A stretch of 64,000 nucleotides of DNA from the sequence record MK817115.1. One strand, written 5' to 3'. This DNA comes from Escherichia phage vB_EcoM_phAPEC6. This document shows positions 1 to 64,000 of this stretch, one piece after another. The notes under the pieces were generated by a model that saw only the letters and a list, made by a program, of their open reading frames with translations, made no database searches and was not told the origin of the DNA. Made by a program: the position numbers and the translations under genes. How positions within the stretch are numbered: the stretch's first letter is position 1; each line of letters starts with the position of its first letter.

Positions 1-651
1 TTCCATTGTAACTGTATATTTTTCACGATAACCAGTACTAATCACTACTTCGGATATATCACCTTTCATGTATATGTCAATATTGTACATCATTGGTCTG
101 CCTGTGGCAATATCTTTCATGCGAAAGAATGCAGTACTACGATATACAATGCCTTCTGAAACCTGTTCTTGTATAGTGATATTTGAAACTTCACTCTCTT
201 GGAATTTGGACTCGAATGAATGAGTGTAATTTGTTTTTTCATTATCTGTGTGCATAGTACATGTGTATTTTCCAAAATCATCTCTAGATGTATATGATTT
301 ATCACTGCTAGTTTTATAGAACGAAACACCATTAATATGTTGTTCTTTATACATCATCGTGTCATGGGATTTGTAGTATGAACAATTAGGTGTTGAAAGA
401 GATTCAAACTTGTTCACGTCATGACAGTAAGAAATAGAAGAATCGCTATACATTACTACATCACGAATTGCAACTTCTTTTGTAAAACCTTTTTTGACGG
501 AAATTTGAAAGTCATTGTATGGGAAGATTGTATATCCATCGTATGCATCTGATGTACTGATACCAAATGGTGTAGTAGAATTCAGAAATTCGTTGATATG
601 TTCAAGTACTGAATACTTTTTAAAATTAAGAAAATCTGAAATATCTAACAT
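1..651 (-). CDS. hypothetical protein, 3' end beyond window start (partial)
   Basis: ATG at 651..649, frame open to position 1 (no in-frame stop on hand translation); absent from ORF track because it has no stop in window. Confidence 0.5.
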   Translation of the reverse strand, partial: MLDISDFLNFKKYSVLEHINEFLNSTTPFGISTSDAYDGYTIFPYNDFQISVKKGFTKEVAIRDVVMYSDSSISYCHDVNKFESLSTPNCSYYKSHDTMMYKEQHINGVSFYKTSSDKSYTSRDDFGKYTCTMHTDNEKTNYTHSFESKFQESEVSNITIQEQVSEGIVYRSTAFFRMKDIATGRPMMYNIDIYMKGDISEVVISTGYREKYTVTME

Positions 652-672
652 ATACAATCCTCATAAATTTAG

Positions 673-703
673 ACAAAAAATTAGTCGAGAATAAATCTCG
701 ACT
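673..703 (-). terminator. rho-independent terminator
   Basis: perfect 8-bp inverted repeat AGTCGAGA/TCTCGACT with ATAAA loop followed by T-run on minus strand. Confidence 0.5.
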
Positions 704-812
704 TGTGTTTTACTTTACCATTTTTCATTTCTTTTTTACGATCCACATGTGTGTGAGGCTTGTTAAACTCATTCATGTGTTTCTGTACGAAATTGTTTAC
801 TTTCTTAGCCAT
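681..812 (-). CDS. small lysine-rich hypothetical protein (43 aa)
   Basis: ATG with GGAG RBS upstream; stop lies inside terminator hairpin; below ORF-track size cutoff. Confidence 0.35.
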   Translation of the reverse strand: MAKKVNNFVQKHMNEFNKPHTHVDRKKEMKNGKVKHKSRFILD

Positions 813-814
813 AC

Positions 815-1288
815 TTACTCCAAACTGGGATCTTTAACTGTTAGACTTTCTATGTCACTCGCATAAAGAACTACATTGGATTGATTTTCAGACACTTTAA
901 AGTCGTGATAACTGTCTTTGACGATAAAATTATCTAATATAAACCCTTTACTACAGCACATCATAATTTTATCATCTTTGATTGTGTAGGTGTTTTTCTT
1001 TTTACGTACTTCAGATTGTGGCGTAATACTATCGTTATTACGAATAACACAATCAATATATTGTTCATTTGTACTCATAGGCATACCCATGATAAACGAG
1101 TTTTCAGTACTGATTGTTAGTATAAAAACGTTAGTATTTGGGTTGTGAAAAAAATCATGCATTGTCTTGCTACACAAAAATAGACATTGAATAATGTCCT
1201 TCACATTAAACATTATATCATGAACTTTGAATGCGTCCAACTCTAAAATGTCATCAATTTTCCCATTTTCAACAGTTTTAATCTCCAT
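815..1288 (-). CDS. hypothetical protein
   Basis: ORF-track ORF, AAGGA RBS, head of minus-strand tandem array. Confidence 0.5.
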   Translation of the reverse strand: MEIKTVENGKIDDILELDAFKVHDIMFNVKDIIQCLFLCSKTMHDFFHNPNTNVFILTISTENSFIMGMPMSTNEQYIDCVIRNNDSITPQSEVRKKKNTYTIKDDKIMMCCSKGFILDNFIVKDSYHDFKVSENQSNVVLYASDIESLTVKDPSLE

Positions 1289-1330
1289 GATCTATCCTTG
1301 ATCTTCTAATGCACTCCATGTGCGTTTTTA

Positions 1331-1828
1331 TTAAGTCACTGCATTATACTTCTCTATAGCATTAGTAATATTTAATATAGCTTCAGGAACCATTTCTTTA
1401 TTGTATTCACGTTTTAAATTTTCCATTTTCTTAATAATTTCCAAGAAAAATGGCAAAATGCATGAAGTATCTGTGAAATTACATGAGTACAAAGTACTCA
1501 TTTGAAATAATTCACCTGAATCAATATTAAGAGATTTGTATTCCTTAACAATGTTTTCGTTTGTATTGAAAATATGAAATACTGTTCCCATGTGATGAAG
1601 ATATACACCATTCTCATTTTGAATATTGCATGGTGTGATTACAATAGCAGTGTTGTCAATATTATTTACTATTGATAAACGTAGACTATGTAAACCTAAA
1701 ATAACAGTACAATCACTTGAACTGCTTTGAATTTGGTCAGCAGTTTGTGTAACACTTGTAATATTTTCCCCATCAAGACAACTCTTGATTTTATCAAATG
1801 AATTTTTCATTGATTTAGTTAGATACAT
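1331..1828 (-). CDS. FamA paralog (FQxS-motif family)
   Basis: core motif GELFQMSTLY; tandem minus-strand array. Confidence 0.6.
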   Translation of the reverse strand: MYLTKSMKNSFDKIKSCLDGENITSVTQTADQIQSSSSDCTVILGLHSLRLSIVNNIDNTAIVITPCNIQNENGVYLHHMGTVFHIFNTNENIVKEYKSLNIDSGELFQMSTLYSCNFTDTSCILPFFLEIIKKMENLKREYNKEMVPEAILNITNAIEKYNAVT

Positions 1829-2232
1829 TTATGAACACCTTCGAAATATTTGATTAATGATTTTATCTTATCGCTACTAATGCCATGTAAGTCAACACCT
1901 AAACACTCGTATTGAAAAAAATCAATATCCTCAAGCGTGTTTAGATCAATTTCCACCTTATCATGACCCAACGAATTCATAATAACGTTTTTATCATTAA
2001 TTGTCAAGAAAGTTTTTTTATCTGAACCTAAAAAGATTTTTACGTGTTTTTTTGGCATTACATCATAAGATAAAGATTGTGAACCATAAATGTATATGCC
2101 TTCCATTGAACCAATATCTATAAAATATAGACGAATCCCTTTGTGGTATTTTGACTCCTTAGTGATCGCCTCTATTAGTTCATCTGTGGTTGTTAACCTT
2201 GTTTCTTTCTTCTCTAAATTGCTCAAATGCAT
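1819..2232 (-). CDS. hypothetical protein, weak FamA-like
   Basis: DFFQYE remnant of motif; tandem array; start uncertain (53-nt overlap). Confidence 0.5.
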   Translation of the reverse strand: MHLSNLEKKETRLTTTDELIEAITKESKYHKGIRLYFIDIGSMEGIYIYGSQSLSYDVMPKKHVKIFLGSDKKTFLTINDKNVIMNSLGHDKVEIDLNTLEDIDFFQYECLGVDLHGISSDKIKSLIKYFEGVHKCI

Positions 2233-2653
2233 AAAATAATACCTTGATCATTTGTAATGTTTCTGACATTACATCAGCAGAAAATTGAACATCAGTGTAT
2301 TTTACCATAGTACTTTGAGTAAAGAAAGTAGCTTCAATATCATCAAGGTCAAATGGTTCATCAAATAAATTAGTACTGAACATATCAGTTTTTTTCTTAT
2401 AAGTCAACATAAACTTAGCACTGTATCTCAATACAATTTCATCTTTACTTACTAAAATTCGTGCAATGTTCTGTCTACCCAGTGTTGTAATGTTAACATT
2501 AAACGTATTCTTTCGTGCCTCAACAATATCAACGAAATAACCATCACCTTGGTAAACGTTATGACGAACTTCTAATCCTTGTTGAACTGTATTGAACAGT
2601 GCGTCCTGGATAAAATAATTTGCAGTATCGATGTTTCCTAAAATATCTAACAT
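2180..2653 (-). CDS. FamA paralog (divergent)
   Basis: motif variant ATFFTQSTMV; tandem array. Confidence 0.5.
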   Translation of the reverse strand: MLDILGNIDTANYFIQDALFNTVQQGLEVRHNVYQGDGYFVDIVEARKNTFNVNITTLGRQNIARILVSKDEIVLRYSAKFMLTYKKKTDMFSTNLFDEPFDLDDIEATFFTQSTMVKYTDVQFSADVMSETLQMIKVLFYAFEQFREERNKVNNHR

Positions 2654-3183
2654 AACTTCTCCTTTATAGCTGTCATATTTAGAAGAAATTCAGTAAGCAA
2701 TTCCTCCGTAACATGCTCTGTATACCAGAATATCACAATATCTTTTGAAAGTCGTGTATTCATAAAAATATCTACTAACTCTTTGTAGTACTCTAGCGTT
2801 TCGAGATTTGTGAGAATTAACGAGTACTGAAAGAGTAATTCTTCAGTTAGATTAAATTCTGGATAAAGTAAATCATTGAACTCATGTGATGCAGTTTGAA
2901 CTTGAATTCGGTCAAAGTTATTGGTTATACAACCGGAATAAATATTTCGGTGCAACTCTCTGTACAACGCAGCATAATCTATGAATTTTGCTTTAGGGTT
3001 AAAATCAAGAACACTTTCACCTTTATATGACAATCGGTGGAACGCCGAGAACATAGTCACTTCCCACGGTTGCCTAATATCTAGCTCAGTGATATCAATA
3101 TTATTGGACAGAAGAACCGTAAAAATCTCACCAATCTTTAATAGTAATTTTGTACGTGCCAGTGCTACCATCGGGTCAGTCAT
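2647..3183 (-). CDS. FamA paralog
   Basis: core motif EELLFQYSLI. Confidence 0.6.
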   Translation of the reverse strand: MTDPMVALARTKLLLKIGEIFTVLLSNNIDITELDIRQPWEVTMFSAFHRLSYKGESVLDFNPKAKFIDYAALYRELHRNIYSGCITNNFDRIQVQTASHEFNDLLYPEFNLTEELLFQYSLILTNLETLEYYKELVDIFMNTRLSKDIVIFWYTEHVTEELLTEFLLNMTAIKEKLC

Positions 3184-3596
3184 TATACACCTTCATATTC
3201 ATCAAGAAAATCTTCGATAATCATTTCAGCTTCATCCATATGCATAGCATCAACTTCAATGATGCGAACTTTAGATGCATCCCAAATCATATAACTAGGA
3301 ACATTATCAGGCTCGTAGTCATTTTTGTACTGAACAGCATCGTAACCTTTCGAAATACAATGTTCAATTAGTGCACGCCACTCATCATCACTACCTAAAT
3401 CTTCACACAGAAGCACGTTATCAACATCAACTTCTAAGGTATGCAAGTATACTGTACATGCGTCTACTACGTTCAGTGGGCTTCTCAGCTTGCGTAAGGC
3501 AGCTTCCAAAGCACTGTGTTTGCCTCCCATATGAAGTCCACCATACGGGATATAAAAGTTATCAATTTTTACAGTACTCGCATGATACAGTTTCAT
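3183..3596 (-). CDS. hypothetical protein (non-family insert)
   Basis: ORF-track ORF without FamA motif; visibly GC-richer than neighbours. Confidence 0.5.
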   Translation of the reverse strand: MKLYHASTVKIDNFYIPYGGLHMGGKHSALEAALRKLRSPLNVVDACTVYLHTLEVDVDNVLLCEDLGSDDEWRALIEHCISKGYDAVQYKNDYEPDNVPSYMIWDASKVRIIEVDAMHMDEAEMIIEDFLDEYEGV

Positions 3597-3605
3597 ATTT
3601 CATTC

Positions 3606-4190
3606 CTATTTCAGTACTTTAGTCAATGCTTTCACAGCGGTTTCGAGTTGAGCATAGTCGTTAATTGTAAGGTAATGAATACCATGTGCATTCATTTCAG
3701 CATCTATTTTATTATATAAATCAAACATGTCAAGGATATGATTGTATGCATATGAAGTATTTGAAACACACAATTCTTGGAACAAACGTTCTTCCAAGTC
3801 ATTCACAACTTCTCCATGAATATCAAGTACTACACCATCTTTGTAAGTGTAGTACTCTTCACTCCACTCTTCAGAAAGTCGGAACAGTAACGGATTCCCG
3901 CCGAACACTTCCATGTCATAGGAATTTATCTCACTAAGTAGTGTTTCACCTGGTTCTGGTGTGAAGTCAAAATATGCGAGTGTTGTACCATCATAGTCCT
4001 TGAGTGATATACCAGTATGATTTAAGGTTACTTCACCATAATTATTATTCTTGAACTTGATTTTGATATTAATCTCAATGTATTTTATTGTCTCATCATC
4101 ACTGAAATTGTAATCAATTTTATACTTTTTCCAAAGAAGTTTGATATCTTTGAAGTACTTTAATTTACTTTCAATTTCTTTAAAGTCCAT
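3606..4190 (-). CDS. FamA paralog
   Basis: motif EERLFQELCVS. Confidence 0.55.
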   Translation of the reverse strand: MDFKEIESKLKYFKDIKLLWKKYKIDYNFSDDETIKYIEINIKIKFKNNNYGEVTLNHTGISLKDYDGTTLAYFDFTPEPGETLLSEINSYDMEVFGGNPLLFRLSEEWSEEYYTYKDGVVLDIHGEVVNDLEERLFQELCVSNTSYAYNHILDMFDLYNKIDAEMNAHGIHYLTINDYAQLETAVKALTKVLK

Positions 4191-4782
4191 CTGGAACCAC
4201 CATTTCTTGAATGTGCTTACATTTTATATTTGCCATATTGGTATGTAATATAATGCTGTGTTTACGCAATGATTTTACTTTGTAGCACTCATTGAGTACC
4301 GAAATAATTCCCCATAACTCTTCTACACTAATAGTGATAGGTTCACTTGTACTCAGTTGCATCAGTGCTGCTTGAACATCATCTTTGTTATTAATAGTGA
4401 ACTGGATTCCTCTTTTGAGAATTTTAGTTTTTGGATTGTACTCAGCTAATACATCACCTTCTGGATAACCCTCATGAAGTAATAATGTTGTTTCAAAATC
4501 ACCGCAGTTGAAGTTAATTTCATCATAATCAGGTACACAAATGTTCCCTTCCCCGTACTCATTAGGTTCAGATTCTAGTGTTAAAATACGCTGAGTCTCA
4601 TTGCTCAGGATGATAGAATCATTCCAGTACTGGGTAGTGAATGCTCTACGTTTCTTTTGAAAGCACATACTCGACATTGACCCATACTTCTTGTATATGG
4701 ACTTCTTGAACTCAATAGCAGCAGGAGCCACCTTGATAACTTCACGAATTAAGTCAATAGCTTCTTGATAACTTTTTCTCAT
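4180..4782 (-). CDS. FamA paralog (divergent)
   Basis: motif variant AALMQLSTSE. Confidence 0.5.
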   Translation of the reverse strand: MRKSYQEAIDLIREVIKVAPAAIEFKKSIYKKYGSMSSMCFQKKRRAFTTQYWNDSIILSNETQRILTLESEPNEYGEGNICVPDYDEINFNCGDFETTLLLHEGYPEGDVLAEYNPKTKILKRGIQFTINNKDDVQAALMQLSTSEPITISVEELWGIISVLNECYKVKSLRKHSIILHTNMANIKCKHIQEMVVPDGL

Positions 4783-5330
4783 TTATCGTATCCATATAAA
4801 ATATGATCTAGTGTACTTTGGACTTCTTCATGAAAGAATGAAGGGTAAACTTGTATTAATTTATCTTTAAGTTCAAGGGAATGGCATAGTTCTAATGTTT
4901 TGTAACAATCCTCGTACTGTGCCAGATCATGTAATGTACTTAACTGAAAATGTTGTTCTTCGGAGTACAATAAATCATAAACCATATTATCGGATAAAAG
5001 ATTAGATTTGATTGAAGGATCAAGTACTGTCTGGTGGTGACCAACCCAAAAGATAGCTTTTGAGTTAATGTTATTACAACCCCATCCTTTCCCCATCTTT
5101 TGGTGAATAGCAAATACACAGGAATCATACAAATTAATGCTCAGACGTTCTTCGTCTGCATGGATAGTTACACCATCAATAGATAGTGTATATTTGAAAT
5201 CCATAGCCCCCTCACTTCGTGCACGAGAACTAAAGACCAGATATCGATGAATTATGGTATTGATTTTATCTGTCCATCCATCAACACATTTGGATGCACA
5301 TAATGTAAAAAGATCATGATTGTAGTTCAT
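4779..5330 (-). CDS. FamA paralog
   Basis: core motif EEQHFQLSTLH; ATGA-type overlap with neighbour. Confidence 0.6.
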   Translation of the reverse strand: MNYNHDLFTLCASKCVDGWTDKINTIIHRYLVFSSRARSEGAMDFKYTLSIDGVTIHADEERLSINLYDSCVFAIHQKMGKGWGCNNINSKAIFWVGHHQTVLDPSIKSNLLSDNMVYDLLYSEEQHFQLSTLHDLAQYEDCYKTLELCHSLELKDKLIQVYPSFFHEEVQSTLDHILYGYDK

Positions 5331-5391
5331 AAAATTCTCCTTTAGGACAATGTATCATACAAAAATACCAGAGTCAACCCCTGGTACGAAT

Positions 5392-5973
5392 TTAATCCAT
5401 CATAAGTGGGATAATTGCCCATATCTTTTTCATAATCATATCTTCAGTAAAAACAAATGTTTTAGGAGCAGTATATGATATTGACACACCAAATGGAAGT
5501 TTGATTGCATCATCAATTATATTATGAATATCAAACCATGTTTTAACATAATCATACGGTGGAAGTTCATGAATTGTACTTAACTGAAAGTAATTCTCTT
5601 CACCAAAATCACTATATTCAATTTCACAAATTTTAGTGAATTGATGATTCCATTTAGATATAATACTATTTTTATTATTGTACATAGTAGTTCTATGCAT
5701 AAAACCATTTTTGCTAGTATGATTTGATATTACGTTTTCTTCAATGTCAGTATCTATTTTAAAATTCATATCAAAGTTGTAGTACGGACTTGACGATTCT
5801 TTGAATTTTAAATGTAAATTGCGATTGTTATTAATTTCAATTTCAATACAAAACACATCTGAATCAAAACGATTAAACTTGTAATCGTTATCTTCCGGTA
5901 GATTCTGTATTTTTTTCATAATACTAAGCATAGGGTGTACTACACTTTTAATAAAATCATTTGTTATTTTCAT
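5392..5973 (-). CDS. FamA paralog
   Basis: core motif EENYFQLSTIH. Confidence 0.6.
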   Translation of the reverse strand: MKITNDFIKSVVHPMLSIMKKIQNLPEDNDYKFNRFDSDVFCIEIEINNNRNLHLKFKESSSPYYNFDMNFKIDTDIEENVISNHTSKNGFMHRTTMYNNKNSIISKWNHQFTKICEIEYSDFGEENYFQLSTIHELPPYDYVKTWFDIHNIIDDAIKLPFGVSISYTAPKTFVFTEDMIMKKIWAIIPLMMD

Positions 5974-6466
5974 AGTATTCCTTTAGAACTTTATATGATT
6001 CAACAATACTATCTTGTGTATAATTTGAACTATATACAACAGCACTTGTTTTAGTTGACCATAGATATGACATAAAGGTTATAACACTACTACATGGACT
6101 TAATGTATTGTTTTGAAATTCAATTTCTTCAATGTTATCAGTACTGGTATAGATGAATTGGAAAGTACCCATTGATTTATTGGACAGCGATACTATAGTA
6201 GAATCCGTACCAGGACTATACATGAATGTCTCATTACTAATTGAACTATCATTAGTATATGATGGTTTGGGAATATAAATCAAACGCATGATATCGCGTT
6301 CAAGACCTGACTTATTACTTTCCACCAAAGAAATCATATCTATATTTGATATATGTTCAACACTGACATGGAACTTTTTGTCGAGAATCACATCTCCATG
6401 AGAATTTTTATATGAAGACAAAATCTCATACATCTCAACTAATTCGCGTGCATTTAATAAACTCAT
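5957..6466 (-). CDS. FamA paralog (divergent)
   Basis: motif variant EEIEFQNNTLS. Confidence 0.5.
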   Translation of the reverse strand: MSLLNARELVEMYEILSSYKNSHGDVILDKKFHVSVEHISNIDMISLVESNKSGLERDIMRLIYIPKPSYTNDSSISNETFMYSPGTDSTIVSLSNKSMGTFQFIYTSTDNIEEIEFQNNTLSPCSSVITFMSYLWSTKTSAVVYSSNYTQDSIVESYKVLKEYYENNK

Positions 6467-6891
6467 GTTTTGTCTCTTAATGAAAGAATATCCTTAGTAT
6501 AAACTGAAACAGAAATATGATTATATTTCATCATTAATTTATACACATAAGAAGCTAGTACTAAATCGTAAATTAATTTAGTATTATACAGTACTTGGTA
6601 TTGTAACGCAAGTGAATCAATATCATCTTTACTTTCAATATCCAGAAATGTACCGAAAAATGTAGTACCGTAGAGATGAAAAGTGGAATTAATGCAATCA
6701 ATGCATTCATTGTCCAATAGAGTAGATGCTGATGCCCTCGGTGAATCCCAAATAGTCACTGCGTGTATGCCCTCAACGAACAAATCTATCCATATTTTGT
6801 GTCGTTGTCTTTTTTTTGTTTTATAATTTTCTGGATTTGAAAGTGTAGTTTCAATTATATCCCATATGTACAAACAATCATCTCTTGTCAT
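6463..6891 (-). CDS. hypothetical protein, weak FamA-like
   Basis: ORF in array; degenerate motif LALQYQVLY. Confidence 0.45.
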   Translation of the reverse strand: MTRDDCLYIWDIIETTLSNPENYKTKKRQRHKIWIDLFVEGIHAVTIWDSPRASASTLLDNECIDCINSTFHLYGTTFFGTFLDIESKDDIDSLALQYQVLYNTKLIYDLVLASYVYKLMMKYNHISVSVYTKDILSLRDKT

Positions 6892-7469
6892 TGTAGCACC
6901 TTATCCATTGCTGCATTTAATGCTTTTAAACGATCAACATTCAAAGTATTGAAGATGTACGTTCCTAAAATGTGGAAATCGAATTGGTTCTTTTTGTATG
7001 TATGATAAATTAAACTACAAAAAACAACAGTACTAAGAACCTCTTCAGGTATAACAGTGCTCATCTGGAACAGTTCTTCTTCAACTGTACTTGAATCTGG
7101 ATTGATAGCTTTTAACACATACTCTTCATCACCGAATAGTACTTTAATATTATATAAAACACCAATAGTACTAATATGGAATGGGTGATGTGAAAAACTT
7201 CCATCATCCTTAATTTGTATATCGGTTCTAATCTCACACTCTTCATTACTTTTACTTTTATTTTTTACAATACAAATATTTCTGGCCCCAGAAATAGTAA
7301 GAATACCGTGGTCGTAATATTCATTTGACCAACATTTAGATGAAATTGATACATCACGGATGAGATATTGTTTTTCAATTTCTTTCGCACTACCAACAAT
7401 TGATAGCATTTTTTTACTGATATCATATAATAACTGATGGCGTTCTGTCATATAACTATAAGCGTTCAT
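6888..7469 (-). CDS. FamA paralog
   Basis: core motif EEELFQMSTVI. Confidence 0.6.
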   Translation of the reverse strand: MNAYSYMTERHQLLYDISKKMLSIVGSAKEIEKQYLIRDVSISSKCWSNEYYDHGILTISGARNICIVKNKSKSNEECEIRTDIQIKDDGSFSHHPFHISTIGVLYNIKVLFGDEEYVLKAINPDSSTVEEELFQMSTVIPEEVLSTVVFCSLIYHTYKKNQFDFHILGTYIFNTLNVDRLKALNAAMDKVLQ

Positions 7470-8040
7470 ATTTTTCCTTAACAGATTCTATATTTTGAAG
7501 TAGTGTATTCAGAACATCAGTCTTGCAATTGATAAAATCATTGTACATAACTAGTTCACCACAATCAAGAATTTTTGCAGTATCGTAACAAAGCATTAAG
7601 TACTCGAATTCTTTGTAATTGTCCAACAAGGATTTCTGGAAAATGAATGCATCTCGAATATCTTCACTTTGGTCTAATTCTGGTGGAACATCCAACCCAA
7701 TAAATCCATCATCTTCACTGAAATTAGATTCTACAATTTTATTCATTTTTTCATGTAATGCATTCGCAAATACCATATTAGAAGAAATAGAACCAATACG
7801 TTCACGATTTCTGGATGTGCGAATGTACATAGTAATCGTATCCCATGAACTTTTAATTTTTTTAGAAAATTCATAAGTTTTATATACATCCAACTGAACT
7901 GATCCAAAACGATGTTTGGATTTGTTTTCAATTTTCAGTCGATAATCATCAAATTCAACAATTTCTGTAATGTCATGAATCTCTGAAAGTTCTGCAATGT
8001 CATGCATGAGTCTCAAAATTTTAGTTCTGATATGGTTCAT
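7456..8040 (-). CDS. FamA paralog
   Basis: core motif DAFIFQKSLL. Confidence 0.6.
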   Translation of the reverse strand: MNHIRTKILRLMHDIAELSEIHDITEIVEFDDYRLKIENKSKHRFGSVQLDVYKTYEFSKKIKSSWDTITMYIRTSRNRERIGSISSNMVFANALHEKMNKIVESNFSEDDGFIGLDVPPELDQSEDIRDAFIFQKSLLDNYKEFEYLMLCYDTAKILDCGELVMYNDFINCKTDVLNTLLQNIESVKEKYERL

Positions 8041-8615
8041 TGTGCATCCTCGAATTTAACAGGTACATGTTCATTAATGAAATTCTTAAGAGCCTGTACT
8101 AAATCCTCTAATTCTTTTGTACTGTATTTTAAAATAGTTTTAAAGTGAATCAAATCTTTTCTTTCCATGATCTTTGGAATTTTATATGCTAACTCTAAAC
8201 AGCGTACAGTACTGGCATCATACAAAAGGTTTGCGTTGAACATTAGAACATTGTATTCATCAGATGAAATTTTATAATTATATGTATCAATCACTTCATG
8301 TGTGTATAAATTCTTATACACAATTTTATTCTCACTGAAGTTTGAGCAAACACACAGATGATCGTTGTAAAATGAAGAACGATAATCTTGTTTACGTTGT
8401 ACATCTGCTATGATTTGTAATACTGTATATTTTTCTTCAGAATCCAACTCAATGTTAGCATAACTGCTCGCAGTTTCAGATACAAGGATATTGATGTTAT
8501 ATTTCTCATTAACTTTAATGTACTGGCGTGAGCCAGTATCAGGAATGAACTTAAAACAATGCTTCAGAAGTAATGTGACTTCTTTAATTAATTCAGTACT
8601 CATAGATTCCTCCAA
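8037..8615 (-). CDS. hypothetical protein
   Basis: ORF-track ORF in array, motif not recognisable. Confidence 0.5.
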   Translation of the reverse strand: MEESMSTELIKEVTLLLKHCFKFIPDTGSRQYIKVNEKYNINILVSETASSYANIELDSEEKYTVLQIIADVQRKQDYRSSFYNDHLCVCSNFSENKIVYKNLYTHEVIDTYNYKISSDEYNVLMFNANLLYDASTVRCLELAYKIPKIMERKDLIHFKTILKYSTKELEDLVQALKNFINEHVPVKFEDAQ

Positions 8616-8690
8616 CTCTAGTTAAAATCAAGTATAACACACCTGAATGCTCTTGTAAAGCCATAAACACAAAAAGACCCATACGGGTCT

Positions 8691-9209
8691 TTATTTTGGT
8701 AAAACACTGTCAATGTACGCTAGAACCTCATCTCGAAGGTACGTTCCATCTATAGTTAGGTAATAGTTCATGGGAATATCACTCCCAACCTTCTCATAAA
8801 TTTTCATACATGATATCACATCTTCATCACAAATGGTACTCAATTGAAAAAGAACTTCATCGGTTAACGGTACGATATCATGTTTAGATAGGGGATTTGT
8901 ATTTTCATTCAACACAATATTAATCAAGTTAGGAGTATTCTTTGACGAAATATAACGATGCTTACTACGAATTACCATTCTCGATAGTGAAATACTGGAA
9001 CTCCATCTTGGATCAACATCTTCATATGATAACGATATTAACATCTCGTGAAAATCTTGAAATTTCATTGACGCATAATATGTTTTATCCTCACCGTACA
9101 TACCAAATGATTTAAATTCAATATCCCCCACTTTGTATGTATCGACATCATTATTTGAGAACTTTATTAAACTATTAATTAGTCTAATTAGAATATCATC
9201 TTTATCCAT
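8691..9209 (-). CDS. FamA paralog
   Basis: core motif DEVLFQLSTIC; start moved to internal Met with GGAG RBS (track ORF runs to 9257). Confidence 0.55.
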   Translation of the reverse strand: MDKDDILIRLINSLIKFSNNDVDTYKVGDIEFKSFGMYGEDKTYYASMKFQDFHEMLISLSYEDVDPRWSSSISLSRMVIRSKHRYISSKNTPNLINIVLNENTNPLSKHDIVPLTDEVLFQLSTICDEDVISCMKIYEKVGSDIPMNYYLTIDGTYLRDEVLAYIDSVLPK

Positions 9210-9765
9210 TCTTAAATAACTCCAAGTGCATGTCGTATAAATCTCTGAAGTCTTCATAGAAATCTTTTTCTACCAGAATATCCTTTAAACTAGGAAACTC
9301 TTCCATAATTTCTTCTATATCCGATTCTATGAAAAACCCTGATGGTTTATCGTAGTTTTGTAACAGATAACTGAAAGTAATAATGTAAAGAAGTTCATTA
9401 GGATTGTGAATTAAACTTAGCTGGAACATAGCTGATTCTAAATCGGATTCAGTACTAAGATCAACCCAACGTGAATTTCTATAATCAATTCGTACTTGAC
9501 TTGTATTTGGATTCCATGTGAAGCAATGTGTACCAATATGACCTATACAACCAACCCTTGTACTGTCTCCGGTATCAACACTGATATCAACAAATAGTTC
9601 AACACAGATATCGGATGATGTTACACGACCTTTTTTCAGAAATAAATCATTATCCTTACGAAATTGTTTGGATGAAAGAGTGTCAATGATGCACATCAAT
9701 GTTTTTGCAAATGCAACACAATGACGAAATTCAAGCCTATGAAATTGGTAATCATTGATATTCAT
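9202..9765 (-). CDS. FamA paralog
   Basis: core motif ESAMFQLSLIH. Confidence 0.6.
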   Translation of the reverse strand: MNINDYQFHRLEFRHCVAFAKTLMCIIDTLSSKQFRKDNDLFLKKGRVTSSDICVELFVDISVDTGDSTRVGCIGHIGTHCFTWNPNTSQVRIDYRNSRWVDLSTESDLESAMFQLSLIHNPNELLYIITFSYLLQNYDKPSGFFIESDIEEIMEEFPSLKDILVEKDFYEDFRDLYDMHLELFKNG

Positions 9766-10304
9766 AATTCAACCCCCAATATTTTATCAGCAATTGATAT
9801 AACCTTATCATTGAATACATTACCAATCTCAATCCTTATATACATAGCAGGTGGAATCTTTCCTTGTAGTGAATAATATGTTTGTATACCTAAGTACTCA
9901 TTATCTGATAATGAAAATTTGATTCTCTCCATATCAATGTCTGTTACTGGTAAATCAATCATTTCATAATGGTAGTCAACGTTTTCAGTGTATATTTTAT
10001 CGAAGTAATTTGAATAATCACTACTAATATAGATGCTATCATCACGAATAATCACTTTATAATCAGAAGGTTCAAATTTATCTTTAGAAGAAAAGAATGC
10101 ATCATCTATCTTCTCTTCTCTTATACCGAATAACATTTTACCATCATATTTTACATCAAGAATACTACCTAGTATATTAATGGTACAATGCTCATCAATA
10201 TTATGACGTAAAGAACGAGTCTTGTATTTTGGGTTAATGAAAATTTTCATTAATTTTATACAAATGTCAGTAATGCATTTTACATTCTCATTTTCTATGT
10301 ACAT
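9762..10304 (-). CDS. hypothetical protein
   Basis: ORF in array; motif degenerate. Confidence 0.5.
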   Translation of the reverse strand: MYIENENVKCITDICIKLMKIFINPKYKTRSLRHNIDEHCTINILGSILDVKYDGKMLFGIREEKIDDAFFSSKDKFEPSDYKVIIRDDSIYISSDYSNYFDKIYTENVDYHYEMIDLPVTDIDMERIKFSLSDNEYLGIQTYYSLQGKIPPAMYIRIEIGNVFNDKVISIADKILGVEL

Positions 10305-10791
10305 TAAAAGCCCTCTTTAATTCTTTTACATTTTTAATGAATACTTTCATTGCAGAAATCTCAAAAGATAATGTATTAAATTTGCAGTACTTTTTAAAGT
10401 ACGACATTATGAATAACATTTTGAGTTCTTTTTCTGTATAAATTAAACTGTTTTGAAAGTAACTTTCTTCGGAAATGTCCGTAAGAAAAGAATAAAATGT
10501 ATTTTGCTTGTGCACAATTTTAATACTATCAGACCAAGATTTGTATGAAACGTAATCAGTACGTGCAAAATCATATAGTGAATTAGATGTATCTGTGTAT
10601 GTTTCCGAGAACACAATCTTATATATCTTATCTTGAATTCGAGAACATATGTACCTATGGTCATCTGTCTCACTGATTGCAATGTATCTATGGAGTAAAT
10701 CTTTATGAGCATTGATGAACTCAAACACTTCTAAACACTCCTTAGCGAACTTCATAGTTTCTCTGTACTTTCGGTTCATTAGTCTCTCCAA
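10288..10791 (-). CDS. FamA paralog
   Basis: core motif EESYFQNSLIY. Confidence 0.6.
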   Translation of the reverse strand: MERLMNRKYRETMKFAKECLEVFEFINAHKDLLHRYIAISETDDHRYICSRIQDKIYKIVFSETYTDTSNSLYDFARTDYVSYKSWSDSIKIVHKQNTFYSFLTDISEESYFQNSLIYTEKELKMLFIMSYFKKYCKFNTLSFEISAMKVFIKNVKELKRAFNVHRK

Positions 10792-11192
10792 ACTTTACCA
10801 GGGAAGTGTTTCTCGTAGTACTCATCATCACTTAACATATAATCAGGAGTTTCTACTTCTATGGTTTTGAAGATTGTTTCTGGAATGTGTGTGACTTTAT
10901 TGGGTTGTACTTTATGTTCGCGTAAAACCTTCTGTATCGCTCCTAGACGTTGTAAATCGATACATGTAGGAAAGACTAAGCTGTACTGAAATAACTCATC
11001 AGGGGTCATTATAGACACATCTTTAGCTTGTTTGATTTGATAATTAGTACTAATGAATATATCAAATCCTTGTACAGCATTATAGCTTACATAGGTTGTT
11101 TTATTTTTGTCAATAGGAGCACTTAAACGATATCCATATATCCCGTGTTGGTCAACAAGACAGCGTTGCATAATTTTAATCATTTCTAACAT
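10779..11192 (-). CDS. FamA paralog
   Basis: core motif DELFQYSLVF. Confidence 0.6.
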   Translation of the reverse strand: MLEMIKIMQRCLVDQHGIYGYRLSAPIDKNKTTYVSYNAVQGFDIFISTNYQIKQAKDVSIMTPDELFQYSLVFPTCIDLQRLGAIQKVLREHKVQPNKVTHIPETIFKTIEVETPDYMLSDDEYYEKHFPGKVWRD

Positions 11193-11538
11193 AATTTACC
11201 TCATATGTATTGTAACACCACGGTTTAACAATATCGATTTGTATATCATTTGCTTCATGAAAATGTTTAAGTACCTTCTGGTATTCCATTATTTCGTACA
11301 CATCTTCAGTACTTATAGTGCTCTCCTGAAATAATTCCTCTTCTGATAAAGTACTATAATCAGGGATTTTTATTTCTGAATATATATCATTTATCTTTCC
11401 ATTATATTGATAAATCTGGATATAAAATTGATTGTATTCTGGAATATAGGTTACATAATGGTTGTGGTTGATTACATATCTTGAAACAAAGTATTCAGTA
11501 CCATCAGTCATGTACTGAATTGTTGTCGTATTTTGCAT
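11176..11538 (-). CDS. FamA paralog
   Basis: core motif EEELFQESTIS. Confidence 0.6.
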   Translation of the reverse strand: MQNTTTIQYMTDGTEYFVSRYVINHNHYVTYIPEYNQFYIQIYQYNGKINDIYSEIKIPDYSTLSEEELFQESTISTEDVYEIMEYQKVLKHFHEANDIQIDIVKPWCYNTYEVNYVRND

Positions 11539-11998
11539 TCAAATAATCCACGCATTTATAGTATACTGCTAAATCTAAAAAGAATCGTTGTTTGTATTTG
11601 TAATGATGAAGTAGTGCACCATAAAATAACATAGCATTAAGTACTTTTGTATCATTAATCAATGATTTCTGAAAGTACATTTCCTCTGACATGAATACTA
11701 AATCATTATATGGAACTTGTACTGCTTCTCTAAATGTATCAATATTAATCTTCAAATCAGACCCAGGGCAATATGAAATGTATTCTGCTTTGTAATGAAA
11801 GTCATTATTATCAAAGTACTCCGCGTAGATTTGATTACCTCTACCATTAGTAAATGCTAGTCTTCCTTTAGATGAACTGAACTCATCGTATTGAAACATA
11901 CCACCAAAAGGTTTAGGACTTCTGAACTCCTTTGCAATGCGATAGATATTTTCTGCAAATTCTAAAACACCATCGTAATCATATTCTGTAGTAATCAT
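11504..11998 (-). CDS. FamA paralog
   Basis: core motif EEMYFQKSLIN. Confidence 0.6.
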   Translation of the reverse strand: MITTEYDYDGVLEFAENIYRIAKEFRSPKPFGGMFQYDEFSSSKGRLAFTNGRGNQIYAEYFDNNDFHYKAEYISYCPGSDLKINIDTFREAVQVPYNDLVFMSEEMYFQKSLINDTKVLNAMLFYGALLHHYKYKQRFFLDLAVYYKCVDYLNAKYDNNSVHD

Positions 11999-12471
11999 AA
12001 ACCATTTTTCTCCAGGTACTCAATAATACAATCGACATTGTTCAGGTCCAAGTAGAAATGATCACTATCGGAATTTAGTTCATTTTTAAGGGCTGTTAAA
12101 ATCACTGAACTGAAAACAATCCTCTCTGGATACACAGTACTGTACTGGAAGAACTCTTCTTCAGTGTTAATTACAATCGTATCAAATGCTTCATTTATAA
12201 GAAGATGATTGTAGTATTTGAAATTATCTGAACTTGGGAAATGGTATGAAATAAAATCACCACTTGGTACTTCATCAAGCACTCTAATACTACAAGTTGA
12301 TTCATCTGAGCTATAGAGTAACCCATCCATAAAGGAAAGATATCCATTTCGTTTAATAACTTTATTTTTATCAATTAAAAAATCTTCAGTAACATTCGCA
12401 AGGAATTTATAAACCCTGATAATGTCTTTTGCTATTTTTTGTGCATTGCTAAATGATAGGTCTTTGGACAT
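11995..12471 (-). CDS. FamA paralog
   Basis: core motif EEEFFQYSTVY (verified by hand translation). Confidence 0.6.
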   Translation of the reverse strand: MSKDLSFSNAQKIAKDIIRVYKFLANVTEDFLIDKNKVIKRNGYLSFMDGLLYSSDESTCSIRVLDEVPSGDFISYHFPSSDNFKYYNHLLINEAFDTIVINTEEEFFQYSTVYPERIVFSSVILTALKNELNSDSDHFYLDLNNVDCIIEYLEKNGL

Positions 12472-12530
12472 TGTGTTATAACCCTTTACAATTAATATAA
12501 AGGGATTATATCACAAAAAATCGGTGGGTG

Positions 12531-13067
12531 TCAAGAGTGGTTGCGAAGTTCTACCATTTCTTCCCAAACTAATTGGTAATCTTCTAAGTCCAGATAGAAG
12601 TCTTCATTCCAGTGCTCATGAAAGTACTTATACATGAATAGAACTCCTAAATCGTATGCAGGAAACAATAATGATAGTTGAAAGTAGTATTCCTGATTTA
12701 AAACTATATCAATAAACTCTAATGTACGTATGCCACCTTTCGATGAACGTATCTCAATGTGTGAGGTATCCTTCATACTGTAACACATGAAACCACCTCT
12801 AAATTCTGGATCATATTCACATTCGAACTGCTCACTGTTGTTATAGAAATCTCTCCCACTTTCTTGATCTTTCGGTCTACGTACTGATACATGAATATTT
12901 TTATCACGGTACATTGAACGATTTAGTATTTTCAAACATTTGAACTTATCTTCTTTAATGAACTTGATAATATCAATTATATCTTGTGCTGTACTGATAG
13001 CTGATTCGAATGTATCCAACTTAAGATGATTATATTGGGTTCCAGAGTTCATTTTTTTATCTAACAT
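12531..13067 (-). CDS. FamA paralog
   Basis: core motif QEYYFQLSLLF; start moved to Met17 with GAGG RBS (track ORF to 13115). Confidence 0.55.
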   Translation of the reverse strand: MLDKKMNSGTQYNHLKLDTFESAISTAQDIIDIIKFIKEDKFKCLKILNRSMYRDKNIHVSVRRPKDQESGRDFYNNSEQFECEYDPEFRGGFMCYSMKDTSHIEIRSSKGGIRTLEFIDIVLNQEYYFQLSLLFPAYDLGVLFMYKYFHEHWNEDFYLDLEDYQLVWEEMVELRNHS

Positions 13068-13074
13068 ATAAACC

Positions 13075-13416
13075 TCATAATTCATACATTTTTGATTTGA
13101 ACTGCATATGACCACCTATTTCACATGGATAACAATTCATAATTTTGTTCAATAGAATCTGGTATTTTTTAATAACTTCTATATCAATTTTTATATTACT
13201 ATTAAAAACTAATGATTCTTGAAATAATTCCCCCTCGTCAAGTGAAGTAAAATCATTTATCTTCAAGGGTATATTGTTGCATCGCAAGGAGAATGTATTT
13301 TCATCACGAATTAAAGTATAGAAATCATTATGTTTTTTATTATAATCAAATTTAACAAGTAGTAGTTTAATATGAGTAGCGTACATTACTTTAACTAATT
13401 CAGATTCACGTCGCAT
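13075..13416 (-). CDS. FamA paralog
   Basis: core motif GELFQESLVF. Confidence 0.6.
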   Translation of the reverse strand: MRRESELVKVMYATHIKLLLVKFDYNKKHNDFYTLIRDENTFSLRCNNIPLKINDFTSLDEGELFQESLVFNSNIKIDIEVIKKYQILLNKIMNCYPCEIGGHMQFKSKMYEL

Positions 13417-13838
13417 ACAATACCTCTCTTATGATGCAAACATTCTTGCATAATGTGTTGTATTTTTCGTAACAGAAACACATCCAGTTCATTAAAAACA
13501 GTACTGTACTGGAACATCTCTTCTTCCCCGTACTCAGTTAAATCATCAATTTCATCTCTAGAAACAGCTACAATATTAAAACCACGTGTACTACAATAAC
13601 CCTTAGTAAGATAATATATGTACTTGTACTCTCCGTTGATATCTAAGAGATCTTGTGTGATACAGAAGCTTTTGGGTGACAGTTTATCATCAGGAACCAT
13701 ATGCCTTGCTTGTACATAGCAACGGATACCATCACCTATACTATATGTAATAACTTCAAATTCAATCTTCATAGGTGAATATAATCCTTTTATATTGCTC
13801 AGGTGCAGTACTGAAACGTTTGATTGGATAATTATCAA
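13395..13838 (-). CDS. FamA paralog
   Basis: core motif EEEMFQYSTVF; start uncertain (possible internal Met near 13772). Confidence 0.55.
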   Translation of the reverse strand: MIIIQSNVSVLHLSNIKGLYSPMKIEFEVITYSIGDGIRCYVQARHMVPDDKLSPKSFCITQDLLDINGEYKYIYYLTKGYCSTRGFNIVAVSRDEIDDLTEYGEEEMFQYSTVFNELDVFLLRKIQHIMQECLHHKRGIVCDVNLN

Positions 13839-14124
13839 AGATTCTTTTCATTTCTTTCTGGATTAAACATAAGAAATCAAAGTTACAATCGTACTTATTA
13901 TCCCATACTAAACTTTCTTGGAATAACTCATCCTCTTGCATTAGTGTAGTGTCAATTACATCTTCACGGACATAGCTATATACTTCATAGCTCTTGAAGC
14001 CATCTTCTGATAATTCTAATTCATATGCAGCCATATCAAACATATCATCATGGTTTGTCTTCAAAGATATTAAACAAGTAACTAATTTTTTAGTTGTATA
14101 GTATGTAATACTTAATGTGTTCAT
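13762..14124 (-). CDS. FamA paralog (FDKKY subfamily)
   Basis: motif DELFQESLVWDNKYDC. Confidence 0.6.
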   Translation of the reverse strand: MNTLSITYYTTKKLVTCLISLKTNHDDMFDMAAYELELSEDGFKSYEVYSYVREDVIDTTLMQEDELFQESLVWDNKYDCNFDFLCLIQKEMKRIFDNYPIKRFSTAPEQYKRIIFTYED

Positions 14125-14129
14125 TTGTT

Positions 14130-14732
14130 TTATACCTCAGTATATAGCTTACAATAGCTTTCATCGAAATTACAAACACTTCTCAAGTACTGACACAGGT
14201 CATTGAAAATATTTACATTTGATATATATACATTATCAAATTCTGTTCGTTGAAAGAATGTATACATAGAATTTGTAATATATCGCATTGCATCTTCACG
14301 TCCCATAGTTATATCATTTGTGAACATTGCATCTTCATCAGTACTGATGTGTTCTATTTTAAATGATTTCATAAATGGAATACTCTTTCCTAGGGCATAA
14401 CCATCACCATATGATGCTTCTACTGCACCTTTGGAATAAAGGAATTGATATAAGTCCGAATCACGATTATAAAAAGTACGACATACGGAGGAACATAATT
14501 TATTATCTATATGAAATAAAAATCTTTTAGCATTTTTGTCTAATACTATTCGCAATGCATCACTCTCTAGAAATATATCACCATCAAGCATAAATGAGAA
14601 CTGTACTAATGCTTTTTCTAAATCCGCTCGTTTGTGATAAATCATTTCCTGCATATATATAATATCATTTGCTAATTTCTTAAAAAACAAATGCACATCT
14701 GCACTACAACATTTATTTGCATTTATTGACAT
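14130..14732 (-). CDS. FamA paralog (divergent)
   Basis: motif variant DEDAMFTNDITM. Confidence 0.5.
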   Translation of the reverse strand: MSINANKCCSADVHLFFKKLANDIIYMQEMIYHKRADLEKALVQFSFMLDGDIFLESDALRIVLDKNAKRFLFHIDNKLCSSVCRTFYNRDSDLYQFLYSKGAVEASYGDGYALGKSIPFMKSFKIEHISTDEDAMFTNDITMGREDAMRYITNSMYTFFQRTEFDNVYISNVNIFNDLCQYLRSVCNFDESYCKLYTEV

Positions 14733-15283
14733 AATAGTTCCTTATACATATGATGTACTTTACAAATCTCATTATAGTATTTCATATCAATGTCATTTGT
14801 ATTAAAAACGGAAACAGACAATACTGCTAACTTATCAATTAAGTAATTATTATCGGCGTACTGTTTTAACTTATTGAACATATAGATGCATTTTATACTT
14901 AATTCATCATGCAACACACTGTTCTGAAAAATATTCTCTTCAGTATTAGGAGATAAGTAATCTTCAATTATATACGATAAACTACTATCGCAATCTTTAT
15001 AGATTGAAATTGATGGATGTAATGTGTCATACATTACACTAAACAGATCACCGTCATATGTGGATATTAAACTATTATTGGAAACAGTAGGATGATAATA
15101 TTTCAGTACTGAAAACTTTGAACAATCAGTGCAGTAAAAATGATCCATCCCTCGACGACTTTCGTATGAGAATAGTTTACTTGTATATTCAATCCCTTTG
15201 GTGCGACGGATTGTTTCATGCATTTCTGCACATTGCATTAAAATTACCATACGTTCAAACGCAAGATCTAAATCATCGTACAT
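14723..15283 (-). CDS. FamA paralog
   Basis: core motif EENIFQNSVLH. Confidence 0.6.
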   Translation of the reverse strand: MYDDLDLAFERMVILMQCAEMHETIRRTKGIEYTSKLFSYESRRGMDHFYCTDCSKFSVLKYYHPTVSNNSLISTYDGDLFSVMYDTLHPSISIYKDCDSSLSYIIEDYLSPNTEENIFQNSVLHDELSIKCIYMFNKLKQYADNNYLIDKLAVLSVSVFNTNDIDMKYYNEICKVHHMYKELLCQ

Positions 15284-15464
15284 AACGGATATCCTTCTTC
15301 AACGAATTAATATATTCCAAAATAACTTGTTCCTGATATTGGGTTCCCAAGTACATCAGTACTTTCAACTCTTTGAATTCAGTACTATATGAGTCTGTTT
15401 GCATCATTCTAGTAGAATATATATTGAATAGTTTAGCAATATCATCTTGGTCTATTATTTTCAT
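15273..15464 (-). CDS. FamB-like small protein
   Basis: C-terminal YLGTQYQEQVILEYI motif; dispersed copy inside FamA array. Confidence 0.55.
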   Translation of the reverse strand: MKIIDQDDIAKLFNIYSTRMMQTDSYSTEFKELKVLMYLGTQYQEQVILEYINSLKKDIRYVR

Positions 15465-15660
15465 TAACCCTCTTCTGTATTAGTTCCTGTAAGTGCTGAA
15501 TATAACCCTTCATTGCAACATCCTGTTTGTTAGAGCCAACGAAGAACAAGAGCTTAAAGTCATGGTAATCCATTTTTGGTTTAGTAGTGAACCATATGTC
15601 CCACACTGCACTCACAGTTCTCATGTATTCAATTCGATTAAATGTTTTTGAATACTTCAT
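15442..15660 (-). CDS. FamB-like small protein (divergent)
   Basis: FVGSNKQDVAMKGYI variant of FamB motif. Confidence 0.5.
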   Translation of the reverse strand: MKYSKTFNRIEYMRTVSAVWDIWFTTKPKMDYHDFKLLFFVGSNKQDVAMKGYIQHLQELIQKRVNENNRPR

Positions 15661-16174
15661 CGATGTTCATTGCCAATAAGTTAATATACAAATTACTGTT
15701 AAATGCTATCTGCAATTCCATATAGAACTGAATGATTGCATAGTCAGGGTCAGTACACGATAGTTGAAAACACTGTTCGTCGAATGCATTGTAATTGTAC
15801 TTAGGGATGTGAATTTCACGCTTCAAATCAGGTTGCCCCCACTTCATCGCGTACACACCAATGTTATTGTTCTTTTTCCTTTTCTTAAATGTTAATTGTT
15901 GAATATTTCCTGCGTTATCCAGGAAAATAGAATTATTCGACACAGGTGCACCAATAGAAAACAATGATGTATCAATTACGTGTTTCTCACGTACATCACA
16001 CTTCTGAAATGCACCTGTACCCTGTAATACACGATGAAAATTGTACTTCTCATTAACAACAGTACTAGGATCAATTAAACCAGTACTGCATTTTTTGAGT
16101 ACTGGTACGATGATACGAATCTTTTTTGATAAATCTTGTAATGCATCAAAGTCATTGATGTTAACTTTCATCAC
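15638..16174 (-). CDS. FamA paralog
   Basis: motif DEQCFQLSCTD. Confidence 0.55.
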   Translation of the reverse strand: MMKVNINDFDALQDLSKKIRIIVPVLKKCSTGLIDPSTVVNEKYNFHRVLQGTGAFQKCDVREKHVIDTSLFSIGAPVSNNSIFLDNAGNIQQLTFKKRKKNNNIGVYAMKWGQPDLKREIHIPKYNYNAFDEQCFQLSCTDPDYAIIQFYMELQIAFNSNLYINLLAMNIDEVFKNI

Positions 16175-16620
16175 TCAAATGTGGCCTCTTCAGTAGTAAC
16201 AAAATTGATTAGTGTATCCAGTTCAGCAGTGTCAAGATAAAATACATCCAGTACTGATTTCTGATATATTACACTGAATGTGCATAGATTGTCAAGCGTT
16301 CCTTGTTCATAAACAGTACTACCCTGGAAGTACCCTTCTTCAGTACTCAGGGATAAAATGTCTGAAATTTTAAAAGATTCTTCAGTCGCATGTCTTTCTA
16401 TATTAACTAAATGTCCGTTTCGGTTCAATGAAATATAATCGTATGCTAACTCAATTAGACTATAATTATCCGCATTAGTGTCAAATAAAGCGACAATTTT
16501 TCGTCTCAATCTCTCATCGTGATCATGGTTTTCATCAGCTAAGTATTCAGGATTTTCTTTGAAGAACTTAACAACTTTTAGAATATCATTTGCTTTCTTG
16601 ATTGCACTTTCGTAACTCAT
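16171..16620 (-). CDS. FamA paralog
   Basis: core motif EEGYFQGSTVY. Confidence 0.6.
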   Translation of the reverse strand: MSYESAIKKANDILKVVKFFKENPEYLADENHDHDERLRRKIVALFDTNADNYSLIELAYDYISLNRNGHLVNIERHATEESFKISDILSLSTEEGYFQGSTVYEQGTLDNLCTFSVIYQKSVLDVFYLDTAELDTLINFVTTEEATFE

Positions 16621-16925
16621 AATAATTCAACCACTCCATCTCTAAAGTACATATAACTACCACCATTGGATACTGTGAATTCTATTGTCCCCAATAATAT
16701 ATTATATTTTTTTATTTCACATGTAGTACTTGTAGTGTAAGGCTCACCATCTCCTAAGTACATTGACATATGACATAGAACTTTTCTACCAGCATATTTC
16801 TCTTCAAACGATTGTTCAAAACTATGCATAATTTGATTTAAAGCTGAAATGTAATTAATAAAGTCAGGTATTTCTGTCAATGAATTATAAACCGTACAAA
16901 GTGAATCAAATTCATTTTTAGTCAT
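16617..16925 (-). CDS. hypothetical protein
   Basis: ORF in array, no family motif. Confidence 0.5.
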   Translation of the reverse strand: MTKNEFDSLCTVYNSLTEIPDFINYISALNQIMHSFEQSFEEKYAGRKVLCHMSMYLGDGEPYTTSTTCEIKKYNILLGTIEFTVSNGGSYMYFRDGVVELL

Positions 16926-17239
16926 TATATTTCTATCTCAATGTAATCCTGTGTGATTAAGTAATCCCAATGATACTTCACCTGCTTTTGTAATTCAATT
17001 AACGTAAAGAAGTTGATCGATTTATCCCATACGAGCGATTCCTGGAAAATAAATGATTCATGTTCATCGTAATAATCACACTCTAAAAAATCAGGTATAT
17101 ATTCACTATCGTGAATGTATTCAACAAACGAACTAGCTTGGCATTTCTTTACTACTAGTAATAATGAATTATCATGATCAAACAGATACAATAAACTAAT
17201 TTCACCAGGGACGTACTGAACACTGAATAAGTTTTTCAT
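16925..17239 (-). CDS. FamA paralog
   Basis: core motif ESFIFQESLVW. Confidence 0.6.
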   Translation of the reverse strand: MKNLFSVQYVPGEISLLYLFDHDNSLLLVVKKCQASSFVEYIHDSEYIPDFLECDYYDEHESFIFQESLVWDKSINFFTLIELQKQVKYHWDYLITQDYIEIEI

Positions 17240-17688
17240 TCTATACCTTCTGGATCTTTACGAAGTTCTTCGAAATCCAAATAAAATCGAGGACAGTTAA
17301 CACTCTTTAAATACCACATAATAACTAATGCTTCAAGTACTTCATCATCGTAAACAGTACTGTTTTGGAAGTAATACTCTTCACTATCCCACGGACCATC
17401 CAGTACTTCATAATTCAAAATTAATGGTTTTTTGCGATTAATAAAACGAATGCTACCATTTTCAACATAACTAATAAATTCTGCATCTCTATTGTATTCA
17501 GAAAACGATATAGGACTATTGGAATTCAACCCAAGAATAACCCTTACACCAACGGAGTTATTATACATTTCATCTTTGTAGTAGTTGCCGTTCTCGGCTT
17601 TGTACACTTCTTTGAACTTTCCTGCCTTTATATCGTCAAAGTATCCATGTAGTTCTTTTGCTTTTTCAAGAGCACTTTGTAATGACAT
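17236..17688 (-). CDS. FamA1 subfamily paralog
   Basis: N-term MSLQSALEKAK, LDGPWDSEEYYFQNSTVY. Confidence 0.65.
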   Translation of the reverse strand: MSLQSALEKAKELHGYFDDIKAGKFKEVYKAENGNYYKDEMYNNSVGVRVILGLNSNSPISFSEYNRDAEFISYVENGSIRFINRKKPLILNYEVLDGPWDSEEYYFQNSTVYDDEVLEALVIMWYLKSVNCPRFYLDFEELRKDPEGIE

Positions 17689-18154
17689 TACCTTCTCCTA
17701 CAGTATTCTCTACATATTCATAATCAAAATAGAAACTACTGGAGTCAATACTTTTGAAATACCACATAATCACAATAACATCCAGTTCTTCTTCATTGTA
17801 CAACGTACTATTCTGGAAGTAATACTCTTCACTATCCCACGGACCTTCTAGTACTGAATAAGGAATGATAGTGTCATCAGCATCACTATCTGTGTTGTAG
17901 ATGGTAATATCTTCATTACGGCAATAACTAATGTACTGATTGTACATATGATATTCACAGTTATCACTGTCACCAGTATCAGTGTGCAGTACTAATGTTT
18001 CTGCACATATCTCGGACTCGTCATAATCGTCACGGTCTTTTACAAAAAATTCAGTATCAGATGTTTTATATACACCTGGAACTGAACCTTCTTGTACCAT
18101 AATCATATACTCATGAATCTTCTTTGCTTCTTTCAATGCACTTTGTAACGACAT
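17666..18154 (-). CDS. FamA1 subfamily paralog
   Basis: N-term MSLQSALKEAK, LEGPWDSEEYYFQNSTLY. Confidence 0.65.
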   Translation of the reverse strand: MSLQSALKEAKKIHEYMIMVQEGSVPGVYKTSDTEFFVKDRDDYDESEICAETLVLHTDTGDSDNCEYHMYNQYISYCRNEDITIYNTDSDADDTIIPYSVLEGPWDSEEYYFQNSTLYNEEELDVIVIMWYFKSIDSSSFYFDYEYVENTVGEGNVITKCS

Positions 18155-18597
18155 TACAAATCCCCTGAACTTAAATATTCACATGCTCCCCAGTCAAGAA
18201 AGAATGGTTCAAAATTCAATTCCTTAAAGTACCACAACACAACCAAGGAATCAAGCATTTCTTGGTTAAAAATGAAACTCTGTTGGAAGTAATACTCTTC
18301 AGTACCCCACGGGCCATCAAGTACCCCGAAGTCAACAGGTGCATTTGATGTGTCAAACGTAATCTTAGTACCTGGAATATATACAAAAAAACTAGTATAT
18401 TGACTACATGAAGAGTACTGTATAGTATTGTCTTTATCCTGTCCCATAAGTAAAATATCATCAGAGTATGTCTTTATACCTGATAGATAATACTCATCAC
18501 CAAATGCACTTACTTTATCACCATAGAACCCACTTTTTATGTTATCGTGGAAGTGATGTATTCTGTGTGCTAGTTCAAGTGCACTTGCTAAACTCAT
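18154..18597 (-). CDS. FamA1 subfamily paralog
   Basis: N-term MSLASALELAH, LDGPWGTEEYYFQQSFIF. Confidence 0.65.
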   Translation of the reverse strand: MSLASALELAHRIHHFHDNIKSGFYGDKVSAFGDEYYLSGIKTYSDDILLMGQDKDNTIQYSSCSQYTSFFVYIPGTKITFDTSNAPVDFGVLDGPWGTEEYYFQQSFIFNQEMLDSLVVLWYFKELNFEPFFLDWGACEYLSSGDL

Positions 18598-19064
18598 ATA
18601 TCCTCTTTAATAACTCGTAGTAGATCCAAGTCCAAATAGAAGCTAGGACAATCTGTATTATTAAAGTACCACAGAATGACAAGCTTGTCAAGTACATCTT
18701 CCTCGTAGATAGTATTCTGCTGGAAGTAGTACTCTTCACTTCCCCAGTCATTATCCAGTACTGAATACGGAAGATGTTTCTCTGCTGCACCAGATATAAT
18801 GTCAGAATCTTGTATTAAAATATCAGCATCACGACAGAAGTACATGTAATTATCTTCCAAATTAACATCACACCCATTGAGTGTTGTTTCAGAAGAATCT
18901 AAGTTTTCTTCATACATGTGAATGTACTCACTACTGTCATCGTATCTCATTCGACAATAAGATTTACCTTCCTTGAATAGATATCCATTGAGACAATTTG
19001 CTACAATTTCTTTGCTGCATAAATCAATTAACTTCGCAATCTCTAATGCTCTTTCTAAACTCAT
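18594..19064 (-). CDS. FamA1 subfamily paralog
   Basis: N-term MSLERALEIAK, LDNDWGSEEYYFQQNTIY. Confidence 0.65.
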   Translation of the reverse strand: MSLERALEIAKLIDLCSKEIVANCLNGYLFKEGKSYCRMRYDDSSEYIHMYEENLDSSETTLNGCDVNLEDNYMYFCRDADILIQDSDIISGAAEKHLPYSVLDNDWGSEEYYFQQNTIYEEDVLDKLVILWYFNNTDCPSFYLDLDLLRVIKEDI

Positions 19065-19065
19065 T

Positions 19066-19557
19066 TTAACCCCTGTTAATACCGTTATCTACAGTTTTCT
19101 TTACGTATTTGTAATCGAAATAGAAGTTCCCAGAACCAATACTTTTAAAGTACCACATAATTATAATAACATCAAGTACTTCATTATCGTATACAGTACT
19201 TTGTTGGAAGTAATACTCTTCACTATCCCACGGACCTTCCAGTACTTCACTCGGAATTATAATGTCATCGGAATCGCTATCAGTACTGTAGATGGTATCT
19301 GTATCATTAATATAGACCATGTACTCATTATGCATATTAATGAAGCATTCATAATCATTAGGGTCGGTATCCAGTACACACGTTTCTGTATCCAGTACGC
19401 ACGTTTCTGTATCTGAGCAGTCATTATAAAGGAGGTTATCCGGTACATAATATTGAGTACTTGTGTCTTTGAAAACACCGTAAACTGAACCTTCTTTTGC
19501 CATATTCATGTACTCATGAATCTTCTTTGCTTTTTCCAATGAACTCTGTAATGTCAT
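19066..19557 (-). CDS. FamA1 subfamily paralog
   Basis: N-term MTLQSSLEKAK, LEGPWDSEEYYFQQSTVY. Confidence 0.65.
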   Translation of the reverse strand: MTLQSSLEKAKKIHEYMNMAKEGSVYGVFKDTSTQYYVPDNLLYNDCSDTETCVLDTETCVLDTDPNDYECFINMHNEYMVYINDTDTIYSTDSDSDDIIIPSEVLEGPWDSEEYYFQQSTVYDNEVLDVIIIMWYFKSIGSGNFYFDYKYVKKTVDNGINRG

Positions 19558-19566
19558 TTTATAATC

Positions 19567-19926
19567 TCATATATTGAAATAATAATTATTCGTTCTTGAT
19601 GGGGATGGATTAAATACGTTTTCTTTTTCAAATCTCTTCATTTCATTTTGCAAAGAAACCATTTCTTCAAATGTACAGGAGTACTTATTCTTATCAAACA
19701 CTAATGCAGCCTGAAATAGTTCACCATCGTCCAGTACTGTATAATCTATAAGACTCTCAGATTCATAGTCATAGTCGTCATGTGATACATGAATAAATTT
19801 AAAACAAGAATCTTTGTAATGCATATATAAACTCAACTCATGTTCCGAGTCGCCCTTAATAAGATTACAGCACAAGTCCCATCCTTTAGGTAACTTATAA
19901 TAGTACATAGAATAATCATATGTCAT
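19567..19926 (-). CDS. FamA paralog (FDKKY subfamily)
   Basis: motif GELFQAALVFDKNKYSC. Confidence 0.6.
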   Translation of the reverse strand: MTYDYSMYYYKLPKGWDLCCNLIKGDSEHELSLYMHYKDSCFKFIHVSHDDYDYESESLIDYTVLDDGELFQAALVFDKNKYSCTFEEMVSLQNEMKRFEKENVFNPSPSRTNNYYFNI

Positions 19927-20279
19927 TCTTGAATTCCTAAATTGAATTTGTATTCTTGATTAATACTTGCATTGGGTTTATGCAAAGCAGCATACTCTTT
20001 CATTTCATTTTGTATTGCAATAACTTCTTCAAATGTACACAAGTACTTCTTATCAAATACTAATGATTCTTGGAATAGTTCTGCGGTATCCATTAATGTA
20101 TAGTCCGGCATATCTTGGTGTGGATACTGTAATGAACTGTAATCAATGAATGTAAATTTACCCTGAGTGTAATGAATATACTCATTTGCACTGTGCATTA
20201 AATCACCTTTGTTTAAATTACAAAAGTACTGATAACTGTGCTTGAAAGTATGTACTGATATTAAAAAATCAAATTCCAT
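19923..20279 (-). CDS. FamA paralog (FDKKY subfamily)
   Basis: motif AELFQESLVFDKKYLC. Confidence 0.6.
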   Translation of the reverse strand: MEFDFLISVHTFKHSYQYFCNLNKGDLMHSANEYIHYTQGKFTFIDYSSLQYPHQDMPDYTLMDTAELFQESLVFDKKYLCTFEEVIAIQNEMKEYAALHKPNASINQEYKFNLGIQE

Positions 20280-20650
20280 CAGTACTCAACCTCTACATAA
20301 ATAGATTCAGGAAACTTAGTCATATAATCTTCTGGATAGTTCTGCATTACTTTGATCATTTCTGCCTGTGTAGCACGGACGTATTCAATTGGTGCTCCTG
20401 GTAAATTCCAGACAGTACTTTCCTGAAAGAATTCCTCTTCTGACAGTACTGTCAGATTTACAAAATCATTACGGTAATTTTTTGAATCATCATATGTGAA
20501 GATTTTAAAAGACCCATTTTCATATAGTACAAGAACAAAATGGGAGAATTTTTGTAATGCACCACCAAGGCTTTCCACGACCGCATGATTCAGTGTACAG
20601 ATGACCTCTTTTTTCCTCATACCGAATTGAATTCTAATTTCTTTTTTCAT
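20279..20650 (-). CDS. FamA paralog
   Basis: core motif EEEFFQESTVW. Confidence 0.6.
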   Translation of the reverse strand: MKKEIRIQFGMRKKEVICTLNHAVVESLGGALQKFSHFVLVLYENGSFKIFTYDDSKNYRNDFVNLTVLSEEEFFQESTVWNLPGAPIEYVRATQAEMIKVMQNYPEDYMTKFPESIYVEVEY

Positions 20651-20808
20651 AAAATCTCCTTCAGATTAGTACTGAATTTGTACAGAATATTAGAACTGTA
20701 TACAGCCTCTGTATCTGTATCCATAATCAAATCACCTTTGTTTAAATTACAAAAGTACTGATAACTGTGCTTAAAAGAATGTACTGATATTAAAAAATCA
20801 AATTCCAT
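20647..20808 (-). pseudogene. truncated duplicate of the 5' end of FamA gene 19923..20279
   Basis: 53-codon ORF; first ~27 aa (MEFDFLISVHSFKHSYQYFCNLNKGDL) and ~85 nt of DNA near-identical to start of 19923..20279, then diverges; no FQxS motif. Confidence 0.45.
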
Positions 20809-21185
20809 CACTCTTCCCCTAGATTGAAATGATTACAAAAATCATCTTCACCAGTACTGCACCAGATATCTATACATTCCCTGTGAATACATTTAATTCT
20901 ACGCTGTAATTCAATCATCTCTTCTAATGTACAGATGTACTTCTTATCAAATACTAATGCCGCCTGAAACAGTGCAGCATCATCAAGTACTGTATAGTCC
21001 AACATCTCGGTTGCTTTACCCCTAAACCCAGTACTAAAATCCATCAAATAAAAGTCAGCATTCCAGTACTTTAAAATCTTGTCCCTAGCGTAGTTTAAAT
21101 CACCCTTGTATAAGTTAGAGTGCGTAACTAACTCACCAGTGTACATCCATGTCCTTGCACAAAATTCATTATATTTTATTTCCAT
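20808..21185 (-). CDS. FamA paralog (FDKKY subfamily)
   Basis: motif AALFQAALVFDKKYIC; start moved to Met37 (MEIKYNEF), track ORF to 21293 reads through intergenic DNA. Confidence 0.55.
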   Translation of the reverse strand: MEIKYNEFCARTWMYTGELVTHSNLYKGDLNYARDKILKYWNADFYLMDFSTGFRGKATEMLDYTVLDDAALFQAALVFDKKYICTLEEMIELQRRIKCIHRECIDIWCSTGEDDFCNHFNLGEE

Positions 21186-21381
21186 CTTAATCTCTACTAT
21201 AATTAATAAGGTAAACTCCAATATAAGGAGCACGTTGCGGGGGCGGGGTATTTTTTGTTTCAGGAAACATGAACTGTACTCTGAAAAACACAATATAAAA
21301 CTTTATATTAAACATATACCTTAGCATGTTTTTCAGCGGAAATTTTTTTGACCCCCTGCGGCCTGTCAAAACGAAACGTCT

Positions 21382-21606
21382 CTATTTATTCAGCCTAGAA
21401 ACCTTGATTTCTTCAATCCTTTTCATTGCACAAAGCCTTCGACTCGTCCTCTCGTATATATTCAATACTCGCTGTAATGCATTATCTGTATTATCTGCAA
21501 CTGCAATCTGAACCAAATATGTATCCTTCAAAATAGAATCCATCATGAATTCAAAACCTTTCACACTAAAGCAATATGCCACTTCCGGCTCTTCAAACGT
21601 AATCAT
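21382..21606 (-). CDS. hypothetical protein
   Basis: ORF-track ORF, same strand, no family motif. Confidence 0.45.
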   Translation of the reverse strand: MITFEEPEVAYCFSVKGFEFMMDSILKDTYLVQIAVADNTDNALQRVLNIYERTSRRLCAMKRIEEIKVSRLNK

Positions 21607-21796
21607 AATTCCAATCCCCTATTCCCTCTAACCTTCTAAGATATCTTGCGTAAATTATTTCGAAATATCTGTGCAACGAAATTACGGATTGCTCATAATC
21701 ATCATTCCTGTACATTGTGCATGTCAGAAAATCATTTAACCCAAAATCTAAACTGCACTTGAACTTCTCCTTAGCAACATCTCTAAAATTATTCAT
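21593..21796 (-). CDS. hypothetical protein
   Basis: ORF-track ORF, same strand. Confidence 0.45.
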   Translation of the reverse strand: MNNFRDVAKEKFKCSLDFGLNDFLTCTMYRNDDYEQSVISLHRYFEIIYARYLRRLEGIGDWNYDYV

Positions 21797-21950
21797 AATA
21801 TGTCCTCTGTACAGCGTAGGTGTACTGTGAACTCAGCACCACTAATAGGTAATCTATATTGTAAGCACGATTTCCTCGTTGACTAGCACGGCTGGAATAA
21901 AGAATATTATCCACATATGTATTGAACTGATCTTCAAATAACTCTTTCAT
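21789..21950 (-). CDS. small hypothetical protein (53 aa)
   Basis: hand-translated ORF, no internal stops, overlaps start of downstream gene. Confidence 0.35.
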   Translation of the reverse strand: MKELFEDQFNTYVDNILYSSRASQRGNRAYNIDYLLVVLSSQYTYAVQRTYYE

Positions 21951-21978
21951 CAGCATTATACCATCACATAATCATACA

Positions 21979-22530
21979 TCATACATTAACAACTTTATCG
22001 ATGTAATCTTCTAACATATCAATATATCTGGTATTGGTTCTAACTAAAAGGTATGCAAATCCAGAGAACTCCTGTGTATAATGCTTTACAGCGTACATAC
22101 AACGAAGCTTATCATTGTCATACATTGTACTGTACTGAAACAAACTCTCGTCTGATAGCTCTAATAACGCTTGGGCTTCACTTCTCGTGAACTTCATAGG
22201 GTCATGTACTGCATCACAAAAACAAACCTGTGTCTCGCTATTGAAACCCTGTGATAGATATATACCTTCACACTCTGAACGCACCGATACTGCATTATAA
22301 CTATGTGTTGCCCCCATCATATCTGAACTCAAAACTAAAATCAACCCATTTTTATTTTTAATCAACAAATCTGACTTAAGGGATTTGATCTCCGTATGGG
22401 AAATATCACCAAATCTTCCTGGGACTTCAAACTTATCAACGTTGTATACAATCTTTTGTACTTGCTCTTTTAAACGCTTAATTGCACTTCTGTCTTTTTC
22501 TAATGTATCTAATAAACTCATTGAACTCAT
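21979..22530 (-). CDS. FamA paralog
   Basis: core motif DESLFQYSTMY; start at Met25 behind AAGGAAAG RBS (track ORF to 22602). Confidence 0.55.
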   Translation of the reverse strand: MSSMSLLDTLEKDRSAIKRLKEQVQKIVYNVDKFEVPGRFGDISHTEIKSLKSDLLIKNKNGLILVLSSDMMGATHSYNAVSVRSECEGIYLSQGFNSETQVCFCDAVHDPMKFTRSEAQALLELSDESLFQYSTMYDNDKLRCMYAVKHYTQEFSGFAYLLVRTNTRYIDMLEDYIDKVVNV

Positions 22531-22540
22531 TGTACTTTCC

Positions 22541-22882
22541 TTACATATTTGTACCGAACAAAACGGAACTGCGAACGTCATTGATCGACAATTCATGTAC
22601 ATATATATTTTGTCTGAACAAAGGAACTAATTGAACTAAACTTTGTTGCATAACAATATGCATATGTAAATTGTCATATGCCGTTTCGTATTGGAAACGT
22701 GCTGCTTCATCTTCTATGAAATTAGGAACTTGGACTGGATTTTCAAAATTTGTTCTTGAACTGAACTGCACATCATTATCCTGTACTTTAATACCATATG
22801 CATTATCATCATCATATACATCTAATTCAATTAAACTACCATCACTTTTTATGTTTACCACACAAACCGAAAATCGACTCAT
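22541..22882 (-). CDS. FamA paralog (divergent)
   Basis: motif variant EAARFQYETAY. Confidence 0.5.
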   Translation of the reverse strand: MSRFSVCVVNIKSDGSLIELDVYDDDNAYGIKVQDNDVQFSSRTNFENPVQVPNFIEDEAARFQYETAYDNLHMHIVMQQSLVQLVPLFRQNIYVHELSINDVRSSVLFGTNM

Positions 22883-23394
22883 AAACCTATTTCCTCTAAA
22901 TCTTTGACAAATGTATCATAATCCGATAATGACAAAAATATGTCTGTACTGATGTTTTGACGTAATGTATTAAACAAATTATGTACCTGTAATAAATCAG
23001 GTGCATAAATCAGGGATTGCTGGAAATACGATTCTTCTGTATCTAATATATCCCTGCACTCAATTTCACGAACTCGTTGGTATATTGAATTTAATAATAC
23101 ATTTTCATCTTTGAGCATTGGAAGGTATCTGATGTACATGTGCTCCATCAACTCATCCTGGATTGAACCCCTGAACTGCAACACGTATTCAAAACACATC
23201 ACTACATCTTGTAGGTAATTGGCACTGTAATTATTGCTGTAAACAATCTTATGACTTCTGAACTCATCATCATTTCTGAACCAATCGTCACCCACTTTGG
23301 TGTACTTATGACTAAGCTTCCCATCCTCCAACGCTCGAATGAACTTCATAATGTTAATTGCAAAATCATATGAATGATGCTTGTGTTGATGCAT
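22879..23394 (-). CDS. FamA paralog
   Basis: core motif EESYFQQSLIY. Confidence 0.6.
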   Translation of the reverse strand: MHQHKHHSYDFAINIMKFIRALEDGKLSHKYTKVGDDWFRNDDEFRSHKIVYSNNYSANYLQDVVMCFEYVLQFRGSIQDELMEHMYIRYLPMLKDENVLLNSIYQRVREIECRDILDTEESYFQQSLIYAPDLLQVHNLFNTLRQNISTDIFLSLSDYDTFVKDLEEIGL

Positions 23395-23402
23395 TTTTTA
23401 CC

Positions 23403-23597
23403 TCAATTCTGTCCGAAAAAATAACCAAAATGTTTAAAACAAGAAAGCATTACTATGTTCATCACTCTATCATCAAATTCATCTTGTGTTTCTGCACATA
23501 ATGTTTCACAGATATTCAAATGTAATAATTCAAGCTGGAAACTGTCGGTGAACCAATCAAACTTACGGTATTTTTGTTTAACATCAACTGTAAGCAT
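23403..23597 (-). CDS. hypothetical protein
   Basis: ORF-track ORF in array. Confidence 0.4.
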   Translation of the reverse strand: MLTVDVKQKYRKFDWFTDSFQLELLHLNICETLCAETQDEFDDRVMNIVMLSCFKHFGYFFGQN

Positions 23598-23598
23598 A

Positions 23599-24222
23599 CT
23601 ATATATCCAACCCTTTTACAACATCTACGAAATGTTCAAACACTTCTTTTGAAAAATAACCACCTTCACAAAAAAGCATACTAAACGGTGGCAGCATGTC
23701 CGATAACTCTTTAGCTAAATTGATTTCTGCTCTTAACTCTTGAACATCAATGATATCATGTACTAACGATAATTGAAACATGAATGCATCTACATCTTCA
23801 TTCATTTCTGAATTGTAATATAACTCTTCAGGGAATTTGTCGGTTTCGTAATAATAAAAAACTTTATTGTTGAACACACCACTAATAGGAACATCATTTT
23901 CATCTTTCTTTGAAATGTTTGTTTCCCATGACTCTATATTATTAGGAACAAAAAAATCATAGGCTGATTTTGAACCCTGTACTGAATCCAACTTTATTCC
24001 ATAATATTCCGTATCCATGTATTTCTGCTGTAATGTAATACCACGTGTACTGACATTCACTTGGAATATATCATCTTTATCTGGAACACTAAATGGAATA
24101 CATAACACTGAATTCTCAGGGTATTTGGCAATGAATGCATCCAGCACTTTATTAAGCACCGGAATGGCAATTTTACTGTACTGCATCAAATCATACATTT
24201 TAATTCTGGTCATATCATTCAC
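23599..24222 (-). CDS. FamA paralog
   Basis: core motif DAFMFQLSLVH. Confidence 0.6.
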   Translation of the reverse strand: MNDMTRIKMYDLMQYSKIAIPVLNKVLDAFIAKYPENSVLCIPFSVPDKDDIFQVNVSTRGITLQQKYMDTEYYGIKLDSVQGSKSAYDFFVPNNIESWETNISKKDENDVPISGVFNNKVFYYYETDKFPEELYYNSEMNEDVDAFMFQLSLVHDIIDVQELRAEINLAKELSDMLPPFSMLFCEGGYFSKEVFEHFVDVVKGLDI

Positions 24223-24742
24223 CTGTGTATGTTTTCACCCTTAGCGATTCAAAATCCCATACATCACTGATTGTACCATTGTGCCTGTAATCATAATATT
24301 CTACTAATACATTATACAATAACTTCAACGATACAAATTCATGATTCCACGGAGCTTTATTCTCATGAACACATTTGGTGATATAAGGTATAATATATAA
24401 ACTAAACAACACTAATGGTGAATGTATACATTGCATTTGAAAATATTCTTCTTCTTGCATACAATGCTCAGGAATAATCAATTCCGTATGTGACCCTAAG
24501 CTATACGAACCTGCTGTGTATTTTTTCGTATCACATGCGTACCATATTGTACTATCCGAAATAAATGGAATGATACCATTATTGTTTGCAATGTACATCA
24601 TATGGTAAGAGCGATTTGTCTTGTTAAATATCTCAATACTTTCGATATTACTACAAATCATGTATTCAATGCAATCAATAATCTTATCTTTAAATGCACC
24701 AATTTCATTGAATGTCATTGATTTCTGCACTTCACTGCTCAT
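24215..24742 (-). CDS. FamA paralog
   Basis: motif EEEYFQMQCIH. Confidence 0.55.
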   Translation of the reverse strand: MSSEVQKSMTFNEIGAFKDKIIDCIEYMICSNIESIEIFNKTNRSYHMMYIANNNGIIPFISDSTIWYACDTKKYTAGSYSLGSHTELIIPEHCMQEEEYFQMQCIHSPLVLFSLYIIPYITKCVHENKAPWNHEFVSLKLLYNVLVEYYDYRHNGTISDVWDFESLRVKTYTGE

Positions 24743-25281
24743 ATGTTCTCCTTAAAAAAATTCAAATACTCTTCATTGAAAGCATATGTATCATCTTTTT
24801 TGTTATGCACCACATAATCATAAAGAGCTATGAATGCAGGGATTATGATCTTACATGATTTATTATTGTATTTGTACTGCTCCAAATCAACGGTGTTCAA
24901 TTTAGCAATAAGCATAGCAGCAAAGATATCTTCATGGCGGTGTACTGTGCTGTACTGAAAATATTCATCCTCTCCAATATCGGGATGATATAACGGTATA
25001 ACCAAATTATTACGAATTGACATCTTATATTTTTGTAATGCAGCTAAATGTATGAACCACAATCTATCTTCATTGAAATATGGAAAAATAATTTTGTCTG
25101 TGCTAATAAAAATTTCTTCATTTCGATTATTTGTCACAAGAGGTGCATACATTTTAATTTTTGCAGATTTAATAATTAAATTAAAAATATAATGAATCTT
25201 ATGAACTGCACTTGATGCATCTTCGTATGTACTTGGGATTATGAAACTCACTATATGTTCTCCTTTAAAATGAATACACAT
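24739..25281 (-). CDS. FamA paralog
   Basis: core motif EDEYFQYSTVH. Confidence 0.6.
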   Translation of the reverse strand: MCIHFKGEHIVSFIIPSTYEDASSAVHKIHYIFNLIIKSAKIKMYAPLVTNNRNEEIFISTDKIIFPYFNEDRLWFIHLAALQKYKMSIRNNLVIPLYHPDIGEDEYFQYSTVHRHEDIFAAMLIAKLNTVDLEQYKYNNKSCKIIIPAFIALYDYVVHNKKDDTYAFNEEYLNFFKENI

Positions 25282-25333
25282 GATAACAGCTTTGGTCTTC
25301 TATGTCAATACCAAAACGAAAAAAGCCCATATC

Positions 25334-25840
25334 TTACGATACAGGCGTTCTGGGCATGTTGATTTGAATTTCATTGTACAAATCATCAATATATAGACAT
25401 GAAAAAAATACACTATCTTGTACTATATTGTTGTGATAAAGCATTTTAAATACTACATAAAAAAATAAATCAATATCATCGTGGACTAAATTCTGCTGGA
25501 ACCACCACTCGTCTGTTAAATCTTGTGCATTAAAATCATCAGGAACTTCAATGAACGACATATCACAATCTTCTTTGTACTCAAACCACATGTCGTCATT
25601 CGGATAACGTTCATGCTTCTCTGGGTAACAATTGCTGGGATTAAATGTTAAAATATTAAACCCCGTAGAGCAACGTTCTTTATTTAAAAATGTATTATTC
25701 CATACCTGATATTTTTCACCAACATCAAGCTCTTCTGTTACTGATTTTATTGCACATAATGTACTGTATATTGTTTCTATCTTGTGAACATATTTAAATG
25801 CAGCATCTAAGCTGAACTCTAAATCATACATGTACTGCAT
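25334..25840 (-). CDS. FamA paralog
   Basis: motif DEWWFQQNLVH. Confidence 0.55.
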   Translation of the reverse strand: MQYMYDLEFSLDAAFKYVHKIETIYSTLCAIKSVTEELDVGEKYQVWNNTFLNKERCSTGFNILTFNPSNCYPEKHERYPNDDMWFEYKEDCDMSFIEVPDDFNAQDLTDEWWFQQNLVHDDIDLFFYVVFKMLYHNNIVQDSVFFSCLYIDDLYNEIQINMPRTPVS

Positions 25841-26160
25841 AAAATTACCTCAACTAAAGCAAGGACTGTATTGAATTCCACTATACTTGTAATTCCTTGA
25901 AGGTACATATACTTTGCTACTACATATTTCTGTACTAAATTATAATTATTAAATTCCTCAAAATTGTAATTTAGAACAAAATCTGTACTCAAAAATATCT
26001 TATGCATCTCTAATGCACTTTGATAATACGCGTACAACTCACTGATATCAATACTGGTTAAATTATATTGTTCATATCTATGATACGGGATGGCTTCAAT
26101 TTCAATACTATAAAACCATTCTCTTAACTTATTAATATCAAATGTATTATTCAGCTTCAT
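25819..26160 (-). CDS. hypothetical protein
   Basis: ORF in array, no motif. Confidence 0.5.
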   Translation of the reverse strand: MKLNNTFDINKLREWFYSIEIEAIPYHRYEQYNLTSIDISELYAYYQSALEMHKIFLSTDFVLNYNFEEFNNYNLVQKYVVAKYMYLQGITSIVEFNTVLALVEVILCSTCMI

Positions 26161-26713
26161 AACTCAATACCTCCATTAAACACTCATACACACCATCAAT
26201 CGCATAAGCACAAAAATTGAAATTAATTTTGTGATTCTTGTGTAATGGACTATTGTGTACTGTACTCATTATGACATTATAAAATAACAAACGCACTGGT
26301 ACAAGCATTGAACCTTGGAAAAATTCTTCCTCTGATTTATATGTATTGTACTCTATTGTTTTGTTCGTTTCTTTATCATATGTTACCATTACTAATGGGG
26401 CATTTTTATTATACCATGCGTACTCTAAATCATTCTTTCCAATAACAGCACCAGGTGCGAAATCCAAAAGACCAATAACACTACGGGAATTTGGGGTATC
26501 AGGTGTATTGAATCGTTTATCAAAATGACTCGTGCACGCAATATATGTATTGTACTTCGATGGAATAATACCAATACATTTGTGGAAATGACGCTTGTGA
26601 TATTTCTGGGCATTATATAAGGCTGCAACAATACAAGCTAACTTTTGTCCCATAAGGATTGCATTAGCGTAGGTGTACTGAATTTCATTGCTGGTACGGT
26701 ACTTCGAGGTCAT
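26147..26713 (-). CDS. FamA paralog
   Basis: core motif EEEFFQGSMLV. Confidence 0.6.
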   Translation of the reverse strand: MTSKYRTSNEIQYTYANAILMGQKLACIVAALYNAQKYHKRHFHKCIGIIPSKYNTYIACTSHFDKRFNTPDTPNSRSVIGLLDFAPGAVIGKNDLEYAWYNKNAPLVMVTYDKETNKTIEYNTYKSEEEFFQGSMLVPVRLLFYNVIMSTVHNSPLHKNHKINFNFCAYAIDGVYECLMEVLSYEAE

Positions 26714-26996
26714 AATATTTCCTTTGCCATATCATGGGCTTAAAATCAATAACAGCTTTCTGTATCTTTTTTAATAATAAGACATCATAACCACCCGTGT
26801 CAATCACTAATTGCTGTTGGAACAATTCTTCATCGGATAATGTATTGAAATCTACAAAATAATCTGTAACTATCGAATCATTTAAATGTGCCATGTACCA
26901 ACCTGAACTTCTTGAATAAATCAAATTCCACCCATCGTCATCATCTTCTAATTCAACATAAATCATATCTGGGGTATACATCATTTTATACTTCAT
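26685..26996 (-). CDS. FamA paralog
   Basis: motif DEELFQQQLVI. Confidence 0.55.
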   Translation of the reverse strand: MKYKMMYTPDMIYVELEDDDDGWNLIYSRSSGWYMAHLNDSIVTDYFVDFNTLSDEELFQQQLVIDTGGYDVLLLKKIQKAVIDFKPMIWQRKYYDLEVPYQQ

Positions 26997-27534
26997 AACT
27001 ATATCCTTGCATTAATAAATCATAAACTACATGGACTAAATTTAATTGAATATAAAATTTTAAACCTTTAATTAATGGATTCAAATGCATTGTACTGAAT
27101 AACATTAGATACATCATCTCATGCGGTTTTGTGATTAATGATTTTTGAAATACTTCAGCTTCATCATAAGGGTCTATGAACTGAAATTTGTCTTCATCAT
27201 AATTTGTATTGGAATGCTGATATATAAAATAATCATCATTGGTATTGTACCACAAATATCCTTCGAATCCTGTACTAACATCTTTGGTCAATGGGGATGC
27301 TGATACTGGATTTGAACTGATTAATGCACCTACATCAACAATCCCCGTTGTATCATATTCGATTTCAACATCAATATCAATGTATTTCCTTGCGATATCC
27401 GCGTTTATGGACAAATATAAACTACCACCTGTCCTCTGACTCAGGATTCCATCTATATGCGATATAGGATGGTTGTTATTGAGGATAAGCATTATTGTAC
27501 TTATCTTGTGTGCTAATAACTCTATCTCATTCAT
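26986..27534 (-). CDS. FamA paralog
   Basis: core motif EAEVFQKSLIT. Confidence 0.6.
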   Translation of the reverse strand: MNEIELLAHKISTIMLILNNNHPISHIDGILSQRTGGSLYLSINADIARKYIDIDVEIEYDTTGIVDVGALISSNPVSASPLTKDVSTGFEGYLWYNTNDDYFIYQHSNTNYDEDKFQFIDPYDEAEVFQKSLITKPHEMMYLMLFSTMHLNPLIKGLKFYIQLNLVHVVYDLLMQGYSYEV

Positions 27535-27734
27535 AATTTACCTATCGATGGATACCTAGGATTTGTAGGATGTAAAATCCTGTCCTGTACTGAAAGGTGC
27601 TCAAATGTAATTAAACTCAAATAATAATCGTAATTATCAATACCACCCTTCAAATGTATATTGTAATACATCTTAATACTATCTAATAATGAATCCTGTA
27701 ATGCATTTAATGTTATCGTATTAATCTTTTGCAT
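27531..27734 (-). CDS. hypothetical protein
   Basis: ORF-track ORF. Confidence 0.45.
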   Translation of the reverse strand: MQKINTITLNALQDSLLDSIKMYYNIHLKGGIDNYDYYLSLITFEHLSVQDRILHPTNPRYPSIGKL

Positions 27735-27882
27735 TAATGTTCTTCTCTTAAAAATCGTTTGATAGCATAATCTAAATAAAATTCATAACACATGCTATCT
27801 CTGTTCTTTATCCATATTTTGTAATCGGATTTTATATTACGCAACAAATAATTTGTATTAATTGTGTAATAATCTAATCGCC

Positions 27883-28275
27883 CTAATCTTTCCATTTAAT
27901 AGGATACTCCTTTCCTTGTACTATATATGACAAAATCCATCCGTAATGAATAGGATGATTTTTGTCTGAATCAGGAATAAAATATAAAGCTGTACTTGGA
28001 TTATGACTGAATAAATCTTTATTGTCAAATGTAAAATGTGATAATATAATTTTCCTTGCACTTGGACGAATAACATTCTTAACACTGAACTCTGAACCTT
28101 TGTATTTCTCCGATAATTCAAATAATGCATCTGTAATTAAATCACTGATCTCTTGGATTACAAAATTCTGATAAAATGCATTAATCTCTTTTAACTCTGT
28201 ATACAATTCACTTCTGGTATTCAAAAGAAATATTACTTTTTTAAGATCCTGAACTATTTCTGGATTCATATTCAT
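27883..28275 (-). CDS. hypothetical protein
   Basis: ORF-track ORF; weak INAFYQNFVIQ motif. Confidence 0.5.
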   Translation of the reverse strand: MNMNPEIVQDLKKVIFLLNTRSELYTELKEINAFYQNFVIQEISDLITDALFELSEKYKGSEFSVKNVIRPSARKIILSHFTFDNKDLFSHNPSTALYFIPDSDKNHPIHYGWILSYIVQGKEYPIKWKD

Positions 28276-28507
28276 TTATCTCATTCTGTATCTTAAGCAT
28301 CAAAATTTGCATATTAATTTTTTGTACAAGGTGCTTGATAAATTTCTGTGCCATTTCTTCTTGTTCTTTTGTACCAAGATAAAATAACAGATTAAATTCT
28401 GATAATCGCAAAGAAAAATCTTCATCACCACCCTTTAAACAAAAATCCCTGTACTTTGTAGCGTACAAATATTGGTTTACCTTTTTATAATACCCTGTGT
28501 TTTGCAT
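28241..28507 (-). CDS. FamB-like small protein
   Basis: YLGTKEQEEMAQKFI motif. Confidence 0.5.
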   Translation of the reverse strand: MQNTGYYKKVNQYLYATKYRDFCLKGGDEDFSLRLSEFNLLFYLGTKEQEEMAQKFIKHLVQKINMQILMLKIQNEINEYESRNSSGS

Positions 28508-28695
28508 ACTATCTCCGTTCGCAACGAATTTATATAATAATGAACAAATTGTTCTTGTGAACGTGTTCCAAGAAAAATAAACATATCAAACTCTGTTGTT
28601 TTTAAATTCAATGCATCTTTTGTAAAATTCCTGTTGAATTCCCTGTACTTTTGGGTCTTCCATTCTTGATTAATTGTCTTGTATATCGATTTCAA
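28477..28695 (-). CDS. FamB-like small protein
   Basis: FLGTRSQEQFVHYYI motif. Confidence 0.5.
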   Translation of the reverse strand: MKSIYKTINQEWKTQKYREFNRNFTKDALNLKTTEFDMFIFLGTRSQEQFVHYYINSLRTEIVCKTQGIIKR

Positions 28696-28996
28696 TGATT
28701 CTCCCTGATGTACCTTGTATTAGCTTATCATACATATCGAGCATCACTTTTTGAATACTAATTAGTACTGGCATCGTGCAAATATCAATGTCGTATACTA
28801 AGCTGTACTGGAATAATTCATCTTCCTGCATTTGTACTAAATTAGGTAAAGGATAATTGTCTGCCTCTTCATCCTGGTACTTGAAATGCATAACACCATC
28901 CTTTTTGTACAAAAGAATGTCAATATCACCTAACTCATCAGCATAACCAAAAATACATATACTCGATGTTTTTGCTATATTAAATTTCATCTCCAC
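28670..28996 (-). CDS. FamA paralog
   Basis: core motif EDELFQYSLVY. Confidence 0.6.
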   Translation of the reverse strand: MEMKFNIAKTSSICIFGYADELGDIDILLYKKDGVMHFKYQDEEADNYPLPNLVQMQEDELFQYSLVYDIDICTMPVLISIQKVMLDMYDKLIQGTSGRIIEIDIQDN

Positions 28997-29232
28997 CTCT
29001 CTCCGTCAGCACAAGAGTACTGGTACGTTGTCGTTAGGGTAGGGACCATGTTTGTAATGGGCATGTTGTTAACAATAACCGTAACAGGCATAAGAATCGT
29101 CTCTACTCTACTCTGTCCTGTCCTTGTGCAATTCATCTTCTGCATTTCATCTGAATCCATGAAATACAATACAAATGGTGCAATCCCAAGAACAATACAC
29201 AAGACGATAAGGAAATTTAAAAAATTTAACAT
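28987..29232 (-). CDS. putative small membrane protein
   Basis: N-terminal hydrophobic stretch FLNFLIVLCIVLGIAPFVLYF; syntenic strand; weak RBS. Confidence 0.4.
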   Translation of the reverse strand: MLNFLNFLIVLCIVLGIAPFVLYFMDSDEMQKMNCTRTGQSRVETILMPVTVIVNNMPITNMVPTLTTTYQYSCADGERWR

Positions 29233-29291
29233 AATTTTTACCCTATGATTAACGTTAGTGTACTATATCAGTAATGAAAAGTACTGTCAAG

Positions 29292-29696
29292 CTAGTATTG
29301 CACTGTTCTAATGAAAGTACCTTTACTCATGGATTTAAGCTTATGAACCTCTTCCTGCATACCCTTAATTAACCCTAAAGGTATAGGTAAATCATGTACT
29401 AAGCTGTACTGAAAGTATTCTTCTTCAGATAAAGTACTAACATCTGGAACGCCAATTTTAGTTATATAATCTTGATGTGTTGACCAATAAATTATATCTT
29501 CAGTACTATTGTACTCCCCATATACTGAACAATATTGATGAATATCTTTCCTGTACCCTTGAGCAATAAAGAACTTATCTAATGCATTACCAGCATTAAT
29601 AGAATTTACTTCGATTGTCACAGTACTTGAGCTTGTATAACTCTTAATATTATCAGTACTCTTAATACTCAACGATGTGTTCTTCATAATCACCAT
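29292..29696 (-). CDS. FamA paralog
   Basis: core motif EEEYFQYSLVH. Confidence 0.6.
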   Translation of the reverse strand: MVIMKNTSLSIKSTDNIKSYTSSSTVTIEVNSINAGNALDKFFIAQGYRKDIHQYCSVYGEYNSTEDIIYWSTHQDYITKIGVPDVSTLSEEEYFQYSLVHDLPIPLGLIKGMQEEVHKLKSMSKGTFIRTVQY

Positions 29697-30006
29697 TAGG
29701 CTCCTGTTTAGATTCTTTCATTAGTACTATCATCTTATGTACTAATGGCATAGGAAACTCTAAATCCCATACTAATGATTCCTGAAAGTATTCCTCTGGT
29801 GATAAAGTACTTAAATCTTTAATATCAACGTGCTTGTATATTTTATTTTCGTAATTAACAAATGATATATATAAATCACTAACATAAGAATCATAGGTAA
29901 TTGTGAATGGTTTACCCTTGTAATCCATTACATCTCTACATAGACTACTTTTGATATATGTATGTTCAAATGATTTATATACCTTGAGTTGTATATTAGT
30001 TTTCAT
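29662..30006 (-). CDS. FamA paralog
   Basis: core motif PEEYFQESLVW. Confidence 0.6.
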   Translation of the reverse strand: MKTNIQLKVYKSFEHTYIKSSLCRDVMDYKGKPFTITYDSYVSDLYISFVNYENKIYKHVDIKDLSTLSPEEYFQESLVWDLEFPMPLVHKMIVLMKESKQEPNGDYEEHIVEY

Positions 30007-30256
30007 ATTTCTCTTTATTAGCTTGTTTGGTTTTATAGTGAATTAAATCTATTAATGTAATCAAGTACAACGTCAAATAGTACTCTTGTTGATCTGTACC
30101 TAATGATACAAAGAACTTGTGCTCATAGATTAAAACCTGTTTCTCTTCAAATGGACATTTAATCCTCTGTATAGGCTTAAGTAAATGATAGTACTTATTA
30201 AATCTATGATACATTTCTAGTTCTGTCAGTACTTTCATATTAAACACATACTCCAT
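29996..30256 (-). CDS. FamB small protein
   Basis: motif SLGTDQQEYY; start of 28-gene tandem array. Confidence 0.55.
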   Translation of the reverse strand: MEYVFNMKVLTELEMYHRFNKYYHLLKPIQRIKCPFEEKQVLIYEHKFFVSLGTDQQEYYLTLYLITLIDLIHYKTKQANKEKYEN

Positions 30257-30461
30257 TAGCAGTAGCAGTACTTAAAGCACTCAAATACCTCTGTACGGCT
30301 TGCTCTTGATGATCTGTACCTAAAAGTATATACACCCATAATTCATTGTAGTGTACATCTTCTGTATAAGGGTTGTTGTAACTTTTTGATAATATAGCAT
30401 CAAATTCAGATGCATAATCCCTTGTGAACTTAAACATATCTTGTTGTGTTATGATTCTCAT
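30240..30461 (-). CDS. FamB small protein
   Basis: motif LLGTDHQEQAV. Confidence 0.6.
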   Translation of the reverse strand: MRIITQQDMFKFTRDYASEFDAILSKSYNNPYTEDVHYNELWVYILLGTDHQEQAVQRYLSALSTATANGVCV

Positions 30462-30673
30462 AACTTTTCCTGTATAAGCTTCTTAAGTATTTCTATGTGT
30501 GAATTAACAGTTCTTTCTTGATGCTGTGTTCCTAAGAGTGTCAGTACTATCATCTCTGAACGCAAAAGATTTTTTTCAAGTTCACTTATATCAGTTCTTG
30601 AATCAAGTGCCATATATTTGTGATTATTCTTCCTGAATAGTGCCAAGTACTCTTGATTTGATATTTCCTTCAT
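30458..30673 (-). CDS. FamB small protein
   Basis: motif LLGTQHQERTV. Confidence 0.6.
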   Translation of the reverse strand: MKEISNQEYLALFRKNNHKYMALDSRTDISELEKNLLRSEMIVLTLLGTQHQERTVNSHIEILKKLIQEKL

Positions 30674-30900
30674 AGTTTATTCCTGATGCCATTTAAAAGT
30701 GCTCTAATATGCTCATTGACAAATCGCTCTTGGGAATCTGTTCCTAGAGTGAGTAGCAATCTTAAATCTGAACTTTTGATGTGATATTCTAAATCATTCT
30801 TTGATTCTTGCATCAGTTTCTTAAAGGATGAGAAGTTTGCAGCCATTAGTTCAATGTATTCTGCTGTTCCTAGGGGTTTGTGTGTGTGCTGTCTGTGCAT
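30670..30900 (-). CDS. FamB small protein
   Basis: motif TLGTDSQERFV. Confidence 0.6.
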   Translation of the reverse strand: MHRQHTHKPLGTAEYIELMAANFSSFKKLMQESKNDLEYHIKSSDLRLLLTLGTDSQERFVNEHIRALLNGIRNKL

Positions 30901-31112
30901 TTTAATTGTATTACCCTTTTGAGTGTATTAATGTAATTATACACATTGGCTTCTTGATAGTTTGTTCCTAGAGTAGCTTGAACGTAGATTTCATTTAACT
31001 TAATAATTTTATCAGAATCTGGAAGTTTTGATGTGTTAATGGCAAATAACTTCGAAAACAGTCCATTTATGATTGTTAGGTATTCTACTTCGGTAATGAT
31101 TCGCATTTGCAT
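30870..31112 (-). CDS. FamB small protein
   Basis: motif TLGTNYQEANV. Confidence 0.6.
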   Translation of the reverse strand: MQMRIITEVEYLTIINGLFSKLFAINTSKLPDSDKIIKLNEIYVQATLGTNYQEANVYNYINTLKRVIQLKCTDSTHTNP

Positions 31113-31324
31113 TGGATAAACCTTTTTAGTTCATTGATGTAATCATTAATATTGCATTCTTGATAGTTAGTCCCTAGTGTAGCTTGAACATAGATTTCAC
31201 TTACTAGAATACTTATTTCATCATCTGGTAATTTCATGCTTTTTGTTATAAACAGCTTTAGAATTAAACTACTTAATAGTTGGTTGTATTCTGTGGGTGA
31301 AATGATTTTCATTTGCATTTGCAT
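31085..31324 (-). CDS. FamB small protein
   Basis: motif TLGTNYQECNI. Confidence 0.6.
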   Translation of the reverse strand: MQMQMKIISPTEYNQLLSSLILKLFITKSMKLPDDEISILVSEIYVQATLGTNYQECNINDYINELKRFIQCKCESLPK

Positions 31325-31530
31325 TTTCTCAGTACTGATTCTTTAAGTTCATTAATGTAGCACTCTACATATTCTTCTTGTAGGTTTGTTCCGATATGTA
31401 ACAGTACTCTTAAATCTGCTCTCAGTACTTCTTTATCATCTTCATCTATATCAGACAGTGTTATGTTTAAGAATTTACTTGAACTCTCTATAAGTAATAT
31501 TACTGAATCACCTTTGCTTAAAATTTTCAT
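31309..31530 (-). CDS. FamB small protein
   Basis: motif HIGTNLQEEYV. Confidence 0.6.
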   Translation of the reverse strand: MKILSKGDSVILLIESSSKFLNITLSDIDEDDKEVLRADLRVLLHIGTNLQEEYVECYINELKESVLRKCKCK

Positions 31531-31738
31531 AATCTCTTTTTGCTTTCCTCGCCAAAAGGTACATATACGATTCTTCGTATTGTGCTTGGTAGTTTGTGTT
31601 TAAGAGTCGAAACAACTTCTGTTCTGCTAGAACGAGTTGCTTATCTTCATAACAACGATAGCGTATCAACTTTTTGTATTCGATGTTGATTACATCCATT
31701 ACTATAAGCCCATGTTCATCATCTGTCAAGTGTTTCAT
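31508..31738 (-). CDS. FamB small protein
   Basis: motif LLNTNYQAQYE. Confidence 0.55.
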   Translation of the reverse strand: MKHLTDDEHGLIVMDVINIEYKKLIRYRCYEDKQLVLAEQKLFRLLNTNYQAQYEESYMYLLARKAKRDYENFKQR

Positions 31739-31977
31739 GCATTTTTTCTTTTTCTTATATGTTTAGTTAAAAGGTATATTAGTTTTCTATTGTATTCTTC
31801 CTGATAGTTTGTTCCTAATAGTGCAAGAAGTTTTGCTTCAACTAAAGCTAATTGACGTTCTTCAAATGTGTGTTCCAGTATGTACTTGGGGTTTGATTTT
31901 TTAGCGTAAGCACTATTAGTCTTCATTACAATCTTATGATATTCATTAGCAGTTAGGATTTTTAAATACTTGATCAT
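31735..31977 (-). CDS. FamB small protein
   Basis: motif LLGTNYQEEYN. Confidence 0.6.
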   Translation of the reverse strand: MIKYLKILTANEYHKIVMKTNSAYAKKSNPKYILEHTFEERQLALVEAKLLALLGTNYQEEYNRKLIYLLTKHIRKRKNA

Positions 31978-32197
31978 GTATCTTTTCCTTTATAGAGAAT
32001 TTAAGATATCGAAGCATACTTTCAATGTAATACTCTTGTCTGTCAGTGCCAAGAAAGTACATGAGTTGAATGTATAAAACTTCTGCACTCCTTTCCGCTG
32101 GAGACTTGTTTGTGTCGTTTGGAAGTTGATTTGTATGTTTTCTTGATTTAATTAGTCGTTCTTTTAACTCATCGTCTGTTAAGTATTTCATTTGCAT
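31946..32197 (-). CDS. FamB small protein
   Basis: motif FLGTDRQEYYI. Confidence 0.6.
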   Translation of the reverse strand: MQMKYLTDDELKERLIKSRKHTNQLPNDTNKSPAERSAEVLYIQLMYFLGTDRQEYYIESMLRYLKFSIKEKIHDQVFKNPNC

Positions 32198-32423
32198 TTA
32201 CTTTTTCCTTAATAGTGATTTTAAGATATCTAATCATACGTGCAACATATTCCTCTTGTCTATCAGTTCCCAGAAGATATGGTAGTGATTGGAATAATAC
32301 TTCTGCACTCCTTTCTGCTGGGGTTTGGTTTAGGTCAATTGGACGTTTATTGGTATATCTCTTGGCACGAACTAATCTCTCGACGTATTCATTATAGGTT
32401 AAGTATATCATTTCATTTTGCAT
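32169..32423 (-). CDS. FamB small protein
   Basis: motif LLGTDRQEEYV. Confidence 0.6.
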   Translation of the reverse strand: MQNEMIYLTYNEYVERLVRAKRYTNKRPIDLNQTPAERSAEVLFQSLPYLLGTDRQEEYVARMIRYLKITIKEKVNANEILNRR

Positions 32424-32643
32424 TTACTTTTTCCTTAATACTCATTATAAGATGTTCAATCATATTTTGAACCATAAATTCTTGTTTATCAGTTCCAAGA
32501 ACGTATGGTAGCTTCTGAAACAATACATTTGCAGATACTTCAGATATTGATTGATTTGGACCGAACTTAAGAGTAATGTTTTTGGTTTTTAACATCTTCT
32601 CTTGAAATTCTTCATTCGTTAAGTATATCATTTCATTTTGCAT
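32413..32643 (-). CDS. FamB small protein
   Basis: motif VLGTDKQEFMV. Confidence 0.6.
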   Translation of the reverse strand: MQNEMIYLTNEEFQEKMLKTKNITLKFGPNQSISEVSANVLFQKLPYVLGTDKQEFMVQNMIEHLIMSIKEKVNAK

Positions 32644-32859
32644 TTACATTCTCTCATATATATTTTGGGTTAAAAGGTCAATCCAGATTTCCACATATCG
32701 TTGTTGGTGTTGCGTCCCTAACAGTACACCCAACTTAGCTTCACACTCTAATAACAATCTGGTTTTGTATGGTAGACTTTGGAATCCTATAGTAGCATCT
32801 AATTTGGTAATTGCATAGTTGATTCGGATGAATCTTTCTTGCAATGTGATGTTGATCAT
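32644..32859 (-). CDS. FamB small protein
   Basis: motif LLGTQHQQRYV. Confidence 0.6.
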   Translation of the reverse strand: MINITLQERFIRINYAITKLDATIGFQSLPYKTRLLLECEAKLGVLLGTQHQQRYVEIWIDLLTQNIYERM

Positions 32860-33119
32860 TTCTTAGTACACCTCAGTGGTTGGGTCATTTGATGAAAGTA
32901 CAGCTTACCTCTGATTTCCAGTAGCAACTCCGCGATTAAGCGATTTACTTCTGTATCTTGATAGTTTGTTCCTAAGAATACACCCATCTTTAACTCACGC
33001 ATCATAATCATTTTCTTACTGTGTTGAATTTCTGGGTTGTGATAGATTGTATTACGTTTGTGCGTAATTTTTGTCATACGCTCGGTATATTCATCTTTAC
33101 TTAAATTGATCATTTGCAT
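32856..33119 (-). CDS. FamB small protein
   Basis: motif FLGTNYQDTEV; start at Met10 (MQMINLSKDEY) behind GAGG RBS, track ORF to 33146. Confidence 0.55.
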   Translation of the reverse strand: MQMINLSKDEYTERMTKITHKRNTIYHNPEIQHSKKMIMMRELKMGVFLGTNYQDTEVNRLIAELLLEIRGKLYFHQMTQPLRCTKK

Positions 33120-33148
33120 GTTCATCAACCTCACATTTATTTTCAATA

Positions 33149-33388
33149 CTATTCTTTAGTTTGTAGATATAGTTTTCTTCCAATATATCTCTTAAGTGCG
33201 ATTATGTATTCATCTACATAATACTCCTGATAGTTTGTTCCTATGAATGCACCCACCTTTAACTCAAGTTTCATAATCATCTTATTTCCGTGTTTAATGA
33301 CTTCTCCGTGATGGATTTCATTAAGTCCAGGTGCAATTTTTACCAGGCGTTCTTTATATTTTGCTTGAGATAATTTAATCATTTTCAT
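33149..33388 (-). CDS. FamB small protein
   Basis: motif FIGTNYQEYYV; start at Met10 (MKMIKLSQ) behind AAGGG RBS, track ORF to 33415. Confidence 0.55.
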   Translation of the reverse strand: MKMIKLSQAKYKERLVKIAPGLNEIHHGEVIKHGNKMIMKLELKVGAFIGTNYQEYYVDEYIIALKRYIGRKLYLQTKE

Positions 33389-33389
33389 G

Positions 33390-33620
33390 TTAATTACCCT
33401 TACATTTATTTTCAATACTATTCATGAGTTCTATAAGATAGTTTTCTACCTTACCTTCCTGATAGTTAGTCCCTAGGAAGTTGCACAACACGGCTTCTAT
33501 GATTTTGATTTTCCTGATATCAGGCTTCAATCTTTTGTTATTGAATATTTGAATCCTTATATCTCTGGATGCATTTAAACGTTTTTGATATTCATGGTAA
33601 GTTAAATTAATCATTTTCAT
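33390..33620 (-). CDS. FamB small protein
   Basis: motif FLGTNYQEGKV. Confidence 0.6.
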   Translation of the reverse strand: MKMINLTYHEYQKRLNASRDIRIQIFNNKRLKPDIRKIKIIEAVLCNFLGTNYQEGKVENYLIELMNSIENKCKGN

Positions 33621-33835
33621 TTACGTTTAACCTCTCGCTGGAGGGCATCAATTAACATCAGTACAGCATTCTCTTGATAGTTTGTTCCTAAGACTGAAAG
33701 CATCTTTATCTCATTTACTAAAATCAACTTCTTTGAGGGTTCAATAATGTGACTATCATAAACGGCCTTACGTGCTGGATAAGTTTTCGCCAGTATAACA
33801 TAAAATTCGTCTTTACTTAAATTAATCATTTGCAT
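33617..33835 (-). CDS. FamB small protein
   Basis: motif VLGTNYQENAV; AAGAGG RBS 9 nt upstream of ATG. Confidence 0.6.
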   Translation of the reverse strand: MQMINLSKDEFYVILAKTYPARKAVYDSHIIEPSKKLILVNEIKMLSVLGTNYQENAVLMLIDALQREVKRK

Positions 33836-34044
33836 TTACTTTTAACCTCTTTCTGTAGAGCGTCAATCCATAGATCCACATACATTTGTTGATAGTTTGT
33901 GCCTAAGAGTGCACCTACATAGAGTTCAGTTACTAGTGCGTGCTTAAGGTTAGCTTGGATGCTCTTATCGCTTGATAAGATTTTCCTTCTGCTGGTGCAT
34001 GTTTTCAGGAGTCTGATGTATTCAAAGCCTTGTAAATTTCTCAT
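33826..34044 (-). CDS. FamB small protein
   Basis: motif LLGTNYQQMYV. Confidence 0.6.
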   Translation of the reverse strand: MRNLQGFEYIRLLKTCTSRRKILSSDKSIQANLKHALVTELYVGALLGTNYQQMYVDLWIDALQKEVKSKCK

Positions 34045-34256
34045 ATTTTGGATACCACCTTGTTACGTAAGGCACTTAACAATACGTCAGTGTAGATGTT
34101 TTGATAGTTTGTCCCTACGAAAGCACCCAACTTCATTTCAGCTATTATAACACATTTGTCCTCTTGTGCAATAGATTTGTTTAACACAATACTATACACT
34201 TTTGATTTGATAGTTTGTAACCTCCAATGATACTGAAACTCATTTAGTGTTATCAT
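34041..34256 (-). CDS. FamB small protein
   Basis: motif FVGTNYQNIYT. Confidence 0.6.
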   Translation of the reverse strand: MITLNEFQYHWRLQTIKSKVYSIVLNKSIAQEDKCVIIAEMKLGAFVGTNYQNIYTDVLLSALRNKVVSKI

Positions 34257-34491
34257 TCTCTCGTCTCCATATCTCGGTTCTAATGTGTTGACATTGTGCT
34301 TCGATGAACATATCTATTGATTTGGCAATTGCTTTTTTATCAGTGCCTGTCATCAGTACAAGCATCTCTGCCTCACTATGAATTAAACGCATGATATCAT
34401 AGGGTAATATTTCAGATACAGTGTCATAGTGTTTCTGTGCCAGTGTCTGTAATAGTTTACAATACATTTTGTGATTTAGTCTGTGTCGCAT
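34240..34491 (-). CDS. FamB small protein (divergent)
   Basis: motif variant LMTGTDKKAIA. Confidence 0.5.
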   Translation of the reverse strand: MRHRLNHKMYCKLLQTLAQKHYDTVSEILPYDIMRLIHSEAEMLVLMTGTDKKAIAKSIDMFIEAQCQHIRTEIWRRENDNTK

Positions 34492-34748
34492 TGTTTATTC
34501 CATTCTCTTCTGGCTTGACGGGTTTTATCTGATATTTCGTTTCTCAATGCAGCGATATATCGTAGAGTGAACAGTTCTTGATAGTTAGTCCCTATGAATT
34601 TATTAAGATATACATCAGCGTTGACGATATCAGCTTCACGGGAATTATAAAGTTTATTGTTCGTGCGGAGGGTGTTTAGAAGAGAGAAGAGGGCAGTCTG
34701 ATACTCCACTCCTGATAAAATCTTCATGTTTTGTGAGCAAATAATCAT
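34476..34748 (-). CDS. FamB small protein
   Basis: motif FIGTNYQELFT; true start probably Met8 near 34727. Confidence 0.55.
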   Translation of the reverse strand: MIICSQNMKILSGVEYQTALFSLLNTLRTNNKLYNSREADIVNADVYLNKFIGTNYQELFTLRYIAALRNEISDKTRQARREWNKQCDTD

Positions 34749-34968
34749 CTAGTTTATCCTGTATAACATTCGTTAATTGTTCGATATATTCTGTGCAAAA
34801 CTTATCTTGATATTGAGTCCCCATAAAGTACAGCAACCATAGCTCATTAACTTTAGCTCGCATTTGGTTCCATGTAAGGCTGGGGTCACCGTAGACTATC
34901 CTTGTGATGGGGGTTAGTTTACGAATTATAGTTTCAAATTCATCATCAGTTAAGTGTTTCATTTGCAT
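34654..34968 (-). CDS. FamB small protein with 3' extension
   Basis: motif FMGTQYQDKFC; ORF continues ~30 codons past the usual family C-terminus and overlaps downstream gene out of frame. Confidence 0.5.
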   Translation of the reverse strand: MQMKHLTDDEFETIIRKLTPITRIVYGDPSLTWNQMRAKVNELWLLYFMGTQYQDKFCTEYIEQLTNVIQDKLDDYLLTKHEDFIRSGVSDCPLLSSKHPPHEQ

Positions 34969-35177
34969 TTGTCCCTTATTAAATCAGTGAGGGCAACTAT
35001 GTGTGCAACAACATACTCTTCCTGAAAGTTCGTCCCCAGTACAGCCATCATGCGTATATCGGTGGTGTTTATCCTGTGTTCCCTTACACATAAACCTTCT
35101 GTGTGAGGAAGTGTAAAATATTTGTTTATTGCAGCAACGATAATTTTATTCTTCTCGGAGTTACTTAAATGTTTCAT
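34959..35177 (-). CDS. FamB small protein
   Basis: motif VLGTNFQEEYV. Confidence 0.6.
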   Translation of the reverse strand: MKHLSNSEKNKIIVAAINKYFTLPHTEGLCVREHRINTTDIRMMAVLGTNFQEEYVVAHIVALTDLIRDKCK

Positions 35178-35386
35178 AGTTTACTCCTGATATAATTCTG
35201 AAGTGCAATTAAGTATTCCCCTACATAATACACCTGAAAGTCTGTATCAAGGAATGCACCCATAAGTAAATCTTTTTCTAATACCCTTGATAAGTTAAGG
35301 TCTGCATTTGAAAGGTATATAAGTAAGATTTCACCCTGTGCGGAATTGAAACGTTTCTTATATTCTTCTGGTGTTAAAAAAATCAT
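35174..35386 (-). CDS. FamB small protein
   Basis: motif FLDTDFQVYYV. Confidence 0.55.
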   Translation of the reverse strand: MIFLTPEEYKKRFNSAQGEILLIYLSNADLNLSRVLEKDLLMGAFLDTDFQVYYVGEYLIALQNYIRSKL

Positions 35387-35598
35387 AATTTGCTCCTGAT
35401 ATATTTCTCAAGAGATGACAAATACTTTTCCTCATAATACTTCTGATAGTCTGTTCCTAAGAATGCACCCAATAGTATATCATTTTCCAATACCTCGGCT
35501 AAGTTTAAATCAGAAGTCTCTTCGTATATTATGAGGATTTCAAGTTGTCTGGCAGCGATGCGTTCAGTATATTGATATGAGTTTTCTATAATAATCAT
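35383..35598 (-). CDS. FamB small protein
   Basis: motif FLGTDYQKYYE. Confidence 0.6.
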   Translation of the reverse strand: MIIIENSYQYTERIAARQLEILIIYEETSDLNLAEVLENDILLGAFLGTDYQKYYEEKYLSSLEKYIRSKL

Positions 35599-35804
35599 AA
35601 TTTACTCTTTATATCTTGAATTAAAAATCGAATCCATTCTTCAACATAATCTTCCTGATGGTTTGTGTTCAGTACAGCCAACATGCGGATCTCTGCTCTT
35701 GCAACTTCAATTTCAGTTTTAGGAAGGTCTTTGCTGATATCCACCATTAAGTCCATGTATTTCAAGATAAGACCGTATGATTGGGTTCGTGTTATAGTTT
35801 TCAT
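35595..35804 (-). CDS. FamB small protein
   Basis: motif VLNTNHQEDYV. Confidence 0.55.
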   Translation of the reverse strand: MKTITRTQSYGLILKYMDLMVDISKDLPKTEIEVARAEIRMLAVLNTNHQEDYVEEWIRFLIQDIKSKL

Positions 35805-36001
35805 TGTTTCCTCGTGGACAATATTTTATTTTTCAATGTATCCATATATTGAATCACCCATCTTTCCTGATAGTTAGTTCCCAAAGTAATCAAAAGGTAT
35901 AACTCCATTCGTTCTACGTGTGTGTCTGTATTATAAATCTTTGTGAAGTTTTTACGTAACAGTGATTGATATTCTTCTTTATTTAAAATACGCATTTTCA
36001 T
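35801..36001 (-). CDS. FamB small protein
   Basis: motif TLGTNYQERWV. Confidence 0.6.
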   Translation of the reverse strand: MKMRILNKEEYQSLLRKNFTKIYNTDTHVERMELYLLITLGTNYQERWVIQYMDTLKNKILSTRKQ

Positions 36002-36195
36002 AGTTTACTCGTTATATCTTCAATTAAATACCAAATCCAATCGTTGACATACCTTTCCTGAAAGTTAGTTCCAATGAATAGTGCCATAATTAATTCACGC
36101 TTATAGGCAATACCACGGTCATGGGACTTATACATTATCATAGCCATGTTATTGATAAGTCTTTCGTGGTGCTGTTCTTTAGTTAAAATACGCAT
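35998..36195 (-). CDS. FamB small protein (first gene of array)
   Basis: motif FIGTNFQERYV; start at Met11 behind AAGGGAG RBS (track ORF to 36225). Confidence 0.55.
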   Translation of the reverse strand: MRILTKEQHHERLINNMAMIMYKSHDRGIAYKRELIMALFIGTNFQERYVNDWIWYLIEDITSKL

Positions 36196-36225
36196 AGGGA
36201 CTCCCTTAAAATTATTATCGATCAT

Positions 36226-36444
36226 ATTTTATACGATTCATATAAAAAGTCAATAACATTTTATTCGTAATACCCCTTTATCGAAGTCGCTAAGGTTACC
36301 CGCCCTTTAGCCCCCTACGCATTTTGCCATAGTCCAATCCCTTTTATTTCAAAAAAGTCAAGGGATTACCTATGCATTTTTTTAACGCATAATTTTAAAA
36401 ACGCCTTGACTTTTTTCTGAATCAGTACTAGATCCCTTTACGCA
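36226..36444 (-). promoter_or_regulatory. intergenic control region upstream of FamB array
   Basis: noncoding ~220 bp with minus-strand TTGACT-16-TAAAAT promoter-like site and repeated AAAAAGTCAA, TACGCATT and CCCTTTA words. Confidence 0.4.
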
Positions 36445-36654
36445 TTAATCCTTCGTTACGCTAACGATTATCTGTGTATCCCCGTAGTCCTGCCATACTT
36501 CCACGCCATCGGTCGCCCTGGTTAGTCGTGCTGTCATCTGCTTAATGGTCTTAGGCTTTAGTGGAACCTGTTGCAGTACTGTACGCATAGCATCATTGAC
36601 GTTATCATGTACGCCTGCAATAGTACCTAGAACGCTGTATACTGTATAGAACAT
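36445..36654 (-). CDS. hypothetical protein
   Basis: ORF-track ORF; AGGAG RBS; hairpin AGGCCGC/GCGGCCT immediately upstream. Confidence 0.5.
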   Translation of the reverse strand: MFYTVYSVLGTIAGVHDNVNDAMRTVLQQVPLKPKTIKQMTARLTRATDGVEVWQDYGDTQIIVSVTKD

Positions 36655-36722
36655 ATGTATGTACTCCTGATATAGTTAAGGCCGCTACAAGGCGGCCTAT
36701 GATGTTTGGTGATGTGTAACGC

Positions 36723-37124
36723 TTACAGTCCTAAGATAGTGCGTGCTTCGTTACGTTCCGTACACAGCTGCATGATGTGAGCAAGTAAGTCCTTGCTAAT
36801 GTATCCGTTGTCCATAGCTTCACGGATAGATACATCATAAGCACCGAACCCCGTGCGAACGATACGCACATCATTCAGGTTAGTATTATAGATACCGCCG
36901 AGATCAACGGCTTCGAATACTACATCAACAGAATATTCATTGTTGCCATCGTGGAAGTTTTCCAGTGCAATAGTATTGGATACCGCCCAACGTTTGCAGT
37001 TTCCAATGATGCGGCACTGTTCCGGTTGGATAGTGCCATTACTTACAGCGTACTCCAGTGCATCTTTACCGAAAGTCCGAGCCAGTACTAAAACGTCAGC
37101 GAAGGAATTGATTGAGAAGGTCAT
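36723..37124 (-). CDS. hypothetical protein
   Basis: start at Met12 behind AAGGAG RBS; track ORF to 37157 reads into 5' hairpin of cassette. Confidence 0.55.
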   Translation of the reverse strand: MTFSINSFADVLVLARTFGKDALEYAVSNGTIQPEQCRIIGNCKRWAVSNTIALENFHDGNNEYSVDVVFEAVDLGGIYNTNLNDVRIVRTGFGAYDVSIREAMDNGYISKDLLAHIMQLCTERNEARTILGL

Positions 37125-37213
37125 GATAAAACTCCTTAATTTAGGAGGGAGAACCATTTCCCCCTCTCTATGTAAAACATTATACTTGATTCTAAGTACT
37201 ATGCAAGTACTTT
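37125..37213 (-). promoter_or_regulatory. promoter / 5' stem-loop / RBS cassette
   Basis: TTGCAT -35, TATAAT -10, GTTTTACAT, GGGGG..CCC hairpin, AAGGAG RBS (minus-strand reading). Confidence 0.6.
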
Positions 37214-37546
37214 TTACATTTTAATACCTGGATTCAGGTAGCGGTGAGATCCATATTCTGGATCGGTTTCGGTCCAGTACTGTAAATCTATAGTACCTTT
37301 AGCGTTAATCTTGTCTACCAGCTTATTCATCTTAGCGTATACTACATCAGCATCGATGCGTTTAAAGCCAGTAGCTTTAGTGAAGTAGTAGTGATTTGCT
37401 TCACTATCATTAAGGATATACCGAGCACCGTTTGCAGTCTGTGCGATAATGATTGAGTATTCTACTTCCCGATCCAGACCGTCGATGAATACAGATGAAA
37501 CATTGGTACGGATGAAAGCTTTAACGATAGCGATTGAAGTACTCAT
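37214..37546 (-). CDS. hypothetical protein
   Basis: ORF-track ORF; TTGACA-17-AATAAT promoter and AGGAGA RBS upstream. Confidence 0.55.
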   Translation of the reverse strand: MSTSIAIVKAFIRTNVSSVFIDGLDREVEYSIIIAQTANGARYILNDSEANHYYFTKATGFKRIDADVVYAKMNKLVDKINAKGTIDLQYWTETDPEYGSHRYLNPGIKM

Positions 37547-37649
37547 TTTGAATCTCCTAACTTTGTGGGCCGTCGCACCATTGCCGCCCTACGAGATACA
37601 TTATTGCAGTACTGATATACTTTGTCAATACTTTTTTATTAATAGTTTT

Positions 37650-37790
37650 AGTTCCACCAGCAGATAGTTACTCACCGTTATTAACTATATATTTTGGATA
37701 CACTCCTGCACCCAGTGGGCTAGTTTTTGTCTATGCGTATATAATAGCAAAGGGACTGACCGGAGTCAATCCCTTTTTTATTCTTTTTTG
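37650..37790 (+). ncRNA. conserved intergenic element, candidate small RNA with bidirectional terminator (copy 1)
   Basis: GATACAC..GCACCCAGTGGGC core, TATAATAG box, GGGACTGACCGGAGTCAATCCC hairpin flanked by A-run and T-run. Confidence 0.3.
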
Positions 37791-37991
37791 TTAGATGATT
37801 CTCCAATCTTCTACGATCATGGTAAGATAACGGACCATCGATTCAAGTGATTCGAATTCCCGATAGTCTGCCGCTCCACCAGCGGTACAAGTACAGCCGA
37901 TTAAACCATTTTGCAATTCCTTAATCTGTACATCGATAAGGTTGGCTTTAGCTTCTTTCAGTACTTCAACCAGGGCGATAGCGATAGACAT
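37791..37991 (-). CDS. hypothetical protein
   Basis: ORF-track ORF; cassette upstream. Confidence 0.55.
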   Translation of the reverse strand: MSIAIALVEVLKEAKANLIDVQIKELQNGLIGCTCTAGGAADYREFESLESMVRYLTMIVEDWRII

Positions 37992-38081
37992 AATGTTTTA
38001 CTCCAAACTATTAGCGGGAGAACTATTCCCCCGCTCTATGTAAAACATTATACATTACTGGTTAGTACTGTCAAATAGTTT
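37992..38081 (-). promoter_or_regulatory. promoter / 5' stem-loop / RBS cassette
   Basis: GCGGGGGAATAGTTCTCCCGC hairpin between TATAAT and GGAG RBS. Confidence 0.6.
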
Positions 38082-38339
38082 TTATGAAATATCTTCGATG
38101 TAGTCGGCCCATTTCATTTTTTCAGTACTGTCAATGGCTACCGGATTATTTGGATCAAACCATTCACCATTACCGCAGTACATACCAACGGCTACGGTTT
38201 TATAGCCATCCTGGGCCGTACTCCACGACATTGCACGATAGATATGGCCTTTAACTGGTTGCAGTACTGGTAATGTTTTATGGTCTTCTACGTAGGCCAT
38301 AGCTTGAGGATTTACCCGATATTGTGTGAACTGTTCCAT
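38082..38339 (-). CDS. hypothetical protein
   Basis: ORF-track ORF; TTGACA-17 promoter-like site upstream. Confidence 0.5.
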   Translation of the reverse strand: MEQFTQYRVNPQAMAYVEDHKTLPVLQPVKGHIYRAMSWSTAQDGYKTVAVGMYCGNGEWFDPNNPVAIDSTEKMKWADYIEDIS

Positions 38340-38415
38340 TATGTTTCCCCTTGTAGTTAGTAAAGTTATTACATCAGTACTATCAAGCTATGTCAATAGT
38401 ACTGAAATAAAACTT

Positions 38416-38640
38416 TTAGATTAGATTATTGATGCCTGAAATGGTAGACTCACTTTCTTCTTTCTCCCATTGGCGGTAGTACTTCCACGCTTCATGATAG
38501 GTGGCGATCAGTTCATCTTTTTGATCCTGAGTACATGCCAGTACTGAATCACTGTAAGCGGTGTTATAGATAGAATCGAATGATTTCTTCTCTTCTGCCA
38601 GGTTAGCTACTTCCCGCATCAGTTCATCAAAGTTAGCCAT
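38416..38640 (-). CDS. hypothetical protein
   Basis: start at Met16 (MANFDELM) after cassette; track ORF to 38685. Confidence 0.55.
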   Translation of the reverse strand: MANFDELMREVANLAEEKKSFDSIYNTAYSDSVLACTQDQKDELIATYHEAWKYYRQWEKEESESTISGINNLI

Positions 38641-38708
38641 TTTAGTACTCCTTATTAGTGGGGGAGGATATCTCCCCCTATGCAAAACATTATACTTTGT
38701 TTTAGTTA

Positions 38709-38972
38709 TTATGCAAGTACTTTTTTCATATAAACATTAAATTCTACACCGCCGTAACCTTCTACGATGATATGTTTTGCGTTATCACGTTTGCACATAG
38801 TGAAACCGTTGTTGATGTGTTCTGCATTTTCCAGGGCGACATCACCGATAGCGGCACATACGGCACTAATAACAGTATTCCGCAAAGTACTGGTATCATT
38901 AGCGGTCATAGTAGTTTGCAGTACTACGTTGTCGTATACGTGTGCATTGATAGTGATTTCGATAGTGTTCAT
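38709..38972 (-). CDS. hypothetical protein
   Basis: ORF-track ORF; cassette with AGGAGA RBS upstream. Confidence 0.55.
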   Translation of the reverse strand: MNTIEITINAHVYDNVVLQTTMTANDTSTLRNTVISAVCAAIGDVALENAEHINNGFTMCKRDNAKHIIVEGYGGVEFNVYMKKVLA

Positions 38973-39058
38973 GGTGTATCTCCTGCACAGTCGGGAGAAC
39001 TATTCCCCCGCTCTATGTAAAACATTATACGTTAATCTAACTACAATGCAAGTACTTT
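38973..39058 (-). promoter_or_regulatory. promoter / 5' stem-loop / RBS cassette
   Basis: TTGCAT-16-TATAAT, then CGGGGGAATAGTTCTCCCG hairpin, AGGAGA RBS. Confidence 0.6.
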
Positions 39059-39250
39059 TTAAATTTTATTTCCGATATAGTCCGGTCTATTCTTTTCGGT
39101 CATACGCTTTGCTAATGTTTGCATATGGCTTATTGCGTTTAATGTGTCTTCCTCCAGGGATGAATCAACATAATCAGGATCATTCTTCACCTTGCAATGA
39201 TTATGATAGCGTAGTACTGCCAGTACTTTTTTAACTTCTTCTACTGTCAT
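39059..39250 (-). CDS. hypothetical protein
   Basis: ORF-track ORF; overlaps start of upstream gene (operon). Confidence 0.5.
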   Translation of the reverse strand: MTVEEVKKVLAVLRYHNHCKVKNDPDYVDSSLEEDTLNAISHMQTLAKRMTEKNRPDYIGNKI

Positions 39251-39519
39251 AATAAGTACCCCACTTCGTTAGCTTTCAGGTTAGTATCAATCATCAGTGG
39301 ATTTTTGTAGTTCACAAAACGATTAGTTTTCTCGATAGCGAATCCCATATAATCCAGCTTACTAACAGTACATTCATTCTTAAAAACTTCTTTCGCTGCA
39401 TTGATGGCTGATTCAATTGATAACCGACCATCTAAGTTAATGTTTCCAAATGATCCACCAGCAGAAGTAGGATTACCGTTCATATCTTTAATGATCATAG
39501 TAGCGGAGTAGCTAGACAT
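39247..39519 (-). CDS. hypothetical protein
   Basis: ORF-track ORF; cassette upstream. Confidence 0.55.
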   Translation of the reverse strand: MSSYSATMIIKDMNGNPTSAGGSFGNINLDGRLSIESAINAAKEVFKNECTVSKLDYMGFAIEKTNRFVNYKNPLMIDTNLKANEVGYLL

Positions 39520-39603
39520 AATTTTGTTTCCTTTTAGTATCGGGGAGAACTATTCTCCCCTTGATGTAAACTATTATACAGTACTAAGATACTTTGTCAA
39601 TAC
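39520..39603 (-). promoter_or_regulatory. promoter / 5' stem-loop / RBS cassette
   Basis: TTGACA-16-TATAAT variant, GGGGAGAA..TTCTCCCC hairpin. Confidence 0.6.
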
Positions 39604-39825
39604 TTAATTACGTTTAAAATGATATGTGCCTTTATCATCCTGTACGCCCCATACTGATTTACCATCAACACCAGTGAAACCGGATTGTAATTCAATATGG
39701 AAACCATTATTATCAACTACAAAAACTTTTTTATTTTCATCCCGATAACATTGATATTCTGAATCAACATTAAAGGCCGCATCATTCAGAAGATTGGAAG
39801 CGTAAATGCAAGTCATTGTAGTCAT
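39604..39825 (-). CDS. hypothetical protein
   Basis: start at Met26 (MTTMTCIY); track ORF to 39900 reads through leader hairpin. Confidence 0.5.
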   Translation of the reverse strand: MTTMTCIYASNLLNDAAFNVDSEYQCYRDENKKVFVVDNNGFHIELQSGFTGVDGKSVWGVQDDKGTYHFKRN

Positions 39826-39914
39826 GATTTTATTCCTTATTGCCAGGGAGAACCATTTCCCCCTCTCGATATAAAACATTATACTTGATTCTAAGTACAA
39901 TGCAAGTACTTTTT

Positions 39915-40056
39915 ATCAAATACTTTAAAATAGTTTTCAGTACTGAATACTTATATAATAGATACACTTATGCACCCTGTGGGTCAGTGAGTTATCTCTC
40001 AATGAATATATATTAGCAAAGGGACTGACCGGAGTCAATCCCTTTTTTAATCTTTT
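39915..40056 (+). ncRNA. conserved intergenic element, candidate small RNA with bidirectional terminator (copy 2)
   Basis: near-identical to copy 1: TATAATAGATACACTTATGCACCCTGTGGG ... GGGACTGACCGGAGTCAATCCC T-run. Confidence 0.3.
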
Positions 40057-40641
40057 TTATCGTGTTATAGTTACGGCTTTTACATCACGCTTTTTATAGT
40101 ACTGATTCCAGATATTGCGGGTTAAACCGTAATCAAGTACTTTAATAAGTCCATTACGATCCTGGCCGATATTCTGTTTTCTGATATCTCTTATCGTTAG
40201 TGTTGATAATGTATCATCGACGTGTTGTAGTGCATCAGCAAAGCGGTGCTGGCGTTCAATGGCATTACGTTTAATATTGTACTTTAATTCGTTGCACGCG
40301 TTAACGTGCTTCACACTGCCTTTACTTGCAGTACTCAACCGATCCATAACGATAAACATATTATCAGGATCGCATAAATGCATATGCACCTTTGCAAAGT
40401 ACTGTTTCAATTGAGGGCGGTCATAGTCTAAAAAATTCCATACCTTACATTCAGTTTCATTTTGTTCTACACCCGCATCACAATTGGCGACCTTAATCAC
40501 TAACCGATCATTTAAAGCGAATACGATACGGGAAGAACCCGCCCCGATGATCTCCAGGCCAGCTAACCGACAAGCTGAAAGGATCTCTTTGTTGGTTTCC
40601 ATTTCTGACAGTGTACGGATGAATTTAGTATAATTACGCAT
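40057..40641 (-). CDS. putative protein kinase (Hanks-type catalytic motifs)
   Basis: Gly-rich loop IGAGSSRIVF, VIKV lysine, catalytic loop RDIRKQN, DFG-like LDYG; start at Met20 behind AAGGAGA RBS. Confidence 0.6.
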   Translation of the reverse strand: MRNYTKFIRTLSEMETNKEILSACRLAGLEIIGAGSSRIVFALNDRLVIKVANCDAGVEQNETECKVWNFLDYDRPQLKQYFAKVHMHLCDPDNMFIVMDRLSTASKGSVKHVNACNELKYNIKRNAIERQHRFADALQHVDDTLSTLTIRDIRKQNIGQDRNGLIKVLDYGLTRNIWNQYYKKRDVKAVTITR

Positions 40642-40672
40642 TGCATGTTCTCCTTGAGTTAATGAAACTATC

Positions 40673-40915
40673 TTACAGTACTTTACTATCAATGGCAACC
40701 ACTTTTTTCACACTAACCGCGTGAATCACTTCCTTAGTGTTTTTAGTACTGAATACTTTCGCTGTTCCTTGTTCTACTGCAATGCGATAACGACCGTTAA
40801 CATCAACCATATTAATAAAGTCCGGTGTACTAAACCGAGTAGTACGGCATTTCAGTACTGTTAACAATTCCACCAGCGATGTAGTTTCTTTGATACGTTT
40901 TTCTAAAGTAATCAT
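40673..40915 (-). CDS. hypothetical protein
   Basis: ORF-track ORF; TTGACA promoter-like site upstream. Confidence 0.5.
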   Translation of the reverse strand: MITLEKRIKETTSLVELLTVLKCRTTRFSTPDFINMVDVNGRYRIAVEQGTAKVFSTKNTKEVIHAVSVKKVVAIDSKVL

Positions 40916-40973
40916 TTTGTTTTCCCCCGTGTTGGTATGTACATATAGTACTAAAACATTTGAGTACTGTCAA

Positions 40974-41192
40974 TTAGATAATAGAATATTTCTTTAGTGA
41001 TAATGCGTCTTCTGTCGGTTGATATTCTACACCGTTCCCGTTATCAACCTTAGTGAGTAAACCTTTATCAATGAGTTTTTTGATGGTACGGTTTCCCTGT
41101 TGAAAACTGGTGAAGTGTGAATCATTACGAAAGGTATAACCGTGCTTCACTGCTTCATCAATAGTTTTCTTTTCGATTTTAGATAATTTCAT
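40974..41192 (-). CDS. hypothetical protein, possible winged-helix DNA-binding
   Basis: start at Met21 (MKLSKIEKK); TTGACA-17-TATTAT promoter; weak HTH-like pattern only. Confidence 0.45.
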   Translation of the reverse strand: MKLSKIEKKTIDEAVKHGYTFRNDSHFTSFQQGNRTIKKLIDKGLLTKVDNGNGVEYQPTEDALSLKKYSII

Positions 41193-41248
41193 TTTGTTTC
41201 TCTCTCTGTGTTGGTATAGATACATAATACTAAAACAATTGAGTACTG

Positions 41249-41503
41249 TCAACGTGATATTAGTTTTATTTTTTTATTGTATTGTTGGTGTTCATATAGA
41301 TTAATTTTTCCAGTACTCTCAATTACTATTCTATTGTTAGTGTCTACATCGATAACACGTAGTTTCCCGTTGCTTAACTTCCTGGGTAATAGACTACCAT
41401 TAATAAACTCATTAGCAAGCTGTACGGCCTTTGTGATGATTCTCTGTGGTGCTTTATAGTGTACCCGCAAGATATTATCTTTAGATAGTTGTACCTTCAT
41501 CAT
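41249..41503 (-). CDS. hypothetical protein
   Basis: ORF-track ORF downstream of terminator. Confidence 0.45.
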   Translation of the reverse strand: MMKVQLSKDNILRVHYKAPQRIITKAVQLANEFINGSLLPRKLSNGKLRVIDVDTNNRIVIESTGKINLYEHQQYNKKIKLISR

Positions 41504-41512
41504 TTTAGTTTA

Positions 41513-41545
41513 TCCTATAAAAAAAGGCGGGAACTGAACCCGCCG
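41513..41545 (-). terminator. rho-independent terminator
   Basis: GGCGGG..CCCGCC hairpin followed by T7 on minus strand. Confidence 0.6.
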
Positions 41546-41567
41546 TGTTGTTAGTACTGCAAAGTTA

Positions 41568-41963
41568 TTAGATAACCTGGCGGCGTTTACTGTATACTGT
41601 TACACGGTTTCCTTTACGGTCATGACGGATCTCTTTCTGGTTACGAATCAGTTCACTTGGACGCTTAAGGTTTGCCAGGTGATCCGCGTGAGTCCATGCA
41701 TTTGCGTTAACTGTAACTTCAATATCAGAACCTTTCAAAAAGTCATCTTGAGCGTTCAGTACTTCAGCCAGTTCTTGAGCTTGCTTTAGTTCTGCTTCAG
41801 TAAGTACAGGCTCAGGTGAATTCACAATATCAGAGATCTCTTTGAACTGTACCGCCCAGCGTTGTCCTTTCGGTGCATCTTTGCCCATGTCTTTAAATGT
41901 TTCACCTTCTTCACGAGCAACGATGCGAGCTTGTTCACGGGTAGCGAAGAATTTAGTAATCAT
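41568..41963 (-). CDS. hypothetical protein (FATREQAR paralog 1)
   Basis: paralog of 53585..53851 (KYFATREQARIAAR, DRKGNRVTVY); consensus TTGACA-17-TATAAT promoter; start by analogy at Met4. Confidence 0.55.
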   Translation of the reverse strand: MITKFFATREQARIVAREEGETFKDMGKDAPKGQRWAVQFKEISDIVNSPEPVLTEAELKQAQELAEVLNAQDDFLKGSDIEVTVNANAWTHADHLANLKRPSELIRNQKEIRHDRKGNRVTVYSKRRQVI

Positions 41964-42062
41964 GGTGTACATCCTATTAGTTAAGTTAATTAGTACTACA
42001 AGTTAGAGTCTATTATAAAGTACTATCTGGGCAATGTCAAATAGTACTTTAAATGGATTCTA

Positions 42063-42386
42063 TTACATGTCTTTTTTACGTTTTACATCGTAGTAACGAA
42101 CTGTAATTTCTTTGTTGATCTCATCCTCAATTCTGTGTAGTACTTTCTCTTTCGGGTTGAAACCTATTACAGTTTCTTTAATGATCTCCAAGCCCGTGTA
42201 TTCGCCTTGTGTACCGTAACCGTAAGTAAAGGTTTCATGTCCCAGGTCTTCCCAGCGGTCACCAATCAATGCAGACACGTAGCATGAGTGGTAAGTATTG
42301 CCGTGGCTATCAGTCCACCGATTAACTTTAATGTCAAAGGAAGTTACAATTTTCATTTCTACTTTCTGGGCAAGGATCATAGTCAT
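42063..42386 (-). CDS. hypothetical protein (YGYG/DVKRKKD paralog 1)
   Basis: paralog of 48255..48599; cassette upstream. Confidence 0.55.
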   Translation of the reverse strand: MTMILAQKVEMKIVTSFDIKVNRWTDSHGNTYHSCYVSALIGDRWEDLGHETFTYGYGTQGEYTGLEIIKETVIGFNPKEKVLHRIEDEINKEITVRYYDVKRKKDM

Positions 42387-42473
42387 TTTAATTTCTCTCT
42401 TTTTGTTAGGAAGGGAACCATTCCCCTCACTTGATGTAAACTATTATACAGTACTAAGATACTTTGTCAATAC
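42387..42473 (-). promoter_or_regulatory. promoter / 5' stem-loop / RBS cassette
   Basis: TTGACA-16-TATAAT and GGGAACCATTCCC hairpin. Confidence 0.6.
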
Positions 42474-42749
42474 TTAAGTATTGTAAATGTCGTGAATAGT
42501 GATAAAGTTTTTACGACCGTAAACATGTAAATCAGTATCAATGTAGTGCTTATCAAGTACATCCTCGACGCTTAAAGCCGTGTCGTGAATATCTTCATAG
42601 AATTGTGGATCTACAATCTTACTTAAATCATCCGGCGTTAACTTATCATTGAGCCATTGCACCGCCTGGATATCTGCATCACGTTTCCAGTCTTCCAGGT
42701 TAGTAGTCAGTACTTGCTCGATTTCGTTAGCTGTCAGTAGAATCCGCAT
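42474..42749 (-). CDS. hypothetical protein
   Basis: ORF-track ORF; cassette upstream. Confidence 0.55.
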   Translation of the reverse strand: MRILLTANEIEQVLTTNLEDWKRDADIQAVQWLNDKLTPDDLSKIVDPQFYEDIHDTALSVEDVLDKHYIDTDLHVYGRKNFITIHDIYNT

Positions 42750-42838
42750 TTTAATTTCTCTCTTTGTTAGGTGGGGAACTATTCCCCACTTGATGTAAAA
42801 TATTATACAGTACTAAAAACTATTGTCAAACTATTTTA

Positions 42839-43039
42839 TCAAATTGTTTCCCATTTCATGTTACCCGCTTTACGCTGTGAAACAGGAATAAACATGTTAT
42901 TAATGTTACTAATATAACCGACCTGTAAGTCACGCTGTGAACCATACGCCCGACTTGCTGCATTTTTAGCACCGCGTTCTGATTTATAAACGCCGCTGGA
43001 TACTGTAAAGCCTACTACACCGAAAGTAAAATGTTTCAT
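42839..43039 (-). CDS. hypothetical protein
   Basis: ORF-track ORF behind tandem promoters. Confidence 0.5.
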   Translation of the reverse strand: MKHFTFGVVGFTVSSGVYKSERGAKNAASRAYGSQRDLQVGYISNINNMFIPVSQRKAGNMKWETI

Positions 43040-43250
43040 TTTGTATTCCTCTTTGTGGTTGATGTAAGTATTATACTCGTTTAATTTCTATTGTCAAACT
43101 ATTTTATCAGGGGAGGTTTTCGTATGTCTTACTCCTGGACTACTTAACGGGGTTACTTATTTCGTTCCCCGTCCTGATGTAAAACATTATACTTGATTCT
43201 AAGTACAATGCAAGTACTTTTTAAAAATAGTTTTCAGTACTTGATAGTAC
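43040..43250 (-). promoter_or_regulatory. tandem promoters separated by ~80-nt structured leader element
   Basis: two -35/-10 pairs; between them ACGGGG..CCCCGT and CAGGAG..CTCCCCTG stems; element recurs near 49950 and 52910. Confidence 0.5.
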
Positions 43251-43356
43251 TAGCCACCAGCATATAATAGATACATTTATGCACCCTGTGGGTTAGATTG
43301 TTTCTATGCATATATAATAGCAAAGGGACTGACCGGAGTCAATCCCTTTTTTAAAT
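43245..43356 (+). ncRNA. conserved intergenic element, candidate small RNA with bidirectional terminator (copy 3)
   Basis: same core and terminator hairpin as copies 1 and 2. Confidence 0.3.
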
Positions 43357-43360
43357 CTTT

Positions 43361-43510
43361 TTAAACTTGTTTTGGGTTGCGATATGTGATAGCGTTCGGG
43401 TACATTTGTTTAATGTTATTCCATGCCTGGTTAACATTGTAACCACTTGATCGAATCAGTTGGTTACTTCCTACGCCCTGAAACACTACTTCGAATAAGA
43501 ATTCTTTCAT
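43361..43510 (-). CDS. small hypothetical protein (49 aa)
   Basis: hand-translated ORF, ATGA overlap with upstream gene; below track cutoff. Confidence 0.35.
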   Translation of the reverse strand: MKEFLFEVVFQGVGSNQLIRSSGYNVNQAWNNIKQMYPNAITYRNPKQV

Positions 43511-43677
43511 GCTGCAATCCCCTCTGATTTACCTTTACGCCAGGCGTTAGCCAGTTCATTACGTTGCCATACATCCAATGCAATGTATAGTTTAGCAGTA
43601 TCCCCTTTAGGGTATTCGCCAGTAGTGCCTAACCGATAAAACAGATCTTTCAGTACTGATAATTCTACTTGGATCAT
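43507..43677 (-). CDS. small hypothetical protein (56 aa)
   Basis: hand-translated ORF in operon. Confidence 0.35.
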   Translation of the reverse strand: MIQVELSVLKDLFYRLGTTGEYPKGDTAKLYIALDVWQRNELANAWRKGKSEGIAA

Positions 43678-43766
43678 TGTATTACTCCTGATTGTGTTAG
43701 TACTTCTACGATGGCATGAATGATCATAAGTACAGCTAACACAACAATCATCGGATTCATTTGCAT
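43674..43766 (-). CDS. small hydrophobic peptide (30 aa)
   Basis: MQMNPMIVVLAVLMIIHAIVEVL; AAGGAG RBS; overlapping stop/start with next ORF. Confidence 0.35.
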   Translation of the reverse strand: MQMNPMIVVLAVLMIIHAIVEVLTQSGVIQ

Positions 43767-43783
43767 AAGCTGTACTCCTTCTA

Positions 43784-43996
43784 TTAATCTTTCAGCCAAT
43801 GATCTTGAATGAATTTTTCACAGAATCCCTGTTTCATAGATTCTAACAGGCGTTCACGGTGAGCGGCGGCATATTGCTCAGTACTATGCGTTACGCCAGG
43901 TTGATAACGTGAAACACCGTCCGGTCCGATATATTGAACATCCCACGGTTTTTCGTTAGTATCAGACCATTTACGAACGATTAGTTGACCTTGCAT
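43784..43996 (-). CDS. hypothetical protein
   Basis: ORF-track ORF; cassette upstream. Confidence 0.55.
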   Translation of the reverse strand: MQGQLIVRKWSDTNEKPWDVQYIGPDGVSRYQPGVTHSTEQYAAAHRERLLESMKQGFCEKFIQDHWLKD

Positions 43997-44081
43997 GTTT
44001 CTTTCCTCTTAGTGGGGAGAATCATTTCTCCCCTTCATGTAAACTATTATACAGTACTATAATCTATTGTCCAGTACTTTT

Positions 44082-44270
44082 TTACAGTTTATGAATCAAT
44101 TCTTTATCTAAGCGATAGCGTACATTATTAATGGTAACAGCATTATTTTTAATGCTACGCTGTACTGGCCCACCAGCAATAACAAACGTTGCTTTATTAC
44201 CCCGAACAATGATAGCACTACCAGGATTGCCAAAATCATCTTGTACTAAAATACTTGATAAGTTTTCCAT
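44082..44270 (-). CDS. hypothetical protein
   Basis: start at Met3 behind AAGAGG RBS (track ORF to 44276). Confidence 0.5.
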   Translation of the reverse strand: MENLSSILVQDDFGNPGSAIIVRGNKATFVIAGGPVQRSIKNNAVTINNVRYRLDKELIHKL

Positions 44271-44348
44271 TTTCATTTCCTCTTAGTAGGGGAAGACGTT
44301 TCCCCTTGATGTAAGTACTATAACAGTACTGGAAACTAAATGCAAGTA

Positions 44349-44705
44349 CTACGATAAAATCATGATAGGATATTCACTATCGATCAGTACTTCAAATCCA
44401 AAACTTTCATACCATTCTTTAAGATTAAAGGCGTTATCTTCTCCCGTATCGCATTCTAAAATGATACAATCTGAATCATCGGCGGCATCAATAAAGGCGT
44501 TCATCAATTCCGTACCTTCACCATTACCCCGACTAGCAGGATCAACATAAAGAGAATCAATAAACGCTACACGGTCATAATCAAGATCCGGTGCAATGAT
44601 TCCACGTTTAACAAACCAGTACTGCAATTGTGCTACTTTGCCCTGTACTTGATAGCCAGTGATCTCGCCATTGTCAGTAGTACGCGTGGTATGTTGTATT
44701 CCCAT
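44349..44705 (-). CDS. GNAT-family N-acetyltransferase
   Basis: motif A-like RGNGEGTELMNAF; consensus TTGACA-16-TATAAT promoter and GAGGA RBS. Confidence 0.55.
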   Translation of the reverse strand: MGIQHTTRTTDNGEITGYQVQGKVAQLQYWFVKRGIIAPDLDYDRVAFIDSLYVDPASRGNGEGTELMNAFIDAADDSDCIILECDTGEDNAFNLKEWYESFGFEVLIDSEYPIMILS

Positions 44706-44768
44706 GATTTCTATCCTCAGTTAAGATATAAAATATTATACACTATCTTTCAGTACTGTCAATACTTT

Positions 44769-45026
44769 TTATCTCATAGATCTATGCCAACAATTACGCG
44801 GATCTCTTTTAAAAGTACTATCATGATCCTCCTGGCAAGTTATGCAATACTTACATCCCTTAACAGCCTGGCGGCGATTCTCAGGGATTTTATCGCCACA
44901 GTCGAGGCAATGTATCAGTGATTCTATTTGTGCGTTAATTTGCTTTCTAGCGTGGTTTACGGCGGCCTGAATCACTGCGTTAATCTCGTCTTGCTCGGCC
45001 CCGTCTTTCGCGAATCCTACAGCCAT
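44769..45026 (-). CDS. TraR/DksA-family C4 zinc-finger protein
   Basis: CLDC-x17-CITC with IPENRR between cysteines. Confidence 0.6.
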   Translation of the reverse strand: MAVGFAKDGAEQDEINAVIQAAVNHARKQINAQIESLIHCLDCGDKIPENRRQAVKGCKYCITCQEDHDSTFKRDPRNCWHRSMR

Positions 45027-45223
45027 TATTTTAACTTTTTTCTGTCATTGATTAATGCTTTCAGTACTATACTAATGATTTGCAATGATTCATCAATAAC
45101 TATAAAATTATTTTCTTTCATTAGATGATAGTTACCATTGATATTATATTCTAACGAGTACTGTTTACGTTTAATTTTTGATAATGTTTCTATTTGTTTT
45201 TGTACTGATTTCATGCTAATCAT
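45026..45223 (-). CDS. hypothetical protein
   Basis: ORF-track ORF; stop overlaps start of the zinc-finger gene. Confidence 0.45.
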   Translation of the reverse strand: MISMKSVQKQIETLSKIKRKQYSLEYNINGNYHLMKENNFIVIDESLQIISIVLKALINDRKKLK

Positions 45224-45328
45224 TGTTAAACGTCCTGTAACGCATTCTAACGAGATAAACGGTTTAGTACTGGCATTGTATAGGGTAATGGATTAAAGCC
45301 CACCAGCGTTAACCAGTGGGCTATAATC

Positions 45329-45472
45329 TTACATCTTGCGGATAATCTTAACAGTATCTTTCACCGATTTACCGTTTTGCTGACATTGTTCGATCATCGC
45401 GTATTGTTCTGCGGTCAGATCCTCGCCAGTTTTTGCCAGTACTGCATCGATGAATGAATCTAGTGCGATCAT
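45329..45472 (-). CDS. small hypothetical protein (47 aa)
   Basis: hand-translated ORF between cassette and terminator hairpin AGCCCAC..GTGGGCT. Confidence 0.4.
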   Translation of the reverse strand: MIALDSFIDAVLAKTGEDLTAEQYAMIEQCQQNGKSVKDTVKIIRKM

Positions 45473-45570
45473 TTTGTTTCTCTCTTAGGTTAAGTTAACT
45501 ACTGTTTATAAAACTTATTATACAGTACTATCAAACTATGTCAATATCTTTAATAGTACTGGTAATATAT

Positions 45571-45741
45571 TTTAGCGGTAGTCGTCGTATGCTTTATTCA
45601 CCTGGCGAATGTAACTTTCAAAGGCTTCGTCTACCGTTTCATACTCCCGAACATAATCACCATAGGAAACTACATACATCCCTTTTTGATCTTCAAACGT
45701 CATGATGATAGAATCCAGGCCGATGATTTCAGTTTTTGCGA
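45571..45741 (-). CDS. small hypothetical protein (56 aa)
   Basis: hand-translated ORF preceded by cassette. Confidence 0.4.
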
Positions 45742-45832
45742 TGATAGCCATTTTTAATTCCTTAGTAGTGTAGTTGATAAAACTTATTATACAGTACTAT
45801 CAAACTATGTCAATAGTACTGTGATAATATTT

Positions 45833-46045
45833 TTAGTTAATGATAGTCAGTGTAAAATTGTAATCCCCTGCCTGGTATAGTACTTTGTCGCCGAACGTAC
45901 CAACACGTTTCATATTGCAATAGATACCCATAACACTTTTTACATCTTTGATATTCCGAACGCCTGTGATATCCTTGTTGAAATTTTCATGATCAGAAAA
46001 TAAAACTTGTTTTGCATTTTTCAGTACAGTGCAGATATTAGCCAT
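45833..46045 (-). CDS. hypothetical protein
   Basis: ORF-track ORF; cassette upstream. Confidence 0.55.
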   Translation of the reverse strand: MANICTVLKNAKQVLFSDHENFNKDITGVRNIKDVKSVMGIYCNMKRVGTFGDKVLYQAGDYNFTLTIIN

Positions 46046-46138
46046 TTTGATTTCTCTTTGTTAGTGGGGAGAACTATTCTCCCCTTGATGTAACTTATTA
46101 TACAGTACTATAATCTATTGTCAAACTATTTTTTAATA
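46046..46138 (-). promoter_or_regulatory. promoter / 5' stem-loop / RBS cassette
   Basis: TTGACA variant, GGGGAGAACTATTCTCCCC hairpin, AAAGAGAAA RBS. Confidence 0.6.
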
Positions 46139-46480
46139 TTATTCAAAATCTTCTGGACCGGACTGATAATCATCTTCACCGTATGCACTTTCTAACTTCT
46201 CGCCAGTGTGATCATCAGTTAGTGAGTCATCCTCATAGTTCACGTCTACGCCCGTGATGTAAAACTGGCTATCGTCTGGATCATTGAAATTAATTTTCTG
46301 AATGTTTACAATAACGGTATTGATGCCCAGGACACCGCCATCAGCAGTTACAAAGTACTGATAGTTTTCACAACCGCCTGTATTGAAACCGTAATTAATT
46401 TCGGCCCGACCATCATTTAAACGCAGTGCCTGGGCGATGATTTCGTTTTCAAAGTTAGATTGAGCAATTGAGATAGTCAT
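46139..46480 (-). CDS. hypothetical acidic protein
   Basis: start at Met22 (MTISIAQ); track ORF begins at TTG inside leader. Confidence 0.55.
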   Translation of the reverse strand: MTISIAQSNFENEIIAQALRLNDGRAEINYGFNTGGCENYQYFVTADGGVLGINTVIVNIQKINFNDPDDSQFYITGVDVNYEDDSLTDDHTGEKLESAYGEDDYQSGPEDFE

Positions 46481-46564
46481 GATTCGTTTCCTTATTACCA
46501 GGGGAAACCGTTTCCCCTCTCGATGTAAAACATTATACGCCAATTGAGATAGTTTGCAAGTACT

Positions 46565-46690
46565 TTTTAAAAATAGTTTTCAGTACTCAATACTTATATA
46601 ATAGATACACTTATGCACCCGGTGGGCTAGTGAGCTATCTCTCAATGAATATATAATAGCAAAATGGCTGACCGAAGTCAACCACTTTTT
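46565..46690 (+). ncRNA. conserved intergenic element, candidate small RNA with bidirectional terminator (copy 4)
   Basis: same architecture, hairpin variant GGCTGACCGAAGTCAACC. Confidence 0.3.
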
Positions 46691-46694
46691 TCAT

Positions 46695-46829
46695 TTATTT
46701 TTTAGCTTTCAGTACTGCCGCCTTTCGCGTCATGCCTTGCTTAATGTACTCCTTTACTTTCGCTTTACGTGCTTTCGCTTTATCTGCTTTCGTTTTAGGA
46801 GTACTGTAAATTAAACCGTTAGGATTCAT
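46695..46829 (-). CDS. small lysine-rich hypothetical protein (44 aa)
   Basis: hand-translated ORF. Confidence 0.35.
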   Translation of the reverse strand: MNPNGLIYSTPKTKADKAKARKAKVKEYIKQGMTRKAAVLKAKK

Positions 46830-46919
46830 TTAAATCACCATAAAGAATAGATAGGTTACTAACAATGCCGCGATCAATGCACCGATCACCGCTGAACTGT
46901 AATAAGCTAATGATTTCAT
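46830..46919 (-). CDS. small hydrophobic peptide (29 aa)
   Basis: MKSLAYYSSAVIGALIAALLVTYLFFMVI. Confidence 0.3.
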   Translation of the reverse strand: MKSLAYYSSAVIGALIAALLVTYLFFMVI

Positions 46920-47068
46920 TTTTTAGCCTGGAAGTAATGTTTAATTTGTGCGGCGGTCAGTGCACAATTACGCAGGAAGTTTTCTGTATAACTGCGGCGA
47001 GTACTGAAAGAGAATTGACCTTTGCCGTTACCGATAGTAACATCAAACCGAGCGTTGTATTGTTTCAT
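46916..47068 (-). CDS. hypothetical protein
   Basis: start at Met11 (MKQYNARF) after cassette; track ORF to 47098. Confidence 0.5.
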   Translation of the reverse strand: MKQYNARFDVTIGNGKGQFSFSTRRSYTENFLRNCALTAAQIKHYFQAKK

Positions 47069-47149
47069 TTTGTTTCTCCTGTTATTGGGGAGAATCATTT
47101 CTCCCCTTCATGTAAAACATTATACAGTACTAAAAACTAATTGCAAGTA
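47069..47149 (-). promoter_or_regulatory. promoter / 5' stem-loop / RBS cassette
   Basis: TTGCAA -35, TATAAT, GGGGAGAATCATTTCTCCCC hairpin. Confidence 0.6.
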
Positions 47150-47296
47150 CTATTTTTTAGATTTACGCAAACTTTCTACCATCTCAGGAGTAAGGCCAGG
47201 CGGGTAGGAAACCACTTCATCAACGAAACGTAAAGGGAATACCCCAGCGAAAGGTGAACATGCTTTCTTAGTATTACTCTTTTTTGATGCTTTCAT
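47150..47296 (-). CDS. small hypothetical protein (48 aa)
   Basis: hand-translated ORF with cassette upstream. Confidence 0.35.
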   Translation of the reverse strand: MKASKKSNTKKACSPFAGVFPLRFVDEVVSYPPGLTPEMVESLRKSKK

Positions 47297-47365
47297 TTCA
47301 TATTCCTTAATTAGTGGAGAGAATCATTTCTCCCCTTCATGTAAAACATTATACGCGTTTAAAAA

Positions 47366-47575
47366 CTAATTGCAAGTATTATTTGAAAGTAAATGCTCAT
47401 ACGCTGCATTAACTACGTTTTCAATAACCGACTGTACAGAAAGATCCCCCACGTCCTGGCTATAGTAGAAATCGCTTACAGTACTATCATCGTATGCAAA
47501 TACTTTACCAGGATCTGCATCAATCACATACATATTAACCTTTAAGATGTCGATCTTATCCTGTACAGTAAGCAT
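47366..47575 (-). CDS. hypothetical protein
   Basis: ORF-track ORF; AAGG RBS. Confidence 0.5.
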   Translation of the reverse strand: MLTVQDKIDILKVNMYVIDADPGKVFAYDDSTVSDFYYSQDVGDLSVQSVIENVVNAAYEHLLSNNTCN

Positions 47576-47580
47576 ATTAA

Positions 47581-47853
47581 TTAACCTTTTAAGTACTGGC
47601 TTAAGTAGTCTTGTTGATCTTCGGTGATTGCAGCCATCTTCCCTAGTACTGGATTGATGATATAATCCCCTGTAACGTCCTGTAACGCATTCTCAGGCGG
47701 TTTAACGGCTGGGGTAGCCATAGCCATTGCCTGGACTTGTTCGACGCTGTAACGCTCATAAAGGCGGCATTCTTCCGGTGTTAACATAGCATCAGTACGC
47801 TTCATCGGTTTAATGATGCTTTCGATCTCATTCAGTACTTGATTAACGTTCAT
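47581..47853 (-). CDS. hypothetical protein
   Basis: ORF-track ORF. Confidence 0.5.
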   Translation of the reverse strand: MNVNQVLNEIESIIKPMKRTDAMLTPEECRLYERYSVEQVQAMAMATPAVKPPENALQDVTGDYIINPVLGKMAAITEDQQDYLSQYLKG

Positions 47854-47904
47854 GGTATAATCCCCAATATAAGCGGCCTAAATCGACCGCTAACGATGTT
47901 TTGA

Positions 47905-48174
47905 TTAATAGGTGTATGGTTGACGCTCAAACAATGAATAGACGTTATACGCCCCGCTTATGGGCTTCGCTGGTAAATCAATTTTATATTGTTCACGCTT
48001 AAAGATAATAAAACGGCAATTGTTTTTAACATCAAAATTGATTGAACGTTCCAGGAGTTTACCATCGTGCACAAATACAAGATAACCGCTCGCTACTTGT
48101 TTTGTAGTACTGGTTGCAACCATAGACCGCCGAACATGTGTACCTGCATCAATTAAAGTACTGATATTTTTCAT
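47905..48174 (-). CDS. hypothetical protein
   Basis: ORF-track ORF. Confidence 0.5.
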   Translation of the reverse strand: MKNISTLIDAGTHVRRSMVATSTTKQVASGYLVFVHDGKLLERSINFDVKNNCRFIIFKREQYKIDLPAKPISGAYNVYSLFERQPYTY

Positions 48175-48254
48175 TATACTATCTTCTTAAGTTAATTTAA
48201 TTTCTTTCCCCTATGCAGACACTATATCAAAGTATCTGCATAAAGTAAAGCTAA

Positions 48255-48599
48255 TTAAAGATCTTTTTTGCGTTTAACATCAGTTACCGAACTGTAAACA
48301 GTGATATTATTGTCACGGCAAAAACGGGAAAGATAAGAACCGCGTAAAAACTCTTTATCTTCCATATTAATAACCTTGCTAAATTCTTCCATTGCTACAG
48401 TGTCAAAGTGATCCCCGTATCCATATTGGAACGGCACGTTTACTACTTCAATAAAATTACCATCAATTTCTACGTCTACACTTAAAGAGAAATAAGTGTT
48501 ACCATATGAAGCCTGGAACCAACGCCGAGCGGCAATATGTACAACTTCAACAGAAGACAGGTTGATATTTTGTTTTGCGATAGTGTTGATATTAGCCAT
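48255..48599 (-). CDS. hypothetical protein (YGYG/DVKRKKD paralog 2)
   Basis: paralog of 42063..42386 (GNTY, YGYG, C-terminal DVKRKKD). Confidence 0.55.
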   Translation of the reverse strand: MANINTIAKQNINLSSVEVVHIAARRWFQASYGNTYFSLSVDVEIDGNFIEVVNVPFQYGYGDHFDTVAMEEFSKVINMEDKEFLRGSYLSRFCRDNNITVYSSVTDVKRKKDL

Positions 48600-48680
48600 T
48601 TTAATTTCCTCTTAGTTGTCTTGATAAAATCTATTATGCCAGTACTATCAAACTATGTCAATAGTACTGTGATAATATTT

Positions 48681-48824
48681 TTACTTACTTTTTGCTTTCT
48701 TTGCTGCTTCCACCTGGTCGGCCCATTCTTTACCCCATACTTGTAAATTATAATGGTACTGGCAAAGTGCAACGCCCCGCTTTAAACCAGTAATAGATTT
48801 TTTACCACATTGACAAGTTTTCAT
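48681..48824 (-). CDS. small Cys-rich protein (47 aa), possible zinc ribbon
   Basis: CQCG...CQYH spacing; cassette upstream; hand-translated. Confidence 0.35.
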   Translation of the reverse strand: MKTCQCGKKSITGLKRGVALCQYHYNLQVWGKEWADQVEAAKKAKSK

Positions 48825-48910
48825 ATTAGTTTCCTCATTATCAGGGAGAACCATTTCTCCCCTTGATGTAATGTATTATACTTTATCTGATTTACTTTGC
48901 AAGTACTTTT

Positions 48911-49138
48911 TTAATTTAATTCATCCAGGCAAAGGATACGCTCAACGCCCAAATCAGTTAAACTAATCGACGGCACTTGATAGGTTTCAATGTATGCTAC
49001 ACTTGCCCACTGACCGAACTCATTAACGGCCCATTTATCCATTGCAAAATGCAATTCCGCACCTTTCTTATTAGTAATTACAGCAACAGTAGAAGAATTG
49101 CCAGTAGTACCAGTTACGCGAGTGATTACGATAGCCAT
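48911..49138 (-). CDS. hypothetical protein
   Basis: start at Met20 (MAIVITRV); track ORF to 49195 reads through leader. Confidence 0.5.
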   Translation of the reverse strand: MAIVITRVTGTTGNSSTVAVITNKKGAELHFAMDKWAVNEFGQWASVAYIETYQVPSISLTDLGVERILCLDELN

Positions 49139-49422
49139 TGTTTTAATTCCTTTGATTTGGAAGGAGAACCGTTTCCCCCTCTCGATGTAAAACATTATAC
49201 GCTAATCTCTTAATCGTGCAAGTACTTTTTATTACTTTTTGCAAAATACTTTAAACGCACTCAATCGCGTTCTTACAGCCTTAACGCCACCAGCTAGGGC
49301 AATGCATCAGATAATCAGTTTAATGCGTTAGAATCGATTCTAGGCGGTGCTGGTGGCCTGGTAAACGTTAAACACAAAAAAGCCCACTTATGCAGTGGGC
49401 TAGTGATTCAGTACTTTAATTG

Positions 49423-49905
49423 TTATGCTTCCACTTTGCGATGAGCTTCGATCCATTCCTCGCGAGTCATACCGCTGGAGTTAATCGCATCCAGTACTAC
49501 CGCAATGCAGTTACCACGCACCGGAATCAGATATTCTTCCCCGTTGTCCAGTACTACCGCTACACGTTTTTGAATCCATTTTTTAGGCTTAGATTCCGGC
49601 TTATCTTCCCCATACTTAACCGCCAGGGCTTTTTGTGCCATCTCTGTAACTACTTCCAGATCCAATCCAACTACTGCCGCCTGAATACTTTCAATTGTTG
49701 CTTGTAGTTCTGCTTCACGGGCCGCCTTTGCCGCTTCAATTTCTGCCGCTTTATTTGCTTGTAGTTCTTTCGCAGTACTATAAGCGATGTTAAAATTATT
49801 GCGTACCGCTTTCATGGTATCGTTATCCAGATCAGCCAGGATCTCTGCCGCGACGTTAGTTTCATTTGCTACCAGTGCTTTGATGAATGATTTTACATTA
49901 GCCAT
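49423..49905 (-). CDS. hypothetical Ala-rich coiled-coil protein
   Basis: start at Met6 behind GAGGA RBS; tandem promoters with structured leader upstream. Confidence 0.5.
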   Translation of the reverse strand: MANVKSFIKALVANETNVAAEILADLDNDTMKAVRNNFNIAYSTAKELQANKAAEIEAAKAAREAELQATIESIQAAVVGLDLEVVTEMAQKALAVKYGEDKPESKPKKWIQKRVAVVLDNGEEYLIPVRGNCIAVVLDAINSSGMTREEWIEAHRKVEA

Positions 49906-50103
49906 TTTATAAATCCTCAATTAAAGTTTAGTTTACGTTGGTTAGTGTATCAAAGTTTTCTCGACGTGTCCAGTTTTTCGTTCGACTTACTGGCGGTCTA
50001 CTTAGTGCTCCCCGTCTTGATGTAATATATTCTACGCCTTTTTGCGGTAATGTCAACTATTTTTTAAAACTATTTTCAAAGTATCTCAGTACTACGATAC
50101 TAC

Positions 50104-50132
50104 AAAAACAAAAAAAGCCCACCAGGTGGGCT
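50104..50132 (-). terminator. rho-independent terminator
   Basis: AGCCCACC..GGTGGGCT hairpin followed by T-run on minus strand. Confidence 0.6.
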
Positions 50133-50138
50133 ATGTAC

Positions 50139-50369
50139 TTAATCAGTAATTAAAACATTAAACACTTTATCATTTAACGTTATGGGTGTACTGCTACCAG
50201 GCTTGAGATCAGTTAGTACACCTGCAATAGCTTTTTCATTGGCGACCTTTCCAGTGTCCAACAGTACTACAGTACTGATAAGATTAACGCTCGTTTCAAT
50301 ATCATAATGCACGGCGTTAAGTAGTTGTGTAGTACTGCTTTCGTTAAGTAAAACAATTCGCTTAGTCAT
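50139..50369 (-). CDS. hypothetical protein
   Basis: ORF-track ORF. Confidence 0.5.
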   Translation of the reverse strand: MTKRIVLLNESSTTQLLNAVHYDIETSVNLISTVVLLDTGKVANEKAIAGVLTDLKPGSSTPITLNDKVFNVLITD

Positions 50370-50390
50370 GATGTTACCCCGTAGTATCTA

Positions 50391-50690
50391 TCAACGGCAA
50401 TTAATAACGCCAGTATGAGTTACTTTCTCAGTATCCATAACAGTGACCGAACCGCGTTTAGTACTTGCATCGTAATAAATTGTCGTGCTACCGTTTTCGT
50501 CTTCTTCATGGAACGGGCCGTTTTTAAATGCTTCCGGCTGGATCTCTAAATCCTTTAAAACAATCTCGCCAGTACTTTCATCGGTCATTGCAACAGTGCA
50601 CTGAATGAATTTTTCACTACTTACATCTAATGACGCATTAACAGCGAAAGAGGAAACAGATAAAGCCAGGGCGATGATTGCAATTTTCAT
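50391..50690 (-). CDS. secreted/periplasmic hypothetical protein
   Basis: classical signal peptide MKIAIIALALSVSSFAVNA with AXA site; two Cys; cassette upstream. Confidence 0.55.
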   Translation of the reverse strand: MKIAIIALALSVSSFAVNASLDVSSEKFIQCTVAMTDESTGEIVLKDLEIQPEAFKNGPFHEEDENGSTTIYYDASTKRGSVTVMDTEKVTHTGVINCR

Positions 50691-50775
50691 TTGATTATCC
50701 TTAGTTACCAGGGGGAACCGCTCCCCCCTTGCGATGTAAAATATTATACAGTACTAAAAACTAATTGCAAGTACT
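50691..50775 (-). promoter_or_regulatory. promoter / 5' stem-loop / RBS cassette
   Basis: TTGCAA, TATAAT, GGGGGAACCGCTCCCCCC hairpin. Confidence 0.6.
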
Positions 50776-51012
50776 TTATGATTTTTTATAAAACATTTCG
50801 GCAGTGATATTTTTACCCGTTGGTTGTACTTTATCCAGAATTTTTTGATGTCCAGGGCGACCAAATGAATAAGATCCGTAAACCGTAAACCAGTAGTTAC
50901 CCTCAGTGTTTACATGTACAGCACAATAGGGAACGCCCCGCGATTCATCACTAGTAAAGTGTGATACCGTACCCGTTACATTCGCAGACGTTGATTTGAT
51001 TTGTTCGACCAT
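50776..51012 (-). CDS. hypothetical protein
   Basis: ORF-track ORF; cassette upstream. Confidence 0.5.
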   Translation of the reverse strand: MVEQIKSTSANVTGTVSHFTSDESRGVPYCAVHVNTEGNYWFTVYGSYSFGRPGHQKILDKVQPTGKNITAEMFYKKS

Positions 51013-51120
51013 TTTCTTATTCCTTAGTTACCAGGGGAACCGCTCCCCCTATGCAAAACATTATACGCGTTTAAAAACTAATAGCAAGTATTTTAATAAA
51101 AAGTATTTGGAAAATAATTG

Positions 51121-51149
51121 TTGACAAGTGCATCCAGTACTGGCATAAT
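51121..51149 (+). promoter_or_regulatory. plus-strand sigma70-like promoter
   Basis: TTGACA-17-CATAAT; followed by CCCACCGGGTGC-containing ~100 nt and a terminator hairpin. Confidence 0.45.
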
Positions 51150-51262
51150 TACTACATCAAGACGAAACAGTCACTAACCCACCGGGTGCCGAGATCCGTC
51201 TATTAAATGATTCAGTACTAAAAAAAGAAAGGGGATCAATTGATCCCCTCGTTGTTATTTTG
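51150..51262 (+). ncRNA. candidate small RNA
   Basis: bounded by promoter above and GGGGATCAATTGATCCCC hairpin plus T-run; no ORF. Confidence 0.3.
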
Positions 51263-51476
51263 TAAGGTATAAACAGAAGTCACCTTTATTTGCTACGCCG
51301 CCAGTGTAACGCGAGGAATAGTTAGAAACGTCCTGGACTTCTGCTATTACCAGGGTATCATCATTCAATTCGTCGCAGAAGCAAACGGCTGGATCTTGTA
51401 CGCCGATATTGTCGGCATGTTCCCGCATAGATTTAACCAGTGCTTCAAGTTGGGAAAGAGTAGTGATATTAGCCAT
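51255..51476 (-). CDS. hypothetical protein
   Basis: start at Met11 (MANITTLSQ); track ORF to 51506. Confidence 0.5.
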   Translation of the reverse strand: MANITTLSQLEALVKSMREHADNIGVQDPAVCFCDELNDDTLVIAEVQDVSNYSSRYTGGVANKGDFCLYLTK

Positions 51477-51559
51477 TTTATTTTCCTCATTACCAGGGAG
51501 AACCATTTCTCCCCTTGATGTAAACTATTATACAGTACTAAAAACTAATTGCAAGTACT

Positions 51560-51841
51560 TTAACTGTAAGATCCGCAACGGTCGCAGTAGTGCCCCTCGT
51601 CATCGTCAACGAATTGACCAACGAAATTATCTACTTTCGCTTTCAGGTTATTATAATCGTTTTCTACTTCATTTAAACGCTTCTGGTAGTATTCCAGTGC
51701 TTTAAGATATGCCGCATCAGCAGTTTTCTCCTGCATAGCTAAATTCATGCCACGCGTTTCATCGTACAGCCAAAAACCATCGGTGCACTGGCTAATAGAT
51801 AATGACTTGCTTAGTACTGTATAGTTAATTACTTTACTCAT
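51560..51841 (-). CDS. hypothetical protein
   Basis: start at Met28 behind GAGGG RBS; track ORF to 51922 reads through GGCGGGG..CCCGCC hairpin. Confidence 0.5.
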   Translation of the reverse strand: MSKVINYTVLSKSLSISQCTDGFWLYDETRGMNLAMQEKTADAAYLKALEYYQKRLNEVENDYNNLKAKVDNFVGQFVDDDEGHYCDRCGSYS

Positions 51842-51899
51842 TAGATAAACCCTCAATAAAGGCGGGAACCATTCCCCGCCATTGTTACAGTACTGAATA

Positions 51900-52139
51900 T
51901 TACATTCCAACCATTGCAGCACGGATCGCAGTAGTGCTATACTTAAAGCCGTCCGGCGTTGTAGTAGTACCGTTGGCTTTTAATCTGCGGTACATGCATT
52001 CCGCTGCAATATCTTTAGTTCTACTTTGTGCGATACAACTTTGTGCAAGCCGATACAATGACTCACCGTTATTAATCCATAAGGAAACATTCCAATGAGT
52101 TTTGTTTTTGTGCCCGTTGTAAGTTTTAGTACTAGCCAT
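51900..52139 (-). CDS. hypothetical protein (THWNVSLWINN paralog 1)
   Basis: paralog of 53937..54176 (GHKNKTHWNVSLWINN, TPDGFKYSTTAIRAAMVGM). Confidence 0.55.
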   Translation of the reverse strand: MASTKTYNGHKNKTHWNVSLWINNGESLYRLAQSCIAQSRTKDIAAECMYRRLKANGTTTTPDGFKYSTTAIRAAMVGM

Positions 52140-52231
52140 TTTTTTTAATCCTCGTTTGAGCGGGGAACCACTCCCCGCCTCGATATAAAGTATTATACGC
52201 TTTTAAACTTAGTTTGCAAGTACTTTTTAAA
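52140..52231 (-). promoter_or_regulatory. promoter / 5' stem-loop / RBS cassette
   Basis: TTGCAA, TATAAT, GCGGGGAACCACTCCCCGC hairpin. Confidence 0.6.
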
Positions 52232-52843
52232 TTAATATTCGATTGATTCTACTACGCCATCAATAACATTGAATTGATATTCGTTACCCTCAATCAGTGC
52301 TGTAATGTTTTCAGTAGTGAATTGATCCTCATATGCATTCTCTAAATCACGGTACAACTTGCGGGATAATTCACGAATAGTTTCAGTGAGTAGTTCCTCA
52401 AGCTCATTAACTAACGTTTCTTGTTTTGCGGTTAAATCAGTGTAAGCCGATTCAATGTACCCGCTTACAGTGTTTTCATGCGAGTAGTGGGAGTGAGAAC
52501 GCTTTACACTCATCGCCAAATCATCTTCATTCAGCAGGTGACGGATTGAGCGATACTTAGTTAATGCTCTTACCTTGCGTAAAAACTTCACTGCGTCAAC
52601 GTGGTCAGTACTGATTGATGCACCGTCACCCTGGGACCAAAAACCACTGAATTGTATTTCAGCGTCATTAATGCCATATTCCGGCAATACTGTTTCTTTA
52701 TAGTGTTCAATTTCACTTTCAGAAAAATAATCGTCGTTTGAGTTTTTTTCACGTTCCCGAACCAGTTCGATAGCTGACGTTTTTTGTTCTGCGTTCAATT
52801 CAGAAAAATCCATAACATAAGTAGTAGTAGTGATAGTTTTCAT
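52232..52843 (-). CDS. hypothetical acidic protein (203 aa)
   Basis: ORF-track ORF, strongly Asp/Glu-rich; tandem promoters with structured leader upstream. Confidence 0.55.
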   Translation of the reverse strand: MKTITTTTYVMDFSELNAEQKTSAIELVREREKNSNDDYFSESEIEHYKETVLPEYGINDAEIQFSGFWSQGDGASISTDHVDAVKFLRKVRALTKYRSIRHLLNEDDLAMSVKRSHSHYSHENTVSGYIESAYTDLTAKQETLVNELEELLTETIRELSRKLYRDLENAYEDQFTTENITALIEGNEYQFNVIDGVVESIEY

Positions 52844-53060
52844 TTTGTAACCCTCATTCAGTAGTTTATGTAAGTATTATACGCTTTTAAAAACAATTGT
52901 CAAACTATTTTATCAGGGGAGTTTTTCGTGTGCCTTACTCCTGGGCTACTTAACGGGAAGTTACTTATTTCGTTCCCCGTCCTGATGTAAAACATTATAC
53001 GCCTTTAAACATAGTTTGCAAGTACTTTTTAAAAATAGTTTTCAGTACTGAATAGTAAAA
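52844..53060 (-). promoter_or_regulatory. tandem promoters separated by ~80-nt structured leader element (copy 2)
   Basis: near-identical to 43085-43170 element with compensatory stem changes. Confidence 0.5.
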
Positions 53061-53065
53061 AGGTA

Positions 53066-53094
53066 TTGACAGCACTATCCAGTACTGGTATAAT
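53066..53094 (+). promoter_or_regulatory. plus-strand consensus sigma70 promoter
   Basis: TTGACA-17-TATAAT; downstream CCCACCGGGTGC and GATACACTCCCGCACCC elements, no ORF. Confidence 0.45.
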
Positions 53095-53268
53095 ATACCC
53101 CATGACAACAGCTAACCCACCGGGTGCACAATTGTAACTGTACTAAACTACTTTTTCTATAGATACACTCCCGCACCCTATGGGCTACGGCTTATCTGCC
53201 AATGAATACATTATGCCAGTACTGACAAAATAAGTCAATACCGGCAATTGTAAAGATTTGTAAACTAC

Positions 53269-53499
53269 TTATACTGCAATCGCGTCCAGGCTATAATAAT
53301 AATAAGTGCCGTATTGGTGTACTTTATTACCTTTTATTTCAGTACTGAATGAATCCGAACGATTGGCATATGATGTTAATTTATAGTACTTTACTTTACT
53401 AATACGTTGCCATACACCGCAGATCCGCTGTAAGTAAGTAGTTTTATTTGTGGTAGTATCTTTTACGGCTTTCAATTCGATCATATACATAGTGGTCAT
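53269..53499 (-). CDS. hypothetical protein
   Basis: ORF-track ORF; AAGGAG RBS and cassette upstream. Confidence 0.55.
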   Translation of the reverse strand: MTTMYMIELKAVKDTTTNKTTYLQRICGVWQRISKVKYYKLTSYANRSDSFSTEIKGNKVHQYGTYYYYSLDAIAV

Positions 53500-53584
53500 T
53501 TTATTACTCCTTGCTTTAGTGGGGAACTATTCCCCACCTGATATAAAGTATTATACGCGTTTAAACTTAGTTTGCAAGTACTTT

Positions 53585-53851
53585 TTATTCAAGTACTGCG
53601 ATCTTTTTAATACGGTACACGGTCACGCGGTTGCCCTTTCGGTCGAGCTTTATTTCTACCACTCGACGCGATACACTATCAGGACTTTTCAACGCCGCTA
53701 ACCAGTACTGTAATGATCTGGCGGTACTACGCTTTACAATGGCCCAACGTTTACCACGTTCCGATTGTACGCCCATATCTTTAAACGTTGCCCCGTCCTG
53801 GCGTGCGGCGATCCGAGCTTGTTCACGCGTCGCAAAATACTTAATATTCAT
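53585..53851 (-). CDS. hypothetical protein (FATREQAR paralog 2)
   Basis: start at Met13 (MNIKYFATREQ); promoter region also paralogous to that of 41568..41963. Confidence 0.55.
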   Translation of the reverse strand: MNIKYFATREQARIAARQDGATFKDMGVQSERGKRWAIVKRSTARSLQYWLAALKSPDSVSRRVVEIKLDRKGNRVTVYRIKKIAVLE

Positions 53852-53936
53852 GCTGTTGCCCTTATCGTTGGTGTATGAATAAAACACTATTATAAAGTAC
53901 TATCGCAAAAAATGATAGTACTTTAAATAAATTCTA

Positions 53937-54176
53937 TTACATTCCAACCATTGCAGCACGGATCGCAGTAGTGCTATATTTGAATCCGTCCGGTGTTTTA
54001 TCTTGTCCAGTCTGTTCTAAAAATAACATCATATGACGGGCCGCATCATTACGATTAGTATTGGCGGCAATAAAGTCCTGGGCCAACCGGTATAATGATT
54101 CATCGTTATTAATCCAAAGGCTTACATTCCAATGAGTTTTGTTTTTGTGACCTAAGAACATTTTTGATTTAGCCAT
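53937..54176 (-). CDS. hypothetical protein (THWNVSLWINN paralog 2)
   Basis: start at Met14 (MAKSKMFLGHKNKTHW) by analogy with 51900..52139. Confidence 0.55.
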   Translation of the reverse strand: MAKSKMFLGHKNKTHWNVSLWINNDESLYRLAQDFIAANTNRNDAARHMMLFLEQTGQDKTPDGFKYSTTAIRAAMVGM

Positions 54177-54269
54177 TTTTTTAATCCTCTTATATAGTGG
54201 GGAACTATTCCCCACCTGATGTAAAACATTATACGCTTTTAAACATAGTTTGCAAGTACTTTATTAAAC
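54177..54269 (-). promoter_or_regulatory. promoter / 5' stem-loop / RBS cassette
   Basis: TTGCAA, TATAAT, GGGGAACTATTCCCCAC hairpin. Confidence 0.6.
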
Positions 54270-54632
54270 TTATTCGTAAATTTTGCCACTGTCAGCCCAT
54301 ACCAGGAAACGAGGCATATTATCCCATGCATCTTGTTTTAAATTTAAACCGTGTAATACTTCTGTACTTTCCATTCCTGGTACTGGTTTACTATACACCG
54401 CAAATAGTTCACCCATATACTGATAAGCCATCGTTAAATCACTGGCGATCATCTTATGGATCATCGCATCAAGCATCACGGTAGCGGCGTATTGTTCACG
54501 CTTAAGCGGTAACATTGCAATAAGTTCCCGATAAGCTGAAATGTGAATTTTTACCGTTTCAGCCGGAAGACCTTTCATCTCTTCACGGAAGTTAACCAGG
54601 TTAGCAATAATTTTATTGATTTGAGTCGCCAT
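54270..54632 (-). CDS. hypothetical protein
   Basis: start at Met20 (MATQINKII) behind AAGAGAGA RBS; first gene after the noncoding hub. Confidence 0.5.
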   Translation of the reverse strand: MATQINKIIANLVNFREEMKGLPAETVKIHISAYRELIAMLPLKREQYAATVMLDAMIHKMIASDLTMAYQYMGELFAVYSKPVPGMESTEVLHGLNLKQDAWDNMPRFLVWADSGKIYE

Positions 54633-54746
54633 CGTTTTCATCTCTCTTACAGTGTAGCGGGAAGTGTTCCCGCTCTCGATGTAAAACATTATACGCTTTT
54701 AAACATAGTTTGCAAGTACTTTCTACATGTACTTTTAAAATAGTTT

Positions 54747-54840
54747 TCTTTCTATATAGGAGTACTATTATTCAGTACTGCAACCATCCAGGGGAACTAT
54801 CTTTCTATATAGTAGTACTATTATTCAGTACTGAATCAAT
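54747..54840. repeat. direct repeat, 2 copies of ~36 bp
   Basis: CTTTCTATATAGGAGTACTATTATTCAGTACTG repeated ~60 bp apart. Confidence 0.55.
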
Positions 54841-54995
54841 CAACCAAATCACTACTACACCCCGTAAAACGGCCTCAGACGCATTCTAACGCATTAATAC
54901 ACCCAAGCTATACATTTGCACCATTCCAATCATTCCAGGGCTTTACGGGCCGTTTAAACGCGTTAAATTATTTTCAATTATTTTGTTTTTAGGTA

Positions 54996-55023
54996 TTGAC
55001 TCAGTACAGAAAAAGCGTATAAT
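54996..55023 (+). promoter_or_regulatory. plus-strand sigma70-like promoter
   Basis: TTGACT-16-TATAAT; followed by GGGTGCGG..CCGCACCC inverted repeat. Confidence 0.45.
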
Positions 55024-55210
55024 TACTATATAGACGCGAGAAAGCGGAAACCCCAGAGGGTGCGGAATTACGCCCAAAATTCAAGATATAAAAAAAGGAT
55101 ACACTCCCGCACCCTAGCAGGTAAACGCACTTTCTCAGTACTGAAATATAGTACCATAGTCCGGCCCAGGATAGCAAGCAAATTAATTAAAACTTTTTTC
55201 ATCCAGGGTA

Positions 55211-55238
55211 TTGCTTTATTTTTCCAGTACTGTATAAT
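55211..55238 (+). promoter_or_regulatory. plus-strand sigma70-like promoter
   Basis: TTGCTT-16-TATAAT; followed by GAGAAAG..CCCACCGGGTGC..TTACGCCCAAAATTCA element shared with 55040-55100. Confidence 0.45.
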
Positions 55239-55469
55239 AGTTCCATCAAGTCGAGAAAGACTCAAGCCCACCGGGTGCATAGTTACGCCCAAAATTCAGT
55301 ACTAGATTATTTTTTAAAAATATTCATCCAGGCGGTTGACATTGCCCCCAGTTTATAAGATAATGATTCCAGATTCAGAAAAATCTAACTCCAGATACTG
55401 CGGGGAAACTATCCCCACGCGGTAGGGGAACTATTGGAAAAAACAAAATAAAATTTTGATTTAGCCGTC

Positions 55470-55600
55470 TATACTTCCAGACGTGTAACCATCTAGCCGT
55501 TTAGCCGTCCAAACGTCTAGCCATCCAGCCCTCCAGAAATCTAGCCGTTTAGCCGTCTAGATGGATAGCCATCTTTACTTCCAGACTTCTGGAGGGCTAG
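55470..55600. repeat. iteron-like repeat cluster with inverted repeat
   Basis: CTAGCCGTTTAGCCGTC twice, multiple TAGCC(G/A)T words, 11-bp inverted repeat GCCCTCCAGAA/TTCTGGAGGGC. Confidence 0.5.
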
Positions 55601-56631
55601 ACATATCTACGTCCAAAATCCACCCAGGGTAACTACGCCCAAAATCCGTCAGTACTATACCATAGATCTATCTTTTGAAAGGGAGTATTCAGTACTGCCA
55701 TCATAGCCCTCACTATGTTACCCTAGGAGGATGAAGACTATCATGTAGTACTGAATACTGTTAGAGGGAATCCACCAGCACAAGCTGGTGGCATAATGCT
55801 TTAGATTAAAATCAGTACTGACACCATTCTGTTAATATCAGTACTGTTATTACGATTTTCATATGAGGTTCAAAAAGATGTACCACCACAGGAGGAACTA
55901 TCTTTTCTGTACTGTCTCACGACAGGAGGTAGAGTAAATGAATTGTTCGCAGCAACTCATCACCCTATGTAGAACATTATACAGTACTGAATCATAATGT
56001 CAATAGCTTTCTTTCATTATTCAGTACTGATATTCTTGAGAACTACCCGACTACAAACATCATTATATCCCACAAATCATAAACGTCCCAACGTAAATTT
56101 CAACTTTCGAAGATCCAACTTTTATTTCATAGGTACTCCAAAATTTTTAGGATCGAGATTTAGGATGGAGTACTAACCAACTTTTTGCTGGAGCCTCAAG
56201 GGGTAATGGAATTTTACCCCGAAGGGTAAAGGGGTAATTGAAATTAAGGTGAAAGTAATAATTCAGTACTAATCATTGCGTGATTACTTTTGATTACATT
56301 TGATGTAATTTGAAAAATGGAAAAGGAGCTTGGAAACTACAAAGTACGGCAGACTTCCTCTGCCTACTTAGTGGCATATCAGTACTGAATCCTTCCCGTG
56401 CATTCTTGAGCATTCTTGTCTATACTAATCAGTACTGAATCATATATAATCATTCTGTGATTCTACGGTGCTCATATAAATGTTTATATATGATTACTTA
56501 TGACTACCTATGATTACGGGGTTTAGCCTGGGGAGAATCCTAGTGATCGCATTTGTCCAGGCTGAATTTTAACAATTCGCCTGTACATAAAGGTTGTTCA
56601 CTAGGAGCTTCCCCTGTCTCTATGTGTTTAA

Positions 56632-56823
56632 TTACTTTCTATATATAAGCATTAAGATATAGTAGTACTGATTATACTGTACATTCTCTTTAATATTATA
56701 AGGGTCTATAGCAATCTCGGTACATCTGTTAAATGCATATCTATTAAATGCCAGTGGAATTATAGATCTAATCCATACTTGTTCATTTTCTTTTAGTTTA
56801 CTTATATAGAAGTTTTTATACAT
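56632..56823 (-). CDS. FamC mini-protein
   Basis: N-term MYKNFY, C-term ILMLIYRK; tandem array. Confidence 0.55.
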   Translation of the reverse strand: MYKNFYISKLKENEQVWIRSIIPLAFNRYAFNRCTEIAIDPYNIKENVQYNQYYYILMLIYRK

Positions 56824-56838
56824 AGTATTCTCTATTAA

Positions 56839-57021
56839 TTAATATGATAGTACTAGTGTTAGTACTGAGCACAATTGTTCTTTATAGTTCTTAGGGTATA
56901 TAGAATCTTTTATGCACTCATTGAAGTGCCATAGGTATAATCTTGGGTCGCATTCTTTATATATTCTTACGGGGACGAATGTTAGTTTTCTTATATAGAA
57001 TTCTTTATGTTCTTTATTCAT
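56839..57021 (-). CDS. FamC mini-protein
   Basis: N-term MNKEHKEFY, C-term LTLVLSY. Confidence 0.55.
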   Translation of the reverse strand: MNKEHKEFYIRKLTFVPVRIYKECDPRLYLWHFNECIKDSIYPKNYKEQLCSVLTLVLSY

Positions 57022-57022
57022 A

Positions 57023-57211
57023 TTAGTACCTGAATATAAGTAGGATTATGTTATAGTACTGGTTAGTACTGCAATGATTCTCTATACATCGATTAACAGT
57101 TATGGAATAGCTATATCTGGCGTAAGCATTATCCAGCGGGATTTTACATTGAGCACTTAGAGAAAGTACAGTAGGTAGTGTATTCAAATAGAAGTCTTTG
57201 TAATTATTCAT
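57023..57211 (-). CDS. FamC mini-protein
   Basis: N-term MNNYKDFY, C-term ILLIFRY. Confidence 0.55.
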   Translation of the reverse strand: MNNYKDFYLNTLPTVLSLSAQCKIPLDNAYARYSYSITVNRCIENHCSTNQYYNIILLIFRY

Positions 57212-57413
57212 ACAGGAATAGTATACCTATGATACCTGAGTACAGGTTAGTACTGTTACCATCTTCGTTTGCGTTTAAAGTCATTTGAATACAATTATTG
57301 TAGCATACTCTGCCGAAAAATGTATTAGTACTTAAAGGTGGAGTAGTCCTTAGAAACATTTGTTCTGAGGGGCTTATGTATTTGGAGTAGAATTCTTTAT
57401 GTTCTTTATTCAT
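57204..57413 (-). CDS. FamC mini-protein
   Basis: N-term MNKEHKEFY; near-duplicate of 60216..60425. Confidence 0.55.
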   Translation of the reverse strand: MNKEHKEFYSKYISPSEQMFLRTTPPLSTNTFFGRVCYNNCIQMTLNANEDGNSTNLYSGIIGILFLYE

Positions 57414-57418
57414 ATTAG

Positions 57419-57604
57419 TTAGTGTCTGTATATAAGTAATAGTAAGAATACGTACTGCACATCTTCATCTTTAGTATTGAGTACTGTACGTATTGCGTCA
57501 TTAAACAAGAATATAGTACTTGGGTCATGAGAATTTAAAGGGGTTCTGGGTACGGCATGTTTGTAGTTCCCTTTAACAAATTGTGTGTAGTATTCTCTAT
57601 GCAT
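57419..57604 (-). CDS. FamC mini-protein
   Basis: N-term MHREYY, C-term LLLLIYRH. Confidence 0.55.
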   Translation of the reverse strand: MHREYYTQFVKGNYKHAVPRTPLNSHDPSTIFLFNDAIRTVLNTKDEDVQYVFLLLLIYRH

Positions 57605-57605
57605 A

Positions 57606-57791
57606 TTAGTACCTATATATTAGGGCGATAATGTAGTACAATTCATATGGAATGTAATTTGGGGTGATCGCACACTGTGTATGGTAAATGAATTGTTCGG
57701 TATTTTTCTTATCCTTGATATCTATTGGGATTAGTGGTATAAGCATTTGGGAGTTTAGATCGAGATGGCTTAAGTAGAATTCTTTATGCAT
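57606..57791 (-). CDS. FamC mini-protein
   Basis: N-term MHKEFY, C-term IALIYRY. Confidence 0.55.
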   Translation of the reverse strand: MHKEFYLSHLDLNSQMLIPLIPIDIKDKKNTEQFIYHTQCAITPNYIPYELYYIIALIYRY

Positions 57792-57800
57792 ATTGTTCTT

Positions 57801-57989
57801 TTAGAATACGAAAGCTAGGTACAGGGTATGATACAGTACTCGATGATAGCTGTCAAAATCTAGTATACATGCTTTAGTGCACATAGTAAAGTACACTTTA
57901 TCGTTTTGTGCATTGATACCGCGAGGTTTATCTAATAGATTAGTACTGAGGTACATTGGGAAATATTTTGTGTAGTATTCTTTATGCAT
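57801..57989 (-). CDS. FamC mini-protein
   Basis: start at Met16 (MHKEYYTKYF); track ORF to 58034. Confidence 0.5.
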   Translation of the reverse strand: MHKEYYTKYFPMYLSTNLLDKPRGINAQNDKVYFTMCTKACILDFDSYHRVLYHTLYLAFVF

Positions 57990-57990
57990 A

Positions 57991-58173
57991 TTAGTACCTG
58001 AATATAAGTAGGATAGTGTTATATAGCTGGTCATAACTACTACTATTTTCTATACTTCGTTCTATGCAGTTATTGAATCCCAGTACTGCCAAATCGTTAT
58101 CCATAGGGACTTTGTATCTGGCGTAGTGTTCAAAAATGCTGGGGAGAAATTGTGTGTAGTATTCTTTGTGCAT
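57991..58173 (-). CDS. FamC mini-protein
   Basis: N-term MHKEYY, C-term ILLIFRY. Confidence 0.55.
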   Translation of the reverse strand: MHKEYYTQFLPSIFEHYARYKVPMDNDLAVLGFNNCIERSIENSSSYDQLYNTILLIFRY

Positions 58174-58174
58174 A

Positions 58175-58360
58175 TTAGTACCTATATATTAGTAAAAGGA
58201 TGTGATACAGTACTCGATTATAGTCTTCAATATATATCGAGGATTTAGTGCACTGAATGAAGTAGTCTTTTTCGTAGTTTTTTTCTATACCCAATGGTTC
58301 TGTTGGTACAAGGTGTTGGAGATACATTGGGAGTTTCTCTATGTAGTATTCTTTATACAT
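58175..58360 (-). CDS. FamC mini-protein
   Basis: N-term MYKEYY, C-term LLLIYRY; AAGGA RBS. Confidence 0.55.
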   Translation of the reverse strand: MYKEYYIEKLPMYLQHLVPTEPLGIEKNYEKDYFIQCTKSSIYIEDYNRVLYHILLLIYRY

Positions 58361-58369
58361 ATATTATCC

Positions 58370-58567
58370 TTAGTACTGGAACGCAAGGTACAGGGTGTGG
58401 TAAAGTTGTACTTGATAATTGTTTTCATTAGCTTCTTCATTAAGTACTTGTTCAGTACATGTACGGAAGTAATCAGCTTCATATATACAGTCAATACCGC
58501 GAGGTTCATCTTCTAATAGATTTCCTTGTAGAAACTTTGGTAGTTCTTTTATGTAGAATTCTTTATA
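58370..58567 (-). CDS. FamC mini-protein
   Basis: start at Met23 (MYKEFYIKELP); track ORF to 58633. Confidence 0.5.
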   Translation of the reverse strand, partial: YKEFYIKELPKFLQGNLLEDEPRGIDCIYEADYFRTCTEQVLNEEANENNYQVQLYHTLYLAFQY

Positions 58568-59234
58568 CATAGTTTGTAATATACGTAATGAGGTGATGCA
58601 TTTTCTTATCAGTACTGATAATTTCCTGTACATGTTTTGTCAGATTGTACGCGTTTTTATAGAGTACTGGATTATCGATTACAGTACTGTACATGAATAG
58701 TTCTTCTTCCTGTAGTTCTTTGTGTTCTAGTTCTTTGAGGAATTCTACAATTGATTTAGTTTCTTCTGTACGTTGTGCTTGCCAGAAGTGCATATTCTCG
58801 TGTACTTTTTTTGCACCTATACTGTATATACCACCCATTTGGAATTGTGCTGTATTGACATCGTGGGAGGTGTTACAATTCCCGAAGAAGTATGTATTCC
58901 CGAAGTATAGCATTAAAGTGCACGGGGTATTATCCAACTGCATATGGATGATGAAGGATGCGTTCTTTAGTACCTTTGTGCTCGTATTAGTACTCAATAC
59001 TTTTAAATCAGTATTATAGATATTCATATAATGAACAGCTATATTATTTTTCTTCATGTACAATCCCAGGTTCTTTGATACGTTAACTCCATTTGTACTG
59101 GATTTTTCCTTTTTATTTCGTTTCTTTAGTACATTCGGGTGATACGTATATGCAGATGTAACTGATTCTGCCTGAATACTATTGAGGTACTTAAAGTGCT
59201 TAAGGTATTGTTTGCTGTGTGCATTAAGTTTCAT
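58563..59234 (-). CDS. FamA-like protein embedded in FamC array
   Basis: 223 aa with QEEELFMYSTVIDN (FQxS-type core with M for Q). Confidence 0.55.
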   Translation of the reverse strand: MKLNAHSKQYLKHFKYLNSIQAESVTSAYTYHPNVLKKRNKKEKSSTNGVNVSKNLGLYMKKNNIAVHYMNIYNTDLKVLSTNTSTKVLKNASFIIHMQLDNTPCTLMLYFGNTYFFGNCNTSHDVNTAQFQMGGIYSIGAKKVHENMHFWQAQRTEETKSIVEFLKELEHKELQEEELFMYSTVIDNPVLYKNAYNLTKHVQEIISTDKKMHHLITYITNYV

Positions 59235-59244
59235 TTGGTTTCCT

Positions 59245-59424
59245 TTATATAGATGCCAGGGCGAGGATTTCCCTGTAGGGATTATCTTGTGTTAGTACAG
59301 CATAAATGCAGTTATTGAGATTAATATTTTTAGTACTTTTTGTTCCTAGTTTGTAGTACTTCACGAAGGTGTCGTACATGAAACGGTCTTTTATGGTTAT
59401 ACGTTCTCTATAGAATTGTTGCAT
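59245..59424 (-). CDS. FamC-like mini-protein (59 aa)
   Basis: hand-translated; N-term MQQFY, C-term EILALASI; just below track cutoff. Confidence 0.4.
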   Translation of the reverse strand: MQQFYRERITIKDRFMYDTFVKYYKLGTKSTKNINLNNCIYAVLTQDNPYREILALASI

Positions 59425-59432
59425 AGTATTCC

Positions 59433-59615
59433 TTAAATAGCGATTAGTTTCATTACTTCTCTGTATGTGTACTTTTCGTTTTGTGCATCTCTTGTGACGA
59501 CATATAGGAAGGTGTGTTTATCTTTTTTGTTCCCGCAATTGTAGAAAATATTGAACTTATTGAAGTTGAATCTTTCGGCGTGTTGTAGTTTAGTTAAATA
59601 GAATTCTATGTTCAT
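59433..59615 (-). CDS. FamC mini-protein
   Basis: N-term MNIEFY, C-term KYTYREVMKLIAI. Confidence 0.5.
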   Translation of the reverse strand: MNIEFYLTKLQHAERFNFNKFNIFYNCGNKKDKHTFLYVVTRDAQNEKYTYREVMKLIAI

Positions 59616-59623
59616 TTTCTTCC

Positions 59624-59809
59624 TTACATTTCAATAAGTTTCAGTACTGCTCGGTACGTGTACTTAGTTGTCAGTGCTTCTTTAATAGAAATACAGAAGT
59701 AATGTTGTTTGTCTCTTATACTGCCGCGTTTGTAGTACCACACATGGGAGTTGTGACTGTACTTGTCTCTGTCGGATAGTTGTTGGTAGTAGTAGCTTAT
59801 ATGATTCAT
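59624..59809 (-). CDS. FamC mini-protein
   Basis: C-term TKYTYRAVLKLIEM, paralog of 59433..59615. Confidence 0.5.
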   Translation of the reverse strand: MNHISYYYQQLSDRDKYSHNSHVWYYKRGSIRDKQHYFCISIKEALTTKYTYRAVLKLIEM

Positions 59810-60018
59810 TATAATGTAATTAGCCTTACTATATTAAAGTACTCGGTCCCTGGTGTACCTTGTAGTATATTACGCACGACATTTTTTTGGTGCTGGATGA
59901 TTGCTGAAGGTGCGGTTCTTTTTAGTTTTTTTAAAGTACTGAATTCTTGTTTAAGTATGAACTGTACATCTTTAGGGAGAATATCTATGTAGTACTGATG
60001 AATGTTTGTAGTTTTCAT
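59809..60018 (-). CDS. FamC mini-protein (QYYID subtype)
   Basis: HQYYIDILP and RNILQGTPG; paralog of 60427..60630. Confidence 0.5.
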   Translation of the reverse strand: MKTTNIHQYYIDILPKDVQFILKQEFSTLKKLKRTAPSAIIQHQKNVVRNILQGTPGTEYFNIVRLITL

Positions 60019-60028
60019 ATAGCACCTT

Positions 60029-60223
60029 TTAGAACTTAAAGATGAGGTTCAGGATAGAGCGGTACTTAGTTTCAGGGAACTGATGTTCTATTGCATAACG
60101 TGTCGCCATCCTGAAATCGTAATTGTAATATAGATTATCCTTTCTCATAGGTGGTGCTAAAGAGAATGATAGCTGGTCTTGCTTGTGTAGTTTACTACCA
60201 TAGAAATCTTTATGATTATTCAT
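60029..60223 (-). CDS. FamC mini-protein
   Basis: N-term MNNHKDFY, C-term LNLIFKF. Confidence 0.5.
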   Translation of the reverse strand: MNNHKDFYGSKLHKQDQLSFSLAPPMRKDNLYYNYDFRMATRYAIEHQFPETKYRSILNLIFKF

Positions 60224-60425
60224 AGAAGTAGATTAGTCCTATTAAACCTGAGTACATAATATTTTTGTTATTGCATTCGATTGCTTCTAGAGTACTACGT
60301 ATACAATTATTAAAGCAATCTCTACCGAAGTGAGTATTGGTACTTACAGGTGATACACTCCTTAGAAACAATTGTTCTTCGTTGCTAAGGTATTTGGTGT
60401 AGAATTCTTTATGTTCAGTATTCAT
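60216..60425 (-). CDS. FamC mini-protein
   Basis: N-term MNTEHKEFYTKYLS, near-duplicate of 57204..57413. Confidence 0.55.
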   Translation of the reverse strand: MNTEHKEFYTKYLSNEEQLFLRSVSPVSTNTHFGRDCFNNCIRSTLEAIECNNKNIMYSGLIGLIYFYE

Positions 60426-60426
60426 A

Positions 60427-60630
60427 TTAGTACTCGATTAAAAGGGCAAGGATATAATAGTATTGCATACTTTCTGCCCCTTGTAAAGCATTTCTTATGA
60501 TATTATTCCTGTACGAGTTCAGGAGTTTAGGACAACGTTTGTAGTGTATAATAGTATTTTGTGTATACAGTAGGCTTTCTCGTAGACCTTTTGTTGGTAG
60601 TGCATCGATGTAGTACTGTTCGATATTCAT
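60427..60630 (-). CDS. FamC mini-protein (QYYID subtype)
   Basis: EQYYIDALP and RNALQGAES. Confidence 0.5.
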   Translation of the reverse strand: MNIEQYYIDALPTKGLRESLLYTQNTIIHYKRCPKLLNSYRNNIIRNALQGAESMQYYYILALLIEY

Positions 60631-60854
60631 ATAGATAGCAGTACTAAGATTTTTGATAATTGTTTATTGCTATCCCCGCAGATGTTGCTGTGTAAAATAC
60701 TCACAATGAGGGTATCAATTGCATTGTTCATCATAAGGGTGCATCCTGGACTATTATAATTTTTTAGCTCAATTAGCCACGAACTATCCGAGAGAAACTC
60801 CCCGTACTCTAGTTCATTTAGAGTATTGAGGTAGTACTTAAGAGTATTTGTCAT
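60627..60854 (-). CDS. FamC-like mini-protein (first gene of array)
   Basis: ORF-track ORF, C-term KILVLLSI; divergent point of transcription. Confidence 0.45.
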   Translation of the reverse strand: MTNTLKYYLNTLNELEYGEFLSDSSWLIELKNYNSPGCTLMMNNAIDTLIVSILHSNICGDSNKQLSKILVLLSI

Positions 60855-60899
60855 GTGTAGTTCTCCTTATATTCCTTCTATAGTACAACAGTACTGAAA

Positions 60900-60956
60900 G
60901 GATGTCAAGGGTTTTCTTTATGGGGTAAATATGATATAATGAATAAGGAGGGATTT
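60900..60956 (+). promoter_or_regulatory. promoter-like region and RBS for first RCC1-like gene
   Basis: TATAAT box then AAGGAGG RBS 5 nt before ATG; -35 not obvious; same block repeated before the two downstream paralogs. Confidence 0.4.
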
Positions 60957-62105
60957 ATGTTACCTTTTGCAAGAATGATTAAGTACGGGAATATTGCCCC
61001 TGGTGATGATGGACGTTTTAAAATATATTCCAGTGATTCCATGTATCTTCATGATACTTATACTGATAAGTTGTATGCATCTTCTGCGACGAATTGGGGT
61101 ACTGGTACAGGTGTAGCATCGAGTAAATTTATTCTTTGTGCGGAGAATGTTAAACGAGTTCTATTGGAAGATAACAGTAGTGATTGTCAATTGTACGAAG
61201 AGAAAGGTACGGGAAAAGTTTTTATCACTGGCAACACGAAGGCATTCACTGGTGTAACTGATAGAAAAACTTTGTGGACGGACTGTACTACATGGATAAC
61301 ATCAGGTGGTATTAATGTTTCTGATATAAAATACATGAGTAGTTTTTATGATATGAAGGTGAATTTGATAACAAACGATGGTACATTGTATTGTTGTGGA
61401 GCTAACAATATATCGAACATATCATCATTTGGTGATGGCACAAACATTAATTCTTTTAACACATTCAAAAGAGTAGATACTATAACTTCGGTTAAAAAGG
61501 CAGTTGGTAACATTTATTTGCGAGAAGATAATACTTTATGGGGTTGTGGTTTTAACTATTACTACCAGTTGGGTACGGGTAATCAAACTTCTATTACTGG
61601 GGTGACGATGATTTCTTCGGATGTTATAGATTTTAATGTAAGTTATCAGAGTACATTTTTTATCAAATCGGATAATAATTTGTACGCTTGTGGTAAACAG
61701 TTCGGTGCACAATATGGGAACGAATTTGGTACAGGTGGTACTTCTACATCTACAGATATACAATATAAAACTCCGACATTATTGAGTTCAGGAGTTTATA
61801 CTCTATATACTTGTGTTGGTAACATGGCATCACATATTGTCAAAGCAGATGAAGTTCTATATGCTTCTGGAACGAATGGGTTTGGGCAATTAGGTGTTGG
61901 TAATAATAATAATCAGTACTCCTATACTCCTTCTTATACTTCTTTTAATAGTTCGTGTGATTTGGTACGCAGTCCATCTGGATCACTTATACTTACGGAT
62001 ACTGGAAAATTATATTATTGTGGCATTGCAATAGTAGTAATGGGTGGTATTTCTGGACAGAACGTTCTTAATTATACAGAAGTAGATATGTCATTTATAC
62101 AATGA
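60957..62105 (+). CDS. RCC1-like repeat (beta-propeller) protein, FamD copy 1
   Basis: repeated LWGCGFNYYYQLGTGN, LYASGTNGFGQLGVGN blocks; start at MLPFARMIKYGN behind AAGGAGG (track ORF begins 18 nt upstream). Confidence 0.6.
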   Translation: MLPFARMIKYGNIAPGDDGRFKIYSSDSMYLHDTYTDKLYASSATNWGTGTGVASSKFILCAENVKRVLLEDNSSDCQLYEEKGTGKVFITGNTKAFTGVTDRKTLWTDCTTWITSGGINVSDIKYMSSFYDMKVNLITNDGTLYCCGANNISNISSFGDGTNINSFNTFKRVDTITSVKKAVGNIYLREDNTLWGCGFNYYYQLGTGNQTSITGVTMISSDVIDFNVSYQSTFFIKSDNNLYACGKQFGAQYGNEFGTGGTSTSTDIQYKTPTLLSSGVYTLYTCVGNMASHIVKADEVLYASGTNGFGQLGVGNNNNQYSYTPSYTSFNSSCDLVRSPSGSLILTDTGKLYYCGIAIVVMGGISGQNVLNYTEVDMSFIQ

Positions 62106-62113
62106 ATTAATAT

Positions 62114-62142
62114 GCCAGTACTTGATACTGGCTTTTCTTTTT
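62114..62142 (+). terminator. rho-independent terminator
   Basis: GCCAGTA-CTTGA-TACTGGC hairpin followed by TTTTCTTTTT. Confidence 0.6.
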
Positions 62143-62177
62143 GTATTAAATATAGTATAATGAATAAAGGAGGAATT

Positions 62178-63320
62178 ATGTTACCTTTTGCAAGAATGGT
62201 TAAGTACGGGAATATTGCACCTGCACAAATCGGTAGATATAAAATATACAGTTCATCTTCTTCACTATTTTTATTGGATACCCAAAAACACAATTTGTAC
62301 AGTACATCGAACATTAATTATACTAGTGGTACAGGTAATGTTGAGCCTAAATTTGTGTTAAGTGCAACTAATGTTAAAAGATTATTACTATCTGATAATA
62401 GTTGTGCAATGCAAATATATGAAGATATGAATGGGCGTGCAGCGATGTGTGGCACAAGAACTGCATATAGTGGGGTTGCAAATGATAATGTACTGGTATG
62501 GACGGATTGCACTACATGGTTCACAAATGTAGGGTTGAATGTATCAGATATTCAGTACATGTCTGGTTTTTATAATCTGAAACTAAACATAGTTATGAAT
62601 AATGGTGATTTGTGGTGTAGTGGGAAAAACAACACTACTACTATGTCATCATTTGGTAATAGCACAAATATCGATTCATTCAATCAGTTTACCAAAATAA
62701 CAACAATATCAAATGTTATTAAAGCCACCGGGAATATATACTTATGTGCAGATAATACTTTATGGGGATGTGGTTTTAACTCTTACTATCAGTTAGGGAC
62801 AGGTAATCAAACATCCAGTATTAATTTGATTATGATGGCTTCTAATGTTATCGACTGTAATGTTGGTCTTCAAAATACTTATTACTTGACTAATAATAAA
62901 GAACTTTATGGATGTGGTACACAATTTGGTACAACTTACGGGAATGAATTTGGAACAGGAAGGCAGGGAACATCAATACAATATAAGACTCCTACTATAA
63001 TTTTCACAAATGCAGATGGTCTGGCTGTTTGTGTCGGTAATATGTCTACTCATGTTATTCAATATGATAAAGTTTTTAGTTCTGGTAATAATGCCCTTGC
63101 ACAGTTGGGTGTAGGCAACCGTGACAATGTGTACACATATACACAATCATTTGATAATTTCAAAATGGATTCTTCTATAGTACGTGCAAACGTTGGAACA
63201 TTGATAATGACAGCGGACAATAAGTTATATTACAGTGGGAGAAATGATGTTGTTATGGGTGGAACAAGCACACAATACACGACGGTTTTCAGTGAAGTTA
63301 ATATGTCATTTATACAATGA
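62178..63320 (+). CDS. RCC1-like repeat protein, FamD copy 2
   Basis: same N-terminus MLPFARMVKYGN and C-terminus EVNMSFIQ as copy 1; LWGCGFNSYYQLGTGN; start behind AAGGAGG. Confidence 0.6.
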   Translation: MLPFARMVKYGNIAPAQIGRYKIYSSSSSLFLLDTQKHNLYSTSNINYTSGTGNVEPKFVLSATNVKRLLLSDNSCAMQIYEDMNGRAAMCGTRTAYSGVANDNVLVWTDCTTWFTNVGLNVSDIQYMSGFYNLKLNIVMNNGDLWCSGKNNTTTMSSFGNSTNIDSFNQFTKITTISNVIKATGNIYLCADNTLWGCGFNSYYQLGTGNQTSSINLIMMASNVIDCNVGLQNTYYLTNNKELYGCGTQFGTTYGNEFGTGRQGTSIQYKTPTIIFTNADGLAVCVGNMSTHVIQYDKVFSSGNNALAQLGVGNRDNVYTYTQSFDNFKMDSSIVRANVGTLIMTADNKLYYSGRNDVVMGGTSTQYTTVFSEVNMSFIQ

Positions 63321-63326
63321 ATTAAT

Positions 63327-63357
63327 GCCAGTACTTGATACTGGCTTTTCTTTTTTG
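63327..63357 (+). terminator. rho-independent terminator
   Basis: identical GCCAGTACTTGATACTGGC hairpin plus T-run. Confidence 0.6.
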
Positions 63358-63392
63358 TATTAAATATAGTATAATGAATAAAGGAGGGAATT

Positions 63393-64000
63393 ATGTTACC
63401 TTTTGCAAGAATGGTTAAGTACGGAAATGAAGCACCAGAACCAAAACCTCTATTTAAAAATAGATTACAAGCAAATTATAATACTCGTTTTTATTTGCAT
63501 GTTAATGGTGACTTGTACTGGTATGGTTCATCTTCATTTGGACAAGGTGGTAATGGTTCATTACAATCATCCACCGTATGGACCCGTGTGAATAATAATA
63601 TTGAACGTTACTGGGGTGGTGTTCTTGGTTCCATTGCCATTAAGAATGATGGAACTATTTGGTTCACAGGTGCTAGTATAGTAATGCCACAAATCGGAAC
63701 AAATACAAATGGGGTTTGGATTGATGTAACCCAGTACTTCACTGATTTTGGTGTCAGTGCTGATGATATTGATGGTATTGCTGTTGGACAGAATTTGCGT
63801 GTATTTTTGAAAAATGGAAAATGGTTCTACTGTGGTGCTGGCGAGGGTGGTGTATTTGGTAACGCATCAACAGCTAATGTCACATCGTTCAGATACAGCA
63901 CTATAGAAAATGTTAAAAGTTATGGCTGTTCTTTGCTCAGTACTGGGTTAGTTCTTGATGATGGTTCCTATTGGTATGCAGGAAATACTGTTGCTCCTGG
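63393..64000 (+). CDS. RCC1-like repeat protein, FamD copy 3 (partial, continues beyond window)
   Basis: ATG behind AAGGAGGG; frame open to window end on hand translation; N-terminus MLPFARMVKYGN; SFGQGGNG and CGAGEGGVFG glycine-rich repeats; not in ORF track (no stop). Confidence 0.55.
   Translation, partial: MLPFARMVKYGNEAPEPKPLFKNRLQANYNTRFYLHVNGDLYWYGSSSFGQGGNGSLQSSTVWTRVNNNIERYWGGVLGSIAIKNDGTIWFTGASIVMPQIGTNTNGVWIDVTQYFTDFGVSADDIDGIAVGQNLRVFLKNGKWFYCGAGEGGVFGNASTANVTSFRYSTIENVKSYGCSLLSTGLVLDDGSYWYAGNTVAP

Follow-up and report, generated by a model that had tools for sequence, protein, structure and literature searches.

The 28 minus-strand genes arrayed at positions 29,996–36,195 of the window (the whole 64,000-nt stretch of the Escherichia phage vB_EcoM_phAPEC6 genome, MK817115.1, that was analysed) are best explained as copies of one small three-helix-bundle protein, called FamB, that was expanded in tandem long ago within this lineage. 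Practically beyond doubt, they are real coding genes under purifying selection.

Composition of the FamB array

The window belongs to an Asteriusvirus jumbo coliphage of the PBECO4/121Q/slurp01 type and shows 95.7% identity to slurp01. All 28 ORFs listed in the preliminary description were found as a contiguous minus-strand series within 29,996–36,225, and a profile HMM built from the array genes recovered 28/28 of them (E about 1e-17 to 1e-28). The same profile matched exactly the four dispersed copies that had been described (E 1e-11 to 2e-5), which form two minus-strand pairs, one at 28,244–28,585 and 28,480–28,719 (genes placed at 28,241–28,507 and 28,477–28,695; E 5.1e-6 and 3.8e-10) and one at 15,276–15,479 and 15,445–15,666 (genes placed at 15,273–15,464 and 15,442–15,660; E 1.4e-11 and 2.2e-5). 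Beyond these 28 + 4 copies, the six-frame translation of the window gave nothing at E <1e-3 save one out-of-frame 34-residue fragment at 33,100–33,201. The C-terminal block by which the family had been defined proved correct, and both the profile matches and the alignment of the 32 members indicated a single family: G49 is retained in 29/32 members, T50, Q53 and L64 in 31/32 each, L or I at position 48 in 28/32, N or D at position 51 in 26/32, E54 in 22/32, I68 in 26/32 and K71 in 23/32. The paralogs, of about 8 kDa, share a mean identity of only ~25% and have pI values between 4.4 and 9.9. TRF found no tandem repeat in the array DNA and Rfam gave no match to it; the repetition is at the protein level only.

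The longest-ORF rule over-extended several FamB starts. The start of gene 28, the first gene of the putative operon (35,998–36,195, 65 aa, E 4.7e-21), was moved to 36,195 (MRILTKEQ) from 36,225, which had been taken as the end of the array: fEgEco12 and WPEC3 have not kept the ATG further upstream, the refined start matches the annotations of slurp01, 121Q and G17, and an SD-like AAGGGAG (36,201–36,207, minus strand) stands 5 nt ahead of it. It is followed on the same strand by genes 27 (35,801–36,001, 66 aa, E 1.4e-20), 26 (35,595–35,804, 69 aa, E 5.3e-23), 25 (35,383–35,598, 71 aa, pI 4.4, E 1e-19), 24 (35,174–35,386, 70 aa, E 1.3e-22) and 23 (34,959–35,177, 72 aa, E 1.2e-25). Gene 22 (34,654–34,968, 104 aa, E 3.4e-27) carries a 31-residue C-terminal extension, caused by stop loss, over gene 21 (34,476–34,727, E 2.2e-20), which encodes 83 aa from the refined start MKILSG annotated in slurp01, while the motif is most deviant (MTGTDKKAIAK) in gene 20 (34,240–34,491, 83 aa, E 2e-17). 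The minus-strand series continues with genes 19 (34,041–34,256, 71 aa, E 3e-24), 18 (33,826–34,044, 72 aa, E 6.4e-27), 17 (33,617–33,835, 72 aa, E 4.2e-25) and 16 (33,390–33,620, 76 aa, E 9.2e-27), and with two genes read from a refined ATG, 15 (33,149–33,388, 79 aa, pI 9.7, E 9.1e-28) and 14 (32,856–33,119, 87 aa, E 8.7e-27), the latter according to the slurp01 annotation. Then come genes 13 (32,644–32,859, 71 aa, E 4e-22), 12 (32,413–32,643, 76 aa, E 1.8e-21), 11 (32,169–32,423, 84 aa, E 6.7e-24), 10 (31,946–32,197, 83 aa, E 5.6e-26), 9 (31,735–31,977, 80 aa, E 7e-22), 8 (31,508–31,738, 76 aa, E 1.1e-19), 7 (31,309–31,530, 73 aa, E 1.1e-22) and 6 (31,085–31,324, 79 aa, E 8.1e-26). Genes 5 (30,870–31,112, 80 aa, E 1.1e-25), 4 (30,670–30,900, 76 aa, E 2e-22), 3 (30,458–30,673, 71 aa, E 8.8e-23) and 2 (30,240–30,461, 73 aa, E 1.1e-22) lead to the last array member, gene 1 (29,996–30,238, 80 aa, E 1.4e-22), whose refined start (MKVLTE) also follows the slurp01 annotation.

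Junctions and putative operon structure

The overlaps of 4–30 nt reported earlier hold for most junctions (4–32 nt, with 11/27 being ATGA overlaps of 4 nt), but at three junctions the genes abut or are spaced apart (0 to about +30 nt), and the stop-codon loss in gene 22 has enlarged one overlap to 74–95 nt. SD-like motifs were found at 17/28 FamB starts. No gap of ≥40 nt was found within the array, and such gaps occur at 35/40 junctions of the neighbouring repeat region. Two overlapping minus-strand genes of another family, FamA (29,292–30,006, 114 and 134 aa, motif EEYFQxSLV), continue the gap-free chain and thus probably close the transcription unit of the array. The first gap of ≥40 nt downstream contains the next sigma-70-like promoter (TTGACA-17-TATAGT, 29,262–29,290, minus strand), which likely marks the end of this unit.

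At the head of the array, the scan located a sigma-70-like promoter, TTGACT-16-TAAAAT (36,226–36,253, minus strand, 10/12 matches). Its −35 box is invariant in seven phages, while the −10 box is either TAAAAT or TATTAT. Promoter-like matches in the region numbered 55 against the 58.5 expected by chance, thus the call is based on position and conservation. Further upstream lies a hairpin (36,351–36,416, minus strand), in which a perfect inverted repeat of 13 nt, AAAAAAGUCAAGG ... CCUUGACUUUUUU, leads into a U tract. The predicted fold of 36,255–36,445 has −47.7 kcal/mol (z = −2.98) and the hairpin region is 95% identical in the seven phages; following the last terminal-repeat gene (36,445–36,654), the hairpin appears terminator-like. 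The promoter, the hairpin, the gap-free chain, the ATGA junctions and the SD motifs all fit the proposal that the array is a single coupled operon driven from 36.2–36.4 kb, so we infer from the sequence that the genes are probably cotranscribed and translationally coupled.

The array adjoins the direct terminal repeat

It had been missed that the region at 36.2–36.4 kb, previously regarded as a control region, is also where the direct terminal repeat (DTR) has its inner boundary. This boundary lies in a conserved G+C-rich block (36,270–36,330), at 36,293, the position at which the packaged genome physically ends on the right. In BF17, whose DTR is an exact 20,590-bp repeat, the record ends with base 383,493, which aligns to 36,293. 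The DTR of fEgEco12 was experimentally confirmed to be 20,993 bp (PMC13070987), and the array there opens with a gene at 21,091; in vB_Ec-M-J, with an annotated DTR of 1–21,525, the first array gene is at 21,624. In the three independently end-mapped phages, 98–99 nt separate the boundary from the first array gene; in phAPEC6, the distance from the inner end of the ~20.6-kb DTR to the start of gene 28 is 98 nt. The DTR part of the window (36,293–56,368) is dense in consensus sigma-70 promoters, 11 of which are perfect (12/12). Such a promoter-dense layout is typical of early regions transcribed by host polymerase.

Coding status and selection

The claim that these ORFs are coding was borne out by comparison with seven relatives: pooled dN/dS was 0.28–0.37 in the called frame and 0.87–1.32 in the other two. 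Site-wise pN/pS was 0–0.2 at core and motif positions and 0.5–0.77 on surfaces, so that constraint tracks the predicted hydrophobic core. Pooled omega exceeded 1 at no alignment position, therefore no arms-race signature was seen at shared sites. FamB omega is 2–3 times that of the DTR genes (0.12–0.18), and when the genes are compared one by one with a single relative, identity is mosaic (75–100%).

Predicted fold and database relatives

Structure prediction was run on a basic and an acidic member, the products of gene 15 (pI 9.7) and gene 25 (pI 4.4). The AlphaFold models (pLDDT 96.5 and 96.9, respectively) showed the same three-helix bundle with a beta bridge between the N-terminus and the GT segment, and placed the GTxxQE block in the loop preceding helix 3. 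It is nearly certain that all copies are built on one scaffold: the core is hydrophobic, a strand at the N-terminus docks on the LGT segment, and helix 3 opens with a T-x-x-Q/E box. The conserved motif appears structural, not catalytic. Surface residues and net charge, as can be taken as all but proven, have almost wholly diverged between copies. The three-helix bundle is a generic fold.

Searches of Pfam, NCBIfam, PADLOC, PDB and fold libraries found no relative and gave no hint of function; the sole database match was PHROG 4148, which has no assigned function. The earlier statement that no function can be assigned stands, as HMM and fold searches gave no function-bearing relative.

Distribution and history of the array

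Orthologous Asteriusvirus arrays (121Q genes 319–341, slurp01 PSLUR01_00215–00243, G17_00585–00613, fEgEco12 g057–g084) showed 82–100% coverage and 86–96% nucleotide identity, occupy the same post-DTR position and belong to the same PHROG 4148 family; all orthologs are annotated as hypothetical proteins. Array length does vary among relatives, from 23 to 30 copies, and the 121Q stretch examined contains 23 contiguous copies and two dispersed ones. At ≥70% identity, the FamB genes of nine genomes fell into 47 orthogroups, 13 of which were present in all nine and eight more in eight, and it is virtually established that the genus has kept most paralogs one-for-one. FamB is confined to Asteriusvirus and uncultured relatives. 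A divergent uncultured relative lacking nucleotide similarity still carries 14–16 tandem copies. Neighbouring copies are 32.5% identical compared with ~25% for the rest (permutation p < 1e-4), which suggests that the array grew by local duplication. One copy is frameshifted in BF17.

A tandem gene array in 121Q was mentioned in one sentence by Hua et al. (2017; PMC5646251), who read it as genome expansion by duplication; this may refer to the FamB array, the adjacent FamA array, or both. The literature found did not describe the FamB fold, selection pattern, operon structure or DTR adjacency, and the last of these provides a new context for the array.

Possible role of the FamB proteins

We see about an even chance that the array is an early operon of host-interaction binder proteins. 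The 28 FamB and two FamA genes would constitute one ~6.9 kb operon transcribed by the host sigma-70 RNA polymerase. Since the promoter is located 40 nt past the inner left-DTR boundary, the unique genome would begin with this operon as its first transcription unit, which would hence be expressed early. Ribosomes would pass from gene to gene where stop and start codons overlap and SD motifs lie inside the C-terminal codons of the upstream gene. The weakest step is the next one, that the products would form a stoichiometric panel of binders on one scaffold, in which every copy would bind a different macromolecule, probably a protein of the host. The binders might then help the phage to take over the host early in infection or to counter its defences, in an accessory and not a core capacity; raised omega, a copy number of 23–30 and mosaic identity suggest such an accessory character. 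FamB products are not virion proteins, and none of the 62 virion proteins of phAPEC6 has a mass of 7.5–10 kDa. Against the binder panel, a surface omega of 0.5–0.77 also fits weakly constrained, inconsequential proteins, the fold is generic, no position has a pooled omega >1, and no relative hints at function.

It is unlikely that FamB proteins are instead cognate partners of the co-expanded FamA proteins, acting as chaperones, adaptors, immunity-type or inhibitor subunits in one-to-one pairing. Directly downstream of the array there are at least 27 FamA genes (103–193 aa), a lower bound because the window starts at coordinate 1; this number is similar to the 32 FamB copies, although as a lower bound it makes the similarity less telling. 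The gap-free chain closes with two FamA genes, the four dispersed FamB copies stand among FamA genes, and in the divergent contig L011 three FamA-motif genes are interspersed within a FamB array; L011 has no nucleotide similarity yet is mixed, therefore the association survives in that lineage. Cognate two-gene modules are usually laid out as adjacent pairs, whereas the two families occupy mostly separate blocks in Asteriusvirus. Moreover, their profiles are unrelated (hhalign probability 0.2%), and their co-localisation may only reflect a common plastic region.

Rather improbable, too, is that the array is largely dispensable duplicated DNA, the duplications being tolerated or favoured for filling an enlarged capsid by a "ratchet" (Hua et al., 2017), with products of little or no specific function. 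Apart from the interpretation of the 121Q array as expansion by duplication (PMC5646251), this would agree with the omega of ~0.35, 2–3 times that of the neighbouring DTR genes, with the variable copy number (23 to 30), and with one frameshifted copy in BF17 and the lost stop codon of gene 22 in phAPEC6. Nevertheless, omega is clearly below 1 and frame-specific, core and motif positions are strongly kept in orthologs, and 21 orthogroups persist in at least 8/9 genomes despite a paralog identity of only 25%. The array has also kept its start codons, its SD motifs and the promoter at its head, and a distant relative still has an array; neutral filler so old would consist of pseudogenes by now.

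Very unlikely is a role as nucleic-acid binders, that is, transcription factors or nucleoid/genome organisers whose copies recognise different sites. The precedent is the zinc-ribbon expansion of ~35 copies in Bacillus phage G, for which a transcription-factor, nucleoid or genome-organising role was suggested (Iyer et al., 2021; PMC7824862); like FamB, it is a small protein that has multiplied hugely in one jumbo-phage lineage. About half of the FamB members are basic (pI 8.6–9.9) and the products would be early, but 8–10 members are acidic or neutral, with pI down to 4.4, and K71 is the only conserved basic surface position. The predicted helices, 15–25 residues long, form an up-down-up bundle without a helix-turn-helix. 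FamB is a cysteine-poor three-helix bundle and differs from the zinc ribbon in fold, phage lineage and host; DNA binding is plausible for the phage G family but poorly supported here. Finally, a non-coding repeat in the motif-encoding DNA, whose ORFs would then not be genes, is ruled out by the frame-specific substitutions (omega ~0.35 in frame versus ~1 out of frame), and also conflicts with the lack of a DNA-level tandem repeat or Rfam match, with the family being recognisable at the protein level only, and with the high confidence of the AlphaFold models.

Comparison with known systems

Bacterial polymorphic-toxin loci carry arrays of immunity genes, in which, as in FamB, small paralogs that share one scaffold but have diverged strongly follow one another in varying copy number. 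FamB differs in its phage context, and matches no known immunity family in sequence or fold. In African swine fever virus (MGF110/360/505) and poxviruses, terminal gene families have experimentally shown roles in host range and immune evasion. They resemble FamB in that tandem paralogs lie next to terminal repeats in a large genome of linear dsDNA, and in their copy-number variation among strains, relaxed constraint and accessory status, but they encode larger, unrelated proteins in viruses of eukaryotes. Small early proteins are also encoded at the genome ends of SPO1 (host-takeover module) and T5 (pre-early, first-step-transfer genes), where the terminal-repeat genes are transcribed by host polymerase from strong consensus promoters and are mostly without known function. 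The DTR in the window (36,293–56,368) resembles these takeover regions, and the FamB array adjoins it. While the SPO1 and T5 genes are inside the repeat, mostly mutually unrelated and largely monocistronic, the FamB genes begin 98 nt outside it, form one paralogous family and appear to be polycistronic.

Membership and growth of the FamB array

The 28 contiguous minus-strand ORFs listed in the preliminary description were all found at 29,996–36,225. A family HMM built from these 28 array genes and run against the 962 six-frame segments of the window returned each of them (28/28, E 9e-28 to 2e-17) and recovered the four dispersed copies that had also been claimed (E 1e-11 to 2e-5); no further copy with E <1e-3 was found in these segments except a 34-residue out-of-frame fragment. 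The MAFFT alignment gave a single family with a core of ~70 residues and an N-terminal consensus M-(K/R/I)-x-L-(T/S)-x-x-E-Y, and the common C-terminal block noticed before was seen as L-G-T-(N/D)-x-Q-E-x-x-V-x-x-Y-I-x-x-L-x-x-x-I-x-x-K. Pairwise identity of the paralogs was 25% on average and 57% at most, and Tandem Repeats Finder detected no DNA-level tandem repeat in the array: the FamB genes are old duplicates that form a family at the protein level and not a repeat of the DNA. Neighbouring genes share 32.5% identity versus ~25% for distant ones, a value reached in none of 10,000 permutations, and 15 of the 28 genes have their nearest paralog immediately next to them. Since adjacent copies are more alike, the array grew via local tandem duplication, and it can be regarded as secure that FamB is a real family enlarged in this way. 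Single copies appear damaged in places. Gene 22 (34,654–34,968) has lost its normal stop and gained a 31-residue extension, with a 74-nt overlap into the next gene, and one FamB copy of phage BF17 is split by a frameshift (locus L002, 26,474–26,690); both are signs of decay still going on in the array.

Coding status and selection

Nei-Gojobori counts were pooled over alignments of each window gene with its counterparts in seven relatives. In the called frame, dN/dS of the FamB array was 0.28–0.37, versus 0.87–1.32 in the other two frames. It had been left open in the preliminary description that the motif-encoding DNA might be a non-coding repeat; as dN/dS is low in the called frame only, this alternative is refuted, and a non-coding repeat or RNA element was rejected also on the negative TRF, Rfam and tRNA scans. 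The corresponding values were 0.12–0.18 for 12–16 genes on the terminal-repeat side and 0.31–0.40 for 8–13 downstream genes in the region of FamA, the second multigene family. The array is thus constrained, yet 2–3 times looser than the repeat-encoded genes. Along the family alignment, pN/pS was 0–0.2 at the conserved positions of the core and the motif (M2, L5, E9, E41, G49, T50, Q53, Y60, L64 and K71) and 0.5–0.77 at the variable positions; no positively selected site was detected, the pooled pN/pS never exceeding 1 at any alignment position.

Predicted fold of the FamB proteins

Structure prediction, one of the checks suggested in the preliminary description, was done for two members with AlphaFold2 and the family alignment and returned a high-confidence three-helix bundle for both. 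The model of gene 15 (pI 9.7) had a pLDDT of 96.5 and a pTM of 0.82, with helices at 7–26, 32–46 and 53–77, while that of gene 25 (pI 4.4) had a pLDDT of 96.9 and a pTM of 0.82, with helices at 7–27, 31–45 and 52–70. The bundle is of the up-down-up type, the helices of gene 15 being 20, 15 and 25 residues long, and in both models a one-residue beta bridge connects residue 3 with the threonine of the GT motif. From the helix positions and this bridge it follows that LGTxxQE covers the loop before helix 3 plus its first turn, where T-x-x-Q/E looks like a helix N-capping box in the models. The conserved residues of helix 3 (V57, I61, L64 and I68) are spaced by 3–4, as is usual in the core of a helical bundle. 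Among the family members, net charge at pH 7 varies between −6.5 and +8.8 and pI between 4.4 and 9.9. The conserved features therefore appear to be structural in the predicted fold, with a surface free to vary, and we regard a modelled three-helix scaffold common to the FamB proteins, diversified on its surface, as secure.

Position and organization of the predicted transcription unit

The deposited BF17 genome has an exact direct terminal repeat of 20,590 bp. Its position 1 aligns to 56,368 of the window and its last base to 36,293, therefore the segment 36,293–56,368 represents the direct terminal repeat, which the assembly shows as a single collapsed copy. Four phages have independent reports of repeats of ~20.5–21.5 kb: BF17 (PMC10059673), Sharanji (PMC11895373), vB_Ec-M-J, by the annotation of its record, and fEgEco12, whose repeat (20,993 bp) was confirmed by PhageTerm and restriction digests (PMC13070987). 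The first array gene of fEgEco12 starts at 21,091, and in the vB_Ec-M-J record, where the annotated terminal repeat ends at 21,525, it lies at 21,624. Together with the start codon at 36,195 in the window, these positions place the onset of the array 98–99 nt past the inner repeat boundary in all three phages. G+C content is 0.36–0.40 within the repeat versus 0.31–0.35 in the array.

The junction is a control region of ~250 nt, in which, on the minus strand, the last gene of the repeat ends (stop codon at 36,445) and is followed by a hairpin (perfect 13-nt inverted repeat with a terminal U run, 36,416–36,351), the G+C-rich block GCGTAGGGGGCTAAAGGGCGGGTAACCTTAGCGACTTCG, which holds the repeat boundary, a sigma-70-like promoter TTGACT-16-TAAAAT (36,253–36,226), the motif AAGGGAG and the ATG of the first array gene (36,195). 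This region is 95% identical over seven phages, with an invariant −35 box and a −10 box that is either TAAAAT or TATTAT. An ATG upstream of it, at 36,225, is absent from two phages, thus the true start is at 36,195. The G+C-rich block and the adjoining 13-nt inverted repeat (36,270–36,416) are near-invariant in the seven phages, whose arrays show up to 15% difference. This G+C-rich block may be the packaging or terminus-defining site.

The repeat carries 41 small, mostly monocistronic genes with gaps of at least 40 nt at 35 of the 40 junctions (median gap 85 nt), and these gaps contain 23 matches to the sigma-70 consensus at 10/12 or better, 11 of them perfect (TTGACA-N16-18-TATAAT). The 28 genes of the FamB array have no internal gap of at least 40 nt, a median gap of −10 nt and no such promoter match between them. 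The next gap of this size, at 29,233–29,291, follows two FamA genes and contains TTGACA-17-TATAGT. The preliminary description had given overlaps of 4–30 nt: 11 of the 27 junctions are indeed of the ATGA type, but 13 more overlap by 10–74 nt, so the range had been drawn too narrowly. An SD-like motif is present at 17 of the 28 starts, and in several cases the codons for the conserved I-R-S-K-L at the C-terminus of the upstream gene form it (e.g. ATC AGG AGT AAA CTA TGA); consequently, each duplicated unit brings the coupling signal for its neighbour. The array interior has a single terminator-like stem, which is weak (5 bp). One long coupled operon driven from 36.2–36.4 kb had been proposed, and the head promoter, the absence of internal gaps and the overlapping stops and starts agree with it by sequence criteria. 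They support a putative translationally coupled unit of ~6.9 kb that would be read by the host polymerase. It is secure that the array occupies the first predicted transcription unit past the left terminal repeat, and our confidence in the anatomical description as a whole is high.

Variation among relatives and distribution of the family

Megablast with the array region matched 35 phage records. They are without exception jumbo phages of Escherichia or Salmonella, ~310–385 kb in size and belonging or close to Asteriusvirus; the best match was slurp01 (100% coverage, 95.7% identity), and the genes under the matches are annotated as hypothetical proteins throughout. A comparison of array length, proposed in the preliminary description, was carried out with the HMM, and the number of contiguous copies varied from 23 to 30: 30 in slurp01, 29 in both G17 and WPEC3, 28 in the window and in fEgEco12, 27 plus the frameshifted one in BF17, 26 in vB_Ec-M-J and 23 in 121Q. 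When all copies of nine genomes were clustered at ≥70% identity, 47 orthogroups were obtained, 13 of which were present in 9/9 genomes, eight in 8/9 and 15 in three or fewer. This retention indicates that most paralogs are older than the genus and have been individually kept; that the array is accessory yet retained is a secure conclusion. Compared with one relative, single FamB genes were 75–100% identical, a spread that suggests cassette exchange among phages.

PHROG 4148, a family of unknown function, was matched by 31 of the 32 FamB members (best E 9e-27, profile positions 1–72 of 74). Pfam-A, NCBIfam and PADLOC searches with the 32 members gave no shared family, only isolated single-member matches of E 0.0006 or weaker, all to different families. 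The sequence-profile search of the PDB found nothing, and structural searches gave no specific fold match there, including among the many anti-defence proteins it holds. Two similarities were followed and discarded. Hha and YmoA, small helical modulators of H-NS, have an N-terminal likeness to FamB (LTxxEY vs LTKTDY), but hhalign gave a non-significant probability of 8.8%. P0077, a protein encoded by an uninterrupted 269-codon frame in phages EC.P1 (PQ657772.1, 338,002–338,808) and UB (MH383160.1, 185,239–186,045), annotated as two genes in both records, has an N-terminal FamB domain fused to a domain of ~200 aa. Its C-terminal part has ~40%-identical homologs in the Klebsiella phages RaK2 and K64-1, both lacking FamB, and was dropped as a functional clue, since Pfam gave no match for it and the window contains nothing corresponding.

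When 1.84 billion representative proteins were searched exhaustively with hmmsearch, just 92 FamB clusters were obtained at E ≤ 1e-3, nearly all of 52–122 residues, and a word-indexed protein search yielded 81, many of them on contigs of ~340–385 kb; the named sources of the latter were all Asteriusvirus-type coliphages, Salmonella phages or E. coli assemblies. Tblastn with eight distant members found Escherichia phages only. One distant member is on the metagenomic contig L011 (Logan SRR22590157, 4,666 bp, 30% G+C), which has no nucleotide similarity to the window but contains 14–16 tandem FamB genes with three FamA-motif genes interspersed; the N-terminal segment of these FamB copies is longer and basic (e.g. 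MPHYKRTPTVVQRN...), and the contig is from an uncultured, highly divergent relative. Considering these matches and L011, FamB is confined to Asteriusvirus and its uncultured relatives, and the tandem layout is ancestral. Many members occur in records labelled Escherichia coli, on contigs of ~343–359 kb, which are whole Asteriusvirus genomes within bacterial isolate assemblies; recent reports describe lytic phages persisting in isolates, in agreement with this.

Neighbouring gene families

The array takes up about one tenth of the 64-kb window, and together with FamA and FamC, also tandem paralog families without a database name, about half of it. FamA occupies 5,392–30,006 on the minus strand with at least 27 members of 103–193 aa, and may be larger as the window begins at coordinate 1. 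The N-terminal halves are variable, and the C-terminal motif is (S/T)xxEEExFQxS(L/T)V with invariant F-Q; no Pfam match was found, and the PHROG matches (9317 and 13866) are of unknown function. FamC consists of ~18 tandem minus-strand genes of 59–77 aa at 56,632–60,854, with the consensus M(H/N)KE(F/Y)Y...FNxCI...Y..IL.LI..Y (PHROG 11711, function unknown), and a 223-aa gene with a FamA-like EEELFMYSTV motif lies inside it (58,563–59,234). Homology of FamB to either family was rejected (hhalign 0.2% for FamA and 1.4% for FamC). As FamC lies beyond the repeat, arrays of small paralogs are found on both flanks of the repeat in one common orientation.

Possible function of the array

The preliminary description held that no function could be assigned. 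This stands insofar as the HMM and profile searches found no characterised relative, but a tentative function can be proposed: the FamB products would form an early-expressed panel of small binders acting on host components, serving takeover or counter-defence. The proposal relies on the array adjoining a repeat full of consensus host promoters, on the conserved scaffold versus the variable surface, and on the analogy with the terminal multigene families of other large viruses; we consider it possible, though with rather less than even confidence. A further reading, a single-scaffold repertoire of ~30 specificities per genome and at least 47 orthogroups over nine genomes, in which the copies would neutralise different polymorphic host targets (e.g. 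defence proteins) or pair with cognate FamA proteins as a two-component arsenal, is unlikely on present evidence.

The main rival explanation is that the FamB proteins pair with the co-expanded FamA family, and the recurrence of the FamB–FamA association in the divergent contig L011 speaks for it. Weaker is the view that the array is tolerated filler DNA, against which stands the individual retention of the paralogs across the genus; such retention argues for non-redundant roles and counts against both neutral filler and recent dosage amplification. Nucleic acid binding is also a weaker alternative: a helix-turn-helix DNA binder was rejected, the proteins being long-helix up-down-up bundles with pI values spread between acidic and basic and with no conserved basic position except K71. 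Terminal-repeat-encoded pre-early genes of the T5/SPO1 type are excluded by location, as the array is outside the repeat and starts 98 nt past 36,293, and virion-packaged internal or ejected proteins are not supported by the phAPEC6 virion proteome, where none of the 62 proteins is of 7.5–10 kDa, a size class easily missed by MS (PMC7247149).

In the literature, a tandem gene array in 121Q was mentioned once by Hua et al., a point restated in the phAPEC6 paper (PMC7247149). The expansion in phage G is of a zinc ribbon (PMC7824862), unlike the predicted three-helix bundle of FamB. No account of FamB function, fold or expression pattern was found in the literature mentioning Asteriusvirus, and the searches found no Asteriusvirus transcriptome, TSS, ribosome-profiling or infected-cell proteome data. 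The locus itself is already known from public genomes, and large viral genomes are known to carry lineage-specific tandem expansions near an end. New are the predicted fold, the evidence for selection in the called frame, the layout of the putative operon, the finding that the array sits exactly at the boundary of the repeat, and its conserved linkage to another expanded family.

If each of the 28–30 proteins binds a host factor of its own, the array would amount to a ready collection of small inhibitors, all well folded and directed at E. coli proteins, and would be a phage counterpart of the ASFV and poxvirus terminal multigene families, which set host range. As a single-scaffold repertoire or a two-component arsenal with FamA, it would exceed in size every paralogous panel for counter-defence or host manipulation known in phage, and would be located in the first operon after the terminal repeat. 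Asteriusvirus phages are under development for therapy, where early host-interaction genes matter for host range and safety. With its position at the repeat boundary, the array also offers a defined, testable transcription unit in which the onset of the programme of a 350-kb phage can be studied.

Other features of the repeat and its flank

Several stretches in the repeat region are free of ORFs of at least 50 aa (43,040–43,506, 44,706–45,571, 46,544–47,365 and 54,690–56,630), and a perfect sigma-70 consensus promoter is present in each of the first two. The tRNA and Rfam scans gave no match in these stretches, which may hold very small ORFs or non-coding RNAs; genes of 40–50 aa are annotated in the BF17 repeat, and the outer 1.7 kb of the repeat is without ORF in BF17, too. 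Beyond FamC, the plus strand encodes a pair of neighbouring paralogs of 388 aa and 402 aa (60,939–63,320). By their position, they probably correspond to the genes annotated in BF17 as 'regulator of chromosome condensation' or 'DNA condensation' proteins, several ~41-kDa copies of which are present in phAPEC6 virions.

What the first reader, a model, noticed from the sequence alone, without database searches (positions are those of the whole stretch)
36654..54730. About 29 copies of a near-identical promoter / 5' stem-loop / RBS cassette
Most genes between 36.4 and 54.7 kb are preceded, on the coding strand, by a -35 (TTGCAA/TTGCAT/TTGACA), a 16-17 nt spacer with AGTACT, TATAAT, the words GTTTTACATC(A/G)AG, a G-rich hairpin such as GGGGAGAAnnnnTTCTCCCC, then an AAGGAG-type RBS and ATG. 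The hairpin lies after the -10 and is not followed by a U-run, so it is a 5' UTR structure rather than a terminator. It is stabilised by G-U pairs only on the mRNA strand, which argues for function at the RNA level (stability, RNase processing or translational control).
Basis: partly seen in the sequence, partly recalled or inferred. Interest (0 to 1): 0.8.

Follow-up and report, generated by a model that had tools for sequence, protein, structure and literature searches.

The report
Jumbo-phage early promoter–hairpin–RBS cassettes
A giant E. coli phage drives about two dozen tiny early genes in its terminal repeat with copies of one ~90-base control unit (strong host-type promoter, a conserved RNA hairpin in the mRNA leader, ribosome site). 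This resembles the promoter/stem-loop cassettes known from T4-like phages, but here the hairpin is transcribed into the mRNA rather than acting as a terminator.

Summary
Between 37.1 and 56.0 kb there are 37 near-consensus sigma-70 promoters. Twenty-three of them carry the full cassette: -35, 16-nt spacer, TATAAT, (G/A)TTTTACATCRAG, an 8-bp G-rich hairpin, SD and ATG. That is 23 full copies, not 29.

The hairpin starts 12±1 nt after the -10 and is never followed by a U-run. It shows compensatory changes in 9 of 10 stem pairs, and 13 of the 25 family hairpins contain G·U pairs that only work on the mRNA strand.

The region is the ~20-kb direct terminal repeat of an Asteriusvirus (Rak2-like) jumbo coliphage, which is probably (inferred) its first-entering early region of small ORFan genes. 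Klebsiella relatives have hairpins at the same position with unrelated stem sequences. Serratia and Yersinia relatives keep the promoter but mostly lack the hairpin.

Single-gene insertions and deletions between relatives have their junctions inside the cassettes, as with T4-type PeSL elements.

Most likely the hairpin is an mRNA leader/intercistronic stability element that leaves the ribosome site open, while the cassette also serves as a recombination linker. The function is inferred, not shown. I rate it a new variant of a known kind, of moderate interest.

The parts
54639..54720 (-). Cassette 1: -35 TTGCAA at 54715, TATAAT, GTTTTACATCGAG, hairpin 54674-54656 (AGCGGGAA-CAC-TTCCCGCT), SD, ATG 54641
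   Evidence: the downstream 123-aa ORF matches phrog_7352 over its full length
54174..54260 (-). Cassette 2: -35 TTGCAA at 54255, hairpin 54216-54196 (GGTGGGGAA-TAG-TTCCCCACT), ATG 54176
53497..53582 (-). Cassette 3: -35 at 53577, hairpin 53538-53518, ATG 53499
52137..52224 (-). Cassette 4: -35 at 52219, hairpin 52179-52159 (GGCGGGGA-GTGGT-TCCCCGCT), ATG 52139
51474..51559 (-). Cassette 5: -35 at 51554, hairpin 51514-51495, ATG 51476
51010..51092 (-). Cassette 6: -35 TTGCTA at 51087, hairpin 51051-51032, ATG 51012
50688..50775 (-). Cassette 7: -35 at 50770, hairpin 50729-50710, ATG 50690
49136..49226 (-). Cassette 8: -35 TTGCAC at 49221, hairpin 49181-49160 (two G·U pairs), ATG 49138
48822..48907 (-). 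Cassette 9: -35 at 48902, hairpin 48862-48843, ATG 48824
47294..47380 (-). Cassette 10: -35 at 47375, hairpin 47335-47316 (G·U), ATG 47296. The 229-bp unit made of this cassette and its 48-aa gene is absent from phage TH47.
47066..47151 (-). Cassette 11: -35 at 47146, hairpin 47106-47087 (GGGGAGAA-ATGA-TTCTCCCC), ATG 47068
46478..46564 (-). Cassette 12: -35 at 46559, hairpin 46518-46500, ATG 46480
46043..46129 (-). Cassette 13: -35 TTGACA at 46124, hairpin 46084-46066, ATG 46045
44268..44350 (-). Cassette 14: -35 TTGCAT at 44345, 17-nt spacer, TATAGT, hairpin 44306-44288, ATG 44270 or 44276
43994..44078 (-). Cassette 15: -35 TGGACA at 44073, hairpin 44033-44014, ATG 43996
42747..42834 (-). Cassette 16: -35 TTGACA at 42829, hairpin 42789-42771 (GTGGGGAA-TAG-TTCCCCAC), ATG 42749
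42384..42475 (-). Cassette 17: -35 TTGACA at 42470, hairpin 42428-42410 (G·U), ATG 42386
39823..39910 (-). Cassette 18: -35 TTGCAT at 39905, hairpin 39864-39845 (G·U), ATG 39825
39517..39605 (-). Cassette 19: -35 TTGACA at 39600, hairpin 39560-39542, ATG 39519
38970..39056 (-). Cassette 20: -35 TTGCAT at 39051, hairpin 39010-38992 (G·U), ATG 38972
38638..38721 (-). Cassette 21: -35 TTGCAT at 38716, hairpin 38678-38660 (GGGGGAG-ATATC-CTCCCCC), ATG 38640
37989..38079 (-). Cassette 22: -35 TTGACA at 38074, hairpin 38035-38013 (10 bp), ATG 37991
37122..37211 (-). Cassette 23: -35 TTGCAT at 37206, hairpin 37166-37145, ATG 37124
51839..51880 (-). Family hairpin without a promoter (GGCGGGGA-ATGG-TTCCCGCC, 51880-51861). 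It sits directly after the stop codon of the upstream gene and is followed by TTTATT, an SD (GAGGG) and ATG 51841. It is the only family copy with a T-rich tail.
55400..55418 (-). Second family hairpin without a promoter, in the non-coding leader near the genome end
38337..56003 (-). Fourteen further sigma-70 consensus promoters of the same series without the family hairpin. Their -35 starts are 56003, 53021, 52903, 50056, 48661, 45813, 45544, 44762, 43213, 43097, 42040, 41252, 38396 and 37628. Most have short leaders (about 26-44 nt from the -10 to the ATG). 53021, 43213 and 50056 are followed by a different structured non-coding leader. 37628 has a GGGCGGCA-type hairpin like those of phAPEC8-like phages.
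34900..56368 (.). Inferred direct terminal repeat (DTR) of the phage genome, which contains all the cassettes. The right boundary (the physical genome end) is at about 56368. The left boundary is approximate.
   Evidence: OQ718158 annotates a DTR at 1-21525, and its position 1 aligns to window 56368. Muenster has a DTR at 1-20030 by PhageTerm. Sharanji has a DTR of 20,668 bp (PMC11895373). G+C rises to 0.36-0.40 in this stretch.

Best explanation
The window comes from an Asteriusvirus (Rak2-like) jumbo coliphage, and 35-56.4 kb is its ~20-kb direct terminal repeat. This is presumably the first DNA to enter the cell. It is packed with about 45 small, mostly ORFan genes read by the host sigma-70 RNA polymerase.

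The repeated ~90-bp unit is an early-gene expression cassette. It has an A/T-rich upstream flank, a near-consensus promoter with a 16-bp spacer, a conserved initial transcribed sequence (ACATCRAG), an optional ~20-nt G-rich stem-loop, an A-rich linker with a Shine-Dalgarno sequence, and the ATG.

The stem-loop is transcribed and works as RNA in cis. My preferred mechanism (inferred) is that it is a stable obstacle placed 3-7 nt from the 5' end of each promoter's own transcript. In read-through transcripts from upstream promoters it lies between cistrons. There it would slow 5'-end-dependent RNase E attack or scanning. After cleavage downstream of it, it would cap the upstream cistron against 3' exonucleases. 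In both cases it leaves the ribosome site single-stranded.

At the DNA level, the many near-identical cassettes act as homology linkers. Through them single genes are gained, lost and exchanged between related phages, in the manner of T4-type PeSL elements.

Shown computationally: the cassette anatomy, the excess over chance, the covariation, the absence of terminator features, the DTR location, and the indel junctions inside cassettes. Inferred: the transcription start, the timing of expression, the stabilising role, and the recombination mechanism.
For: Anatomy and excess over chance.

Not a terminator: 0 of 23 copies have 5 or more T in the 8 nt after the stem, and none is called terminator-like, while genuine terminators occur nearby.

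RNA-level pairing:
- Covariation in 9 of 10 pairs; 0 of 500 shuffles reach it; slid controls are 48-68% paired against 84%.
- G·U 10 against A·C 2, and both A·C lie in the outer extension of one helix.
- 25 hairpins form on the sense strand against 12 on the antisense.
- Sense folds are more stable than antisense folds.

Structure kept while sequence changes. The DTR promoters of Klebsiella phages Muenster and OU509535 have hairpins that start 10-14 nt after the -10 but have unrelated stems: GGAGATTCCA/TGGAATCTCC, GGGAATGAA/TTCATTCCC, GGGGATACA/TGTATCCCC.

The hairpin is a separable module. The distance from the -10 to the ATG is 46-56 nt with the hairpin and about 26-34 nt without it. The ACATCRA/ATATCGAAAC start region persists in the hairpin-less promoters of Serratia BF and Yersinia Yen9-04. 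One copy has hairpin + SD + ATG but no promoter.

The RBS stays open. The opening cost is 2.6 kcal/mol in the native sequence, 3.0 with the hairpin deleted, and 2.3 in hairpin-less leaders.

DTR location. Genes are ORFans plus a GNAT acetyltransferase and a weak kinase-like hit.

Shuffling. 18 of 33 homology-block ends fall in cassette intervals that cover 17.8% of the region. Four single-unit indels relative to TH47 have a 60-97 nt stretch of the query that aligns to both flanking cassettes.

A cassette plus its gene is shared with phAPEC8-like phages at 79-89% identity.

PeSL precedent: PMC2839356 and PMC4122927.
Against: - No transcript data exist, so the start site is only predicted from the -10.
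- With a start at the A that is 6 or 8 nt after the -10, 3-7 nt stay unpaired 5' of the stem. From my own knowledge of the ompA 5' hairpin work and of RppH/RNase E 5'-end sensing, that is more than the 0-4 nt at which a 5'-terminal hairpin protects best. Canonical 5'-end protection would therefore be incomplete.
- A third of the promoters in the same region, and most of those in the Eneladusvirus relatives, do without the hairpin. It is therefore not needed for expression.
- The G·U/A·C asymmetry rests on roughly 7-8 independent events.
- Covariation among paralogues was measured on a register chosen by a helix finder.
- Block ends would fall in intergenic DNA to some extent under any model, because breaks inside genes are selected against.
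Confidence: 0.5

Rival explanations
1. PeSL-type attenuator. The stem-loop stops or pauses RNA polymerase that arrives from upstream promoters, so that each gene is expressed mainly from its own promoter. The location just inside the next transcript would then be incidental.
For: In RB49/phi1 a G(n)-loop-C(n) stem-loop from a PeSL reduced read-through like a strong terminator, and one PeSL subclass has the stem-loop downstream of the -10 (PMC2839356). The promoter-less copy at 51880 does have a T-rich tail. There are only about 5 canonical terminators for about 45 genes.
Against: 0 of 23 copies have a U-tract; the mean is 1.5 T in the 8 nt after the stem. The phage uses textbook hairpin+U terminators where it terminates. 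The distance to the -10 and to the ATG is fixed, which an attenuator of upstream transcription would not need. The promoter's own transcripts would be attenuated equally.
Confidence: 0.12
2. Protein or RNase handle. The hairpin is the common recognition site for a phage or host RNA-binding protein or endoribonuclease that shuts off or processes all terminal-repeat early mRNAs together, analogous in logic to T4 RegA/RegB.
For: The GGGRA...UYCCC core is conserved within the genus. In silico removal of the 5' arm frees an anti-SD-like UUCUCCCC arm and raises the RBS opening cost by 1.7 kcal/mol on average, and by up to 5.9. The DTR of relative Muenster is annotated with a YafQ-like ribonuclease and a kinase.
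Against: Loops differ freely (UAG, AUGG, AUGA, ACGG, CAC, GUGGU), even between orthologues: CAC in the window against TGG in TH47. One Klebsiella phage carries four or more unrelated stem families at the same position. Both argue against sequence-specific recognition. No candidate binding protein was identified.
Confidence: 0.15
3. DNA palindrome only. The inverted repeat acts in DNA as an operator or roadblock for a dimeric repressor at +13..+32, or as a recombination or cruciform site. The RNA hairpin would be a by-product.
For: 12 of the 25 copies are perfect palindromes that look the same on both strands. Indel junctions lie in the cassettes.
Against: The mismatches in the core stems are G·T on the coding strand and not A·C. 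Stem sequences diverge while pairing is kept, within and between genera, so no fixed operator sequence exists. Recombination needs only the ~90-bp homology, not the palindrome.
Confidence: 0.08
4. Translation element. The hairpin works as a platform or insulator that standardises ribosome loading, for example by keeping variable upstream RNA in read-through transcripts from pairing with the SD.
For: The spacing from the stem to the ATG is fixed at about 19 nt, inside the 30S footprint. One copy has hairpin-SD-ATG without a promoter. Native leaders open slightly more easily than hairpin-deleted ones (2.6 vs 3.0 kcal/mol, p=0.0003).
Against: The effect size is 0.4 kcal/mol. Hairpin-less leaders in the same region are at least as open (2.3 kcal/mol).
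Confidence: 0.15

Closest known systems
PeSL (promoter-early stem-loop) cassettes of T4-like phages RB49/phi1, PST and nt-1 (Arbiol et al. 2010, PMC2839356; Comeau et al. 2014, PMC4122927)
   Same: Both are composite ~100-bp intergenic units with an A/T-rich flank, a near-consensus sigma-70 promoter, a G-first GC stem-loop, an SD and an ATG. Both are present in dozens of copies in front of small ORFan early genes in a hypervariable region. In both, gene gain and loss between close relatives has junctions inside the repeats.
   Different: In PeSLs the stem-loop lies upstream of, inside, or just after the promoter but before the start site, in variable positions, and it was shown to terminate. 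Here it sits at one fixed position inside the transcript (about +6 to +28), has no U-tract, and carries coding-strand-only G·U pairs. The host phage is a Rak2-like jumbo phage, not a Tevenvirinae member, and the cassettes are concentrated in a direct terminal repeat. The blastn search found the cassette only in Rak2-like and phAPEC8-like phages among the records listed. Mini-circles were not tested.
5' stem-loop mRNA stabilisers in E. coli: the ompA 5' UTR hairpin and the phage T7 gene 10 (phi10) leader GGGAGACCACAACGGUUUCCC (own knowledge, not checked here)
   Same: Both are a G-first GC hairpin near the 5' end of a highly expressed mRNA, followed by an A-rich linker and a strong SD, with the RBS left unpaired.
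   Different: The classical stabilisers sit within 0-4 nt of the 5' end. Here 3-7 nt are predicted to be unpaired. No half-life data exist for these transcripts.
Early host-takeover regions in terminal repeats: the SPO1 terminal redundancy and the T5 pre-early region (own knowledge). For Rak2-like phage CBB: RpoD-like promoters in front of short ORFs, with three on the 22-kb terminal repeat (PMC5259590)
   Same: Both are a terminal repeat that carries many short genes, each with a strong host-type promoter and RBS.
   Different: None of the Rak2-like, rV5-like or related papers I read (CBB, RaK2, Sharanji, rV5) describes a conserved post-promoter hairpin, and I know of none for SPO1 or T5.

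Membership tests
PeSL (T4-type promoter-early stem-loop cassette) | Near-consensus sigma-70 promoter with an A/T-rich upstream flank | tested here: met
   There are 37 promoters, 12 of them perfect 12/12 matches. A+T is 78% in the 25 nt upstream of the -35, against about 62% for the region.
PeSL (T4-type promoter-early stem-loop cassette) | An adjacent stable GC stem-loop, plus an SD and start codon at the 3' end of the unit | tested here: met
   Twenty-three units have an 8-bp G-first stem of -10.6 to -17.7 kcal/mol, followed by an SD and ATG.
PeSL (T4-type promoter-early stem-loop cassette) | The stem-loop lies upstream of, within, or just after the promoter but before the start site, and acts as a terminator or attenuator of upstream transcription | tested here: not met
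   The stem starts 10-14 nt after the -10, inside the predicted transcript. No copy has a U-tract and none is called terminator-like. Termination activity itself cannot be tested with these tools.
PeSL (T4-type promoter-early stem-loop cassette) | Many copies flank small ORFans in a hyperplastic region, and recombination between copies shuffles genes | tested here: met
   The genes are mostly PHROGs of unknown function. 18 of 33 block ends lie inside cassettes. There are four single-unit indels relative to TH47 whose junction lies in the repeat.
PeSL (T4-type promoter-early stem-loop cassette) | Formation of encapsidated mini-circles | not testable with these tools
   This needs inverse PCR on virion DNA.
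Intrinsic (Rho-independent) terminator | A GC hairpin followed directly by a U-run | tested here: not met
   The 8 nt after the stem hold 1.5 T on average; 0 of 23 copies reach 5. Only the promoter-less copy at 51880 qualifies.
5'-terminal stabiliser hairpin (ompA type) | A hairpin within about 0-4 unpaired nt of the primary 5' end | tested here: inconclusive
   The predicted unpaired leader is 3-7 nt, depending on the start site (the A that is 6 or 8 nt after the -10) and on outer stem pairs. The start site is not mapped.
5'-terminal stabiliser hairpin (ompA type) | Lengthens mRNA half-life in an RNase E-dependent way | not testable with these tools
   This needs rifampicin chase experiments.
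RNase III processing site (T7 early-mRNA type) | About 20 bp of duplex, often with an internal loop | tested here: not met
   The stems are 7-10 bp. The length requirement is from my own knowledge.
Any curated RNA family (Rfam 15) | A covariance-model match | tested here: not met
   No relevant match at E<=1 in 34.0-57.5 kb.

The most novel reading that the evidence does not exclude
The hairpin is a shared switch handle. One cut in its 5' arm or loop, by a phage- or host-encoded endoribonuclease, would free the anti-SD-like UUCUCCCC arm. That arm would then pair with the nearby Shine-Dalgarno sequence and silence all the hairpin-bearing terminal-repeat early genes at once. This would be a cis-encoded, genome-wide early shut-off device. 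Alternatively or in addition, cassette+gene units could be mobile modules that move between Rak2-like jumbo phages and unrelated phAPEC8-like phages.
Probability: 0.15. Interest if true: 0.75.

Novelty: new variant of a known kind. Interest (0 to 1): 0.5.

Why it matters
Rak2-like jumbo phages (Asteriusvirus, Alcyoneusvirus and relatives) are being isolated in large numbers for therapy, yet none of the papers I could search maps their transcription. This finding gives a concrete, testable map of their immediate-early programme: about 37 host-type promoters in the terminal repeat, and a defined, covarying leader hairpin on two thirds of them.

If the hairpin stabilises or co-regulates early mRNAs, it would be a compact natural part for expression design in E. 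coli. It would also offer a handle on how a 350-kb phage times its host takeover.

The cassette-bounded indels extend the PeSL idea, in which regulatory repeats act as linkers for gene shuffling, beyond T4-like phages. They help explain why the terminal-repeat gene sets of otherwise about 95% identical phages differ.

Tried and rejected
- The IMG/VR scan with TATAATNNTTTACATCRAG gave 59 stretches. Most were single matches on contigs that did not look like Rak2-like jumbo-phage genomes, so I took them to be chance hits. The few large contigs included at least three genomes already in GenBank. I did not use these loci further.
- The plain MAFFT alignment of the leaders was out of structural register because loop lengths differ, and RNAalifold saw only 5 pairs. 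I replaced it with a loop-anchored arm alignment.
- Three promoter scans under-counted because a greedy regular expression took TAATGT as the -10. This was diagnosed and fixed. Their numbers are not used, apart from the leader-length comparison taken.
- The pooled strand-symmetric G·U/A·C count over all genera was uninformative (11 vs 13). Non-family helices and outer extensions dominated the A·C class. Only the family core stems are used.
- RBS sequestration or exposure by the hairpin is rejected as a main role: the effect is 0.4 kcal/mol.
- Other readings rejected: an RNase III site (stems too short); an intrinsic terminator (no U-run); nut/boxB-like antitermination (one hairpin per gene, free loop variation); and a nascent-hairpin effect on promoter escape (the hairpin can only form after escape; own reasoning).
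- Literature searches for Asteriusvirus promoters and for AGTACT returned nothing relevant. The search for post-promoter stem-loops in rV5/phAPEC8 phages led only to the rV5 paper, which does not describe them.

Full report
**1. What is there**

The feature lies on the minus strand. The word GTTTTACATCRAG (up to 2 mismatches) occurs 24 times in the window against 5.2±2.6 in shuffles; 18 of the matches are on the minus strand between 37.1 and 54.7 kb. The repeat finder returns families of 15-22 copies of 41-86 nt that cover hairpin, -10 and -35.

A scan for TTGNNN-N16/17-TATAAT (up to 1 mismatch in the -10) gives 37 sites on the minus strand between 37206 and 56003. Twelve are perfect matches to TTGACA/TATAAT. 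Thirty-one of the 37 have a 16-nt spacer, and the 25 nt upstream of the -35 are 78% A+T.

Twenty-three sites carry the full cassette with a very regular geometry:
- from the -10, 12±1 nt to the stem (the (G/A)TTTTACATCRAG word);
- a stem of 8 bp (range 7-10) and a loop of 3-5 nt;
- about 19 nt, including an AAGGAG/GAGGA/AGAGAG-type SD, to the ATG.

**2. More than chance**

Twenty-four of the 37 promoters have a structure of -10 kcal/mol or stronger in +6..+42. Shuffled segments give 1.7 per set (maximum 5). Only 1% of random 37-mers outside the region reach that value. All 25 family hairpins in the 64-kb window lie between 37.1 and 55.4 kb.

**3. Not a terminator; an RNA structure on the coding strand**

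The 8 nt after the stem contain 1.5 T on average, and none of the 23 copies reaches 5. The terminator scan calls none of them. It does find ordinary hairpin+U terminators in the same region, at 41544, 49401, 50132 and 51250 on the minus strand.

Thirteen of the 25 hairpins contain G·U pairs, so only 12 still form at least 7 bp on the opposite strand. A strand-symmetric helix search gave 10 G·U against 2 A·C, and both A·C lie in the outer extension of one helix (binomial p=0.04). Sense folds are more stable than antisense folds (-13.2 vs -11.9 kcal/mol, Wilcoxon p=0.018).

I tested covariation on a loop-anchored alignment of 34 distinct arm pairs from this window, phage TH47 and Salmonella phage SE_PL:
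- 84% of all cells form standard pairs, and about 97% in the inner eight pairs;
- sliding the 3' partner gives 48-68%;
- 9 of 10 pairs show changes on both sides;
- none of 500 shuffles reaches the observed values;
- one pair runs G-C 21 / A-U 7 / G·U 6, the classical path through a G·U intermediate.

There are three caveats. The register was chosen by a helix finder. The copies are paralogues, so events are partly shared. The independent G·U events number only about 7-8.

**4. Where it is**

The window is 90-95% identical to Asteriusvirus jumbo coliphages such as SHEFM2K, CMSTMSU, SP27, slurp01 and PBECO4/121Q.

In phage vB_Ec-M-J the homologous stretch is annotated as the direct terminal repeat, positions 1-21,525. 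Position 1 of that record aligns to window 56,368. Klebsiella phage Muenster has a 20,030-bp terminal repeat by PhageTerm with the same layout of short genes. Phage Sharanji has one of 20,668 bp (PMC11895373).

G+C rises from 0.30-0.35 to 0.36-0.40 in 36-56 kb, and the GC skew flips at about 56 kb.

The genes are small and almost all of unknown function. The exceptions are a GNAT acetyltransferase (44349-44705) and a weak kinase-like hit (40057-40698).

This layout matches the early "host-takeover" arrangement known from the SPO1 and T5 terminal repeats (own knowledge) and proposed for Rak2-like phage CBB (PMC5259590).

**5. Relatives**

The cassette is detectable by blastn in 70 phage records from Escherichia, Klebsiella, Salmonella, Erwinia, Yersinia and Serratia.

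In the Klebsiella phages Muenster and OU509535, terminal-repeat promoters are followed by hairpins that start 10-14 nt after the -10. Their stems are unrelated to those here: GGAGATTCCA/TGGAATCTCC, GGGAATGAA/TTCATTCCC, GGGGATACA/TGTATCCCC, GGGGCAA/TTGCCCC.

In Serratia phage BF and Yersinia phage fHe-Yen9-04 the promoter and the ATATCGAAAC start region persist, but the leader is short and the hairpin is nearly always absent.

Two conclusions follow. The ACATCRA word belongs to the promoter/initial transcribed region. The hairpin is a separable ~20-nt module: the distance from the -10 to the ATG is 46-56 nt with it and about 26-34 nt without it.

Within the window the hairpin goes with the promoter subtype. 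TTGCAN promoters carry it in 17 of 19 cases and TTGACA promoters in 6 of 18. One copy has hairpin, SD and ATG but no promoter (51880-51839).

**6. Mechanism**

The hairpin neither masks nor clearly exposes the ribosome site. The computed opening cost of SD+ATG is 2.6 kcal/mol in the native sequence, 3.0 with the hairpin deleted, and 2.3 in hairpin-less leaders. It is too short for RNase III (own knowledge). It has no match in Rfam.

I therefore favour a cis-acting stability and insulation role. The hairpin would be a stable obstacle near the 5' end of each promoter's own transcript. Because most genes lack terminators, it would also lie between cistrons in read-through transcripts. There it can hinder RNase E 5'-end-dependent attack or scanning, and it can cap upstream cistrons against 3' exonucleases. 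This mechanism is drawn from established E. coli mRNA decay work and the T7 gene 10 leader (own knowledge).

The weak point is the predicted 3-7 unpaired nt at the 5' end. That is more than is ideal for classical 5'-terminal protection.

Removing only the 5' arm in silico frees the anti-SD-like UUCUCCCC arm and raises the opening cost by 1.7 kcal/mol on average. This keeps a cleavage-triggered shut-off model alive, but only as a minority reading.

**7. Comparison with PeSLs**

T4-type PeSLs are composite units of early promoter, stem-loop and SD in front of ORFans, and they mediate modular shuffling (PMC2839356, PMC4122927). The present cassettes share that composition, the G-first stem, the copy number and the ORFan context.

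They also share the shuffling signature. Eighteen of 33 homology-block ends against vB_Ec-M-J and TH47 fall in cassette intervals that cover 17.8% of the region. Four single-unit differences from TH47 show 60-97 nt of the query aligning to both flanking cassettes: window 39063-39846, 40973-41189, 47156-47291 and 50778-51010. One cassette+gene unit is shared with phAPEC8-like phages.

They differ in one defining point. The PeSL stem-loop lies before the transcription start and terminates. Here it sits at a fixed position inside the transcript and lacks terminator features.

None of the Rak2-like or rV5-like genome papers I could read mentions such hairpins.

**8. Verdict**

This is a real, well-defined regulatory cassette family. 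It is best filed as a PeSL-like cassette of a new variant (transcribed leader hairpin, jumbo-phage terminal repeat) rather than a new kind of element. Its function is inferred, not shown.

Noticed in passing
whole window; also loci L001-L003, L005, L065-L067: The palindrome AGTACT (often CAGTACTG) occurs 271 times against 21.5 expected, a 12.6-fold excess; the next 6-mer palindrome reaches only 2.9-fold. Density is 3.4 per kb in coding DNA and 9.3 per kb in intergenic DNA. The terminal-repeat loci of Asterius-, Alcyoneus- and Eneladusvirus phages and of SE_PL show the same 13-21-fold excess, but the phAPEC8-like phage nepoznato does not (2 vs 3.9). In Klebsiella phages it often forms the tip of hairpins. 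The cause is unknown; candidates are a protein-binding site, a modification site or a recombination site.
   Followed up: partly
window 37696-37779, 39966-40048, 43275-43352, 46609-46691 (+ strand): Four copies of an ~80-nt unit lie antisense to the early genes. Each has its own sigma-70-like promoter and a strong intrinsic terminator (AAAGGGACTGACCGGAGTCAATCCCTTTTTT). On the minus strand, the terminator stem contains the -35 (TTGACT) of a promoter (TATTAT) that faces into the unit, which makes a sense/antisense RNA pair. The core GCACCCNGTGGG is conserved in the Klebsiella, Serratia and Yersinia relatives. Related + strand promoters lie at 53066, 54996 and 55211.
   Followed up: partly
window 52902-52988, 43096-43182, 49945-50023 (- strand); L065 (3 copies); L002:5307-5390: The early promoters at 53021, 43213 and 50056 are followed by a ~70-nt non-coding leader instead of a gene. 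It has a conserved 16-nt loop, GUAAGNCNNACGAAAA, closed by a helix that shows GG/CC to CC/GG swaps between copies and genera. The next promoter follows immediately. There is no Rfam match. This is a candidate new structured RNA of Rak2-like phages.
   Followed up: partly
window 55466-55617: An array of about 12 degenerate 8-bp units (CGTCTAGC / CATCCAGC / CGTTTAGC) lies in the 1.7-kb non-coding leader, about 0.8 kb from the inferred physical genome end (~56368). It could be a packaging, end-recognition or replication site.
   Followed up: no
window 37600-37628 and L004 (phage nepoznato) 2370, 5217: One window promoter (37628) carries a different leader hairpin (GGGCGGCA-ATGG-TGC..GCC), of the type found after promoters in the phAPEC8-like phage nepoznato. 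In the other direction, nepoznato carries an Asteriusvirus-type cassette (AGCGGGAA-CAC-TTTCCGC, at 6398). This suggests exchange of cassettes between unrelated phage groups.
   Followed up: partly
window 34959-36225 (- strand): Six consecutive 66-75-aa ORFs have overlapping stop/start codons and 64-78% similar 72-nt starts (repeat family D18). They form a tandem paralogue array at the inner edge of the terminal repeat and have no cassettes between them.
   Followed up: no
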